A program made the position numbers and the translations under genes. Below are positions 1 through 64,000 of a stretch of DNA of 64,000 bases, piece after piece. The notes under the pieces were generated by a model. That model saw only the letters and a program-made list of their open reading frames with translations. It was not told the origin of the DNA and ran no database searches. Positions within the stretch are counted from its first letter, which is position 1, and each line of letters starts with the position of its first letter. The stretch is from NCBI GenBank assembly GCA_964016885.1, contig OZ024740.1, positions 357,926,001 through 357,990,000 on the forward strand, written 5' to 3'. The stretch is from Eledone cirrhosa. Taxonomy: Eukaryota.

Positions 1-373
1 TTTAAGATACCCTTTAAAATCCTATAGCTGGCAGGTTAAATTTAAATCAATTTTTGGCATAATTAAAATATTTAAATTATCTTTTCAAAAAATCCAATCC
101 AAGCTATGATAAGACTGCAGTTGAATTTCTGATGATCCAACTCTTACATGGAAAATAATGTAGTAACAATATAGTGGGGATAAAATATAGGAAAATGAGA
201 AATGAAGATAGTGTGTGCATTGTCTGCAGACCTTCAGGAGAAAATAACCTAAGATAAGGGAATAGTATTTGTCTAACAAATTAGCATATTTAAAATGTTT
301 GTGCTGGTTCTCTCTTACACTTATCAAGAAATTTCAAAAGTCTTAAGTCTAAAATGTTATGTTGTAAAATAGT

Positions 374-639
374 CTTAACCTTTTTGATAAACCTTTTATA
401 GATAATAAATGTTTCTAGATACAGATGAAACTTCATTTTAACATGTTTATTCATATATTAAAACTTTTCTTCATAATTTTATTTTAGAAATTTTTCTAAA
501 GAAATGTTTTAGATATCAGTTTACTAATGAAAAACAGTTATCTTATGAAATTTTTCCAAATATTTGGTTATTTTCAAAATTAATTGAAACAGTGTATAGG
601 CAGTGTATTTCATTAGAAATATGGTAATGAAAGGGTTAA
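374..639. mobile_element. TTAA-flanked MITE-like element (degraded); related piece ~8250-8413
   Basis: Starts ttaacctttt and ends gaaagggttaa. Internal sequence resembles 8250-8413, which also ends aaagggttaa. Confidence 0.45.
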
Positions 640-1670
640 GGATATAAAACCATTTCACTTTTAGTTTTTACACTTTTGTCTCTGGTGAGATCTAGGCAAT
701 TATTGTAAATTTGAAATTTGTTTGACAACTGCGAGGAAAACGTTGATAAGGAGAAAGATTCCATAGAGATACAAGTTTAAAGAGAAATTTCATAGAGCTG
801 CAAGTCTAGGGAGAAATGCTTGTACAAAGTGTTCATATTAAAGCTTCAGATATAGACTAGGATCACATAATAAGATGTGCTGGAGCTGGATAGTATTCAG
901 CTTGCTAACTCAACCTGCTGAATGGCATTTTGAGATGTTATCTATGCACAGAACTCTTCCTGATATGAAAGTAGTTTTCTAAATGGGCTGCACTTCAGTT
1001 TTGAGGAGGATAAGCAACCAACCAAATTTGTATTTTCTGGCACTTAAGAGGAAGCTTAATGTTTAGGATGTGGTTTTGACCATGCTATATAATGGTCACA
1101 AAACATGCATATCTAACATGTGGTGTCTAAGCTATATGTGAATGAAACCTGCATGGAAAAGGCTGAAGAGTGAAAGATAGTGTCATCTTTTGTAGGAGTG
1201 TATAACCCCACCCCCCTAAACAAACAGGTCATTAATGTACAGATGAAAAACTGATGAAGACAACTGAACCTTGGGGTATACAAGAGTAGATAGAATATAG
1301 ATCAGCATATAGAGCCGAATAGGAAACTTCCAATCCAAATGTTCATAAGTGAACAATTCAGCTAAACACATGAGATATTCCTTCCTTGTTCTTTCTTTTC
1401 TTTTCTTTGTCTCATGAGATCCTTGTGCTATAAAAAACACAATACCTTCTCCCTGATGTCACATAAAATTCTATGAGTACATGTTATAGCTTAATTGCTA
1501 TAAGTTATTGTTTTGTCTCTTACTCCATGGACAGCGCTTTGGCTTGTGTCAGATGCTGTGACTCCGGAAGGACCAGCAGAACTATTGGAGGGGTTGAAAC
1601 TGCTAAAGTCCATCTCAACGGCTGAAGATTCTGGAGTTCTGTGTCTTTCATTTGTATATATATATATATA

Positions 1671-2460
1671 TCATCATCATCACCGTTTTACGTCTATTCT
1701 TCCATGCTAGCATGGGTTAGACGGATTCTCCTGTTGTGGGCAATGCCAGGTCAGGTGACCATGTCTTGCTCATACGGGAACTGATTTTGGCTTGATTTCT
1801 ACAGTTGAATGCCCTTCCTAACACCAACCTCATTTTCAGTGAGTACTGGGTGCTTTTTTACCATGGCGCCTACATGACCATTTTATAGTGTGGACTGGGT
1901 GCTTTTTTATCATGACACCTTCACGATCACTTTGCAGTGGGAGGGGATGGGGACATATTGCCTATATGCTTCAGCTTCGGCTTGTACCCGTGGGAAGTCG
2001 AATCTTCTGTATTACTGTGTAACGCCAGAGGTCTTGGTCCTGTGTCATCGCCTTTGATAGGTGCAATTGGGAATGGTCAGCTTTTATTACCTCATCCCAG
2101 GTTTTCTTGGGAGTCCCCACTCCAAGGCTTCTATTGACTTTTAGTGCTCTGAACCTTTTATGCAGCTGTCATCCTTCATACACATCACATGTCCATACCA
2201 ACACAACCTCCTCTCCTGCACACAGCTTTTGATTCCGCTTATGCTTTGCCATTTGCATATATTACTATTACACATCCATCAGAGCATGCAAGCTTCATTT
2301 CTTTCTAATCTACGCAAGTCTTCTTCACACAGCACCCAGGTCTCACTACCATGTAACATTGCTGTTCATATGCACGCATCATACAGTCTGCCTTTCATTT
2401 TGAGGGAAAAGCTTTTTGCAGCTAGCAGTGGTAGTAGTTCCCTGAACTTCTTCCATCCCC
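1671..2460 (-). mobile_element. RTE-clade LINE, 5'-truncated 3' fragment
   Basis: Encodes GWKKFRELLPLLAAKSFSLKMKGRLYDACI, matching the copy at 11490. Carries the 3'UTR motif ggttggtgttaggaagggcat and a (GAT)n tail at ~1671. Confidence 0.85.
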
Positions 2461-2972
2461 ATATATATATATATATATATACATTATATAGTGTAGCAAG
2501 CAAGCACCATAGATTTAAAATGTAAATTTCCAGTAAATCACGACAGTTACTCAATTTCAAATCCCAGCTACACATATTGCACTTCACTTTAATGTCATTA
2601 ATGAATTTTAGAAGGTGGGGAACAAATGCAACAAGTAGATTTCTCTTCTCCTTGCAATAGGATAATTCAAATATAAAACAAATTGCAATGTATTTGTTAA
2701 ATTAGAATTCTAGAAAGTTAATAATATGCTTCCAGAGAACTAATAATTGAAGCCAATTGAAAATTAGATGAAAGAACAAGTATAATTTCATCCTATAATA
2801 AAATGCATGTTATTTTCTTCTCAATTTCATTCAACAAATATCGATTACCAAAAAGACCCCAAAGATACCATTTTAGTAAGGAGTATCTAACCCAGTCTGT
2901 TATGATGTCATCAGCTAAATTAATAAGAAGCAAAAATAATAGCAAATGAGTAAAACAATCAGTAAATCTTAC

Positions 2973-3080
2973 CTGCTGAATCATATCCTCTATATTCCAG
3001 ACGCTTTAAACCAGTTATTAGAGTATTCAAAATCTGTTTACGCGTGACAGGAGTCAAGTAGTTGAGATAGGCAAATATAC
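2973..3080 (-). CDS. GFPT: Glutamine:fructose-6-phosphate amidotransferase, coding exon 2
   Basis: Minus strand reads tttattgtag|GT ATA TTT GCC TAT CTC AAC ... GAT TCA GCA G|gtaaga = (G)[35 protein letters not shown](G), the GFAT N-terminal signature. 108 nt, phase 1-1, canonical AG/GT. Confidence 0.95.
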
Positions 3081-3391
3081 CTACAATAAATAAAATAAAT
3101 GAGGCACCTTTGAAATATATATTACTAATAAGAAAAAATTTCATTTATACACATTTTTTTATAAATGAGGTAAAAAAACACGGTTTCAAAAATTAAATTT
3201 CATATTCTTTTTTGAAATATTCAAAGAATTATTTAGAACAAATGGTCTTATAAAGTTATATCCTAGCAATATCAACATGATATTGTATGCTTCAAAACTA
3301 CCACCAATGCCTCAACACATATTATTCAGCATTTACTTAGATGAAAGACTATACTTGTAGAAAAGTCAACATCAAAATAGGATAGATTTAA

Positions 3392-3595
3392 CCCTTTAGC
3401 ATTTAAACTGGCTATATCTGGCCAGAATTCTCCCACCTCTTTCTGTTCAAACCAGCCAAAACTGGCCACTCATACAGTTAGGGTATTGTTCTCAAAATAA
3501 TAATATAAAAATCTCATACATTCGATATTATGTGAGATAAAGCCTTTACAGTGAAAATACAATAGTAAATATAGAGTAATATAAATACCAATGAG
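3392..3595. mobile_element. piggyBac-type MITE (same family as 54643-54863, opposite orientation)
   Basis: TTAA|CCCTTTAGCATT start and degraded ...gag|TTAA end. Internal sequence is the reverse complement of 54643-54863. Confidence 0.7.
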
Positions 3596-4266
3596 TTAAG
3601 GTGATATGGTAAAAGAAAACTTGGTTACAAATAACTAACTATAACAAGCCAGAAATAACAAAATACAACAGAATAAAAAAAATTGAAAATCTGATATGGA
3701 ACATTTTGATAAGATATAATGGCAGTTGCACCTGAGAACATTGTCTAATCACAGATAAGATGATTCTGAAATAAGAAAAATAGATGTATTGCATTCCAGA
3801 CTTGTTTAAGAAAGTGGATGTCAAAATGATACAAGTTTGTTTTACTTAGAAACAGATAAAGTAATTTCAGTTGCTCTTTGAGAGCCAATAAAAAATTCAG
3901 CAGTGAATAAATACCATTTAAAAAGAATTAAAAGTAATTTAAGAACTCAACTATTCTGTAATCTAAGTCTCATTCTGGTATATAAAACCCCAGTGACATA
4001 ATTTAAGGCAAAACATCCTTGAGAAAGTTGTGTACAATAGAACATATGGGTTTGGCTCTAGAGGATTGAAACTAGAATATTTGGTCTAGATATAAAAATG
4101 GCTGATTTTACAAGGGAACTGGCATATATATTGTTATATTTATTCTTCTGTATTCCTGGTAGAAACATTTAACTCAATCTATTCAAAAAGCAATCATGTG
4201 AAAGTACAGTTTATTGATATAAGCAGTGGTGGAGCGAGGAGAAAAGTATGATTGACAATTACTTAA

Positions 4267-4481
4267 CTCTTAACGTCCTGTACCACATGAAACCACATTA
4301 GAAAACAGGAAAAGTAGAAAACATGATTATGACTGCATTATATTAAAAATTGAAGTCATTAATTACTCAAACACTGCAAATTTTTCCAATGATCTGTCCA
4401 CTAGCAAAGATACTATAAACATTTGAATCAACAAACCTGTTTTTATACATTTTCTGATATATCATTATAGGATGTTAAAAG
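4267..4481. mobile_element. TTAA-flanked MITE family 2 (other copies ~9380-9590, 12415-12572, 26737-26955, 45365-45555, 46350-46564)
   Basis: TTAA|CTCTTAACGTCCT...AGGATGTTAAAAG|TTAA terminal inverted repeats. Internal motifs actgcaaattttcac and actataaacatttgaat recur in the other copies. Confidence 0.7.
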
Positions 4482-5042
4482 TTAATTAGTCAGCTCAAAT
4501 CCTTCAGCTGGAAATGAAAGCTTTTTTTATAGAGATGCCTAAACAAGTCAATGGTTGAAGATAATTTAAATCTGAACATCCTTTAATGATTAAGCAGTAA
4601 ATAACTAAAACAAGTTTGTTAATCTAAATATTTATATTATTTTTACCAGCAGACATATCATTGTGAAAATTTACAGTATTAAAGTAAAGACAATTTTAAA
4701 CATGTCAGAGTGCTGTTTTATACCTTCTAAGATGTCATGCTAATGTGGTATTATGCAGTACAGAACATTAAGAGTTAAAGTTTCAAAAGACAAAGGAACA
4801 AAATCTTGAAGTAATTAAATAGTGCATGCATTAAGAAGAAATAAGCTCATGAAGGAGATAACACAAGAACAAGCTGACTGGCAATATGCTACAATACAAA
4901 AGACTTGTCCATCAGTACAAGCACTGTGACACTAAAAGTAAACATGGTGACAGATCAGGGGTGACAGTGTTTGACAATAAAACTGAGAAAATATAGGGTT
5001 TGCGAGGACTCTTCAATCTTGTCAAGCATATGTCAATTTCTT

Positions 5043-5323
5043 TAGTGCTGGTGTCATGATAAAATGTACCCAGTATATCCTGCAAAGTAGTGGTGTTGGT
5101 GACATGATAAAATGTACCCAGTATATCCTGCAAAGTAGTGGTGTTGGTGACATGATAAAATGTACCCAGTATATCCTGCAAAGTAGTGGTGTTGGTGACA
5201 TGATAAAATGCACCCATTCAGCTCAGTAAAGTGATAGTGCTGGTGTCATGATTAAATGCTCCCAGTCTACTCTGTAAAGTGATAGTGTTGGTGTCATGAA
5301 AAATGCACCCAGTACACTTCGTA
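5043..5323. repeat. 48-bp tandem minisatellite (~5.8 units)
   Basis: catgataaaatg recurs at 5055, 5103, 5151 and 5199, followed by diverged units. Explains the repetitive ORFs 4912-5217 and 5022-5213. Confidence 0.9.
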
Positions 5324-5333
5324 ATCTTTTGTA

Positions 5334-5861
5334 TTGGGTTGGTGCATAATTATTGCGGCTTTTTTTCTACAAATTTTAGTTAACAAAAACATCTTTAAAT
5401 GACAGTCGGGTTTTTCTCTTTTCAGAATGCATATCGAAAATCATATCCACATCCGTCATATTATGCTCTACCGCTTCGAGAAAGGTTGGAATGCAGCACA
5501 GTCATTTCGCGATCTCAATGAACTTTTTGGTGAAGGAACAATCAACAAAAGCCAAGTTGAAAGATGGTTCAGGAAGTTCAAATCGGGCGATACAAACCTT
5601 GCAGATGAAGAAGGAAGAGGTCGACCATCAAATTTCAACGACCAGGCACTTTTGGCAGCCGTGGAAGAGGATGAAAGCTTGACAACGAGAATGTTGGCCG
5701 AAGACTTCAATGTGGACCATTCGACCATCGTTCGTCGTTTCAAAAAGCTCGGAAAAGTATGGAAATTGGCTGGGTGGGTCCTCAACGAACTCTCCGATAA
5801 CAACAAAGCCGAATGTGTCTGAATTTTTACAATTTGCCGCAATAATTATGCACCAACCCAA
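5334..5861 (+). mobile_element. Internally deleted mariner transposon (528 bp)
   Basis: Perfect 26-bp TIRs TTGGGTTGGTGCATAATTATTGCGGC (5334-5359 / 5836-5861) with TA target duplications. ORF 5427-5822 encodes the mariner DNA-binding region (WFRKFKSG...GRGRP...WVLNEL, a WVPHEL variant) but no DDD domain. Confidence 0.95.
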
Positions 5862-7994
5862 TATTATGGCATAGCCCCAGTTAGCTTGATCCCATATCAT
5901 CTTTTATGACGTTTAGTTTCTTGAAAACATTCTTCCCAACTTAGGATAAATTTTCTATAGTTCTGAGATATTTTCATGGCTGTTCCAAAATATATATTTT
6001 TTAATTTTGACATTACTTTCAGTCTCAGCTGATATTAAACTTTTGAAAACTGGGTTGTTGTGACATCTCTTTAAAGTGCAACTCTCATGTTGGTAAAAAG
6101 CTCAAGTTTTTCCACTAGTCTCTAAATATGTGGTTCTTTAAAGTTATCAGCAGGTGTACCCTTTAGAATGACTGGCAGTTTGCTTAAAACCATCTGAGAA
6201 CAATACTGTAACTCTACCTATGATCTTAGTGTTACCTTTAAGATCTTGTAAGGTGTGATCTAGAATGGTCTTCCATCAGATTCGATGATGAATGCTCCAG
6301 GATGTCACACAGTGGAATTGAACCAGAAACTTAATGACTGCAAAGCAATCTCTTTAACCATTAGGCCATACTGCATTCACTAGGTGTGATCTAAAATGTA
6401 CGTCTGTGAGACTGTGCATCCATACTATCATCTTGGCCTACTCCAGAATCTCTACTTCATATTATGCATGTATATGAAATTATATACACATGTATATAGA
6501 TAGGATGAAAGTGAAATTGTTGAGAACCAAAGAAAAGACAGACTTTAGAATGAAAAAGAGAAACAAACAAGTTGAAAGAGCTATGTACCTGCTAAGAAGC
6601 AGTTATGTATGTTTCTGTAATTCAAGGAAATATATTACATACATACAATAATAATTAACAGTTTTAACAGGTGTTTACTTGAAATTTGATATTGCTGCTA
6701 ATTCAAAATTAACAACACTGGATGAATTGAGAGGAAGAGAACAGAACTGTCACTACCTCCATCTCTACTGCTCTGCCTATCTCTCACGATTATGAGCAAA
6801 TGGGGGCCCATGTGCTAGCCACTCTGGCTGACAGAATAGAGAAGGCATTTTCCTGGAGGATGGTGAGGGAGTCCTCATTTGGTCATTCCCTGAGAGTATC
6901 TTTGTCAGCCGACCCTTGTATCTCCATGCCTTTTCTTAAATTTTCTTTTTTTACCATGGAGCAGGTGTGAGCTGGAATTATTATCTTGATTATTTTGTGA
7001 TCAATATGATTCAATGGGAAATGGTAATATTGTTTTAAGACAGACACATTTTTTTGTTTACATATAAAGAAAAGGCTTAGTTTTTAATAGGATTTTAGTT
7101 CAAATATTAATTATATACTCACTGCCCCAAATATGGTTTACAAAAACATTTCAAATTATTATTATTTTTTTTTTTTTTTTTGCTTTAGGTTTTAAATTAA
7201 AGAAAAAATTATACGGCTTCATCTTTCCATCCCTGATATGAAAATAATTATTATAAAAAAAAAAAAAATCTCACTATAAACTTAACTATTTATTCAACAC
7301 AAACATTTCTAAAATATTTTCCTTTTCCTGAGGGGAAGAGGGAATTGGCAGTATATCATTAAAAGTTGTTCGCACCTGTACAAGCTAACATAAGCATTAC
7401 AAAAGTATAACTAACTCGCAATATCCTGTAATATGTCTAAAAATGGGTTAATTCAAATGTTTATACTATCTCTACTTGTACAGATTGTTGTGAAAATGTG
7501 TAGTATTAGACCAGTGTTGGGGGCGCACAGCCTGCATGGGGGGGGGGGGGGCAGTTTGAATCTTTAAGGGGACCATTTGAAAATGATGTTATGAGAACAA
7601 ACCTCAGGTTTTACTTTATTACTTTTACACCAAGGCAACTTTAGTGCACATTACTGTCAGACACTCCTGCCTCACCTCCTCCATATGTTATTGTGCATTT
7701 GGCACCACTTATACTACTTATACACCAATTTGTTTACACTTTGCAGTTGATCATTGCTGTTTTCATGACAAAAGGGGACATCATTTTTTAGATGTTGAGG
7801 TGGGGCATGGTGCACAAAAGGTATTAGACTGCAGTGAATTATGCTGAAAATAATAACTTATTGTACAATAATTAGTTATCACTTTTACATTAAAGAGTTC
7901 ATTGCTGCTTTGTACTTTTCAACAATGTCTTGCAGTTGTGTTAAGAGTAGAGAAGACAAAGACAATGATTAGCAAATGCATTTAACCTTTTCCA

Positions 7995-8220
7995 GGGTGT
8001 TGGGTTTACAATAGTCATGTTGTGGGTTTGATTCCTGGACTGGGTTGTGTGTTATGTTCTTGAACAAAATACTTCATTTCATGTTACTCCAGTATAATCA
8101 GCTAAAAATGAGTACCAGTAGTAGTTTGGCGGTTTAATCCTGCAATGGACTGGTGTCCTGTCCAGGGGGAAGTCTTGTAGTCTTAATTGCTTAAGGCCAA
8201 GGAAACCAGGATAAGCATCA
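7995..8220 (+). mobile_element. Degraded tRNA-derived SINE (family of 29573)
   Basis: B-box-like gggtttgattcc, then ttcttgaacaaaatacttcatttc...ctccagt...cagctaaaaatgag, similar to 29655-29715. Confidence 0.55.
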
Positions 8221-8718
8221 TGTGCTGTTTATGATTAAGTGTTTATACTTATCTAAAAGCCTTTCATCATAATTTCATAAAAGAACCTTTGTTAAGTTAT
8301 GTTCCAAACACCAAGTTAATGAGAAAATTATTTTACAAAATCCTGCAAAACTCAATTATTTTTAAGATCATAGGCAATTTCTTTAATTTAGAAATATAGA
8401 AAGAAAAGGGTTAAAGAGTTAACTGAAGAAAAACAAAAAATTCATATGAATTGCACTAATTTTTATGAAGGAACTGTGGGGTTGTTAAATATTGAAATTT
8501 TTTTAAAATCATTTAAAAAAAAAATTCCTTAGAAGATTCAGGCATTTTTAAAGAAATGATGAAAGATCAAAATCATTAGCAAGTGTGGTGTACGATGTCA
8601 GACTGCTCAAACCCTGTATGACACCCCACCCTAACGTTAAAATGCTAATGATAACTGCTCTGGATTTTGAATTAATTCTAGTATAAATAGTTAAATTAGC
8701 TTCAGCCATCAAGACATT

Positions 8719-9330
8719 AATCATCATCATTATTTTAAATCCGCTTTTCCATGATGACATGGGTTGGATGGGTTCTTTCCAGCACAGCATCTCTTCAACT
8801 GTCTTAGTCCCTTGTCATTTCCTCAGTGAGATCTAGTGATTTGATATCACCCAGGTCTTCCTTGTTCTTTCTCTATTGTAGCTTCCTTCTACTGAAATTA
8901 CTTGGCATTTCTTCACCCAGCACTCATCATCTATATGCATCACATGGCCATACCAGCGCAATCCTCTCTCCTGCAAACAACATCTAATTCTTCTTATATT
9001 CAATATCCAACCTCTCTCAGCTCATCTATGCTTTGCTGCTCACATATTTTAACATTCACATCCATCGAAGCATGCTTGCTTCATTTCCCTTAGGCCTTCA
9101 CATATCTACCTATGACTTACTACCATGCAACATCACACTTCATACATACACATCATACAGCCAGCCTTTCTTTCATAGGGAGAAACCTTTTGCTGTCAAC
9201 AAAAGTAGCAGCTCTCTGAACTTACTCCATTCTGTTCTTACTCTAGATTTTATACTCTTTGTGCATGATAATTTTATCACCTAAGTAACAGAAGCTATCA
9301 ACTACTTGTAAGGAGCCCTCCTGGGATTGG
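8719..9330 (-). mobile_element. Degraded RTE LINE 3' fragment
   Basis: Reverse complement resembles the 11400-12360 RTE (catcatacag, gcatgcttgcttcatttc, ccataccagcgca) and has a (GAT)n tail. Confidence 0.7.
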
Positions 9331-9892
9331 AAAACATTTATTGCTACTTACTATCCCAAGTAATGGAACTATATCTATTAACTCTTAATGCCCTGTACTA
9401 CACAAAACCACAATAACAAGGCATTATTGAAAAACACAAAACAGCACTATGACTGTATCACATTAAAATTTCAGTATTTATCCACATACTGCAAATTTTC
9501 ACAACAATCTGTCCACATTAAAGATACTAAAACATTTAAATTAACAAACCTGTTATTAGGTATTTTCTGCTAAATAATTTTAGGATGATGTATCAATTAT
9601 TAGTAAATTTCAGAGATTCTAGGTCAAGATTGTATATAAAGAATTGTAATAAATTAAAAGATGTATAGGATGTGAGTCTGATGTGAAGTAAAAGGGCAAT
9701 GGTGTAACAGAGAATTAGGAGAAAAAAAGAGAGACCTTGTGCTAGTAACCTCAAGATATTAATGGAATAGATTTTACCGATACAATAACAGAGGTAGAAA
9801 CATCTTTGAAAGGATGAATGACAAAATGATCTGGAGTAATGTTGAGATGACCTATGACCAAAGACATTCTAGCTGTGATCATCTTGTATATA

Positions 9893-10082
9893 GGCAGTGA
9901 ATTGGCAGTATCGGTAGAGGGTCGGACGCCATGCTTTCTAGCATAGTTACGTCCCTTTACATTCTGAGTTCAAATCCCGCCGAGGTTAACTTTGACTTTC
10001 ATCCTTACGGGGTCGATAAAATAAAGTACCAGTAATGCACTGGTTAATTGCTGGCCTTGTGCCTAAAGTAGAAACAATTATT
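9893..10082 (+). mobile_element. tRNA-derived SINE family A
   Basis: A-box-like tggcagtatcgg, B-box gagttcaaatcc, central tttcatccttacggggtcgataaaataaagtaccag (resembles Meta/MESC-type core), tail gtgcctaaagtagaaacaattatt. About 11 copies in the window. Confidence 0.9.
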
Positions 10083-10371
10083 TCAAGCAACAGTATATCT
10101 AGAACAACACTATCAAATATGCCATGCCTTATTCAAAAGGGTAGGATGGGAATAAAAGGAAATTTGGCTAATATTTCAAGCAGGTTAAACAACACACAGA
10201 AAGATCCTTCTTTGCTTCATTACTAGAAACACAATGAAACATCTGCAAGAGATTTGAAGTCCCAGTCCATTTGTAGATTGATCTTATATTTTGTGAACGA
10301 TAACTACACTCTTTTTGAACAATTGTTGGCATGACTGGAATTAAATGATATTTATTACAAAGATATAAAGA

Positions 10372-12368
10372 TAGGTAAGGCGGCTGGGCCTTCGGAAATA
10401 GTTGCTGAGATGCTGAAAGCCTCTGGAACGGTGGGACACACCATGATCACCCGGATAGTAAACCAAGTCATACAGAATGGGGTCATTCCGAAGGACTGGC
10501 GTAGCAGCATCATCATTAACTGCTACAAGGGTAATGCCTCTATAGTTTCCCCTAGATAGGGGAAACTATAGAGGCATTAAATTAATTGACCAGGCCATGA
10601 AGGTCACAGAAAAAGTAATAGCGCAACTAATCAGAGAGAGAATTGATCTAGATGAAATGCAGTTCGGGTTTGTGTCAGGCAAAAGTACCACAGACGCTCT
10701 TTTCATTGTACGACAACTACAGGAGAAGTACCTAGCTAAAAGTAAACCCCTATGCTTAGCATTTGTTGACTTGGAGAAAGCCTTTGACAGAGTCCCCTGC
10801 TCCATTATCTGGTGGGCTCTTAGAAAACTAGGTGTTGATGAATGGCTTGTGAGAGCTATACAAGCCATGTATAAAGAAACGGTCAGCAAGGTTAGAATTA
10901 ACAACAAATATAGTGAAGAGTTTAGCGTAAAAGTTGGCGTCCATCAGGGCTCTGTTCTCAGCCCACTACTATTTATTATTGCCCTTCAGGCTATAACAGA
11001 GGAGTTCAAGACCGGCTGCCCATGGGAACTCCTATATGCAGATGATCTAACGCACATAGCTGAATCAATGGCTAAACTAGAGAAGAAATTCCAAACATGG
11101 AAGCATGGCCTAGAATCAAAAGGCCTTAAAATTAACCTGTCTAAGACTAAAGTTCTAGTTTGTAGGAAGGAAAATAGGGCACCGGTCCCATCTGGGAAAT
11201 GGCTATGCTCAGTGTGTAGGAAAGGAGTAGGCAGAAACTCCATTTTATGTCCCAAATGCAAAGTATGGGTGCATAAAAGATGTAGTGGGATCACAGGTAA
11301 GCTAAGAATATAGATTTTATATGTGGCCAGTGCTCAGGTACAATAAGTAGCAGCAAGTGCCCACAGAATATTAGCTCATTCCATTGCACAGATGGTTCTA
11401 TAGAAATAGTGGACACCTTCCGTTACCTGGGTGACAAAATCTGCAGTGGTGGAAGGTGCTCTGAAAGTACAGTAGCTAGAGTCAGAACGGGATGGAAAAA
11501 GTTCAGAGAGCTTATACCACTATTGGCCGCTAAAGGGTTCTCTCTAAAAATGAAAGGCAGGCTGTATGATGCCTGCATACGAACAGCAATGTTACATGGC
11601 AGTGAGACTTGGGCATTGTGTGCAGAGGATATACGCTGACTGGAGAGGAATGAAGCTTGCATGCTCCGTTGAATGTGTAATAGTAATATACGTGAACGGC
11701 AAAGCATAAATGAACTAAGGGAGAAAATAGGAATAAGAGGGATCAGATGTTGTTTACTCGAGAGAAGACTACGTTGGTATGGTCACGTGATGCGCATGAA
11801 AGACGACAGCTGTATAAAAAAGTGCAGGGCGATAAAAATAGACGGTAGCCACAGAGTAGGCAGACCCAGAAAAACCTGGGACGACTTGATAAATTCCGAC
11901 CTCACACACTTACACCTCTCCAAGACAATGTCACTGGACCGAGATCTTTGGCGCTACACAGTAATACAGAAGACCCGCCTTGCCTAAGTACAAAGCGAAA
12001 CCTACAGTCAGTAGGCACCTCTTAACAAAAATACACCCCCGTCCTACTACCCCCACCCCATCCACACCTTTCGATGTAAAGTTATGTTGGTACCACAACA
12101 TCCAGTCCAAAATAAATGAGGTCGTGTAGGTGTCACGACAAAAAAAACACACAGTCCACACTAATGTGGCCGTGTAGGTAACACGGTAAAAACGTCCCAG
12201 TCCACACTGTAAACGTGGTTGGTGTTAGGAAGGGCATCCAGCCATAGAAAACCCGCCAGACAGTCCTATACGAGCAAGACAACCAATCTTGCCTCAAGTG
12301 GGAAAATTCCTGTCCAAACCCATGCAAGCATGGAAGATGGACGTTAAACGATGATGATGATGATGATT
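10372..12368 (+). mobile_element. RTE-clade LINE, 5'-truncated, with RT and a PHD-like Cys/His insert
   Basis: ORFs 10597-11313 (QFGF, FVDLEKAFD, GVHQGSVLSP, LYADD), 11409-11639 and 11673-11987 (RLRWYGHVMRM, GRPRKTW). Stops and frameshifts present; ends in a (GAT)n tail. Confidence 0.95.
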
Positions 12369-14464
12369 ATCCAATTAATGCCTGAGAGAAAGTGACTTGT
12401 TATTAACAAAACAGCTCTGAGGCTACATCACATTAGAAATTAAGGTCTTTACTCTAATACTGCAAATTTTCACAACAATCTGTTCACTTGTAATGATAAC
12501 ATAAACATTTGAATTTACACAAGCTATTTTTAGATATTTTCAGCTATATCATTACAGGATGTTAAGAATTAATAGAGTGAAATGGTTGAATCCCATATCA
12601 AATATTATTCTATACTTAATTTCCTTCCTCTAACATTCAGTTTGACTTGTCTTTCCAAGGTTGATTAAAATGCCTTGTACCAACATATATCATTATTCTC
12701 AACATCCTAATTTACAATTAATGATTTTTTACGTGCACCAAGGACAATAAAAAGGGGAACATTACAATAAAGTACTAATAAATAAATATAAGGTGTAACA
12801 AAATACTTATGTAGCTATTAATAACATTAATTAACTAGACACAAGGTGAATATTTGTAGACGGGTATTACTAATTGAATGATATAGTGTTACTGGCATTT
12901 GTTCACCATGGCACAATTTGAGTCCAGATGATTGTAAAAGAGTTAATTGAATTAACTTCAAAATATCACTGGTATTTATGTACTGAATTTACAATGCTAA
13001 CTATGCAAGATTAACATGCTAGCAGGAATTTTAAATCACTGCAAGTTGCAAATTTGATATCCTGCTTTACAAGAAAATTATACAGAAGTTCATTTATTTT
13101 TCTAGAAATTTACACAGTTCATTATAATTTATGTGTTTATGTATGGACTTGCAAGTGTGTGAATTTGGGGTTACTAGACCAATTTGTGGGTTCTATTGCA
13201 GCTACTGCATTGCATTTTGGATAGGGCAATTAGTACTATAAGCCTTAGATCATCTATAATCTATGAGAATATGTACTAAATTGAAAGAAAGAAAAGAACT
13301 ACCCAGCCTGTATGAAAAGCAAACCTAAAAATGAGGATTATGATAAGAGTTATACCCTAATAAGGATAAAGTAAATGTGTACCTATCATTTAATTAATAC
13401 AACAGAAACAGGAGTGAAACACTAACTATATATTCTTTTCTCTTTGCTTTTATCCATACATTTTACAGTATTAAGCAGAGGTGAGATGGTCTTTATTGTA
13501 GGAATGGTTTTTACAAATATAAGTCCTTCTTATTGATTCCTACTCGAAGTAAGAGTGGAATCTGTTTAATCAACTAGGACAGCAGAAGTACGTCTCCTGT
13601 CCAGTACCACAATAATGCTTGCAGTAAGAACTGAACTCATAACCATATTGTAGGTAGATCAGTACCTGCCACACATAGTTCTATTTATTTATTAAGCATT
13701 TATATGCATGCCAATGCAAGTACATAAGAATATGCAAACGGGAATGTGTACCAGTACACAAGTTTTTCTACTGGAAGAGATGTTGATAATTATGAAGTTT
13801 TCTTTCAAGTTATGACAAGAATGTACATCAACATCACAGAACTGTGTATCAAAGACTCATTAATTAATTAATTATAAAACCTAATTATAAAGTAACATAA
13901 ATATCTGAAAAGAAAAGAAATGCCCCGTTGGCTCAGATTAACAGGATCAAATTATAGATAAGTGTGAAGAATTAAAGAAAAAAATTAAGTTTAATCTTGT
14001 CCGCCAGATAAACAAGACTAACCCAAACCCAACAAAAGTATAAAATATTTTTTAATGTCATTATATTTAGGAAAGTTGAATGTAACTTCTAATTTATAGC
14101 CAAGTTAGATTTTGGAATGTATTCATCTGACTATATATAAAAAAATGCTACCTACAAATCAAACAAAACAAAAAGAAAGTAACCTCTGATTTTGCCTTCA
14201 GCTGGCAATGATTTGGGAATTTAGTTCAGTGATCTCTCATGATGAGTGACAACTTTATGATGTTGACAGAAAACTTAACAAGAAATACAACTAATTCCAG
14301 TTTCTCTTCAATCGGCAGACCCATGTTTTATTACAAGAGTTGTTTTCAACCTATGGACCATGCATGTAGCATTGAGGATCTCTCAGCTTCTTAAGTAGTT
14401 ATACGTTTTTATTATCACCAAAAAAATCATTATTGTTACTTTTCTATGAATACAATAATATAAT

Positions 14465-16100
14465 GCTTACAGAATGAAAATATTGATACATAATATATAC
14501 AATACTTAATGACTACTTATTACAGAATGAAAATATAGACACAAATGAATACTTATTACAGAATGAAAATATAAACACATAATACAATTAATTATTGCTA
14601 GGAACCTTATAAATTTAATGTACAAAAATATATGATCAAATTGAAAGAAAAAAAAACCCATCATTCCCCACCAAGTGTGTCAGTTGGTCACACATCACAG
14701 GGAGTCAACAGAAATTTTTGAGGTAAGCCAACATGTTTGCAGCATTACCATGGGTGATGGCAAAGCTAAGGTGCTGAAACAATGAGGCACCTTCACAGGC
14801 ATCACATGACAGCTCAGTAAGGTGAGCCGCTAAAGATGACAAGAACTTCACTGCCAGTGGCCCAGCTCTACCAAATGTCCTGAATTCCACAAGCTGGAAA
14901 TAATAGTTCCCAATATTTTAGGATCTTATTCTGTCCCACAATGGAAGCAGTGACCTTCACATTTACTGCAGCATTCATGATGTGGCAGGGAGCAAAAGAG
15001 TCACTGACTGTGGAATCCCATATGAGACATTTGCCTCTTACCCAAGGACAAAGGGTAAGACCATCTGGTCTCTTCCCCTCAATTCTGGATAATCCATCTG
15101 GCTCCAGAACTGAGGAGATATTTATCCGAACTAGGGCCTGCTTGATGATCAAATTTAGCATGGTGTGTCAGGCGAATCAACTAGCATTCAGGTGGAAAGA
15201 CAAACCATAAAGGCCTGTGGAGTTGAGTGGCATACCACAGCGACATCGCAGACCCCCCACAAACATCGGCTCCCACTCCGAGTGCAATGGAGATGCGGAG
15301 CTTGTGCAGACGGAGAAGACCACCAATGTTGGACACAGGTAGGGCATCAACCAAGTCCCCAGAGAATTTTGTGCTTGCAGAAGTAAGCAATACCTTGAAA
15401 ATTCATCAGATTGATCAAAAGAGAGAGTTGAAGGTATCACTTGAATGCAATCTGTCCATACTCTTTGCTTCTGTATAGCCTCATCAATATCAGGAACTGA
15501 CATACCCAGCTCTCTCCATTGAAGTAAAGCTTTATCCATCTCGATGGTGGAACTATTCCATGTTAAAAAGGAGAGGATGTCACCTATTAAAGGGGAGCAA
15601 GCATAGATGTAGGAAAGAAAGCAAGATAGAGATAGAATTTATGCAGACCAAGCCCTCCAAACCATTTGGGCAAGGCAGCCTGGTCGCAAGACTCTGGAGA
15701 GTCTGACATTGACCAAGCCCCTGAGTTCACTGAAGATTAAGTCATCAATGCATTGGAGAGACGACAAGAATGTGTAAGAGAGACTAACTCTGAGGAAATA
15801 AAACTTGGGAATCGACAAGTAATTCCTAAGTATAAAAAAACCTTGGAGAGGCTCAATAGCCACAAGGTTGTTTAAAAGTTGCTGAAGGCTAGCCAACTGA
15901 GATTGAATGATGGACTCGGAGGCTTGGTCACTAATTGGGGCTCTAACGGAGCACCACGCTGATGAGGGAGGAATCGCAATAGAGGGAAAGGACTCTGTAA
16001 ACAGGTTTACAGTCTGCTGATGTGAAGCTGGGTGGCTGAGGGGCCAGAACTCCACAGAGCTTTCAAAAAATCCCGCATAGTGCAGTTTAATGCTCACCCC
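14465..16100 (-). mobile_element. CRE-like non-LTR retrotransposon remnant (restriction-like endonuclease end)
   Basis: Fragments EPDGLSRIEGKRPDGLTLCPW...LIWDSTV and LFQHLSFAITHGNAA are typical of the CRE-clade C-terminus. The 3' end ttacagaatgaaaatat is tandemly repeated at 14465-14580. Confidence 0.8.
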
Positions 16101-16340
16101 AGGTTTGTTTCCTCACAACTTTCTTAATCATGAACATTTAAAATAGAATTTTGCAGATACTTTTTCGAAGGTATAGATTACGACTATGTTGATGAACTAA
16201 TATATATATATATATATATAGGTGAGTTTTATTGTAGTACAATAAAGCAATGCAAATATCGGATAAGTAGCACTCTACAGTTTGTAGGACTGGAGTATAA
16301 ATAATATATAAGATCAAAAGATGGTTAAAAGAGTTCCAAG

Positions 16341-16411
16341 TATTTTATTATGCGCATTTCAAAAACAAATATCATCATGAGATGATATCTGCGTTTTCAT
16401 CAGATAAAATA
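16341..16411 (-). ncRNA. Type I hammerhead ribozyme (mirror copy, sense to GFAT pre-mRNA)
   Basis: Reverse-complement copy of 16535-16605 in the left palindrome arm. Confidence 0.85.
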
Positions 16412-16534
16412 GGGATACATGATATGAAGGTTAAAAAACACTTGTGAATAGTGAAGTTTTAAATCAACATATCATATGTTGATTTAAAACTTCACTATTC
16501 ACAAGTGTTTTTTAACCTTCATATCATGTATCCC

Positions 16535-16605
16535 TATTTTATCTGATGAAAACGCAGATATCATCTCATGATGATATTTGTTTTTGAAATGCGCATAATA
16601 AAATA
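16535..16605 (+). ncRNA. Type I hammerhead ribozyme
   Basis: Stem I TATTTTAT/ATAAAATA; core CTGATGA (16543-16549); 16-bp stem II with TCAT loop; GAAA (16586-16589); palindromic stem III ATGCGCAT; AUA cleavage triplet (cut after 16597). Confidence 0.85.
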
Positions 16606-16640
16606 CTTGGAACTCTTTTAACCATCTTTTGATCTTATAT

Positions 16641-16671
<31 letters not shown>

Positions 16672-17911
16672 CAACGTTTTTCTTAGCTATTCATAACTGT
16701 ATAAATGATACTGTCCCCGTAGAAAATATCTACGGTATTATCATATCCTGACTGATATCCAATATCAATATTTTGGAATTGAAAGGCATGATAAAAAAAA
16801 AAAAGAAAAAACAAATCTGAGTTTACGTTTAGCTCACTACAAACAGATCGAAAGTATGCCGTAAAAGAAAAAGAACAAACAAAAAAAAAACATTAACGAG
16901 CGGAACTATACAAAAATGACAGTATTATGTTCTTTTCATTTCCAAATAATAAACATTATTTTTAGGTGTGTGTGTGTGGGGGGGGGGGTCATTAAACTAG
17001 TTACGCCCCGAAATCTGGAGTCCGTAGGAAAATTTAATCAAATAAACGGGGTCTTTAGTAAGATTATTTCTAATTTTATCAATACACGAAGGTTGTTGGT
17101 GTGTTAATTTGACAATCTTGAGACACCCATGGGTACTATAGGTGTGTCATTAAAATAAAGAGAAATTGCTAAATCAATATGAACATATGATCACATTCTA
17201 CCATCGGATAACACACTAGAAAGACCATATGATCAAAGCTGGAATGGTTTTGGTCGTATCTGCTCCATCAAGTATTGACATGAGGCTTGTACAATGAATG
17301 TTTTCTTATCAAACAAACTACATGGGATGTGTATCCAAATCGACAAGTCTGGATATTTTCATTGATAAAAATGGAAGCGAAGTTCTAGAAGAATATGAAC
17401 TGAAGATGCCACACAATTTTAAGTATTTGATGTTAAAAATAAAATTAGTACCAATAACAACAGGTATACTGCAAAACGCACAAGCTGTTTTTGAACGTGT
17501 TTTTAGAATAACTTAGAAATCGTCTTTAAAAAAAAACGAGAGGAAAATAAAATAAACAGAAAATATACGTGGAAGATACTCCAATGATATTAAGCTAAAC
17601 GACATTTCTATAACTGAAATAACATGTCGATTACTCAAAAAGTATAATATTGGTTGATTACACATCCATGATGTGAGAAATTTTATCGGATGCTACAGAG
17701 TGTCATGGTAACAATGCGATCAGCATGTTGCTTTACATGGCGAGTCTGATGCTAGGATGAATGGTGGTGTGGTGTTGATTCGGTTGTCGTGTGTGTACTC
17801 GTGGATTGCTTAGTGATTTGGTCACTGTCGAGTAGTGTAGACGAAGGAAGACCAATATGTTTGATACAGTGTGACCAGAGATTGTGCGTGTGCAAGTAAG
17901 TAACAGTGTTC

Positions 17912-17946
<35 letters not shown>

Positions 17947-18877
17947 ACCCTGATCTCATAGGAAATGAAATATATAAACCTCAATAACACAAAGCCTACT
18001 AATTTATTAAATAAATATGAAGAACAAACAACCACAGTCGAATATGTGATGTTATGTATCAGATATGATGTTTGCGTGTACAGGCATTATTAAAACTGTA
18101 TTTACAAAAACTTCTGTTGATGGCATGAATGTCGTTGGCCTGGCTGAGAGAGGGAGAAAGAAACCCCAAGGGTCAGTGTGTGAGACAGTTGACCACCGCA
18201 TCTTCGTCGGTGTGAACTCTGCAACTGCCTGGATTGACTGGGAGCAAGCTATTTATCAGTATTGCATCCTTTTGTCTCGGGGACTCGATAATAAGCAGAT
18301 GACCATTTGATATGTCAAAATTTGACAATTTGGCGACTCGCAAATCAGGCCGCTTTGCTATTGAGGCAAGTATGAAATGACTGCTACAATTTTATATAGA
18401 TACAAGCAACCTATAATGAACATACAACCAAGTATATTACTGGTAACAGGGAGAAAAGGGCAAGTTATTACTAGAAGTTATTAATTTCTTGTTTCTAGCT
18501 CTGTATGAAGACAGAGTAGCAGCAAACCTCTGAAAGTTAGTGATTTTTCAAAACATTGAGTTCAAAGAACGAAGTGATGATTAAATCAAAAGGTTCCAAC
18601 AAAATAGATCAAGAATCTAAATATCTAAAAAATCAAACATTTAATTAAACCTGGAGAAGTCAGATCCAAGTGACTTTTATTATTGATTAACGCAATCTTT
18701 CAACGTGTTCGTAAAAACAGAAGAACAAAATTACTAGCGTACAATGTTATTATAATATTAATTTTATATTACGTAAAATTATATATAATATTAATTTTAT
18801 ATTACGTAAAATTAGCCTAATATATTAACACAAATATATACGTATAATTAATCTATGTATATACAATAATAATTAGC

Positions 18878-19068
18878 GCCGAGCAACATGCTTTGCAGCA
18901 TAGAGCTACGGCCTGTTATGTTCTGTGTTCAAATCCCACCGAGGTTAGCATTGCCTTTCATCCTTACTGAGTCTATAAAATAAAGTACCAGTAAAACAGG
19001 TTGATTTTATCGATTCCCCTCCCCACAAAATTGTTGGCCTTGTGCCTAAATCAGAAAACATTATTATT
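18878..19068 (+). mobile_element. SINE family A, diverged copy
   Basis: gttcaaatccc...gcctttcatccttactgagtctataaaataaagtaccag...ggccttgtgcctaaatcagaaa. Confidence 0.8.
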
Positions 19069-19251
19069 ATAATGCCTAAGTGCAGTCGAGTGTTTTAATT
19101 AGGAATAAAAACAAAGAAATAAATGAAAATAATCAAATTAAAGAAGTTACATCGACATTTAAATGCGTCTTAATCTGCAGTTAGTAATTCATTTTTAAAA
19201 AATAAATCTAAAGATAATAGAGGGTTTTAGAAGAATTTAAGATTTACCTAC

Positions 19252-19258
19252 CACACAT
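19252..19258 (-). CDS. GFPT: GFAT coding exon 1 (ATG TGT G; Met-Cys, the catalytic N-terminal Cys)
   Basis: Minus strand ATGTGTG|gtaggt at a CpG-containing region. Splicing to exon 2 gives [10 protein letters not shown] in the required phase 1. Implies an intron at 3081-19251. Confidence 0.75.
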
Positions 19259-19560
19259 ATTAGAACGATTAAACCGGATGTGCTTACAATAGTGTTGAAA
19301 GATCTTAATGCCACGAATTACAAGCCGCGTAGTTTATATCAGTGTGGGAGTGTGAGGGTGTGTCTTTTCATGTGCAATTGACGTGTTTATGTGTCTTCTT
19401 TATATATGTGCATAAACCGTATGTTTATACGTATGTGTTTGTGTGTAATAGCTGTATCTAAAAGTTTATGTAAGAAAGCAGGTACGTTAAAAATGTTCGT
19501 AGATGAAGACAAGGGAATGGGAGAGAGATAGTTACGAAGCACTTCCGGATAAACGTGGCA
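19259..19560 (-). promoter_or_regulatory. Putative GFAT 5'UTR/promoter region
   Basis: Locally CpG-enriched unique sequence just upstream of the ATG, with an ETS-type motif ACTTCCGG at 19541-19548 and CCGGATGT near 19274. Confidence 0.4.
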
Positions 19561-19745
19561 CTATATGTTTTTTTCTTTTTTACTGAATGACAATATAAAC
19601 ATATAATAAATACAATTAATTATTGCTAGGAACCTCACAAAGATCAAAGCAAGAGAAAAAGAAAAGGAAAGAAAAAAACAACCATTAATTCACCACCGAG
19701 TGCGACAACGGCTTTAACCGAAGCTCATAGCAACAAGAGTTTTGG
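19560..19745 (-). mobile_element. CRE-like element 3' end fragment
   Basis: tacaattaattattgctaggaacct matches the 3' end at 14580-14610. Confidence 0.55.
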
Positions 19746-20057
19746 GGAAGAGTTAATTATCTGCACGTGTATTGATTAGAAGTATTTAAATGATTATTTT
19801 TATAATTCCAATTTTTAAAACTAATGTCATAATTCGTTTTAACCACAATACACAAGCTTTTAACTTTTTTCTCCTGCCAAGTGTCAAATAAGTGAAATTA
19901 AAAGATATAATTATTTATAATAACTGTATGCTTTTACTTAAATAAAATTAAGGAATGAATGATTGTCTCAACTTCGCGCTTTTAATCTCTAACTACATGA
20001 AAAACTTTGTTTCGCAATTTTGTAAGAAAACCATGTTCTCATCAACCAAGTTTTACT

Positions 20058-20322
20058 GAAGGTGCCTGGCTGTTTCAGCGCTTTAGCCTCGCCATCACCT
20101 GTGGTAATTCTGCGAGCGTATTGGTTTGCCTTAAAATATTCCGTTAACCCTTGTGATGTACTGCCGATTGTCGCATTTGGTGGTGAATTAATGGTCGTTT
20201 TTGTTTCCCCTCTTTTTCTTTTCTTTCTTTCACTATAGTCGTATATTTTGGTGCTTTACATTTGTGAGGTCCCTAGCAATAGTTAATTGTATTTATTAGA
20301 TGTGTCTATATTTTCATTCTGA
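20058..20322 (+). mobile_element. CRE-like element 3' end fragment
   Basis: Encodes EGAWLFQRFSLAITCGNSASVLVCLK, then cctagcaatagttaattgtat...tattttcattctg, as in the 14465-16100 element. Confidence 0.7.
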
Positions 20323-20349
20323 AAGAATTGAGAGCAATTTGTAATGTTA

Positions 20350-20684
20350 TTGGCAGTATCGGTAGAGGATCGGACGCCATGCTTTCCGGCATAGTTACGT
20401 CCCTTTACGATCTGAGTTCAAATCCCGCCGAGGTTGACTTTGCCTTTCATCCTTACGGGGTCGATAAAATAAAGTACCAGTAATGCACTGGGTAATTGCT
20501 GGCCTTGTGCCTAAAGTAGAAACAGTTATTTATTTGAAGCATAGAGTTACGTCCCTTTATGATCTAAGTTCAAATCCCACCGAGGTTAACTTTGCCTTTC
20601 ATCCTTACGGGGTCGATAAAATAAAGTACCAGTAATGTACTGGGTAATTTGCTGGCTTTGTGCCTAAAATAGAAACAGTTATTT
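20350..20684 (+). mobile_element. SINE family A, full copy plus tandem partial copy
   Basis: Copy at 20350-20530 followed by a head-truncated duplicate at 20538-20684. Confidence 0.9.
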
Positions 20685-20909
20685 ATGTATATTAAAAATA
20701 AATAAACATTTTATGTTCTACTTGGTTATTGAAAAATAATTATGTAATTAGATACTTTAAAATAAAATCCAAATTTTAATATCTTGCCTGGAAAACCAAG
20801 CGGGGAATTGTTTATTGGCTTCACACCAAAGTAACTGAAATCTCAATAGCTAATTATAACAATTTTTCGCTAATCCTTATTTAAAAAGAATAGTGCAAGA
20901 ATAATTATA

Positions 20910-21092
20910 TAATTGTTTCTACTTTTGGCACAAGGCCAGCAATTACCCAGTACATTACTGGTACTTTATTTTATAGACCCCGTACGGATGAAAGGCAAAG
21001 TTAACCTCAGCGGGATTTGAACTCAGATCATAAAGGGACGTAACTATGCTGGAAAGCATGTCCGAGCCTCTACCGATACTGCCAATTCACCA
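20910..21092 (-). mobile_element. SINE family A
   Basis: Reverse complement of the 9893-type sequence. Confidence 0.9.
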
Positions 21093-21224
21093 ATGTAGCG
21101 TGTACATTCTTTACTGGCTATTATTTTTTATTGGTTCGTTTCCTTCGTAAGTCGTATTTATTATATATATTGTATATTTAGTGGGGGCGGGGTGGTGGTG
21201 GTTTACACTACTTTATGAATACTT

Positions 21225-21872
21225 CTTACAGAATGAAAATAACTAAAATTAGATATTGCTAGGAACCTTATAATTATAATGCACAAAAATATATGATCAA
21301 TGAGAAAAAAAAATAAAAACATTAGTCGGTCTGCCAATCAGTCACAGACCACAAGGCTCAACTGAAACTTTTGAGGCAAACCAACACGCTGGCAGCATTA
21401 CCACGGGTGATGGCGAGACTAAGCCGCTGAAACAACCAGGCACCCCCAAGGGCATCACCTGACACGAGCCCCTAGCGATGACAAGAACTTCACTGTCTTG
21501 AATTCCACCGGCTGGAAATGATAGTTATTTGATACTCCTCTATATTTTAGGATTTTATTCCGTTTGGCTACGGAAACAATGATCTTCACATTTACTGCAG
21601 CATCCATGATGTGGGAGGGAGCAAAAGAGTGACTGACTGTGGTGTCCCAGATGAGACATCTATCTCTTACCCAGGGACAAAAGGTAAGACCATCTGGTCT
21701 CTTCCCATCAATTCTAGATTATCCAGCTGGCTCCAGAACTGAGGGGATATTTATCCAAACTAGGGCCTGCTTGTTGATCAAATTTAGCATGGTGTAGCAG
21801 GCGAAGCGACTAGCATTTAGGTGGCAAGACAAACCATGGAGGCCTGTGGAGTCGAGGGGCCTACCACAGCTG
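21225..21872 (-). mobile_element. CRE-like element, second copy, abutting the Gypsy relic
   Basis: Colinear with 14555-15240 (ccatctggtctcttccc, ggctccagaactgagg, ctagggcctgcttg). Confidence 0.85.
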
Positions 21873-21874
21873 TC

Positions 21875-24365
21875 GTAAGAAGAGAAGGGACCTACATTTG
21901 TGTCTCAACTCATGTCCGGACTATATCTCCCTGCATCAGGCTCATCTGTTTCGCATCTGGCCAGAGAACATAGTAAAACTCCCACTCATTCGGACCAGTC
22001 ATTACAGGATGTCCACACTTTTCGCTGGACCAAGAGAGAAAGCAAGCTCGCACATCCAATGTGATGTCACAGGCCCCTCACTTCTGGCAAGACCTCCCCT
22101 ACACTTCGGGCTCCCTAGCCCTACATGGCCTCTGATCTTAAGGATCAATCACCCCATCATCTCATTCCATGTCAAAGTCCGTTGTCCACTTGGGTGAGTG
22201 GCATTCCCATTACGATCTCCACAAAGTTGGGGCGGTTTTTTCATTCTCCTCTTCTTGGAGTCTGCCAAATCAATGATTCTGCAGATATCCAAGACGTGAT
22301 GCAGCATTTCATCCACAGACATGTTGTTTTGGGATTTTACATCTCTTACTGTTCCTTTTCCCCATTGAGATGTGCAGCACACATTTAAGGGCTTGACCCA
22401 GACTTCCTTGCCCATTTGCATGAACGCATTCTCTCTTTCATCCACAGGTTGTTGTAATAACATGCATGGATGTTGTCATTTATATCTATATATCACCTGA
22501 CTCCTCGGCCGGTCCCATGTCCCCTGTCAGTAGTGTGTCACCTCCACTGCCAATCATTTCCAGTTGTGTTTCACTGGGATGTTACTCGTCTTGTGCACGC
22601 ACGGGACAGGGTCAATAGACTGAAATCTATTGCAACTACCAACCACTTTCTGGACACTCTGTCTGGTAACGTTGGAGTCGACGTTCCTTGCTAGGAACAG
22701 GGTCCTATCCACTGCAATATAATGTGTTATATGCAACCTCCTCAACTCCGAGTCACTCAGCCAACACACTGCAGCTATCCCCTTTTCTGCATCCCCTGGC
22801 ACTTCCTGCCAGGCTTTCTTCACCCTCCTTAGGATGTCTGGCGTATTTTTCTCTGATGGCATAAAGACCACACTCAACTTCAGGCCAAACTCAGCAGCTA
22901 CCTCTCCCAGCGCAGCTCCTCCTTCCATTGCCTCTGGCGGTTTCGTGGTTCACCTGAACCTTTCTAGGTGGCTTGAAACCTCTGTTGCTGACACTACAGT
23001 CTCATCTACCAAGATATCATTCATGTAGGAATTGGTGGCCCTCTTCACCTTGTTTACCTTTCCCAGAATGGCCTTGATAACTGTCATCATGATCTTTGGT
23101 GCCGAATTCAATTCGAACTCTAGCCTGGTCAGGCAGTATGTCTATCCCTTATACCTAACCAGCTGATACTGCCACAGTTGCTCAGCTACATGTAGCTGCA
23201 GATAAGCCGACTTTAAGTCAACAATTGTAGAGGCCCCTGTTTATTGTCTCCACTTGCACAAGGTTTATCCTGCAGACATTTGTGACCACACTGCCTGTAT
23301 GGTAAGACACATGTTCATTCAGTTCATGAAAGTCTAACACCAGCCTGACCTTGTTCTTTGTTGGCGCACTTCTGCCATTAGCAGCCTTCCAAGGGATTAA
23401 TATGCTCTCCTCGATCCATCTTTGCACCTATCCCTCAAACTCACTTCTAGCATCCCTTTCAGGGTATGCTTTCAGGATATGCTGATAGCAGCTCATTCTG
23501 TTCTTCAACTTTTGGGTCTCCCCGTTCCAGTACCACTCAACTCTCTACTGCTGACCGCTGAACACAGCCCGAAAATCCTTATCTTGAATGGTATGAACAA
23601 TGCATTTTTCTTCATGGCTTTCTCTTGCCATGTTGCACACTCATGATGCATGGTGTTCTCGCGTTACCAAACATTACTCCATCGTCGCTAACTGTAATGC
23701 CTCCTAAGCAGTCAACCACATCAATTCCATCCACCACATGTTTGAGCACGATCACTTACAGCCTTATTTTTTCCCTTGTACCGCCATCTCCACTTCTGCA
23801 TCTAATCTCCCTGATGTCAACTACCCTTACACTACTCATCCCACTCCACTTTTTAACCACCTCAGGGGTCACTAAGGTCATTGTGCAGCCTGTGTCCACA
23901 AGTGCTCTTGATAGCTCCCCCACCACCACCAGAACCTCCAGAATAGGTAGCGACTGCAAGAGTGCCTCTACTCACTTCCAGGGGTAGCTTCTGGCACAGT
24001 AACCTCCTTTGATCGTTTCCCTGGTCACAATTGTTGGTAATGTCACCTGCCTGCTTACATTTGTAGCAAATTATTTGCTGTCCCTTGCTATGTGGAGCCT
24101 AACACCTGAAGCATTGGCCTTTGAAAGCCCATGTCCAAGCATTCATGGGGGCTCTTCTCCCTTCATTGTTCGTTGAATGCTGTCAACTGCTATGAGCTTC
24201 CATCACAGCTAATGCCACAACATTCCACTCAGTGCCTTGTGTCACCACGTGGGCCTGTGTGATCAGCTCACTCATGGCCATTTTGTTGTTGCCCAGCCGT
24301 TGTTGGAGCCTCACCAAAAATTTTGTTAGGGCAAACATTCACAAACGCCATCCTCATGGTCCTTT
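21875..24365 (-). mobile_element. Degraded Ty3/Gypsy LTR retrotransposon internal region
   Basis: On the minus strand, in order: gag-knuckle remnants (CFRC, CYKC, ~24050-24120), protease ALVDTGC, RT pieces (KVRLVLDFHELN, DLKSAYLQ, SYMNDILV), integrase Zn region (HY.AVDRTLFLAR...C...SIDP). Multiple deletions; no LTR identified. Confidence 0.8.
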
Positions 24366-26574
24366 CTAAGTGTTCTCCTGTTGCTCTTCTCTTCTCCTTT
24401 CGCCTATCTGCCCCACTTGCTTGTCACTTCCACTTGTTGCCACTTCTGCCACCTCAGAGCTTGTTTTTCTTTCTAGCAGTGACTTAGCACAGTGATGATG
24501 CACTTTACTTCTCCCTCTCTGATTTGTCTGTCTTGTCTGTCTATCTAATTTTTTTAGTATTATCACACACACATCATACCACCAGAAATATTTATTTCTC
24601 TGTTGCATGAGCTGGTAATTTTATGTGGTCCTCTCAAATTAAATTGCGCTAGTCTGAGAGCTGAAGAGGTTAAAAGATGCATATGTAATCTTGTCTCATT
24701 CCTTTTCTTCCTTTACTTCTTTCCTCCTATACTTTCTGTGAGCCAACACACTTCTAGCCACTGATTTTTATCCTTTGAGGTAATTTTTACCTGACGCTGT
24801 CATTGACGGCATTTTGCTATTCTTGCGGTTTTTTTTTCTTTTTTATTATTCTATGAATTCTAATACACTCGTGCTCTATCTCGGTCTTTGAGACAACATT
24901 GTTCATATTTAAATACTATATTGAGTGTTATTAATTGTGTGAATATTTCATTAGCATTATGGTTTTTAAAGAAGCTATTAATAAACTATTCATTCCCAAA
25001 CTACCCTAAAGCCAGATTTTGCCATTTTCCTTGTTAAAACTCACTTTCTTTGATGATTTCATTTAACATTTTATTTGTACTTGACTATGCTTGTACTTGA
25101 GAGAGGAACTTTCCAGATGCAAACTCATAATCAGTCATACTGAAGGGAGCCTAAAAAAATACTTGTATTTATTCTTTAAGTTCTAGAAGCAGGGAAATGA
25201 TAAAGAACACTTGGCTGAGATTTGAACCACTATAGAATTACCATCACCAATCTGTATCAATTCCCACATCTGAACCAACTCAACTATTATATTAGTGGGT
25301 GAAGTGTTCCCTTAGTAGATGAAATTTTCCTAATGATTTTCTGATCTACAATAGGCTTAGTTGATATGATGGCACACTGAAGGGTTGATGCTTCTTATCA
25401 TGTTACTGGCATTATCCATGACCAAGAAAACTAATTCAGAATTGCCCCAAATTATATAGTTATAAAGGAATAGCTAAAAGTTATTAATGTAATCAATAGG
25501 AGCACTGTATAATTGATAAATGTTTCAATAAGTTGTAATATTAAGTTCAAGTCCTATCCTCTGAATGCTAAGTCTTCAAGAGACGTCCCTCTGACCAAAT
25601 ATATAATGTGATTTATACCATAAGCTTATATAAAAACAATAATAGGAAACTGAAAGAAAGACATTTACAAAATATCATATATAACAATCCTTGCCAATAC
25701 CAGATTAAGTTTTTTCGAAACCCTAAGCACTTAAAAGATTATGGTGCTCCATATATAAAATCTGAAAAAGAAATATTTTTGGAATGACAACATTTAATTT
25801 GAGTAAAATGGTGTCCTTCTTCTCTTGGTGTCTTCAGCATGTACTTATTTTTCTTAATGGTTAATCCAGTTCTGATCCTTGCTTTCTAACTGCTATTTTG
25901 ACCAGTCCAAGGAGTCGTTATTAGCACAAAATGCTAATAGCTGTGGTATCACACAGCTAAACTAGTGTGTTATTGGATCAGTATTTGATCAAGATGTTCA
26001 CTATCTGCTATTGTTGTTGTAAATTAATTGCAATGTACATATGATTTCCCCAGTACAATAGATTTAGTTGAGTTATTTCTGTTTGTTTATTTGTCTTCAT
26101 TGCAATTTCTGGTTATAATCAATATTTTATTGAAAGAAATAGTTTCCCCTTAGCCAACTTGCTATCATCACTTATATGAAGACAATCTTTTCTAGAGAAA
26201 TATTTTTTCTCACATAATTTCATCTGCCTCCTTCTTCTCTTTTGCATCATCATCATCAATGTCATCATTGTCATTATCATCCTTGACATTGTCATCACTA
26301 TCATCATCATAGATAATTTTGCAAGCATATGCATGAAGGTTTGTATATGTGTATCTGTATATATGTGCATGTGTATTTGAGAATATGTATACTGATATCT
26401 CCCTTACAAAAGCAAAATAGTTGAATGGATAAAATATTACAGTACTTTAAACATAGTCATGAGTTCAAGCCTTACTATAGTGATTGTATTGTACTCCTCT
26501 ATCAGGTATGTAAGCAAGCTTGTTTAGGTCTACTAGGCTGCCAACAGATTCTACATTTATTTTGATTGGTTGAG

Positions 26575-26688
26575 AAAGTAGTTAATTTCTTGGATGCAAC
26601 TCTGAACCTTAAATCCTTTCTCTTCTACTCCTATTGTTAACCCAATGAGAACTTGAATTACATTATTGTTAACTTAAACCACCCCTAA
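26575..26688 (+). mobile_element. Penelope-like RT C-terminal fragment
   Basis: Translates KVVNFLDATLNL...*PNENLNYII...NHP, resembling the PLE RT motifs FLD..L / KP / SNHP. Confidence 0.55.
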
Positions 26689-27961
26689 TTAGTAACAGAT
26701 AACAAAGACACTTGAATCAGCATCAAAGAAATTGGTAACTCTTAACGTCCTGTACCACATCAATTCATTAGCAAGACATTCTTTAAAAGTATAAGACAGC
26801 ACTATAATTAGGACACATTAAAAATTGAAGTCTTTATTCTAATACTGTCAATTTTCACTATAGTCTATCAATCTGTAAAGATACAATAAATATTTAGATT
26901 AACAAACATGCTTTTAGATATTTTCTACAAAATAATTACAGGATGTTAAGTGTTAAATTGAAAGAAACACAATTCAACTATGCTAATATGGGGGAAATAA
27001 GTGCAAAAAAAATAAAAGGTTTCTGATGAATCTAAATAAGAGGAACCTATAACAAATAGGCAATTGGTCAAACAACTCAATGTGATCCACAGATTTATTG
27101 TTTCCACATGTGTTGACTCTTTGTTGTTCACCTGATATTTCAGTCATAACAGACTTTGTTTATAATTTATTCAAGATGGCATTATTCACTGCAACTTTCC
27201 TTTCTTTTAAGACAATATGGTGTGATTTGAAACAGATTTTGCTGTTAATTCTAGCCAGTTAGAAACCATGTTGAGGCTGTCTTATTGATATGCAGAAGTT
27301 GTAAACAATTTTGTCTTTGCAACCCTTTCAGAATTGTACCCTAACCCAAAGGTTGGAAACCATTGCTCTTAGGTCAACTCTGCTAAAATGTCATTCTGAC
27401 CTAAATAAACATGCAGACACAGATCAAAGCTTTCAACTGGCTATTATGTAGTTAGATGTTATTTTGACAAAAATAAACACAACAATAACCCCCAAAAAAG
27501 AATTTTAAGAGCCTGTTATGTGTCAACAGATTTATTTAGACATTAAGAAGAAGGTGAACAAAGTCTAATCTTTTATTTATCTAAAATGTTTAAATATTTT
27601 TTCCAGGTTTGAGTAAATGAAATCTTCATGTAAATTAACAAGAAAAGTTTATAGATGACAAATTGTTTATTCTGTATTCAACATTGATTTAGTCAGTGCA
27701 TATGCTAACCAAGCAACTACCTCGAAATTACAACAATATTTACTCTTGTTTCTAATGTACATCAACATTTATTGATCCTTCATTTGTCTGTGTCTCCTTT
27801 TCTTTCCTTCAAACTCACCAATTTCTGATTCTTACATTAACTTAGTCTTTGTTTCCATTACCTATCAGTCTGGCTATACATACACACACACACACATACA
27901 TACATGCATGCAGGTGTGCATAGATAAATACATACATACATACATGCATGCATACATAATA

Positions 27962-28560
27962 CATGGTGGCTGCCAACTCGTTTTCGAGTACGGCCACTAC
28001 TTTATATCCATGTAGGAGAACCCCTACCGAAGCGCTGAACGAGTGTGACTTTTTAGTCCAGCCAGCGACTTGAAAACTCTGGTACAAACACTACACTTGT
28101 GACAATTATTGACACATAGTGCTGGGCCCATGGTACCATGTGAGGACAAGTGCAGAGAGATCTCCAGATATAAAGCAATGCCTGTGCCGTGAAGCTTTTA
28201 TAGTGAGCAAAGGCACTGCACAAAGCCAGTCCCACTCTCTTAACCAAGATGATATTTACCAAAAAGAAGAAGAAGTCAACATCATTGGATACCATCAGGG
28301 TTGCAGGTGTTATATCAGAGTTTTCCTTCTCCTAGAATTCTGCCTTGACAAAGGCTAAGGGGTCATCTCTCCTGGTGATTTTGGATGGCCATTGACTCTT
28401 AAGAGCTCCTTTGCCCTTTGACAGGTTTTGTTTTTAGTCCTGCAGGATGTCCAAAGTCACCCTCCTCACCAAGAAACCTTGGCGGGGTTGCCAGTTTAGT
28501 CGCCAACGACCCGACCATGAGACAGGTTGTACTGGGATACATGTTACCAGTAGCACCAAC
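27962..28560 (-). mobile_element. Short non-autonomous bipartite RTE derivative within (CATA)n
   Basis: 5' part has an RTE 5'UTR-like ctaggagaaggaaaactctgat. 3' part encodes FKSLAGLKSHTR (cf. FRSLAGLKSHIR at 29987) and ends with hairpin ctcgaaaacgag plus (TATG)n. Confidence 0.65.
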
Positions 28561-28765
28561 ATAATACATACATATATGCATACATACATACATACATATA
28601 TACATCATACATATATACATACATACAATCACATATACATACCTACAATTACACACACACACACACCTACATACATGCATACATACATACATGCATACAT
28701 GATGGCTGCCCCCTCGTTATCGAGTATGGCCATTGCACGAGGAGAGAAAAAAAATTATTAACAAA

Positions 28766-28815
<50 letters not shown>

Positions 28816-28816
28816 T

Positions 28817-29385
28817 CGTTTCTGAATTTGTTTAGCAAGATTCTTTATCTGAAATCGTGTGTTGAAACCGATATTGTTATACTTTGGGAGGGTCATGTTG
28901 CCAATAAGAAACACACGCACCAGTTGCTTTCACTTCAATTTATTATATATTTATAAATTTATAAATTTACAAATTTACAAACTTATAAATTTCTGGTTGG
29001 TTGGTTGGTTCCACAACCAGATAGTTGTTTATATATAGTCATAGTCCTTTCGTCACACACTCTGTGACCTCTTCAGTGACTGGGGATTCCTTTCTTCGTT
29101 TCTGTGCCTTTCCTTTCTTCTATCCTACGCCATTTTGTTTCTGTGTGTGTGTTGTGTGCTCAGTTTGCGCATGCGCCACATCCGGGTGTCTGTGTGTGTT
29201 TGTGTTCATTTTTCTATGACTATGACTATATATAAACAACTATCTGGTTGTGGAACCAACCAACCAACCAGAAATTTATAAGTTTGTAAATTTGTAAATT
29301 TATAAATTTATAAATATATAATAAATTGAAGTGAAAGCAACTGGTGCGTGTGTTTCTTATTGGCAACATGACCCTCCCAAAGTAT

Positions 29386-29393
<8 letters not shown>
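28817..29393 (-). mobile_element. Penelope-like pLTR fold-back element in (TA)n
   Basis: Inverted arms 28871-29046 / 29218-29393 (176 bp), 171-bp spacer, one-sided 54-bp extension, (TA)n on both flanks. An ORF start (MTLPKYNNIGFNTRFQIKNLAKQIQK) runs into the left (TA)n. Confidence 0.8.
29037..29081 (-). ncRNA. Minimal type I hammerhead ribozyme (slightly degenerate)
   Basis: AGTCA-CTGAAGA-G-GTCACA gagtg TGTGAC-GAAA-GGAC-TA-TGACT: stem I 5 bp, stem II 6 bp with one extra G, very short stem III, CUA triplet. Confidence 0.65.
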
Positions 29394-29470
<77 letters not shown>

Positions 29471-29572
29471 TACACACACATATATACATACACACATATA
29501 CATTAATAACAATAATAATAATAATAACAACAATAATAATAACGACAACAACAACAATGATAATATACATAT

Positions 29573-29922
29573 GGAGGCACATGGCTTAGTGGTTAGAGCA
29601 TTGGCCTTGCAATCGAAAGGTTGTGAGTTCAATTCTCAGACCGGGTGATGTGTTGTTTCCTTGAGCAAGACACTTTATTTCACATTGCTCCAGTTTACTC
29701 AGCTGTAGAAATGAGATGATAGGGGCTGAGGTCCCTATCATTCCACTGCAAAGTGGTCGTGGAGGTGCCACGGCAAAAAAGCACCCAGCACTCACTGTAA
29801 ATGAGGTTGGTGTTAGGAAGGGCATCCAGCTGTAGAAATCAAGCCAGAATCAGTTCCCGTCCCACCCTTGTAAGCAAGGAAAAGGAGACGTAAAATGAAA
29901 TGATGATGATGATGATGATGAT
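29573..29922 (+). mobile_element. tRNA-derived SINE family B with RTE-derived tail
   Basis: A box TGGCTTAGTGG, B box GAGTTCAATTC, CORE-like ccttgagcaagacactt. Tail ggttggtgttaggaagggcatccagc...(GAT)n is shared with the RTE LINE at 12215-12368. Confidence 0.85.
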
Positions 29923-29986
29923 ATACATATATATATACACACACACGCGCACATAAACATATCTATACACACACACACGATAGCAA

Positions 29987-31658
29987 CTAACAGCACTGCG
30001 ATCGAATGTGGCTTTTTAGCCCAGCCAATGATCTAAAATGTCTTGCACGGAGTCGGCAACCAAAACATTCACTGGGAATAGCCAGCTGTGGTTGGAGTTG
30101 ATGTACTTTTGCATGTCGCTTGAGCCCTCCTGCTGATTTACATTCTCTACCGCATGTTTGGCAAGCATGATGAGTAGCATCTCCAACAGCAGCCTGGTAG
30201 TCAACCACTGGTCTTACTTTATGACTGCGAAGATAACTTTCCAGTCCAGCTTTGCTTAGGCAGAGTCTCGCACAGGCGCTGCATGTCAGCACTATAGGAG
30301 GACCCTCGCCGTCTGGAAGTGCAACAGCAATGCCCTTCCTCACATCCCACTTTACTTTCTCGTATGCGATTCGAGATGCCTCAAAGGCAACTTTTCCCTC
30401 ATATACAGTCTTTCTCCATTTATTACGATCAGCAGCAATATTTTCCCATGTATCAGCAGAGATGTTAGCGTCTTTCAAAGAGGCTTTCAAGGAATCCTTA
30501 TACCTCTTTTTTGGTTTATGTGGCGGTCGTTTTCCTTTAACCAACTCTCCATAAAAGAATTGTTTTGGTATTCTAGAATCCTTCATTCTGGCAAGGTGAC
30601 CACTCCAATGGAGTCGTTGCTTAAGCACAAGAGCTTCTATACTGTCACACATAGAGCTTTCCAAAATCTCGACATCACTGATGTGGTCCCTCCAGTGAAC
30701 GCCATGGATCCGTCTGAGACACATCTGATGGAAACGCTCCAATTGCTTAAGGTGGTGTCGATATGTGACCCAGGTCTCGCAGGCATAAAGAAGACAAGAG
30801 AGCACACATGCCTTGCACACCTTTACCTTTGTCCTCCTGCATATGTCTCGCCGACCCGAGAGTCGCCTTTCTAGCTTTCCGAAAGCATCACTTGCTTTCC
30901 TAATCCTAAGTGAGATTTCACTGTCAAGGTTGCTGTATCGATTGACAGTGCTTCCCAGGTAGACAAACTGATCAACCACTCCAAGTCGTTTACCATACAC
31001 ATAGATATTTGGTTCAGTGTACTGCTTACCAGGGGCAGGTTGGTACATGACGACGGTTTTCTTGAGACTGACAGTCAATCCTAGGGCAGTGCAAGCGTCA
31101 GAAAATGCATTCAAAATGTGCTGCATATCACTCTCTGTGTGCGCTACAAGATCGCAATCATCTGCATACAAGAGGTCTCTTATGATTGATGTAAATACTT
31201 TTGTCTTTGCAGCAAAGCGCCTGATGTTAAATATGCTGCCTGAGGTTCGATATCGGATGTAAACACCATGCTCGCAATTCCTGAATGCAATACAGAAAAC
31301 CATTGCAAAGTATATGGCAAACAGGGTCGGTGCTGGAATATCCCCCTGTTTCACTCCATTTTTTACTGAGATAGGCTCCGACATGTTACCTCCGACATTA
31401 ACCCAAGCCTTCATGTCGTCATGGAAAGACCTAACTAAAGCAAGGAACTTATCAGGGCAACCAAGTTTCTGGAGAACCTTCCATAATGCATCTCTGTTAA
31501 CAGTATCGAAAGCTTTTGTCAGATCGACAAAAACCTGATACAGATCCAAACCTTGTTCCATGCACTTCTCCCGGAGCTGTCTAGCTGAGAAGATCATATC
31601 AGAAGTGCCGCGTCCAGCACGAAAACCAGATTGACTTTCAGGAAGAACACAGTCTGCA
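29987..31658 (-). mobile_element. RTE/BovB-like LINE, 5'-truncated, open RT ORF with C-terminal C2H2-like fingers
   Basis: [46 protein letters not shown]; C-terminal fingers such as CQTCGRECKSAGGLKRHAKVH. The N-terminus in the ORF track is a microsatellite artefact. Confidence 0.95.
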
Positions 31659-31659
31659 A

Positions 31660-31755
31660 TGCATACATACATACATACATACATACATGCATACATACAT
31701 ACATACATACATACATACATACATACATACATACATACATACATACATACATACA
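31660..31755. repeat. (CATA)n microsatellite between two divergent LINEs
   Basis: Directly visible tetranucleotide run. Confidence 0.95.
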
Positions 31756-33950
31756 TCACATATGAACAAGCAGCTGGACAGAAAGGGGTTTGGGGATGTG
31801 CTGAACAACTCCTAATCAACAAAACTGCGATGTCGGAGGTGCGACAACTTAGGAGGAATATGGCTACAGTCTGGCTGGACTACAGGAAAGCTTTCGATTC
31901 TGTTCCCCACTCTTGGATGATAGAGGCCCTCCAACTTGCTAAAGTCCCAGACATTATTATCAGAGCCATAGAGAAGCTGTCTTCTTCTTGGGCTACTATC
32001 CTAAGGTTAAAGACAAAGGGGGAGGTCTCTATATTCACTGATAAATAAAATATCGCAGGGTATATTTCAGGGAGACAGTATCTCTGTGATATTGTTCATC
32101 TTGTCATTAAACCCCTTGTCCTTTCTGCTCAAGAAATGTGAGGGAGGACAGAAATACGAACCTAACCCATAATTTCTTTGTGGACGATCTGAAACTCTAT
32201 GCCAAGAACATGGATGGAATGAAGAAAAATCTTGACCTGGTTACAACGTTCTCAAAGGATATAGGAATGGAGTTTGGCGAAGATAAATGCTCATACATGA
32301 CTGTAAAGCGAGGAAAAACAACAACCCAATCTAGCAACATTGTCATCAATGGCCTAACTGTTTCACCGATATCTGATGAGGACTGCTACAGATACCTGGG
32401 GATAGATGAGAATATATCCTATAATGGTATCTGTAATAAAGAACGCGTAACCAGGGAATACTACACCCGATTAAGAAAGATCTGGTCATCGGAACTCTCT
32501 GCGCAAAACAAAACAGTGGCTCACAATGTGTTTGCTGTGCCTGTCCTAACACCAACGTTTGGAATACTCAATTGGACGATAAACGAAATCCGAGCAGTTG
32601 ATGTTGGAACTCGAAAAATACTAAACAACACCGGAAACTTCCACATCAACAGTGACATAGACCGCCTTTACTTGAAACGTAAGCAGGGAGGCAGAGGCCT
32701 AACATCGGTCCAGACAACATTTGAATGTCGCATCATATCTCTCCGACAACATCTACGAACCTCGAAGCATAGGAGCCCGTCTCTCGAGCAAGTCTTTCTG
32801 CATGAAACATAAGATCATGAGAGTTGGGAAGGAACTCCTCGAGAGATATTCCCTGTGTGATAATCAAAAGCTCACACCCAGGGAAGTCACTCAGCAGTAT
32901 CGCAGTGAATCCATGGATGAAAAACTGCAAGCATATCAGCAAAAAAATCATGCATGTATATGTTGCCAGGAAACTCCAGAGTGAGAGTAATATAGATAAG
33001 GAAAGTAGTCTATCTTGGACCAACAACCGCTATATTGGCTCCCACTTTGAAGGATACGCTTTTGCAATCCAAGAACAGGAAATACCTGATTCACGAAATA
33101 TCTGATTCACAAAAGAGATAGGGATGCAGGCAAAACACCTAGATGTGATAACAAGTGCAGACTCTGCAGAACTAACATCGAGGATATCCCCCATGTCATC
33201 AGCAGCTGTCCAAAGATGTCATCGCGGTACTATCTACCTATGAGGCATGATGTAGTGGCCAAAATGCTGTACAATGCAGTTCGTAAAAAAGATAGCCCCG
33301 ATAATAAACACATTAAAAGCTACAGCAATGTGGAAGACATCCATCTACATAATATGAAAGAGTACTGGTGGAATGTTCCCGTAAAAACCCCAATAAAATG
33401 CAGGCATAACAGACCAGATATTATGATATGGGACAGGGAGAAGAAAGCATGCAGAGTAGTGGAAATTAGCTGCCCAGCAGATGCCAATATAATATCAAAG
33501 ATTAGTGAAAAGGAGAATATTTATGCAGAACTGATGAGAAATCTGCAGATACTCCACCCTGATTACACCTTCAGATTTATGCCTGTGATTATTGGGGCAC
33601 TGGGGTATGTTAGTAACTGCCTCAATACAAATCTTGAGAAGCTAGGCTTCACAGGAACAGAAAGAACACAACTAGTTAGGAAATTACAAGTACACTCCAT
33701 TAATGGAACAGTAAAAATATGTAAAACATTCCAAAAATTTTGCATCTAATAACTGCATATACACATGTACAGATGCAAAGCATATACACATGCACACATC
33801 CACACATACAATAACATCCATATCTACACATGCATGCATACATACATATCTACCTAGTTGATGTGTACATTCTAATGAAAGAGTCTTGTGTCTATGTTAG
33901 AAACCGACTCTCTCTATTGGTAAAACTTTATGAAATTATAAAACCAGAAG
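31756..33950 (+). mobile_element. R4/Dong-like RLE non-LTR retrotransposon, 5'-truncated, frameshifted
   Basis: EQLLINK, WLDYRKAFDSVPHSW, GIFQGDS, FFVDDLKLY, YRYLGI, CCHC knuckle (CRLC..H..SC), RHD and NRPDI...VEIS endonuclease motifs. (CATA)n on both sides. Confidence 0.9.
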
Positions 33951-36589
33951 AACATACATACATACATGCAATCACACACACAGCACCCAAATTCACCTGT
34001 CCGTTCATTATCTGTCTATATATTCTTTGCTGATACATTTTTAGATTCCATCAGTAGGTTTAGGGCATACAATAGCCGCAATTATATTTTGTTTCCACTA
34101 TTTTTTCTATGCTACATTTTGCTATTGCTGTTGCTGTTTAATACAAGGTTAGCCATAATTGAATAGTTATATGATCAAAGAACTTCCAACTGTGACCATC
34201 CTGTTTATTCAGACAGGTTATCTAGAAATATATATTTCTATTTATTTGCCACCAAGGCATCAGGTTATCTAGAAATATAATATTCAAATGTGTCACTTCA
34301 ATTTTTAAGATGATAGGGTGAAATTTAAGGCTTATTTTAGTGGTATATCTAACAAGTTGAGCAACTACACATAAACACTCTCATTTGCTTGTTGTTCTTG
34401 TAGCTGTTGTTATTTTTTTTTATTCCTATTTAATCTCGGATTGAAGGTGCTCGCTCCAGCCATAGTGATTCTATCAATTTTTTTCTTTTTTCAGTATAGT
34501 GTATGTAAAACTATATTATCTAATATGACCTTCCATTTTTATGAGAGTAGGGTATGATTTCAGGGACATTTGACTTGTAGTAGAACTCGCAATAGCAACA
34601 TTTCATATGCAATTCGGTTGAACAGACCAATGGTAAGTTGAGTATGAATACATTGTCACCTTCTCATGAAAACCTCTGCGCACGAGAACACAGAGAGGAA
34701 CCAGACCGCAAGATGAAAAAATTTACTACAGGTTAGCTCCCGCTATATTCCTTACATAATCCTGTTAGAAGGAATAGAACAGTTATCGACAAACCATGTT
34801 CTACATTTCGTCAACTGTACGGAAAATCAACTTTCGACAATAAATTTATATTTTTAGAGAATTGAGCGTTAAAGAGACATTTATTTATATCATGGAAGCC
34901 AGAAGCATGTCACTGCAAGTACGAAGCAACAAACTCATCGACTAAGGTATTTTCCTTATAATCGTTTGTAAAAACAAGATCCTTGGAAGATTTCAACTTG
35001 TAATTGTAAAAAGATATAAGTAATATTTAACTCCTCATTCTTCCTATAGACTACTGCATGTTCTTGTAAGATGGGAAACTACAACAAAGAATATATTGAA
35101 TTGCATCAAAAGAACAGCATATTATATATATAAGGAGGATGGTCAGTAGTACCCCAACAGCTATCTGTGGTTATCTACCTAAGTATCTATCTTCAGAGAA
35201 TAAAATCACAAACATCTATTAATTTTATTTTATTTTATTTTATTTTATTTTATTTGCATTGAAATCTAAGAAAATTTAGTACATTTGCCTTGAAATAGTA
35301 ATTATATATATTTAAAAAAAAGGTGTAGAAATTGAAGTGGTGATTAAATGGAGATTTTTGTTGTTGATATTTTGGAGGATCTGACCTACTTAGTGAAAAT
35401 TTAGCTTTTGTTTGGATGTAATAATTTCAATGAGATTTCCTCATCTACTAATTTGAAAGGTACTTGACCAAAATGCCATGAGTGAAGTTTGTGAAAAGGA
35501 TAGGGTAGACGGATGGCTAGTGTCATTATTTTCTTTCTTGTTTCTTTCTGTCTTTGCTTTGCATATTTCCTTTCTCTGCATTAGCTACAAGGGAGAGACA
35601 TGTTCTTACGAGATGGATACTAATCTGGTAGGTCTTTATATTGTTAAATAATTTTGCAAATCTGTTTGCATAGTTGATCTTATTTGTACATGTAGGTTTG
35701 AGTATATATGATTTGGGTATATATGATTTAATCATAATTATGTTTTGCATTCATCATCATCATTTCGTGTGTATATATTATAATAATTTGTATGTAAATA
35801 ATGACATTGAAGTTTGTCTTTTACTTCACCTTTTGGTATTGTATTTTGTATTTTTTCATCTTGGATTCGTTCTGCTTATTTCTTTAATGGCTTTTAAATT
35901 ATTATTTTATTTTTTTTAATGTTTTGTTGTGTGGCATCACATCTTCTAGGTGAGGAGTAGTTTGAGGGTTTAAAGTCAAGAGACACTAGGAGGTGGTGGA
36001 ACATGTAATGAGATCGTAGTCACTGCAGATGTTAATAGCTTTTTTGGCTTTAATATATAGAAGCTATGTAATATAACAGCTGCAGCTTGATAACATATGG
36101 TTTTCCTATTAGGTGGCTATTGCAGTCCAGTTACTTATACCAAAGTTGGGAAAATGGGTGGTCTGTATTTTATTTGCCGAATTTTGAGGGTGAGCATGGT
36201 TTGGTTTGGCAGGAGACATGAATGCAGGTTGGCATTTGCTTTAGAGTGTTTGTGGACTGATTGGAGCAATAATGGTCTTGCTTACATATGTTATTGCACA
36301 CTCTACAGTTTACTACTTGTATTTCATCATGGCTCCAACACTAGGGAGGTTGTCAGTCATAGACTGACTGAAGAGTGCTCTCTATTCTATGGAGAATAGG
36401 ATGGAGAGAAGGAATAGGGAAGAGGAGGGAGGCAAGAAAGATGATAAATATATCATGAGTAAGTAAGAATATGTGGGGTGGGGATGACAAGTGTGATGTC
36501 ATGAGTATGAAGCAGGTGTTTGGTGTTGAAGTGGAGTGGAGCACAACTCGGTTAGATCACATTCTTATACTGGCAGGTGAGTCTTCTCC

Positions 36590-36930
36590 AGTATCGCATG
36601 TTACCAATCCTCATGGTTGGTTCTTTGCCATCTGTGTCATGAGGTTCAGCTTCCAAAGGGCAGTCTTCACTACCTCATCCCATGTCTGTCTAGATGTCCC
36701 TCTTCTATGAGTCCCAATCACTGAAATGTCTTTGCAGTTCTTTATACAACTATCATTTACTATATGCATCCCATGTCTTTGCAATTGCAGTCTTCTCTCT
36801 TTCACTCTACATCCAATTGCTCTTATACTTAGTTTTTCTCTGAGTTCATTTATGCTAAGCTGTTCATGCACACTAATATTACACATTCACGGGACCATGC
36901 TCACTTCATTTATTTGTAGTCTTTTCTAGG
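36590..36930 (-). mobile_element. Degraded RTE 3' fragment
   Basis: ORF 36611-36886 (INELREKLSIR...ERRL...DSCIKNC...TWDE) is homologous to 11673-11987. Confidence 0.75.
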
Positions 36931-37089
36931 CCCTCTGCAGATCCAATAATACATTTGTCAACACTTATGATTTAGGAGTACCCTACATATTTTCCATCAT
37001 TAAGGCAAACCTGTCAAATCAGTTCCAAAGCAGAATAATGAAAGATTTAGTTAAAGAAATGCCAATCATCAACAGTAAACATCAACTAA

Positions 37090-39490
37090 CTCTTTAGCAT
37101 TCACATTGAATTGTCAAATGTCATGTTCATCTATTCGCAATATTTTCACTTAATTATACTCAAGAGGGTTATCAATTTTATTTGTTTGTAATTACTTTAA
37201 TTTTCTATGTACAGACTTGAAATTTTGTCAGTAGATGTTTAAATAACTATAATTTACAATTATATATTTTTACCTGATTTTTTTTTGTTAAATTTGACTT
37301 TTATGGGCAGGTGAAATTAATTAACAGGTGTAAAAGTAATAACTTTATGGATAAACACAAACATTTAAACTTTATCTGCCTTACCTGTTAGATTCGTTGC
37401 AAAAATCCAATAATGACCTAGATGCTGATTTCCATCAATTCTAGCAGTTTTCCGAACAGGTGAATTAATTAAAAATGCAGGTGTAATCAGTACAAGGTTT
37501 TAGTCTTTCTCTACATTCCAGGCAAATATTTTCATTGAAAAAAATGTATAAAACCTTTTCACCAGTCAAAATAATATTGGCAATGTACTCTTACACAATG
37601 TACGGTGTAAATTTACGTAACAGAATGTTCCCAATATATAAGTTCATTAACAGGTGTGATGCAGGTGTGACACAGGTGTTTTTGTATATGTGTTCTAATA
37701 TATTTTTAAAATATTGTTTTCAATATTGTCAGACGATATTTCTATCGTGATACTGCCCAAAATACCCTTTACATAATGGCACTTTGCAAAAGGAACACAT
37801 AAATAGGGTTTGGATTGCGTAACCTTTAACAGTTTTTCTCTTTTGCAAAGAGCACAATCGGCAAACCTTCCTCCTACCATCAATTCTCTCCACTTTGTGA
37901 AAATCAATATTTTCTTTGTGAACCACTGCTAATTTTGATTTTTTCCCAGCTTTGTGTTTGCGAGAAGTATATCCTCCACGTAGCTGGGGTACAATGTCCA
38001 CACGAAACTTCATATGACAGTAGTCCTTTGGTGGTGGTGGATCCTTGTGGCTTTTAGTAAATACAATAAAAAAATTCACAATGGTTAAATTCACTAAAAA
38101 CCACAAGATGTACCTCCACCATTTCTTTCCAGGGCGTCCAACTGGGTAATATGCACAATACTGGTCAGATTTGTCAACCCCACCCATATATTTATTGTAG
38201 GAGAGGTTACTAAAGGTTTATCCTCAGCCCCAACACCTGGTTGTTGGTTAGAACTCAGGAACAAAATTTGCCGTTTGTCTTTGAACACTGTGGCTAACAT
38301 GTTCCCTTTTTGCATTTGGAGAATGTCCCCTCTGTTTTTCAGTTTCGCAACTTTTATTTCTTGGGGTAGCCCTTTCCGATTGCTCATTATTGTGCCGCAG
38401 GTGTACGTATTTACAAGGGAAAGATCCTCTGCTAAAAGCACCGAAGAAAAAAAACGGTCAAAATATATATGTCTGTGTTGAGAGTGGAAGGGTTGGGTCA
38501 GCGACCACACAACATCGTAACCCAACCCGTGTTTTCTTTCTCCGTTATGTTTTTTTCCTGTGAAAACATCAAAGTTTACACAGTATCCTGTGTCCGATTC
38601 ACACAGTTCCCACACTTTGATGCCCCATTTTGTGGGTTTAGCTGGCATATACTGTCTGAAATGAACCCTACCCTTACACCCAATCATACCTTCATCAATA
38701 CTAAGATTTTTTCGACAACATTTCAATTAATGGTCGTACTTTTTACAGTGGGTCGTAATTTGTTTCATTTCTACCAAGGGCATTTGAAGTATCAACCAGG
38801 TGCAAATACTGGTTTAATTTGATGAATCTCGTTTTTGCTAAAATACTAGATATATAAGGGTCACCATACCTTATATCAGTACTTCAATAATTCCACATTC
38901 TTGGAAATTGTTTAATACCAAACATATTTATGGTAAAAAACGCTTTCATTTCAGCAGAATCTGTCGGACGCCATAACAGATCGGGTTTTCCTCGATTAGA
39001 ATTTCGAAGAAAGTTTGTGGTAAAAATAAAAAATAAAAATCCAGTGCTTTAGCATCGGGTGGTAATGTGTGTTGTGGTCCAGTATTTTCAGTAAAATCCG
39101 AAACATGTATTGGTGTTGTTTCTTTCAACCACGTTGCTGTTTTTTCAATGGTGTCAGTCAAATCTTTCACTTTCAAAGTAACTATCATCATTATCAGATA
39201 TATCAGAAATAAATATATCTGATTCGTTTGAAGATAAATCACTATTATTATCTTCTGTTTCTTTTTGATCTCGAATGTCGTCGGATGTAAAACCTTCAAA
39301 TTCGTTGTCGCTACTTTCGGAAGCCATGTTACACTTTCAACGTTAAAAACACGTGTTATCGCAAGTTCTTTAACTATACTAAGAGTTAATTTTCGCGATC
39401 CAAGTAATGAATAACGTTTCATTACTTCTGTAAATTATGCTTTATTGATATAATATATTATTCTGTACACTACTGAAGACGTTTATGCTT
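37090..39490 (-). mobile_element. piggyBac transposon, decayed
   Basis: Acidic N-terminus MASESSDNEFEGF (ATG 39327), SIDEGM...YMPAKPTKWGIK, FDRFF, GGVDKSDQ and a C-terminal Cys-rich domain. Frameshift at ~38190 and an internal deletion. Terminus ctaa|CTCTTTAGCATTCA at 37090. Confidence 0.9.
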
Positions 39491-39491
39491 A

Positions 39492-39548
<57 letters not shown>

Positions 39549-39550
<2 letters not shown>

Positions 39551-41248
39551 GATAACAAGTTATCGATTTAGGTAATCCAGTTAGAGGTTGTGAGTACTCT
39601 GTACTATGGATAGTTTTAACGTACGGCGTTGTTTGACTCAACAAGAGGTTTCCTTAGTTAGGTAGCGAGTTTGCGAGAATTCCTATGGAGTAATAGTAGT
39701 GAAAGAATGAAGAATAACATAGTCAGCTGTACAAAAAGGGTTTTATTTACAGTATTAACAATTGTTTCATTGATCAGGTGAGTCTAAAGGCCGCTGATCA
39801 CTCGAAGTTGCGTCACTCGATCTTAAATACAGTGCGTGTTTCTCTGATCAAATCATCGGAATACTGGAGGGTGTAACACATGGCATTGGTATTTATAGAT
39901 ACATCGGAAAATCAAGCGAATGAAAACAATAACATCAATAATAAGAGATAATAAAAGATAATAATAAAGAAGATAGAATGAAAATTATAAAGATGTAAAA
40001 AATAAGCAAAAAATAAGTACAGAATACGATTGCTGATAATAGTAGTGGTGGTTGTGGTAGTTGAAGTTATAGTGGTGAGTAAGTGGATGTGTAAAATAGT
40101 GATGATGGTAAAGATAACAATAACATGAAAAGAAATACTAAATACATGATATGTAGTATAAATGCAAGAGGTATAATCAAATTTTAGAGGATTAAAATAA
40201 AAAAAAAAACAGATAAAAAATAATAAATACAAAATAAGTAAGAGAGGAAGAGATAAGGGACAGGAGACAGAGAGTGAGGATAAGGATTCGAGGATGAGAC
40301 ATAAGGGGGTAAGGTGGGGTGGGTGTGTGGGAGAAGTAGATAGATAGAGAATAAAAAGTGAAAGGGGCAGTGATGATATAGGGTGGTTAATGTCTGATTG
40401 TTTTATTTTAATGGAGGTGATGCGGCTAGAGAGAGAGAGAGAGAGAGAGAGTGAAAGAAAGGTTGGGAGATTTATGATGTTGATTTAATGACCAGTTGGT
40501 CAGTTGACAGCTAATAACAGTCGGTGGTGTGGAGCTAGTACATTAAAACCCGGGTGGTTCTGCTTGAATTCTGAGATTGCTGGATCGAATCATGCCGGTT
40601 TGAAGTTAGAGAACTTGGTAGCTGCTTTGTACCTACAGAAAATTGATCGTTCTATTTTGTTGTTAAGCAGCATTTTATCGTACTTTCATATTGCAAAGTC
40701 CGCAGTGGGACATTCTATTATTGTAGGCCCTTGCACTCGATAACTTCGACCAGCTAATCTCATATTCCTGGTTGTTGTCCTTAAGCTGCCAGATTTTATT
40801 GGCCAGCGTCGTTGAGTTCTCTAGTCTACGGTTTTTTACAGAATGTCTATGTACATACCATCTATTTTTGAATTCCCCAGCAGTAGAACCTATGTAGTGC
40901 CATGCTAAGTTGCCTGATTTGATAGTACACAGGTACACTATACTTAATTCCAGGCATCTATTTTGTAGTGGGCATTTATCTGGCAGGTGACAGTGACACT
41001 TGGAGGCCTTCCTGTGTGCAGGTTCTCCGTTGCGGTTTTGTATGTTGTTAGGGATGGGCTGAGATTTAGGTTTATTGATGTTTTGTTGCGATGTGCCCTG
41101 GCGTGTGTGTGGTTGTGATGTTGTTATGTGTTTGCGTTTTGTATTTGGTGCTATGGTGTATGTTGGTAGGTTATTTTCCTTAGAGATTCTTCTATAGTTG
41201 ATTTTATACATGTGTGATTCTATGTTGGCTGCAATAGAGTAAGAGAGC
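39549..41248 (-). mobile_element. Penelope-like element, 5'-truncated, GIY-YIG endonuclease plus pLTR
   Basis: ORF 40675-41211 has a Cys linker (CHC...CPL...CL), IVY...YIGST..FKNRW..H and CGLC. Downstream non-coding tail carries an HHR; (TA)n on both flanks (39497-39548, 41249-41262). Confidence 0.9.
39750..39866 (-). ncRNA. Type I hammerhead ribozyme with long stem-II loop (variant core)
   Basis: CAGTATT-CCGATGA-TTTGATCAG[66 nt]CTGATCAAT-GAAA-CAATTG-TT-AATACTG: stem I 7 bp, stem II 8 bp, palindromic stem III ACAATTGT, GUU triplet. Core has U4->C. Confidence 0.7.
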
Positions 41249-41339
41249 TATATATATATATAAATATTCATTTTTCTTTGGATTTTCTCTGTAGAGATAT
41301 GTTGAATACTCTCTAGGAGTGTGGAATAATGGATTATGT

Positions 41340-41533
41340 AATAATTGTTTCTACTTTTGGCACAAGGCCAACAATTATCTCGTGTATTATCGGTACTTTA
41401 TTTTATCAACCCACGTAAGGATGAAAGGCAAAGTTGGCTTCAGCGGAATTTGAACTCAGACCGTAAAGGGATGTAACTCTATGCTGCAAGGCATGACGTC
41501 CGACCTTCTACTGATACTGCCAATCCACCGCCT
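41340..41533 (-). mobile_element. SINE family A
   Basis: Reverse complement of the 9893-type sequence. Confidence 0.9.
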
Positions 41534-42386
41534 TCTGGATTATGTAATAATGTAGACCTCATAGGTTCATTATGTAGTGTATTGAAACATATGTAAGTCT
41601 TTCCAGAATACAATAAATAAATCCTTGAATATCAGCAAATGTGCCTTGTTTTTCTATTAATCTGTGTGTGTGTGTGTGTGTGTGTATATAATTTTCGTCA
41701 TCATCATCATTTAACATCCGTTTTCCTTGCTAACAAGAGTTGGCTAGGTCTTCACTAACCGAGTCAGTATTGAAGCAGGTCTACTGACCTCTGTGACAGG
41801 CCCGGGGTATCCACATCTTGTTTACATACAGTCCCACACTCTATTAAGTGCCTTTTATCATGCTGTCAGCACTAGAGAGGTTGTTGTGTCTTTAACAACT
41901 GAAGGGTTTTCTCAACCCTTTTGGCATAGTTTATGGTTTCTACAGTGGGGTGCCCTTCTTGTTGTCAACCAATTTTGAGTGCTATTTCTAGCATCATTAA
42001 AAACATGTCATAGTGTCCTGATATACAGATATATATATATGTGGTTGAATGATGCACATGTTGTTGAATGTACCATGCTGTTTCAATAAGGACATGGTTT
42101 GTATGCTATCTATTGAATATTTTTCTACAAAGAATTCCCCTTAAGGACAAAATTTCTTCCAATATTAGCAGTCTTAATTTATTGAGATAATTTCTTAATT
42201 GCAGAAACTGCAGTTTGGGACGTTATATGAGCAATCATGACTTATTTTAATTTATCTAGCTTATGTTGCCCCAATTGAGATTTTTGGCTTAAGTTAAATA
42301 TGTGTAAATGCTTCTCTGATTTGACGTTTATCTTTTCATTAAGATTTCTAAGTATATTAGAAACAAATAACTTTCTGTTTGATATA

Positions 42387-42559
42387 CGAGGGCAATCTCA
42401 AAAGTAAGGTCTCCTTCCGATATTGCAACTTTTCCGTTAAAATCCTGTGGATGGTGCTTCGGGAAACCTCAGGAACCAAAATGCAGAGAGCATCCAGAGT
42501 GATCCGCCGATATTTACGCATGTTTTCCTTGGAAGGAGACCTTACTTTGGGATTGCCCT
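42387..42559. mobile_element. Mariner-type MITE
   Basis: TA|CGAGGGCAATCTCAAAAGTAAGGTCTCCTTCC ... GGAAGGAGACCTTACTTTGGGATTGCCCT inverted termini. The right tip abuts an RTE. Confidence 0.75.
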
Positions 42560-43555
42560 AACTCTTTCAATTGCGCAGAGGGCTCTATAGAAATAGTGGA
42601 TAGCTTCCGTTACCTGGGTGACAAAATCAGCAGTGGGGGAGGGTGCTCCGAAAGTACAGTAGCTAGAGTCAGAACTGGATGGAAAAAGTTCAGAGAGCTT
42701 ATACCACTATTAGCCGCTAAAGGGTTCTCCCTAAAAATGAAAAGCAGCATACGAACAGCAATGTTGCATGGCAGTGAGACCTGGGCATTATGCGCAGAGG
42801 ATATACGCAGACTAGAGAGGAACGAAGCTTGCATACTCCGCTGGATGTGTAATAGTAATATACGTGAACGGCAAAGCATAAACGAACTAAGGAAAAAATT
42901 AGAAATAAGAGGGATCAGATGTTGTTTACTCGAGAGAAGGCTACGTTGGTACGGACACGTGATGCGCATGAAAGTCGATAGCTGTATAACAAAGTGCAGG
43001 GCAATAAAGATAGACGGTAGCCACGGAATAGGCAGACCTAGAAAATCCTGGGACGAGCTGATAAACTCCGACCTCACACACTTACACCTCTCCAAGACAA
43101 TGTCACTGGACTGAGACCTTTGGCGGTACTCAGTAATAGAGAAGACCCGCCTTACCTAAATACATAGTAAAACCTACTACAGCCAGTAGGCATCTCTAAC
43201 AAAATACACCCCCGTCCCACCACCCACACCCCCATCCAGACCACCCCCTCCTATGTAAAGTTATGTTGGTGCCACAACATCCAGGCCGAAACAAATGAGA
43301 TCGTGTAGGTGTCACAACAAAAAAACACACAGTCCACGCTGTAATGTGGCCGTGTAGGCAACACGGTAAAAACCTCCCAGTCCCACACTGTAAATGTGGT
43401 TGGTGTTAGGAAGGGCATCCAACTGTAGAAAACCTGCCAGACAGTCCTATGTGAGCAAGACAATCACTCTTGCCTCAAGTGGGAAAACCCCCGTCCAAAC
43501 CCATGCATGCGTGGAACACGGACGTTAAACGTTGATGATGATGATGATGATGATA
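42560..43555 (+). mobile_element. RTE LINE 3' fragment, close relative of 11375-12368
   Basis: ORF 42596-43114 is nearly identical to 11409-11987, with the same 3'UTR and (GAT)n tail. Confidence 0.95.
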
Positions 43556-43767
43556 ATAACTGCACAAAATTCGCACTTGGTGGTAGCGTTCAACGGGACC
43601 TCTATTCTCAACGGCTGCCAAGCTAAGATTGAGCATCCCAGCAAAGCGCGCGCATGCTTGTTTGGGAGTGAAGGAAGCACCAATCACAACAGTGTTGCCA
43701 ACAGCCGTACGAACAGTTTCTCTGCGTCCCCATTGCTTTGGAAACCTTACTTTTAGGATTACCATTG
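43556..43767 (-). mobile_element. Mariner 5' end fragment
   Basis: TA|CAATGGTAATCCTAAAAGTAAGGTTTCC resembles the 42387 TIR and leads into a KCEFCAVI transposase-start-like sequence. Confidence 0.55.
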
Positions 43768-44802
43768 TATATATAAACTGCTCACACTCTAAGCCTTTGT
43801 TTTCTACCTTAATCAAATTTTCCTTTCTATGCTATTATCCTTTCTTCAAGTTATCTCTGATCCTGTTCTGCTATTTTTGCTTCCAACTATTTCACTTTAG
43901 GCTTCCCTATAATTTTTGTTTCTCTATATGAACAACATAACACACTTTGAAGCCTGTATCTTTTATAAATCATTTCAGTGCATTAGTGTTTATAAATATT
44001 CAAAATTACTTTACTATACTTGGCTGAATAAGTAAGCAGCTTATATTTATAGTACTAAAAGAAATTCATAAGCCAGAAAGTAAAAATTAATAGACTAATA
44101 TATTCTCCTCTCATATATTTTATTTCACATAATTTCTTAAGGCATGAAATGTTAAGCAGGTATGGTTATCAATTGAGTAACCTTCTCTTATATGTATATA
44201 ACTGAACGAAGAAGCCTCAATATGAATACTAGATCAGTTAGAAAAACAGCTAGATTTCACTCCACTATTTTAAAAAGGAAAGAACAATTCGATCATATAT
44301 TCCCAAATATTGTAGACCTGAGAACGGAATAAAAGACAGAATATTGATGGTGGAGTGATTTTGATCATAGGTTTTAAACAATAGCTAAAATAGCACACAC
44401 ACTTTTTATTGCCTTTCTGTTTTCCCATTCAACAACTTCCTGAATATTTCAAAAAGAACAAGCTGGTTTCAAATTGTGCAAAGGCCTTCTCACTTCCAGC
44501 ATAGCTTCCTGATTCTGTTGCTATTACTAATGACAATGATGATGATGATGGTGATGGAAATTTTTCTGACATACATCTACTGCCAGAGAAATTTCATCAA
44601 TAGGAAAAACACTATATCACTAAGAATAATGCTCATGAACTCTATTTTATAAATTAGAAATAACTACTTATAATAGTTTATCGTGGGCTAACAATGCACT
44701 GAAAGGAAGAGAAAGTAAATCCAGATAAAAAAAAAAACACATCTACCAATAAAATCATTTGTTTTAATAGTATGTTTTAATAGTATGTTAATCATTTGTT
44801 TT

Positions 44803-45131
44803 AATAATTGTTTCTACTTTAGGCACAAGGCCAGCAATTACCCAGTGCATTACTGGTACTTTATTTTATCGACCCCGTAAGGATGAGACCCCGTAAGGAT
44901 GAAAGGCAAAGTCAACCTCGGCAGGATTTGAACTCAGATCGTAAAGGGACGTAACTATGCTGAAAAGCATGGCGCCCGACCCTCTACCGATACTGCCAAT
45001 CCACCACCATCATTTGTTTTAATAATTGTTTCTACTTTAGGCACAAGGCCAGCAATTACCCAGTGCATTACTGGTACTTTATTTTATCGACCCCGTAAGG
45101 ATGAAAGGCAAAGTCAACCTCGGCGGGATTT
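44803..45131 (-). mobile_element. SINE family A, full copy (with short internal duplication) plus tandem partial copy
   Basis: gaccccgtaaggatga duplicated at ~44871-44902; second partial copy at 45020-45131. Confidence 0.9.
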
Positions 45132-46899
45132 GTTTTAATAATGATGTTAAGAAAGGCGTGGATATCATAGTCTCATTTCTCCTCTCATATAAATGTGAAT
45201 CTGTTTAGGAAACAATGCAGGATTTCAAATTGTGTGTGTTGTTCTAATGTCAAATATGGCAACATTATCTGGGAATCATAGGCCACTAAGTTATGAGCAG
45301 CCCTTTTCTAGCAGTGGGATTCAGTTCAACCAAAAATTGGTTTGCAGCATTCAAATAGTAATTTAACTCTTACCATCCTGTACATCGCAAAACATTTTTG
45401 AAAAACATAAACCAATACTTTGACTGCATCACATTAAACATTTAAATGTTTATTTTAGTTTACTGCAAATTTTCACAGTGATCTGTCTGCTAATGAAAAT
45501 ACTATAAACATTTGAATTAACAAACCTTGCTAAATCTTTACAGGTGTTGACAAGTTCAAAAATATTGTATGTAGTAGAGAGTACACCATATATTAAATTA
45601 AGTAAATCTTAAAATATGATAAAGAGAATGCCTGCATGAGTAATAGAGACAAAGAAAGGAAATTGTTCGAATTAACAGTTTGTCTTCAAGATTATACTAG
45701 AAAATTTAAATAAAAGGTTAGTGTTTATATAATTATGACATTATTTGTGCTGTACAAAAAGTCATAATGGGTAGCTGTTGATTGCCTATGGTTTTTGTAA
45801 ACAATATGCAATGAAAAGGCATGAAACTGATTGCAACTAAATGCTGAGTCAATAAGAAAGTTTCTACATGGTTACACAATCTGCTAGAAACAATAGCCAA
45901 CTTCCTCTATAAACTCATTGTATTGCCTTAGAAAAAATAAGTAAACACTGAATAATGTAGCTCTACATGTACTTATGACAATTGGATGGTCATGGCTAGA
46001 ATTGAAGTGTTTTGTTTTCAGAAGACTGTTCAATTAGGACTCACATGGGGCTCAAGTTGTTGACCCGCTCCTGGTGACCCTGGAACCTGATCACTGATCT
46101 CGATCAGATGAACAACAACAAGGTGTGGTAGCAACAGTCTTATATGCAAGAAGGACTGATATATGGCTAAAAAACAACACAACAACAACTTGCTATATGA
46201 GACCAGATCATAAGCATATTTTATTTCCAATGAAGTAGAAGAAATATAACACATAAGATAACATAAAATGTCATGCTGAAAAAATAAAAAATAGTTATTG
46301 GGTTTATACTAGCCATGAGAGAGGGTTGTGTTATTTATAGAAATAATTTTAACTTAATATTGTGTACTGCAGGAAACTGCATTAGAAAATCATACTTGAA
46401 AAATACAATAGAACATGAAAAATTGAAGTCTTTACTCTAATACTGTTTCAAAATCTAATACTATATTCACAATCTGTCCAGTAGTAGATATACTATAAAC
46501 ATTTGTATTAAGAAACTTGCTTTTAGATTTTTGTGCTCAATCCTTACAGGATGTTAAGAGTTAAAGGGGAGGCAATAAATTTACAAGGTATCAAACCTTT
46601 TCCAATAGGTTTCATATATACTGGAATGAATTATCAAGTGAGTAAAGTGTAATCAACCAAACTAAAATAGTCTTGATAGATATGAGTAGAAGACTTAATT
46701 TGAAATATCCTTCAACATATTGAAGGTGTGTACAAGCTGAGGAAACTTCCTCAGCTTGTCCACACCTACTGCTAATCAATCAACTATAAATGGCAACTAA
46801 ATATTCCTCAAATCACACCCTCCTCCTCCTCCTCCTCCTCCTCCTCCTCCTTCTTCTTCTTCTCCCCATCCTCTTCCTCCTCCCTCTTCCTCCTCCTTT

Positions 46900-47370
46900 T
46901 TTTCCTTCTTCTTTGCCCATCTATTCCAAGAAGGATCATGGGGGAAGAGTCCTAAGGCACACCTTCCAGCAAGTCTTGTCAGAAGCAATTACCTTTAATT
47001 GATCTGGCTGGATCCCCAGGCGAGACCAGCTGAGCCCATGGATGTTATGCAACTATCTTGTTCAGTGTCTGCCCTTATGTCTCTTGCCAGCTGGTTTTGC
47101 TTGTAAAATCTGTCCAGAAATTTTTTTCCTTCAACATTCTGATCACATATCCATAGCATCAGAGCTCTGTAATTCAGAGAAGTAGAAACTCTACATTGAG
47201 TGACTTCCTCATCTTTGAGCTATACACTCTGTTGAGTAACATTACTCCAAGGACTCTTTGGAGGAATCCCATTTTGACCGCTTGTATTCAAAATAATATT
47301 CTTTTGATCATTACCCAGGATTCATGACCATAATTAAGGGTTGGCACAAACTGATTGAAGATAGCAAATT
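46900..47370 (-). mobile_element. Degraded RTE-like LINE 3' fragment
   Basis: Minus strand gives HESWVM..RI..IQAVKMGFLQRVLGV...KPAGKR..GR remnants and ends in (GAG/GAA)n. Confidence 0.6.
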
Positions 47371-47494
47371 TGTCTTTTACACCAACCTCCTTTTTTTCTG
47401 ATAACCCAGCTGCTTAAATAAAGAAGGACTCATTGTAAAATGTAGTCCTAGATATACAAAAAAATTGGAATGGCAAATCTGGAACACTAGGATA

Positions 47495-47937
47495 AACAGC
47501 AACGACAGTAACAGTAGCAGTAACAACAACAGCAGCAGTTGTAGTAATAACAACAACAGCAACAACATTAGCAGCAGCAACAGTAGCAGAAGCAACAGCA
47601 ACAGCAGCAACAGTAGGAGTAGCAATAGTAACAACAGCAACAGCAGTAGCAACAACAACAACAACAACAACAACAAACAACAAATAACAAACAACAACAA
47701 CAGCAGCAACAGCATCAGTAGTGGATGCAACAGCAACACTTGAAGTAGTAATAGTAACAACAGCAACAGTAGCAACAACAGCAGCAGCAGTAGCAACAAC
47801 AACAACAGAAACACCAACAGCAATAGGAGCAGCAACAGTATCAGAAGCAACAGCAACAACAACAGCAGCAACAGTAGGTGTAGCAATAGTAACAACAGCA
47901 ACAATAGCAACAACAGCAGAAGCAGAAACATCAGCAA
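47495..47937. repeat. Compound (AGC/AAC/AGT)n low-complexity tract
   Basis: Directly visible; produces poly-L, poly-S/N and poly-T/A ORFs in four frames. Confidence 0.9.
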
Positions 47938-48310
47938 TCAAAATATATTAGCCTTATGTGACCATTGAGAAGGAACACAAATGATTGCTTACAGTATATC
48001 TTGGTTGTGTTGATTGCCATTATATCCAAATCTAGAGACCCAAAGTTGTTATGCAAAGTGACATTGCTTCCAGGCTGACCCTCAGGTCATGTGCATGTAT
48101 AGAATAAACCTTTAGAATGGTCATGTTTAGCAGAGTAAAAGTAGGTTCTTGAAGAACAGATAACCTGGTCTTCTTGGTTTTGTAGACGGATGAGTAAGTG
48201 AGTAGGGGCTCCTTGGAGGGCTTTTCAAAAGGTTCTTGTCTTCTTTGTCCCAGATCATTATCACTTTACCTGGGAATTTTCTGTTTAGGTCCCTGTACAT
48301 TTCTTACATG

Positions 48311-48398
<88 letters not shown>

Positions 48399-48655
48399 AG
48401 TACATTCTTTTATTTTCTTTATCTCTCCTCCCCATACATACATACCTCTGTCACCATCTCAATCCAGCTATCTGAATCTCTTTGCAGTAAATATTTTGCA
48501 CCAATTGCTATGGGCAAATAAAACCCCACCACACACCTTGTACTGTTGGCATGTTGACCAGGCAGACCTGTATAACTAGTGAAAACAACATAAATGAAAG
48601 AACATTGAATGAAATGAAACAAAAAAGTGAATGCTGATGACATTGATGATGATGT

Positions 48656-48691
<36 letters not shown>

Positions 48692-49449
48692 CATGAGAGC
48701 ATTGACAAGGGTCTTAACAATGATGACGATGATGGTGATGATTGTGGGAATGTCTAGGACAAGGAATATATGACATGACATTAACTGCAATATGCTTGCA
48801 TAACCTGATCATTGTTATCATGTATTTTGTAAATAGGAATCACGTACATTGTTTGTTAAATCTGTTACTTTTCTTTCTCATCACTCACAGCATGCACATA
48901 AAAATAGCTATACACATATACAAACAAACAAATATGTACACACACATAAAAATAGCTATACAGATAAACAAAAAACAAATATGCACACACATACAAACAC
49001 ACACACACACACAAAATAGTTATACTCATATACAAACAAACAAATATGCACACACACAAACACACAAACCATACAAACAGGTCTTCATAGCATAAGATTC
49101 TAAATTTAGACAAAGAAAATTGATGTACTAAGGAATAGTGGACTAACTAATTTAAATAGGTCAAGTGACTATGTAAAAGGGCTCACAGTAATGCCAAAAG
49201 ATCTCTGTAAAGAAAAAGAATACAAACAGGAGTATAAAGTATTTTCTTTCACACAGTAAGGGTAAAAAAAATATAGGATATTTCAATGTTTCAGACAATG
49301 ATCCTTCATTAAAAAGAAAGGAGAAGAGGAGCTCCGTAACTCTTAATTTTCATTGCATGCTTTCACTGCATTACCAAGCACAGCACTGTATTTTTGTGTT
49401 GTTGTTTCTATTATATTCAAAGTATTCTACATAATATATATGTAGTGCC

Positions 49450-49660
49450 TAATAATGGTTTCTGATTTAGGCACAAGGCCAGCAATGTTTGAAGAGGGAA
49501 AGGTCGATTAAATCAACTCCAGTGATTGACTGCTACTTTATTTTATCGACATTGTAAGGATGAAAGGCAAAGCTAACTTGGATTTGAATATAGAACATAA
49601 AGGGACGTAACTCTATGCCACAAAGCATGGAGTCCAATGCTCTACTGAAACTGCCAATCC
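49450..49660 (-). mobile_element. SINE family A, diverged
   Basis: aggcacaaggccagcaat...actttattttatcgac...aggatgaaaggcaaag. Confidence 0.85.
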
Positions 49661-49754
49661 ATGTACTGAATGTACTATATATTTGTAGGTCTTTAGGTTT
49701 TGGTTATGAATGCCGTCTAACCCATGCTAGTGTGGAAGAATGGACGTAAAACGG

Positions 49755-49791
<37 letters not shown>

Positions 49792-49865
49792 TGCATCTGG
49801 ACACTTATTGTGGGGGTTCTTTCTGTTCTCATCATCTACATTCTAGCTATTTCTATTTCCAGATC

Positions 49866-49917
<52 letters not shown>

Positions 49918-50016
49918 CTTCTTCTTCTTCTTCTTCTTCTTCTTCTTCTTCTTCTTCTTCTTCTTCTTCTTCTTCTTCTTCTTCTTCTTCTTCTTCTTCT
50001 TCTTCTTCTTCTTCTT
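49866..50016. repeat. (GTT)n(CTT)n compound microsatellite at the R4-like element 3' end
   Basis: Directly visible. Confidence 0.95.
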
Positions 50017-50017
50017 T

Positions 50018-53000
50018 GAGTCTCAGTCATTGATGTTAGTTAACTGGAAAGTTTGTTGAAATGAATATCAAGCCACTACCTGCAGCCTCAGATATTCAGG
50101 ACGTATCGGAGGGTTGTTGCTGTTCCCAGCAAGCATGCCTTTTGAAGCGTTCCAAAAAGCGTGAAGGGGCCAAATTTCTTTAACTATCCCTGGAAATTTT
50201 TTGAGATAGTCCCTAGTGCGCCTATGACAATCGGGATCACTTTGACTTCATGGCAGTTCCAAATCCTTTTTACCTCCCACTTTAAGTCCTGGTATCGGTT
50301 AATTTTCTCCCTCTCCTTCTCTTGCACTCTCGTGTCGAATGGGCAGGCCACATCCACAATCAGGCACGATTTTTTTTCTTTGTCCACAACCACCAGGTCA
50401 GGTCTATTGTGTTCAAGTTTCTTGTCCGTCTGTATCCTAAAATCCCACAGCACCTTCACCTGATCGTTTTCTATCACCGCCTCTGGCTTATGCTCATACC
50501 ACTTCTCAGAATGTGGTAAATTGTTTACTTTTCATAGGTGCCAGTGGATCACCCTGCCCATCACATCATGTCTCCAGCCCTTATAGTGAGTCTGGGCTAG
50601 GTGTTTACACTCGGATACAATGTGAGCCACAGTCTCCTCTCTCTCTCCACAGATCCTGCACAGTGGGCTAGCCTCCTCCTTGTAAATATGGTGTTTCAAC
50701 CACTTCGTTTTGAGGACCTGCTCCTGCGCAGCCATTAACATTCCTTCTGTAGCCTTTTTAAGGTCTCCTCTTTTCAACCAGTTCCATGTCTGTGGATCTC
50801 TAAATTCAGTTTTCTCAAAGAAGGTACTATGAAGGGATTTTTCCTGAAGGCTGCTCTTTCTCCTTGATGTTATTTCCTCCTTGGACATCCTCTGGCCTAT
50901 TGTCCCCTCCTTCAGTACAGTTCTGAGCATTGGCTCCTTACTATCAGTCACGTATTTGTGTAGGTTGTTTTTTTCCATCTGAACACAGTCCTCTATGCTG
51001 ATAAGACCTCTTCCACCTTCAGATCTCCTTAAGTAGAGTCTATCGACAACACTCCTCTTGTGGAACATGTTGTAGATAGTCAATAGCTTCCTAGTCTTCC
51101 TATCCATTTCTTTTTGTTCAGCAACATTCCATCTCAGAATTCCCGCACTGTACCTAATAATAGACACAGCTCGGGAATTTACTGCACTTATGGCATTCCT
51201 ACTGTTCAGATGTGACTTTAATACGCTCCTTACTCTCCGAATGTATTCAGTTCTTATCAATTCCTTCATTTTTTTGTTCTTGATGTCATCATCCTGCTCT
51301 CACTTTTCGCAGTACACTGGTCAGGGGCATCAGGGCAAGGACAAACAACAGAGGGGACAGACTATCACCCTGGAAGATACCTCTCTTGATCTTCACACTT
51401 CCCTAGGATTCTCCAGTTGATGTTAACTCTGTTTCCCAGGACTTCATACTTTTGCCCAACAACTGTCTGATGTTATCTGCCACCTTGAAGATCTCCAGGC
51501 TTTTGGGGATCCAAGAATGAGGCACCATGTCAAATGCCTTTTTGTAGTCTATTCATCCCATGGCAAGACCAGTGTGTCTCCTCTTGCAATTCCTCATTAC
51601 CATCTTATCAATAAGTAACTGGTCCTTTGTACCACGTGACTTCTTTCGGCATCCTTTCTGTTCGTCCGGTAACAAGTTGTTTGTGTGGAGGTGATGGTAG
51701 ATTTCCTCAGACATAATGCTTGTCAACAGTTTCCACATTACGGACAGACATGTGATAGGTCTATAGTTGGTAACATCATTACCCTTGATTCGGTCTTTCA
51801 TTATCAGAACTGTGGTACCTTTTGTCAACCACTCTGGTACCTCACCTGACATCAAGCAGTCATTGAACATGGTTGTCAGTTTCGGGTGGAGGGATGTTAT
51901 ATTTTTAATCCAATACCCCTGCACACCATCTGGGCCTGGTGATTTCCAGTTGGTTTTTTTTTTGGCCTGTGCCTTAAGAGTTTCAACTGTGATACTCAAA
52001 TCAGTTTGTTGGTGTGCCTGTTCACTAATCTCCTTCTGTACTGTCTCAATCCACACTGCCTGGTCATTATGTTTAACATCCTGCTCCCATATTCCTCTCC
52101 AGAATGTTTTAGTTTGTTCCGCCTCAGGGATCAAGTCGTTGCCTCTTTCTTTCCCTTCAAGCTGTCCAAACAGCATCTTCTGGTTGTTGTCGAACATGCG
52201 GTTCTGTCTATACTGACTGACTCTGTTCTCATATCGCCTGATTTTTGCACTCTTTGCTACAATGCGTTGCTTCAGTTCCTCTATGATAATATTTAGCTTT
52301 TTCCTCCTAGTTTTGTACTTTATTTCCAGTCTATTTTTAATGTCTATGTTTTTTAGTGTCCCATTCAGTAGGGACTCAAGCTTTCCAATGTCATTTCTCA
52401 TTTCCCTGATTTGACCACTCAGTCGTTTCTTCCACCAAGGCTCTGCTCTTTCTTGTCTGTTGTTTCCTCTCGCTTTTATACCAAGTAGTTTCCTCACCGT
52501 ATTTGCTGTTGCTTTGAGGATATTGTTGCACTGGTGAAGGCTCCTCGCCTCAAGGTATGGGATGATTTTGTTTACCTTAGCTGTTGTTTCTTTTAACTTT
52601 TTCCTGTCTACAAATCTTAGGTTCATAGGTCTCCCACTATCATTGTTCAATTCATCTACCACTAAGTTTAGGATATCAACCAAATCTTGTCCTAGCCCGT
52701 CAGCATTCATCTCCTCAGTGGTCGTATCTCTGCTCCAGGTATTATTTATCTCAGCATTCAGATCATTGTCTGCTTCGGGTGGTTCCTCCGTTCTCTCGAC
52801 CTCTTCACCTTCATTTCCCACTGGCTCGTTTGCCTGGCATACTCCACCCTCCATCTCCAAGCTAATCTCTCTGCTCAGTTCCTCCAGTTCCAGCTCGCTT
52901 ATCCACCCATTAGTTCTTATTACCCAAGCCTGCCCAGCCAATTTTTGTTCATCTAATTTAAATAGACCAATCTCGTTCCAGATGTTATCCATCCGTTTTC

Positions 53001-53310
53001 TATAGCCTTTCTCCTTGGGGTTACTCTTCAGGTAACATTGCATAACAGTTCTATTCAATTCTTTCGTCCAGTTGGTTCTGGTCCCTTTCCTTCTTCTTCC
53101 TCCGACACCAGCAGTATTTGGTTGACAGCCAGGTCCCTGTTGCTGAGCCAGGGAGCACCTGTTGGGTGAGAGTCTGTCACATGACATTCTAGTCTCCATT
53201 TCACCGTTATTCGAACTGTTTAGGTTCGACATTTAAACACTCTTATCGAGGATTGGCGAATGTATGGTTACATAACCACCGGTGATTTCATCGCCGCTGG
53301 TGGTTGTGTC
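50018..53310 (-). mobile_element. R4/Dong-like RLE retrotransposon, near full-length, inactivated
   Basis: ORF 51553-53232 (GYRKRM..IW, PWWKKRL, WKSPGPDG, NYRPITCL, EQKGC, DQLLID). Stop before IDYKKAFD; GIFQGDSLSPL, then a deletion; then CRIC..H..EC, RHD and NRPDL..D endonuclease. Confidence 0.93.
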
Positions 53311-53476
53311 ACTCCATGTGATTTTTGTGTGTCATTATCACGCTGTAGACGAACATAAATAAACAAACAAATAAACAGGCAAAAAAACCCCCCAAAAATG
53401 AATAAGCATAAGTTTCATTGTAATGTTTCATTGTAATTATTATTATTATTATTATTATTACTATTATTATTATCAC

Positions 53477-53680
53477 CGGTAGAGCATTGGATAAAATGGT
53501 TAGCCGCATAGTGTTAAGGCCATTTACATTCTGAGTTCAAATCCTGCTGAGGTTAGCTTTGCCTTTCATCCTTTAGGTCGATAAAATAAAGTACCAGTTA
53601 TGCACTGGGGTCAATTTAAGCGACTTTCCCTTTCCCAAAAAATTGTTGGCCTTGTGCCTAAATCAGAAACCATTGTTATT
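53477..53680 (+). mobile_element. SINE family A
   Basis: gagttcaaatcc...gcctttcatcctttaggtcgataaaataaagtaccag. Confidence 0.85.
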
Positions 53681-53964
53681 TATATTATTATTATTTCCTT
53701 GTATATCTGTATATTCACATACATCCCACTGGGTCTGAATCAGGGGCCTGGGATAGCTGTTGGTTTGTTATGGTACATTCTTTCTCAGCACCATAGATGG
53801 TATTTTGTTGAGAGTTTGAGAAAGCAAGTTACACACACAGAGACAAGCATATACAGAGAATATTCATAGATTCAAAAAGCCTATATACAAATTTTACAAA
53901 TACATAGAGTCAGTAAAACCAATTAGAGTGTTTACAGGTAATATATTTCTTTTATAAATGTCTA

Positions 53965-54332
53965 TCTATCTAAGGCGGGTAAAATTCCTGAGATCCAGGG
54001 ACGAATTCTCTCCAGCGGTCTCTGTCCCTCATTATCGCTGCCATGTCCTGTGTCTCCAGCAGACCAGTGTCTGTCCTTAGGGCATCAACATACGTTAACC
54101 TTGGTCTTCCTCTTCTAGTGTGTCCATGTAGGGGCTCCCACAGGAGCACTGAGTGCAATGTCAACTCTGTGTCACTTTTGAGCTGACTTTTGGGATGCTC
54201 CCATACAGCTCGGAGTCTTTCATCCTCAGTCTATACTGATTAATGTTCAGAGCCATCCTCAGCATTTTCGTGTAGCACCCATCCACCATCTGAGTGAGTT
54301 TCTTGGTCAGTGTCCAAGTCTCAGACCCGTTA
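53965..54332 (-). mobile_element. RTE-like LINE 3' fragment (different family)
   Basis: YNGSETWTLTK...DGCYTKMLRMALN and LLWEPLHG..RRGRPRLTYVD; (ATAG)n tail. Confidence 0.8.
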
Positions 54333-54642
54333 TAAATGTATACATGAATGTGCATACATTTATAAATGTATGCACATTCAAAACCAGGATTGAACACAAA
54401 ATCATATAATGGATAAAGTTCAACCTTTGGTTCATGGATGTGTCACATTGACAATGCTTTTTACAAAGTTACATTAACAATGCTCTTTGCAAAATGTAGG
54501 CAGCACTAGTGAGTATGATTTTCTGAATTTCTTTTATAAAAGATTTACCTGGTTTATGATTCAAGAATTTGCCAGTTCTCTTGTTTATTCGACCCAGTAC
54601 TCCAACTTTAACAGGAATGGCTTTTATACCTCACATTTTTAA

Positions 54643-54863
54643 CCCTTTAGCATTCACACTACTCTCTATATACTATTGTATTTTTGTAGTAAACACTTTA
54701 TCTTATATAATTATCTCACATAATATCGAGTCTATGAGATTTTGATGTTATTTATTTTGAGAACAATATCTCAACGTCAGTATGAGTGGCCAGTTACTGC
54801 CAGTTTTAACAGAAAGAGGTGAGATATTTCTGGCCGGATACGGCTGGTTTGAATGCTAAAGGG
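54643..54863. mobile_element. piggyBac-type MITE, complete (221 bp)
   Basis: TTAA|CCCTTTAGCATTCA...TGAATGCTAAAGGG|TTAA, perfect 14-bp TIRs. Confidence 0.9.
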
Positions 54864-55295
54864 TTAAAATCCCTATTTCAAGTTTCTTATACTTTGAAAT
54901 GTTTTCAAAGTGTTCTATAAAATATTTTTATCACCCATGGTTAACCACTACTCTCACCAGCAGCAGCATCATCATCACCACCATCTTCCTCATACCCCCA
55001 GAATTACATGATGATGATGATAACAATGATGATTGCAGCAAGAATGACAACAACAACCATGATGATGATCACGACCATCAACATCACAACAGCAACAACA
55101 ACAACATTACAGTTGAAACAAACACGATAAGTTATGAAGACATGGAGCTAATTTTAATTCGCAGACAACACCTACATACATATCTGATTGGTACTAATAT
55201 AATTTCTTAATAAGATAAGATTAGTCAAAAGACATGCCTTCATATATTAAATGTAAAAATCATATATATGCAGATAAACAGGAAATAACTCAATA

Positions 55296-55454
55296 TGAAC
55301 CAGGGTGGGGACAAGAATTGTGCCTGTTATACCTGTCTTTCAATATTAATCAGGATCTAATGACTCAAGTATATATATATATATAGTCATTAGAGCCTGG
55401 TTAATATTGAAAGACAGGTCTAACAGGCACAATTCTTGTCCCCACCTTGGCTCA
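55296..55454. repeat. ~70-bp inverted repeat around a (TA)n centre
   Basis: Arms 55296-55365 and 55385-55454 are reverse complements with a few mismatches. Confidence 0.85.
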
Positions 55455-55757
55455 CACACACACACAAATATATATATATATCATCATGGTTATGATCACA
55501 AACATTATCATTACCATCATCCTTTGTTGTTGTCATCACTGTCATCATTGTTGCTGTCACCATTGTCGCTTACATCATCATCATCACCATTTTATACCCA
55601 TTTTCCATGTTGGCATGGGTTAGATGGCTTGCCCTGGTACAAGACTAGATAAGGTTAGCACGACCACATTACGCTCATATGTTCCACCTTTGGCATGATT
55701 TTTATAGCTGGATGGCTTTGCTAGTGTCTTAAAGTTAACTTATTAAAGATTAATGCC

Positions 55758-56815
55758 CTAATTTGTAGAAAGAAAAGCAGGGTTCAGATTCCCGTAGGGA
55801 AATGGCCTTGCCCAGTGAGCAAGAAATTCCATCCTATGTCCCAAATGCAAACTATGGGTGCACAAGAGATGTAGTGGTGTCTCACGTAGGCTAGCAAAGA
55901 ACGTAGGTTTTATTTGTGGCTGATGCACAGGTGCAGTATGTAGCAACAGCTCACAGGATACTAGCTCCTTCAAATGCCCAGAAGGTTCTGTAGAGGTAGT
56001 GGATAATTTCTGTTACCTAGGTGACCAAATTAGCAGTGGAGGAGGGTGTTTCGAAAGCAGGGTAGTACAGAGTGAGAATGGGATGGAGAAAGTTCAGGGC
56101 GCTACGACTGCTGCTAATTACAAAAAATTAATTTCCCCAAAATAAAGGGCAGATTGTATGACGCATACATACGAACAGCAATGTTGCATGGTAGTGAGAC
56201 CTGGGCACTGTGTGCAGAAAACCTGTGAAGATTGGATGTGTAATAGTAATATCAATGATGAAGCATAAATAAACTGAGAGTGAAACTGTATATAAGAGGG
56301 ATACAGTGTGCAGGAGAGGAGATTCCATTGGTAAGGACATGTGATGTGTATGAAGGATGAAAGCTGTATAAAAAGGTGCAGAACACTCAAAGTTGCTGGA
56401 ATGAGGAGATAAAAGCTGACCTCACACAATTGCACCTCTCAAAGATGAATACACTGGACTGACATCTCTGGCATAATGCAGTAATTCAGAAGGCTTGCCT
56501 TTCCATGTGCATGGGTTGAAGCATACATCTATATGCCCTACCTCCACCTCTATCCCCTTACCATACACCTCCCATGTCCTAACACTCTACTCCTCACCCA
56601 CGTCTTTAGACTTACCTTCCCAATCCCCACACACCTCCCCCACCAAGTCCCAATTCCACACTGTAAAGTGGTTGTTTCGCTGCCAGGATAAAAAGTGCCT
56701 AGTCCACACTGTAAAGTGGTCAAGTAGTTGTCATGATAAAAATCACCCAGTACACACTGTAAATGAGGTTGGTGTTAGGAAGGGCATTCAGCTGTAGAAA
56801 CCAAGCCAAAATCAA
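55758..56815 (+). mobile_element. Degraded RTE LINE (family of 10372)
   Basis: RNSILCPKCKLWVHKRCSG, FCYLGD and LHGSETWAL remnants plus the 3'UTR motif. Confidence 0.85.
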
Positions 56816-58266
56816 TAAGTAATAGTTAGAATGTATATGCAAGACAACCATTCTCAGAGTGCTAATAAAATGTATATTTGTAATGGAGTGATTGCATGTA
56901 GTTATGTACCAGACCAATGGGTTTCTGTAAGTGCAGTCAGCACTAACAGATGCAGCTCACAATCTACCAGTTAGATTAAGTGCAACTATGCATGCCAAAA
57001 TACTGCAATGTTTCATTAGCATGTTACTTAATAGCAAGAGACTCAAGGTAGCCTGTCCAGAATATAACAGACCTATAACGGCTCCTCAGAATATAACAGA
57101 CCTCTGCTCAAAAGCATCTCAGTCATGACTACCTCATTTTCTTTTCAATCATAGTATATTTATGAGTACGATATCCAATGTGCCTTATATTTTATAATAG
57201 AATAGGGCTGGGATTTGAGTGAGATATCTGCCGCTATTTTTAGCAGTTCAAACAGCCACATAGGTCAATCCATTCTTTAATCAGCTCATTGAGGTAAGTG
57301 TTTACAGGTTTGGTATGGTCTAGTGTCATAGTAAGTAGGATAAGAGGAGATTTGTATTGAAGTGGTACACATTTAGCAATTTCATAGGAGGTAATCTTTT
57401 TGATAAAGGTTCTTTGAAAGGTCAGAAGTGAGGACAATGTATGTCAGTGAGCTTGAGACTGAAACATTTTTGTAGAGGAAAGCTAGCTTATCAGTTACAT
57501 AAATGTTTTTGTTGTTGTTCATAATATTTGTTTTGTGTATACAAGTTTGTGTGTGTGTATTGCGTTCTATGTGTGTGTACATGCCATGTGTTGTGTGAGT
57601 GTATGATTAGAAATTACACTGCCTGCCTGATATGTAAGCTGCAATTCTAGTTAGAATGATTGACACCTGTAATGTCAGCTATTTGTTTCAAACAGCCATG
57701 GCATAATGACATCATGACATCACACCTCCCTTACCCATCTCTTTTACTCTTAACAAATTTCATTAAACTGTATGTTGTATTTACTTTTGAGTGGCTCCAG
57801 ACAGCTTTGTTTGAGTAAACATGTTGTTATATAGAGGCAGTAGTCAATAAAATATTCAAGAATATTCTATGGGTTTAGAGTCTTAGAATCTCAGTTAAGG
57901 ACAGACCCTTCACTAAAATGGAGCAGTGTGGAGGCACTGGATGACACTGCTTTTGAAAAGAACTTTCTCGGCACAAACCCAGGATTAGTCATGACCAAAG
58001 GAGCTTGGGGTCCTTCTAAATATTCAAGAGTTTTACATATATGTTTGATGCATTGAATTTCATTAACATCAGTGCTAAGCTATATGAAAGGCATCAATCT
58101 AAAACATTACTTCTCCATTATTATTACTATGTTAACTATTATTAATGATTTCCACAGCAAATAAGATGACTCTGGATCTTTCACAGTATCACCAAGAACC
58201 TTAGACAGAAAGCTCTTTTCTGAGTGTGTGTGTAGAGCTCAACAAAGCAGTTTTTTAAATTTAATT

Positions 58267-58329
<63 letters not shown>

Positions 58330-58339
58330 AACCATCACC

Positions 58340-59890
58340 ACTGTATTAATTTATAAGCCCTAGTGTTTAGGTTATGTATCTGTCAGTGTGTATGTTTTTT
58401 ATCACTTCCAGAGTACCTATTATTATAAGTATTGTTTCTGTTTCCATCATCACGGTCAGATTATTTCTATCTCTAGATCTTTATATTTGGATAATTTCTC
58501 CATTTTCTTGGTCATCTGTGAAGACTGATACAACAATTAAAAGCCATTTTGTTTTGTGGTCTTTGACTATAATATCCAGTCAGTTAGCTTTGATCTCCCT
58601 GTCTGTGTATCAGACCTGCCAACCTCTAAAAACCCAAATGGGAATTACCATGAGAAAAAGTGCCCCACAATGGGGAGATTTTACACAATGAAAGCTATAC
58701 CCATTTTCACAAAAACAGGGAAATGGGGGGGGGGGGGGGAATGAGCCAAAATGGAGAGATCTACCTATCGGATGGGGAGAGTTGACAGGCCTGGTGTATA
58801 TTGGCATATTTCAGAGTATGGTTACTTTGTCATTCTCTGACATATTCTCATGTGTGTCTGTACCATCTTTTTACTGTTGGTATTTTGTAGTGTTGGCAAA
58901 ACTTTCACTCTGTGTAAATCCCAACTTTATCATGTCTGTGGATATATTCCTTTTTGGTGAAGACTGGGTAGCCAGAGATAATGTGGTTAATTGTTTCTTT
59001 CTCACCTTCACATATTCTGCAGATACTGTGTTCTGCTTCATTATGTACTTCTTGTGGTTTCTGGTGGGGAGGCTTTGATTTTGTTCTGCAATTATAAATC
59101 CTTCAGTCTCGGCTTTTAGTCCAGTGTTTTGTTAACTTTTTTGATCTAGCATGGCAGTCTGGAGGTTTGTTGTCAATTTAGATTTTATGTTTTTCACAAT
59201 TTCTGTGGTTTCTTTTTTGTTTTAATTTTTTCTCACAATTATCTGTCAATCCAGTTCCTGTTTTTTATTTGTTGGCTTTTGAAGTCAGAAAACAATTGTT
59301 TGTTTTGATCATGTTTTGTGGCTATTTGTATTAACGTTATTTTGCTTTTCTTTTTTTCCTTCAGTAGTTATTTTATGATTGTTTTCTAGTTACATAAGAC
59401 TCCTTCCTCCTTTGTTCATGATAGATATAATCTTTCTACATCTGATTTTGGATGGTGTATTCTAAATGCAATCATGATTAAAAGCATAGCTTATTACTTG
59501 GATTGCTAGAGTATTGATACCAATTACTTTATTCTTTGCATTTAGTTCTGTTTTAAGTAGGAATCTAATCTGTCTATAGAATTCCTTTCTAATCTTTCCT
59601 TACATCTGTAGGTGTTGAACTCTATCTAATTCGTTGATTTTTAAATATTTGTATGTCTGTGTTTGATCTAACTCTCTTATCTCAATTTCTTTATCTAGCA
59701 TGATATTAGTGTTTTTCACTAGTTTTCTCTCTTCAGAGTTGCCTTGGTGCATTTTTCTAGTCTAAATTTCATGCCTATTTCTTTTGTTAATCCATGTACT
59801 GTTTGTAGCAGTGTTTTGAGTTGTATGTATTTCCTCTTAAGCATACAGTTTTAAATCACCTATATACAATAAATGGTTAATTTCCTTGTA
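58340..59890 (-). mobile_element. Highly decayed R4/Dong-like LINE
   Basis: Minus-strand remnants INHLLYIGDLKLYA, FRLEKC, HHPKSDVERLY and IIIGTL. Ends next to (TAC)n at 58268-58330. Confidence 0.7.
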
Positions 59891-60117
59891 GCATGTATTC
59901 TCCTGTCCTGTTAATCATACTCCCTATCTTCAAGGCCACAATACAACCCCAAACTTGCTCTCTCTCTCTCTCCTTCCAACATGAGGTGCCATTATCACTT
60001 TTGCCATGCTCTCATCTCTTTGTCCCACTTGAATCACTGCCACTTTTATTATTCTCTCATCTTCCCATTACTCTCATCACTGCTTCATTCAGCCCAGTTA
60101 GGGACACAATGATCACT

Positions 60118-60530
60118 TTAGTGTTGGTGTTACAATATATGCATGCAGTACACTCTGTAAGTGGTAGTGCTAGTGCTATGTTAAAATTCACCCAGTAAAT
60201 TTTGTAAAGGGGTAATGTTGATGCCACAATAAAATTCACCTAGCTCACTTTGTAAAGTGGTAGTGCTGATACTGCTTTAAAATTCATCCAGTCCACTCTG
60301 TAAAGTGGTAGTGCTGGTGTCCTGATAACATTCCAGGTGTACATGCTATAAAGTTGTTGGCATTATGAAAGGCATCCATCCACAGAAACCATGCCAAAAT
60401 GGAATGTATGAGCAGGATGTAGACATTTGACCTGTCTAGTCTCAGAACATAATGACCCATCTAACTCATGTCAGCATGGAAAACAGACACAAAATGATAA
60501 TAATAATGAGGCTGCTTCTGATGATGATGA
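60118..60530 (+). repeat. Diverged ~45-48-bp tandem array followed by an RTE-type tail
   Basis: Repeating aaattcacccagt..actctgtaaagtggtagtgct, then ttggcattatgaaaggcatcc...gcatggaaaa..(ATA)n. Confidence 0.7.
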
Positions 60531-60851
60531 TTAAACCCATAGTTTAAAAAGTTTGAAAAAGAAAAAAAAAAGATAAAATTATATTTGTTTTTAAATACAA
60601 ATGGACTTACAAAGAGCCCTACCCCTTGCACACAGATACATACATTTGCAAACATAAATATCCCACGAATGAAATATAAATTCATATAACCTTTTATGAA
60701 ATTCTTTACATTAAGTTTATATTTCCCATATACTTTTTTGGAAACATTTTATAGATTTGATTCATCTAATGTTTGTTATATTCAAATAGTAGACTATTGT
60801 TAAAGGTTAAGCAATAAATGGTATTTTTATTATTCTGGCTTTATATGTTAA

Positions 60852-61484
60852 CTAGGTAAAGCCCGGCGTTGTTCGGGTCAGTAAGTTACCAAAGTTAGGT
60901 TGCACCACCCATTTTATGGCAGCACTTTTTTGTCTGCCAGGCACTGGGTGAATGAGTTGCAGACCTGGACTGCCGAAGCAGGAGCTGTGCCAGCAGTGAT
61001 AATTGTAGTTTCGCCTATTGATATTATCTCTGTGCAAAGAAGTGTTGACATTTATTGTTTCACTGTACTTGCGCAACACGTGCATAGACGATGCCAGCCG
61101 AACAACAGAGCTGCGATGGAGTTGTTCTGCACGGTTGTCTAATGTGTGTTTTCTAAATTTAAGACGGTAGGAAGGGGTGTGATATGGGGGAGAGTTAGCT
61201 GCAGTTTCTAGCAGGTTTAGTGACCTCATAGAGGATATTATTGTGTATAGTAAATAAACTGTTACTTCTTTCTTCCACGTTCGTTGAGAGATGTTTTAAA
61301 AAAGATTTATCGCTATTTTTGTTGTTGTTGAATAAATTTATCTGTTGCTTTTGAATAATTGTTGTCATTGAAGTAAATAAATGTTTGACCATTCCACACT
61401 CAAAAACAAACGTTCTCGCTCTCTCTCTCTCTCTATTCTCTCTCTCACTCTCTCTCTCTCACTCTCTTCTCCCCCCCTCTCTCC

Positions 61485-61528
<44 letters not shown>

Positions 61529-61531
61529 CAC

Positions 61532-61565
<34 letters not shown>

Positions 61566-61901
61566 CCTCCTTCATTTCTTTCTCTCTTCTTTCTTCCGAG
61601 TTCCTAAAGGAAGTTTGTAAGGAGTGGTTTAAGCGAATATAAGAGAAAGTTGCAGCATGTATGTAGTTTTATCGAATTTTAAGGGGAGTAGAGAGAGGAA
61701 ATCAAATTGTATTATGTATTTAGTTTTATCGATTATTTCCGTAATTGTGGGTGAGTTGAAAAAGATAAATAGTCGTTGACCTAAGTTTGACCATTTACAA
61801 CATTCATACAGAGTCGAATCGGTTTGAAATTGTGCAAATGTATAAACATGGAACATGCAGACACACACACACACACAAAACAACAATCTGCCTTTTATAG
61901 A
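60852..61901 (-). mobile_element. Non-autonomous Helitron, complete (1,050 bp)
   Basis: Minus strand begins A|TCTATAAAAGGCAG...(GT)n and ends CCCGaacaacgcCGGGctttacCTAG|T: 5' TC, subterminal hairpin, 3' CTAG, insertion between A and T, no TSD. Confidence 0.8.
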
Positions 61902-62679
61902 TAATGATAATACAGGTAAATTACAGTAAAATAACTATGATATATATTGTTGTTAGTTACAAGATATTTTATCTGAGCCAAAAATGTGAAGAAAAGTGTT
62001 TTGCTTTGTTTAGTAGAAAGGAAAGTTTATGTTAGATGCAGCTAAGCATGTGAAGTGTCAATGACATTTCTATTCCTGATTTCTTTAGAACATTAAAATA
62101 CAGTTATAGAATCTCCCCAGCATCAGTTTCTTGTTTTGAAGACATATGACCAAAAACATTGCAGATGTGCCCAGTCCATCCTTTTTTCTTTTTCCTAGGA
62201 ATAGTGTATCCTGGACTATATTATCCAACGCGTTCTTCCCTTTTTTTAAAGACAGTATGGTGTAATTTAAGGAAGATATTGCTATTACTTCCCACATGTT
62301 GAACAACCACATAGAGGCTCTCTTGTTGGCTCAACATTAATATATTTTACAATTTACTCAGATAGTTATCATTAACATTGCAGTGGGGGTAATTGAATAC
62401 TTAAATTTCTTATTTTATTGATTGAATATATTCAATATAGGTATACTAAATTACAATATCTACCCATCACCTAATTTGAAGTGAGTTAGAATTTTTCATA
62501 TGAGTATGGATAATACTCATGGGTGTGAATATTATTATTTTAGTCTAATACTCATAGATTCTTAGCTTGGCCTTACACTTTCTAAAGCTTGCCCCAATCT
62601 AATCAGAGGGAGCCTTTATAAATGTGTTCTCAAAATGCTCATTTTAGTATTCAATCATTTCTTAACGATGGGGGTAAAA

Positions 62680-62857
62680 TTGGCAATGGGGGGGGGGGGC
62701 AGTATCAGTAGAGTGTCAGGCACCATGTTTTGTGTTCTGAGTTCAAATCCCCCTGAGGTTAACTTTGCCTTTCATCCTTATGAGGTCGATAAAATAAAGC
62801 ACCAGTTATGCACTTGGGTAATTGCTGGCCTTGTGCCAAAAGTAGAAACAATTATTT
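62680..62857 (+). mobile_element. SINE family A
   Basis: gagttcaaatcc...gcctttcatccttatgaggtcgataaaataaag...agtagaaacaattatt. Confidence 0.85.
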
Positions 62858-63406
62858 AACAAATTGCATACAGTTTTTTAAATGAAGAATACATGCTTAA
62901 AACCTAAATTCTTATGACTGTATATTAAACCATACAGAATGGATGGCCATAATTACACAGTTTTACACTACCATATAGCCTGCAGGTCCCCATAGCAGTG
63001 ATCACTCTGTTAAAAGCCTGTGGATCGAGTCTTTGGTTTGAGAATAACTTTATTTCTTCACATACTGCTTCCAACTGAGCAAATCATTTTTTCATCTCCA
63101 ACCACCACATGTCTTGGAAAGCCTTATCCTTCCTTCTAAGTTTTAGAAATAATCTGTTTTATTTAATTTACTACTTAAATACCATAGCTGATTGTGTCTT
63201 CTCCAAAACTCTATTGATATCTAAAAGCAATGGTATGTAGGATTTGTATCCACACATTTGAGAAGCATACAAATAAATATTTCAATATCTTAGTCATCTG
63301 TAATAGCCTTAATAGGCCAAAATATAAACCTTCAAAATCAATAAGATAAAAAGGCAAATATATATATATTTTTTTATCTTATGCACTACTGTGATAAATT
63401 GTTTAC

Positions 63407-63656
63407 CCTCTTCTGAGTTAATTGTTTATACTTTTCATAATAGTAAGGTGAGGAAGTAGAGATTGCAATCTCAAGGTCTTTTCCAGATACGTTAGCAGCA
63501 AAAATGAAGTTAAACAATGATAAACAAGGAACTTCTTCCTTGTACAATGGCATAAATGTACTGATACAGAAGAATATAGACTTTTTCATTAACTGTGAAG
63601 GTAGTCTGTGCTGTTTCTTTAGCAAAGACAATGACCTATCCCAAGGCCTATAACAC
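63407..63656 (-). other. Possible coding exon of an unidentified gene
   Basis: ttttcaattag| acceptor, 250 nt open in one frame (CYRPWDRS...KQLTQKR), |gtaaac donor. No recognisable homology. Confidence 0.25.
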
Positions 63657-64000
63657 CTAATTGAAAATATCATTCATAATTTATTAATGTTAACTAATGA
63701 GAATTTTGGGTTCGTCTTCCTTGCTTTTTTAATGAAAAACAGTAATTTAGATAATGATAGTGCTCATTAATAACGGCATAATTTAAACTAATTATAATTA
63801 CTTGTCTTACTACATCAAATATGTTGGTGTCTATTTTAAGATTAAGATATAGTTGATATAGTAAAGAAGTCCTAAAGAAATTATGGGCAGCATCTGCAAC
63901 TGTTAAATCTGATTATAGTGCCATAATTCCCAACTCAGGTTTAACTTTGATTTGCTTGTAGACAATTTTACTATATACATAGAGGCTTTGTTATTTAGCC

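Follow-up and report, generated by a model that had tools for sequence, protein, structure and literature searches.

Hammerhead-bearing fold-backs at (TA)n runs in Eledone cirrhosa as probable by-products of twin priming by three PLE families

The window analyzed here is a 64-kb stretch of the Eledone cirrhosa genome with four loci of interest. Locus 1 lies between a left (TA)n target run (16198..16220) and a right (TA)n run (16646..16671) and consists of two inverted arms of the pLTR of an apparently Hydra-like PLE family, F1. The tailed arm (16221..16472, minus strand) starts at the pLTR start, a position that is the 5' begin point in 22/80 sampled F1 copies, and the tail-less arm (16474..16645, plus strand) stops at a fixed internal end. 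The arms are 99% identical over 172 nt (16301-16472 and 16474-16645). The tailed arm carries a type I hammerhead with an exact core, a long stem II and a palindromic stem III (16341..16411, minus strand; core from 16403, cut after 16349), which is mirrored in the other arm (16535..16605, plus strand; core from 16543, cut after 16597). Locus 2 is formed by the 3' end of a Neptune/Nematis-like family, F2, with a tailed arm at 28817..29217 (minus strand) and a tail-less inverted arm at 29218..29393 (plus strand), identical (100%) over 176 nt (28871-29046 and 29218-29393). A (TA)35 run lies to its right (29390..29460) and a shorter run at 28800-28816. A complete hammerhead is confined to the tailed arm; it is a minimal type I motif with exact core (29037..29081, minus strand; core from 29076, cut after 29042). 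The tail-less arm has the 3' side of the hammerhead only and begins 5 nt ahead of the cut site, as does the arm of another copy (L098). Locus 3 (39549..41247, minus strand) is a 5'-truncated copy of a third family, F3, flanked by (TA)n runs; it has a tailed 3' end without an inverted partner and is not a fold-back. Its hammerhead (39750..39866, minus strand; core from 39859, cut after 39757) has a U4C core change and a long insert in stem II. Further upstream in the element, a linker and a GIY-YIG endonuclease remnant are encoded (40675..41247, minus strand), with a frame disrupted near the C-terminus.

Among the four loci no significant similarity was detected apart from a TA-rich match of 13 nt shared by loci 2 and 4, in agreement with a sequence-only reading of this DNA that had found them without obvious resemblance. 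That reading had rightly seen a longer one-sided tail at two loci (1 and 2) and a GIY-YIG endonuclease at one (locus 3). It had further described all four loci as (TA)n-associated with a hammerhead or hammerhead half, and three of them as inverted repeats with outward hammerheads. The association with (TA)n holds throughout; hammerheads are present at loci 1-3, and inverted repeats with outward hammerheads at loci 1 and 2. Locus 4 (55296..55454) is a single-copy inverted repeat with arms of ~70 nt, ~90% alike, and its (TA)n is central, in the loop, and not flanking. A descriptor allowing two core mismatches and relaxed stems found no hammerhead there, and core and stems I-III are lacking. Locus 4, single-copy and without a hammerhead, is ruled out as a PLE piece, a MITE family or a ribozyme; it is an unrelated lone hairpin outside the PLE set.

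The descriptor search of the 64 kb yielded three hammerheads with exact core, all in loci 1 and 2, and none in each of 20 block shuffles. A fourth, with one core change, lies in locus 3; one-mismatch matches were obtained in 5/20 shuffles. The U4C change itself is present in 24/30 F3 copies nearest to the window copy, and exact core plus stem III are kept in 47/67 F1 copies. An Rfam search over the window returned no hammerhead family, only microRNA models far below gathering scores. All hammerheads of loci 1-3 point outward from the locus centre, and in all three families the motif lies within the pLTR and the tail is an optional feature of one end. The motifs of loci 1-3 are candidate self-cleaving ribozymes; weak cleavage would be expected from the U4C core of F3, and none from fold-backs.

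Genome-wide, exact motif matches numbered 7,234 for F1, 11,399 for F2 and 289 for F3. Copy L275, a complete F1 unit measuring 3,709 bp, has a pair of direct pLTRs together with an 808-aa open RT and GIY-YIG frame. An F2 copy (L096) has a 1,180-aa open RT and GIY-YIG frame, a partial tandem and an inverted tail-less copy; the combination of tandem and inverted copy was seen in L096, L100 and L278. By-eye reading of the F1 and F2 proteins identified YRDD/YVDD and C-terminal nuclease motifs in a single frame. ESM Atlas look-alikes of both proteins at 0.96-0.98, a single source, include GIY-YIG and RVT_1 clusters; Pfam and PDB searches gave no RT or nuclease match. The copies of F3 examined contain nuclease and RT-thumb fragments only. 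Loci 1-3 are ribozyme-bearing pLTR-end leftovers, each of a different PLE family. According to the available text of PMC8557442, F1 shares with the Hydra clade DKT, the CxCX5C linker, CxxC and CxH, the absence of the CCHH pair, the hammerhead and (TA)n; it differs in its 3.7-kb unit, Hydra elements being 'generally' <3 kb, and in having RWI at the likely place of RWK. The F3 endonuclease remnant of locus 3 shares 31% identity with the F1 protein (E 7e-24) and has the same linker; the U4C core of F3 differs. Like Neptune/Nematis elements in the same text, F2 has a CX4CxxC linker and a CCHH motif (L096, by eye), two cysteines between the GIY and YIG halves, a minimal hammerhead and TA targeting; its long Asn-rich N-terminal insert differs, and the assignment is to Neptune and Nematis jointly. 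By these motifs, F1 and F3 appear to be Hydra-like and F2 Neptune/Nematis-like PLEs.

The ends of insertions were analyzed in the first 80 F1 and first 100 F2 motif matches by position, with an exact motif required; these samples span the first 63 Mb (F1) and 48 Mb (F2) of one contig. In each family the 3' ends fall at two fixed points, tailed and tail-less, which are ~80 nt (F1), ~56 nt (F2) and ~148 nt (F3) apart. The distribution is bimodal (F1, 33 tailed and 47 tail-less; F2, 44 tailed, 53 tail-less and 3 other). TA directly follows the 3' end in 72/80 F1 and 92/100 F2 copies, compared to 1.9% of window positions; target-site duplications are unreadable inside (TA)n. Adjacent pairs at ≤6 kb were outward in 39 cases (15 F1, 24 F2), never inward, and direct in 3 F1 cases and 1 F2 case, spaced 1-4 kb. 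One tailed and one tail-less end were found in 64/69 classifiable two-ended insertions (mixed versus like ends: F1, 31 versus 3, binomial p = 4e-7; F2, 33 versus 2, p = 2e-8), and in 11 further insertions the partner end fitted neither class. For 29/65 F1 and 32/76 F2 insertions no inverted partner was detected at ≤1,450 nt; 27/65 and 11/76, respectively, were compact fold-backs. These end and pair counts bear out the proposal that several PLE families target (TA)n and leave short outward hammerhead fold-backs with the tail on one side. On the question whether the TA runs preceded insertion, flank matches were obtained for 15/51 insertions, nearly all low-complexity.

Junctions between the arms were compared after excluding 5' ends at -67, -69, -83 and -362, which are alignment breaks in variable repeats. 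Junction pairs are distinct in 23/27 compact F1 and 11/11 compact F2 fold-backs, the repeated ones being located where the pLTR starts. At most junctions the overlap is 0-3 nt. The two arms have no sequence in common in 6 F1, 2 F2 and 4/30 F3 loci. In 12/23 compact F1 and 4/11 compact F2 cases the tail-less arm extends further 5'. Arm divergence is 3.1% (F1) and 2.0% (F2) within an insertion, and 6.4% and 4.5% between insertions.

This architecture is known for PLEs (PMC8557442, PMC3846280, PMC4209133) and is not a new class. The available texts of PMC8557442 and PMC3846280 describe 5' truncation, tandem pLTRs, an inverted head-to-head copy, a one-end tail, a pLTR hammerhead and (TA)n targets for EN+ PLEs, the same as in F1-F3. 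The tails differ, measuring ~80, 56 and 148 nt in F1-F3 against 30-40 bp; moreover, the one-tail pattern was counted here and is near strict, and compact pLTR-only fold-backs are very frequent. Minimal PLE hammerheads of type I with a short palindromic helix III, in opposite-strand pairs 100-700 bp apart, were thought to represent truncated PLEs (Cervera and de la Pena 2014, PMC4209133); here such pairs could be connected both with complete elements and with the tail rule. Non-LTR retrozymes are likewise short, non-coding and PLE-related with type I hammerheads, but they are head-to-tail with same-strand ribozymes and form circles, whereas the fold-backs are head-to-head with ribozymes on opposite strands (PMC7229834; bioRxiv 10.64898/2026.07.22.740005). 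The 39 outward pairs are not head-to-tail, and the four direct pairs, at 1-4 kb, are not tandems of short units.

Twin priming at two fixed internal sites fits these data better than the published self-priming model. Loci 1-3 represent truncated copies, each from a different one of the three PLE families, and we consider it probable that the fold-backs are by-products of twin priming, arising anew with each insertion. The PLE endonuclease would make a cut through both strands within a (TA)n run, and a pair of RT subunits sharing a single uncleaved RNA would start at two internal sites, one per DNA end. Joining would then take place between the 3' ends of the two cDNAs, which overlap by 0-9 nt. 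A tail-primed cDNA halting short of the inner site would leave arms without common sequence, and one running past it would create a duplicated fold-back. If the transcript is primed on its first pLTR, both cDNAs would run off the RNA 5' end and yield a compact palindrome of 300-600 bp, as at locus 1, with the hammerhead carried passively inside the pLTR. Some observations stand against twin priming. The similarity of arms within an insertion could also be explained by gene conversion or by two RNAs from one source locus, about half of the insertions have no inverted partner at ≤1,450 nt, and five have like ends. Insertions without a partner imply that one-ended insertions occur too, or that partners are too short or too far away. 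Whether twin priming is programmed, with a protein dimer seating two RTs at fixed positions of a single uncleaved RNA, one RT per end of the (TA)n double-strand cut, and leaving thousands of compact inverted repeats, we judge to be evenly balanced. If so, the one-tail rule, head-to-head inversions and solo pLTR palindromes would all follow, and ~3,700 compact perfect inverted repeats (extrapolated for two families) would yield long dsRNA on read-through.

In the twin priming of L1, two target-strand primers yield an inverted 5' part, and non-overlapping arms look alike in both systems. In the PLE families, both starts are at fixed internal points, and the arms usually overlap, which results in duplication. 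The PAc protein (Poseidon, green anole) nicks and extends both strands in vitro, with AT-rich cuts and an uncleaved RNA template; two internal RT start sites bound the tail, and a dimeric form is predicted for the protein (Frangieh et al. 2024, PMC11167929). The available text of that report contains no statement of one start site per opposite insertion end or of the origin of inverted copies. The available texts list the origin of inverted copies and one-sided tails as open (PMC8557442) and the later steps as unvalidated (PMC11167929). In the open-access main texts searched, no statement of a one-tail rule or of twin priming for PLEs was found. These young, high-copy families provide a large natural record of PLE integration, and since F1 and F2 each have an open-frame copy, the twin-priming model is testable in vitro.

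Self-priming, in which a cDNA or antisense template folds back on a short palindrome and is extended along itself, with the endonuclease then trimming one end as far as the tail-less point, was proposed from palindromes at rotifer PLE head-to-head junctions, as given in the available text of PMC3846280. A 6-bp palindrome at the F1 pLTR start, where several copies are perfect palindromes, speaks for it, as does the greater similarity of arms within than between insertions. However, a self-copied strand cannot yield arms without common sequence (12 cases), a tail-primed fold-back cannot give a longer tail-less arm (16/23 unequal compact cases), and most junctions, with their short overlaps, have no hairpin. 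As the only route self-priming is already refuted, and as an overall account we consider it unlikely; the near-strict one-tail rule and the non-overlapping arms favour twin priming as the main route. Less likely still is an origin of the inverted arms in later events independent of the element, either (TA)n breakage with fold-back repair or assembly errors, and of all readings we give this one the smallest chance. Locus 4, an inverted repeat around (TA)n without a family, and the pair L050/L051, which resembles a later duplication in that both ends are tailed and the flanks are identical, would suit it, but random repair would not produce one fixed internal arm end per family with the opposite end type at the other side.

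The sequence-only reading had instead suggested a distinct mobile class, that is, non-autonomous fold-backs that are transcribed, processed by the hammerhead, perhaps circularised, and re-inserted whole. The frequency of compact fold-backs and the mostly intact hammerhead core are compatible with this, and six perfect-palindrome arms (five insertions) are all confined to one F1 subfamily. Yet short and long copies are intermixed on the tree, with 16-17 label changes compared to 17.0-18.5 after shuffling of the labels, and the palindrome arms require 5 changes for 6 rows (155 columns, low resolution). Junctions are mostly distinct, and the fold-backs do not behave as a lineage of their own with a common junction. 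Both outer ends also coincide with the two start points of the autonomous element. Furthermore, the paired hammerheads have opposite strand orientation. In a fold-back RNA the sense ribozyme is expected to be locked in a duplex with its own antisense copy, which would make circles unlikely. We therefore regard a distinct mobile class as very improbable.

The twin-priming model assumes an uncleaved template. Sequence reads through the ribozyme cut site in 78/80 F1 and 98/100 F2 copies, which suggests that templates were mostly uncleaved RNA and argues that the ribozyme is unneeded for the template. A start of the inverted arms at the ribozyme cut was rejected, as arm ends show no pile-up there (F1, 1/80 in 120-129; F2, 2/100 in 175-184). 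Cap copying, considered because of an extra G ahead of the F1 start, was seen at 6/24 junctions and was dismissed as too weak. Four F3 loci (copies L293-L296) resemble one duplicated insertion.

The sequence-only reading had described four (TA)n-associated loci, and all were recovered at its coordinates: locus 1 (16221-16640), locus 2 (28817-29393), locus 3 (39549-41248) and locus 4 (55296-55454). At loci 1 and 2, arms of 172 and 176 nt, respectively, form near-perfect inverted repeats that are bordered by (TA)n and extended on one side. An exact-core descriptor for type I hammerheads matched three times in the 64 kb, twice in locus 1 as mirror copies and once in locus 2, versus none in 20 block-wise dinucleotide shuffles of the window. 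When one core change was permitted, only locus 3 (U4C) was added; at that level, 5 of the 20 shuffles also gave one motif. The hammerheads of loci 1-3 were not detected by Rfam. A whole or half hammerhead had been proposed for every locus; this held for loci 1-3, locus 3 with the U4C change, and failed for locus 4, where no motif was found even at two core changes and relaxed stems.

Loci 1, 2 and 3 represent three new Penelope-like element (PLE) families, F1, F2 and F3. In the 3.0 Gb genome, 7,234 exact matches to an F1 26-mer, 11,399 to an F2 motif and 289 to an F3 23-mer were counted, these being arms and not insertions. F3 is older, with about 90% identity between copies. The expectation of several (TA)n-targeting PLE families was borne out, F1 and F2 being tied to open-frame copies. 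A whole F1 unit (L275) has two direct ribozyme-bearing terminal repeats (pLTRs) spaced 3,709 bp and an 808-aa frame starting directly after the tail. Its protein contains DKT, YRDD, a CxCX5C linker, CxxC and CxH and lacks the CCHH pair, a set matching the description of Hydra PLEs in the available text of PMC8557442. The F2 copy L096 has a 1,180-aa frame (L096:794-4333) together with a partial pLTR at its 5' end and a tail-less copy in inverted orientation; the frame shares the CX4CxxC linker and CCHH with Neptune/Nematis PLEs. A long Asn/His/Thr-rich insert in its N-terminal region preserves the frame and resembles N-rich inserts known from rotifer Penelopes (PMC3846280, as far as available). 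F1 and F2 proteins gave no significant alignment; the nuclease remnant of locus 3 is 31% identical to the F1 protein. Atlas look-alikes bear GIY-YIG and RVT_1 families, and Pfam and PDB searches gave no match. The U4C core recurs in 24 of the 30 F3 copies closest to the window copy (window:39750-39866; L061-L090), so this family, which has thousands of candidates, spread while carrying a ribozyme of predicted low activity. U4C has been described as a natural variant whose activity in vitro is much reduced (PMC3088659, available part).

Copies were sampled in genome order to avoid a bias towards full-length matches (F1, first 80 of 100 listed places; F2, all 100). Each family has two 3' end points, one tail-less and one tailed, which are separated by about 80 nt in F1 and 56 nt in F2. 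In F3 the tail ends at 352; among 30 loci, 14 have an inverted partner ending at 201-208 (four of the 14 look like a single duplicated insertion) and 3 have one that ends elsewhere. TA followed the ends in 72/80 F1 and 92/100 F2 copies versus 1.9% background. Neighbours within 6 kb were outward-facing in 15 F1 cases (0 inward, 3 direct) and 24 F2 cases (0 inward, 1 direct). Merging yielded 65 F1 and 76 F2 insertions, with an inverted partner in 36 and 44. Excluding those with an unclassifiable end (2 F1, 9 F2), a tailed end was paired with a tail-less one in 31/34 F1 and 33/35 F2 insertions, which upholds the suggested arm/tail asymmetry. Among compact (short, pLTR-only) one-tail fold-backs, the tail-less arm was longer in 12 F1 and 4 F2 cases, the tailed arm in 3 and 4, and both were equal in 8 and 3. 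Divergence between arms within an insertion was about half that between insertions (13 F1, 23 F2 pairs). One F2 pair (L050/L051; G000:C7:30218875-30221354) has two tailed outward-facing ends with identical flanks and is probably a later inverted duplication or an assembly feature.

The 5' ends lay within one base of the pLTR start in 22/80 F1 copies and bunched at 34-39, immediately before the hammerhead, in F3. Both clusters would mark RNA 5' ends, and we take them to resemble initiator elements. F2 5' ends bunched at 70-90 (14/100) and within the hammerhead at 139-166 (11/100). A motif adjoining an F2 cluster (window:29126-29146) resembles a YY1 site and is a possible promoter element. No pile-up of 5' ends was seen at the ribozyme cut among the 80 F1 and 100 F2 copies, and 78/80 and 98/100 extended 5' beyond it, indicating that templates were mostly uncleaved. 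This agrees with the in vitro result for an anole PLE (PMC11167929, available part).

The copies show directly that ends are fixed at two points, that targets are TA, that paired copies lie head to head under the one-tail rule, that junctions vary and that the cut site is read through. According to the available text of PMC11167929, the anole PLE protein, a predicted dimer, cuts both strands of AT-rich DNA, extends both and starts at two internal RNA sites bounding the tail. It is likely that one reverse transcriptase begins at the inner RNA site from one DNA end and a second uses the tail site from the opposite end, probably on the same RNA, and that the two cDNAs are then end-joined. Self-priming has been put forward for PLE inverted copies (PMC3846280, in the part available) and may produce some perfect palindromes. 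It cannot, however, yield arms without overlap, and arms without any common sequence were found in 6 F1, 2 F2 and 4 F3 cases, a tail-only piece being joined inverted to an arm ending at the inner point. In about half of the insertions no partner lay within reach, which means that one-ended events, or partners that are short or distant, exist.

Compact fold-backs made up 27/65 F1 and 11/76 F2 insertions, extrapolating from the samples to about 2,400 and 1,250 genome-wide, which are candidate sources of dsRNA if transcribed. They had been suggested to form a distinct mobile class. Their junction pairs are mostly distinct (23 F1, 11 F2), and the repeated ones all lie at the F1 pLTR start, the site of a short palindrome. 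In a tree of 55 F1 arms (155 columns; arms starting after position 2 excluded; bootstrap unsettled), short and long copies were intermixed in both subfamilies, and label changes were near shuffled values. The six perfect-palindrome arms belong to one F1 subfamily, yet require five changes. There is no new mobile class. Fold-back RNA is predicted to form one long duplex enclosing the whole F1 ribozyme or, in F2, the cut site and 3' strand. Retrozyme circles arise from same-strand tandem ribozymes (PMC7229834; bioRxiv 10.64898/2026.07.22.740005; both in part), which are absent from F1 and F2 fold-backs.

The observation is real and mostly known. The available parts of PMC8557442 and PMC3846280 already describe PLEs with inverted 5'-truncated copies, a tail on one side, (TA)n targeting and hammerheads within the pLTR, and a 2014 paper reported hammerheads paired on opposite strands at spacings of 100-700 bp (PMC4209133, likewise). 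Recently active PLE families are listed in a recent repeat annotation of octopus, whose accessible text does not give this anatomy (PMC13282606). Literature searches turned up neither the one-tail rule nor twin priming described for PLEs; supplements or subscription papers may contain such a description. The value of the finding is the counted one-tail rule, which constrains PLE integration.

Locus 4 is unrelated to this set. It is a 159-bp single-copy hairpin (window:55296-55454) whose arms, about 90% matching, surround a central (TA)n. A DNA search of the genome returned one candidate, a pattern search its own two arms and one 1-mismatch match, and across most of the arm length the contig depth equalled that of the unique flank (runs X1-X3, one sample). 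An old relic and local fold-back repair are candidate sources, and the locus might act as a small-RNA hairpin if transcribed.

Other transposon fragments (window:5403-5822, 10546-11313, 29987-33749, 37729-38726 and 50532-53232) were labelled by eye as mariner-like, as RTE-like and other LINE reverse transcriptases, and as piggyBac-like; no exon of a host gene was recognised in the window. A tRNA-like SINE family has several copies (window:20349-21060, 9897-10082, 44803-45143 and 41320-41540), including a face-to-face pair at 20.4-21.1 kb, and no hammerhead was detected among them. At three genomic loci (L037, L004 and L157), TA runs next to other PLE ends contain nested PLE copies from different families, and the L004 flank has one more hammerhead-like motif, which belongs to a different family.
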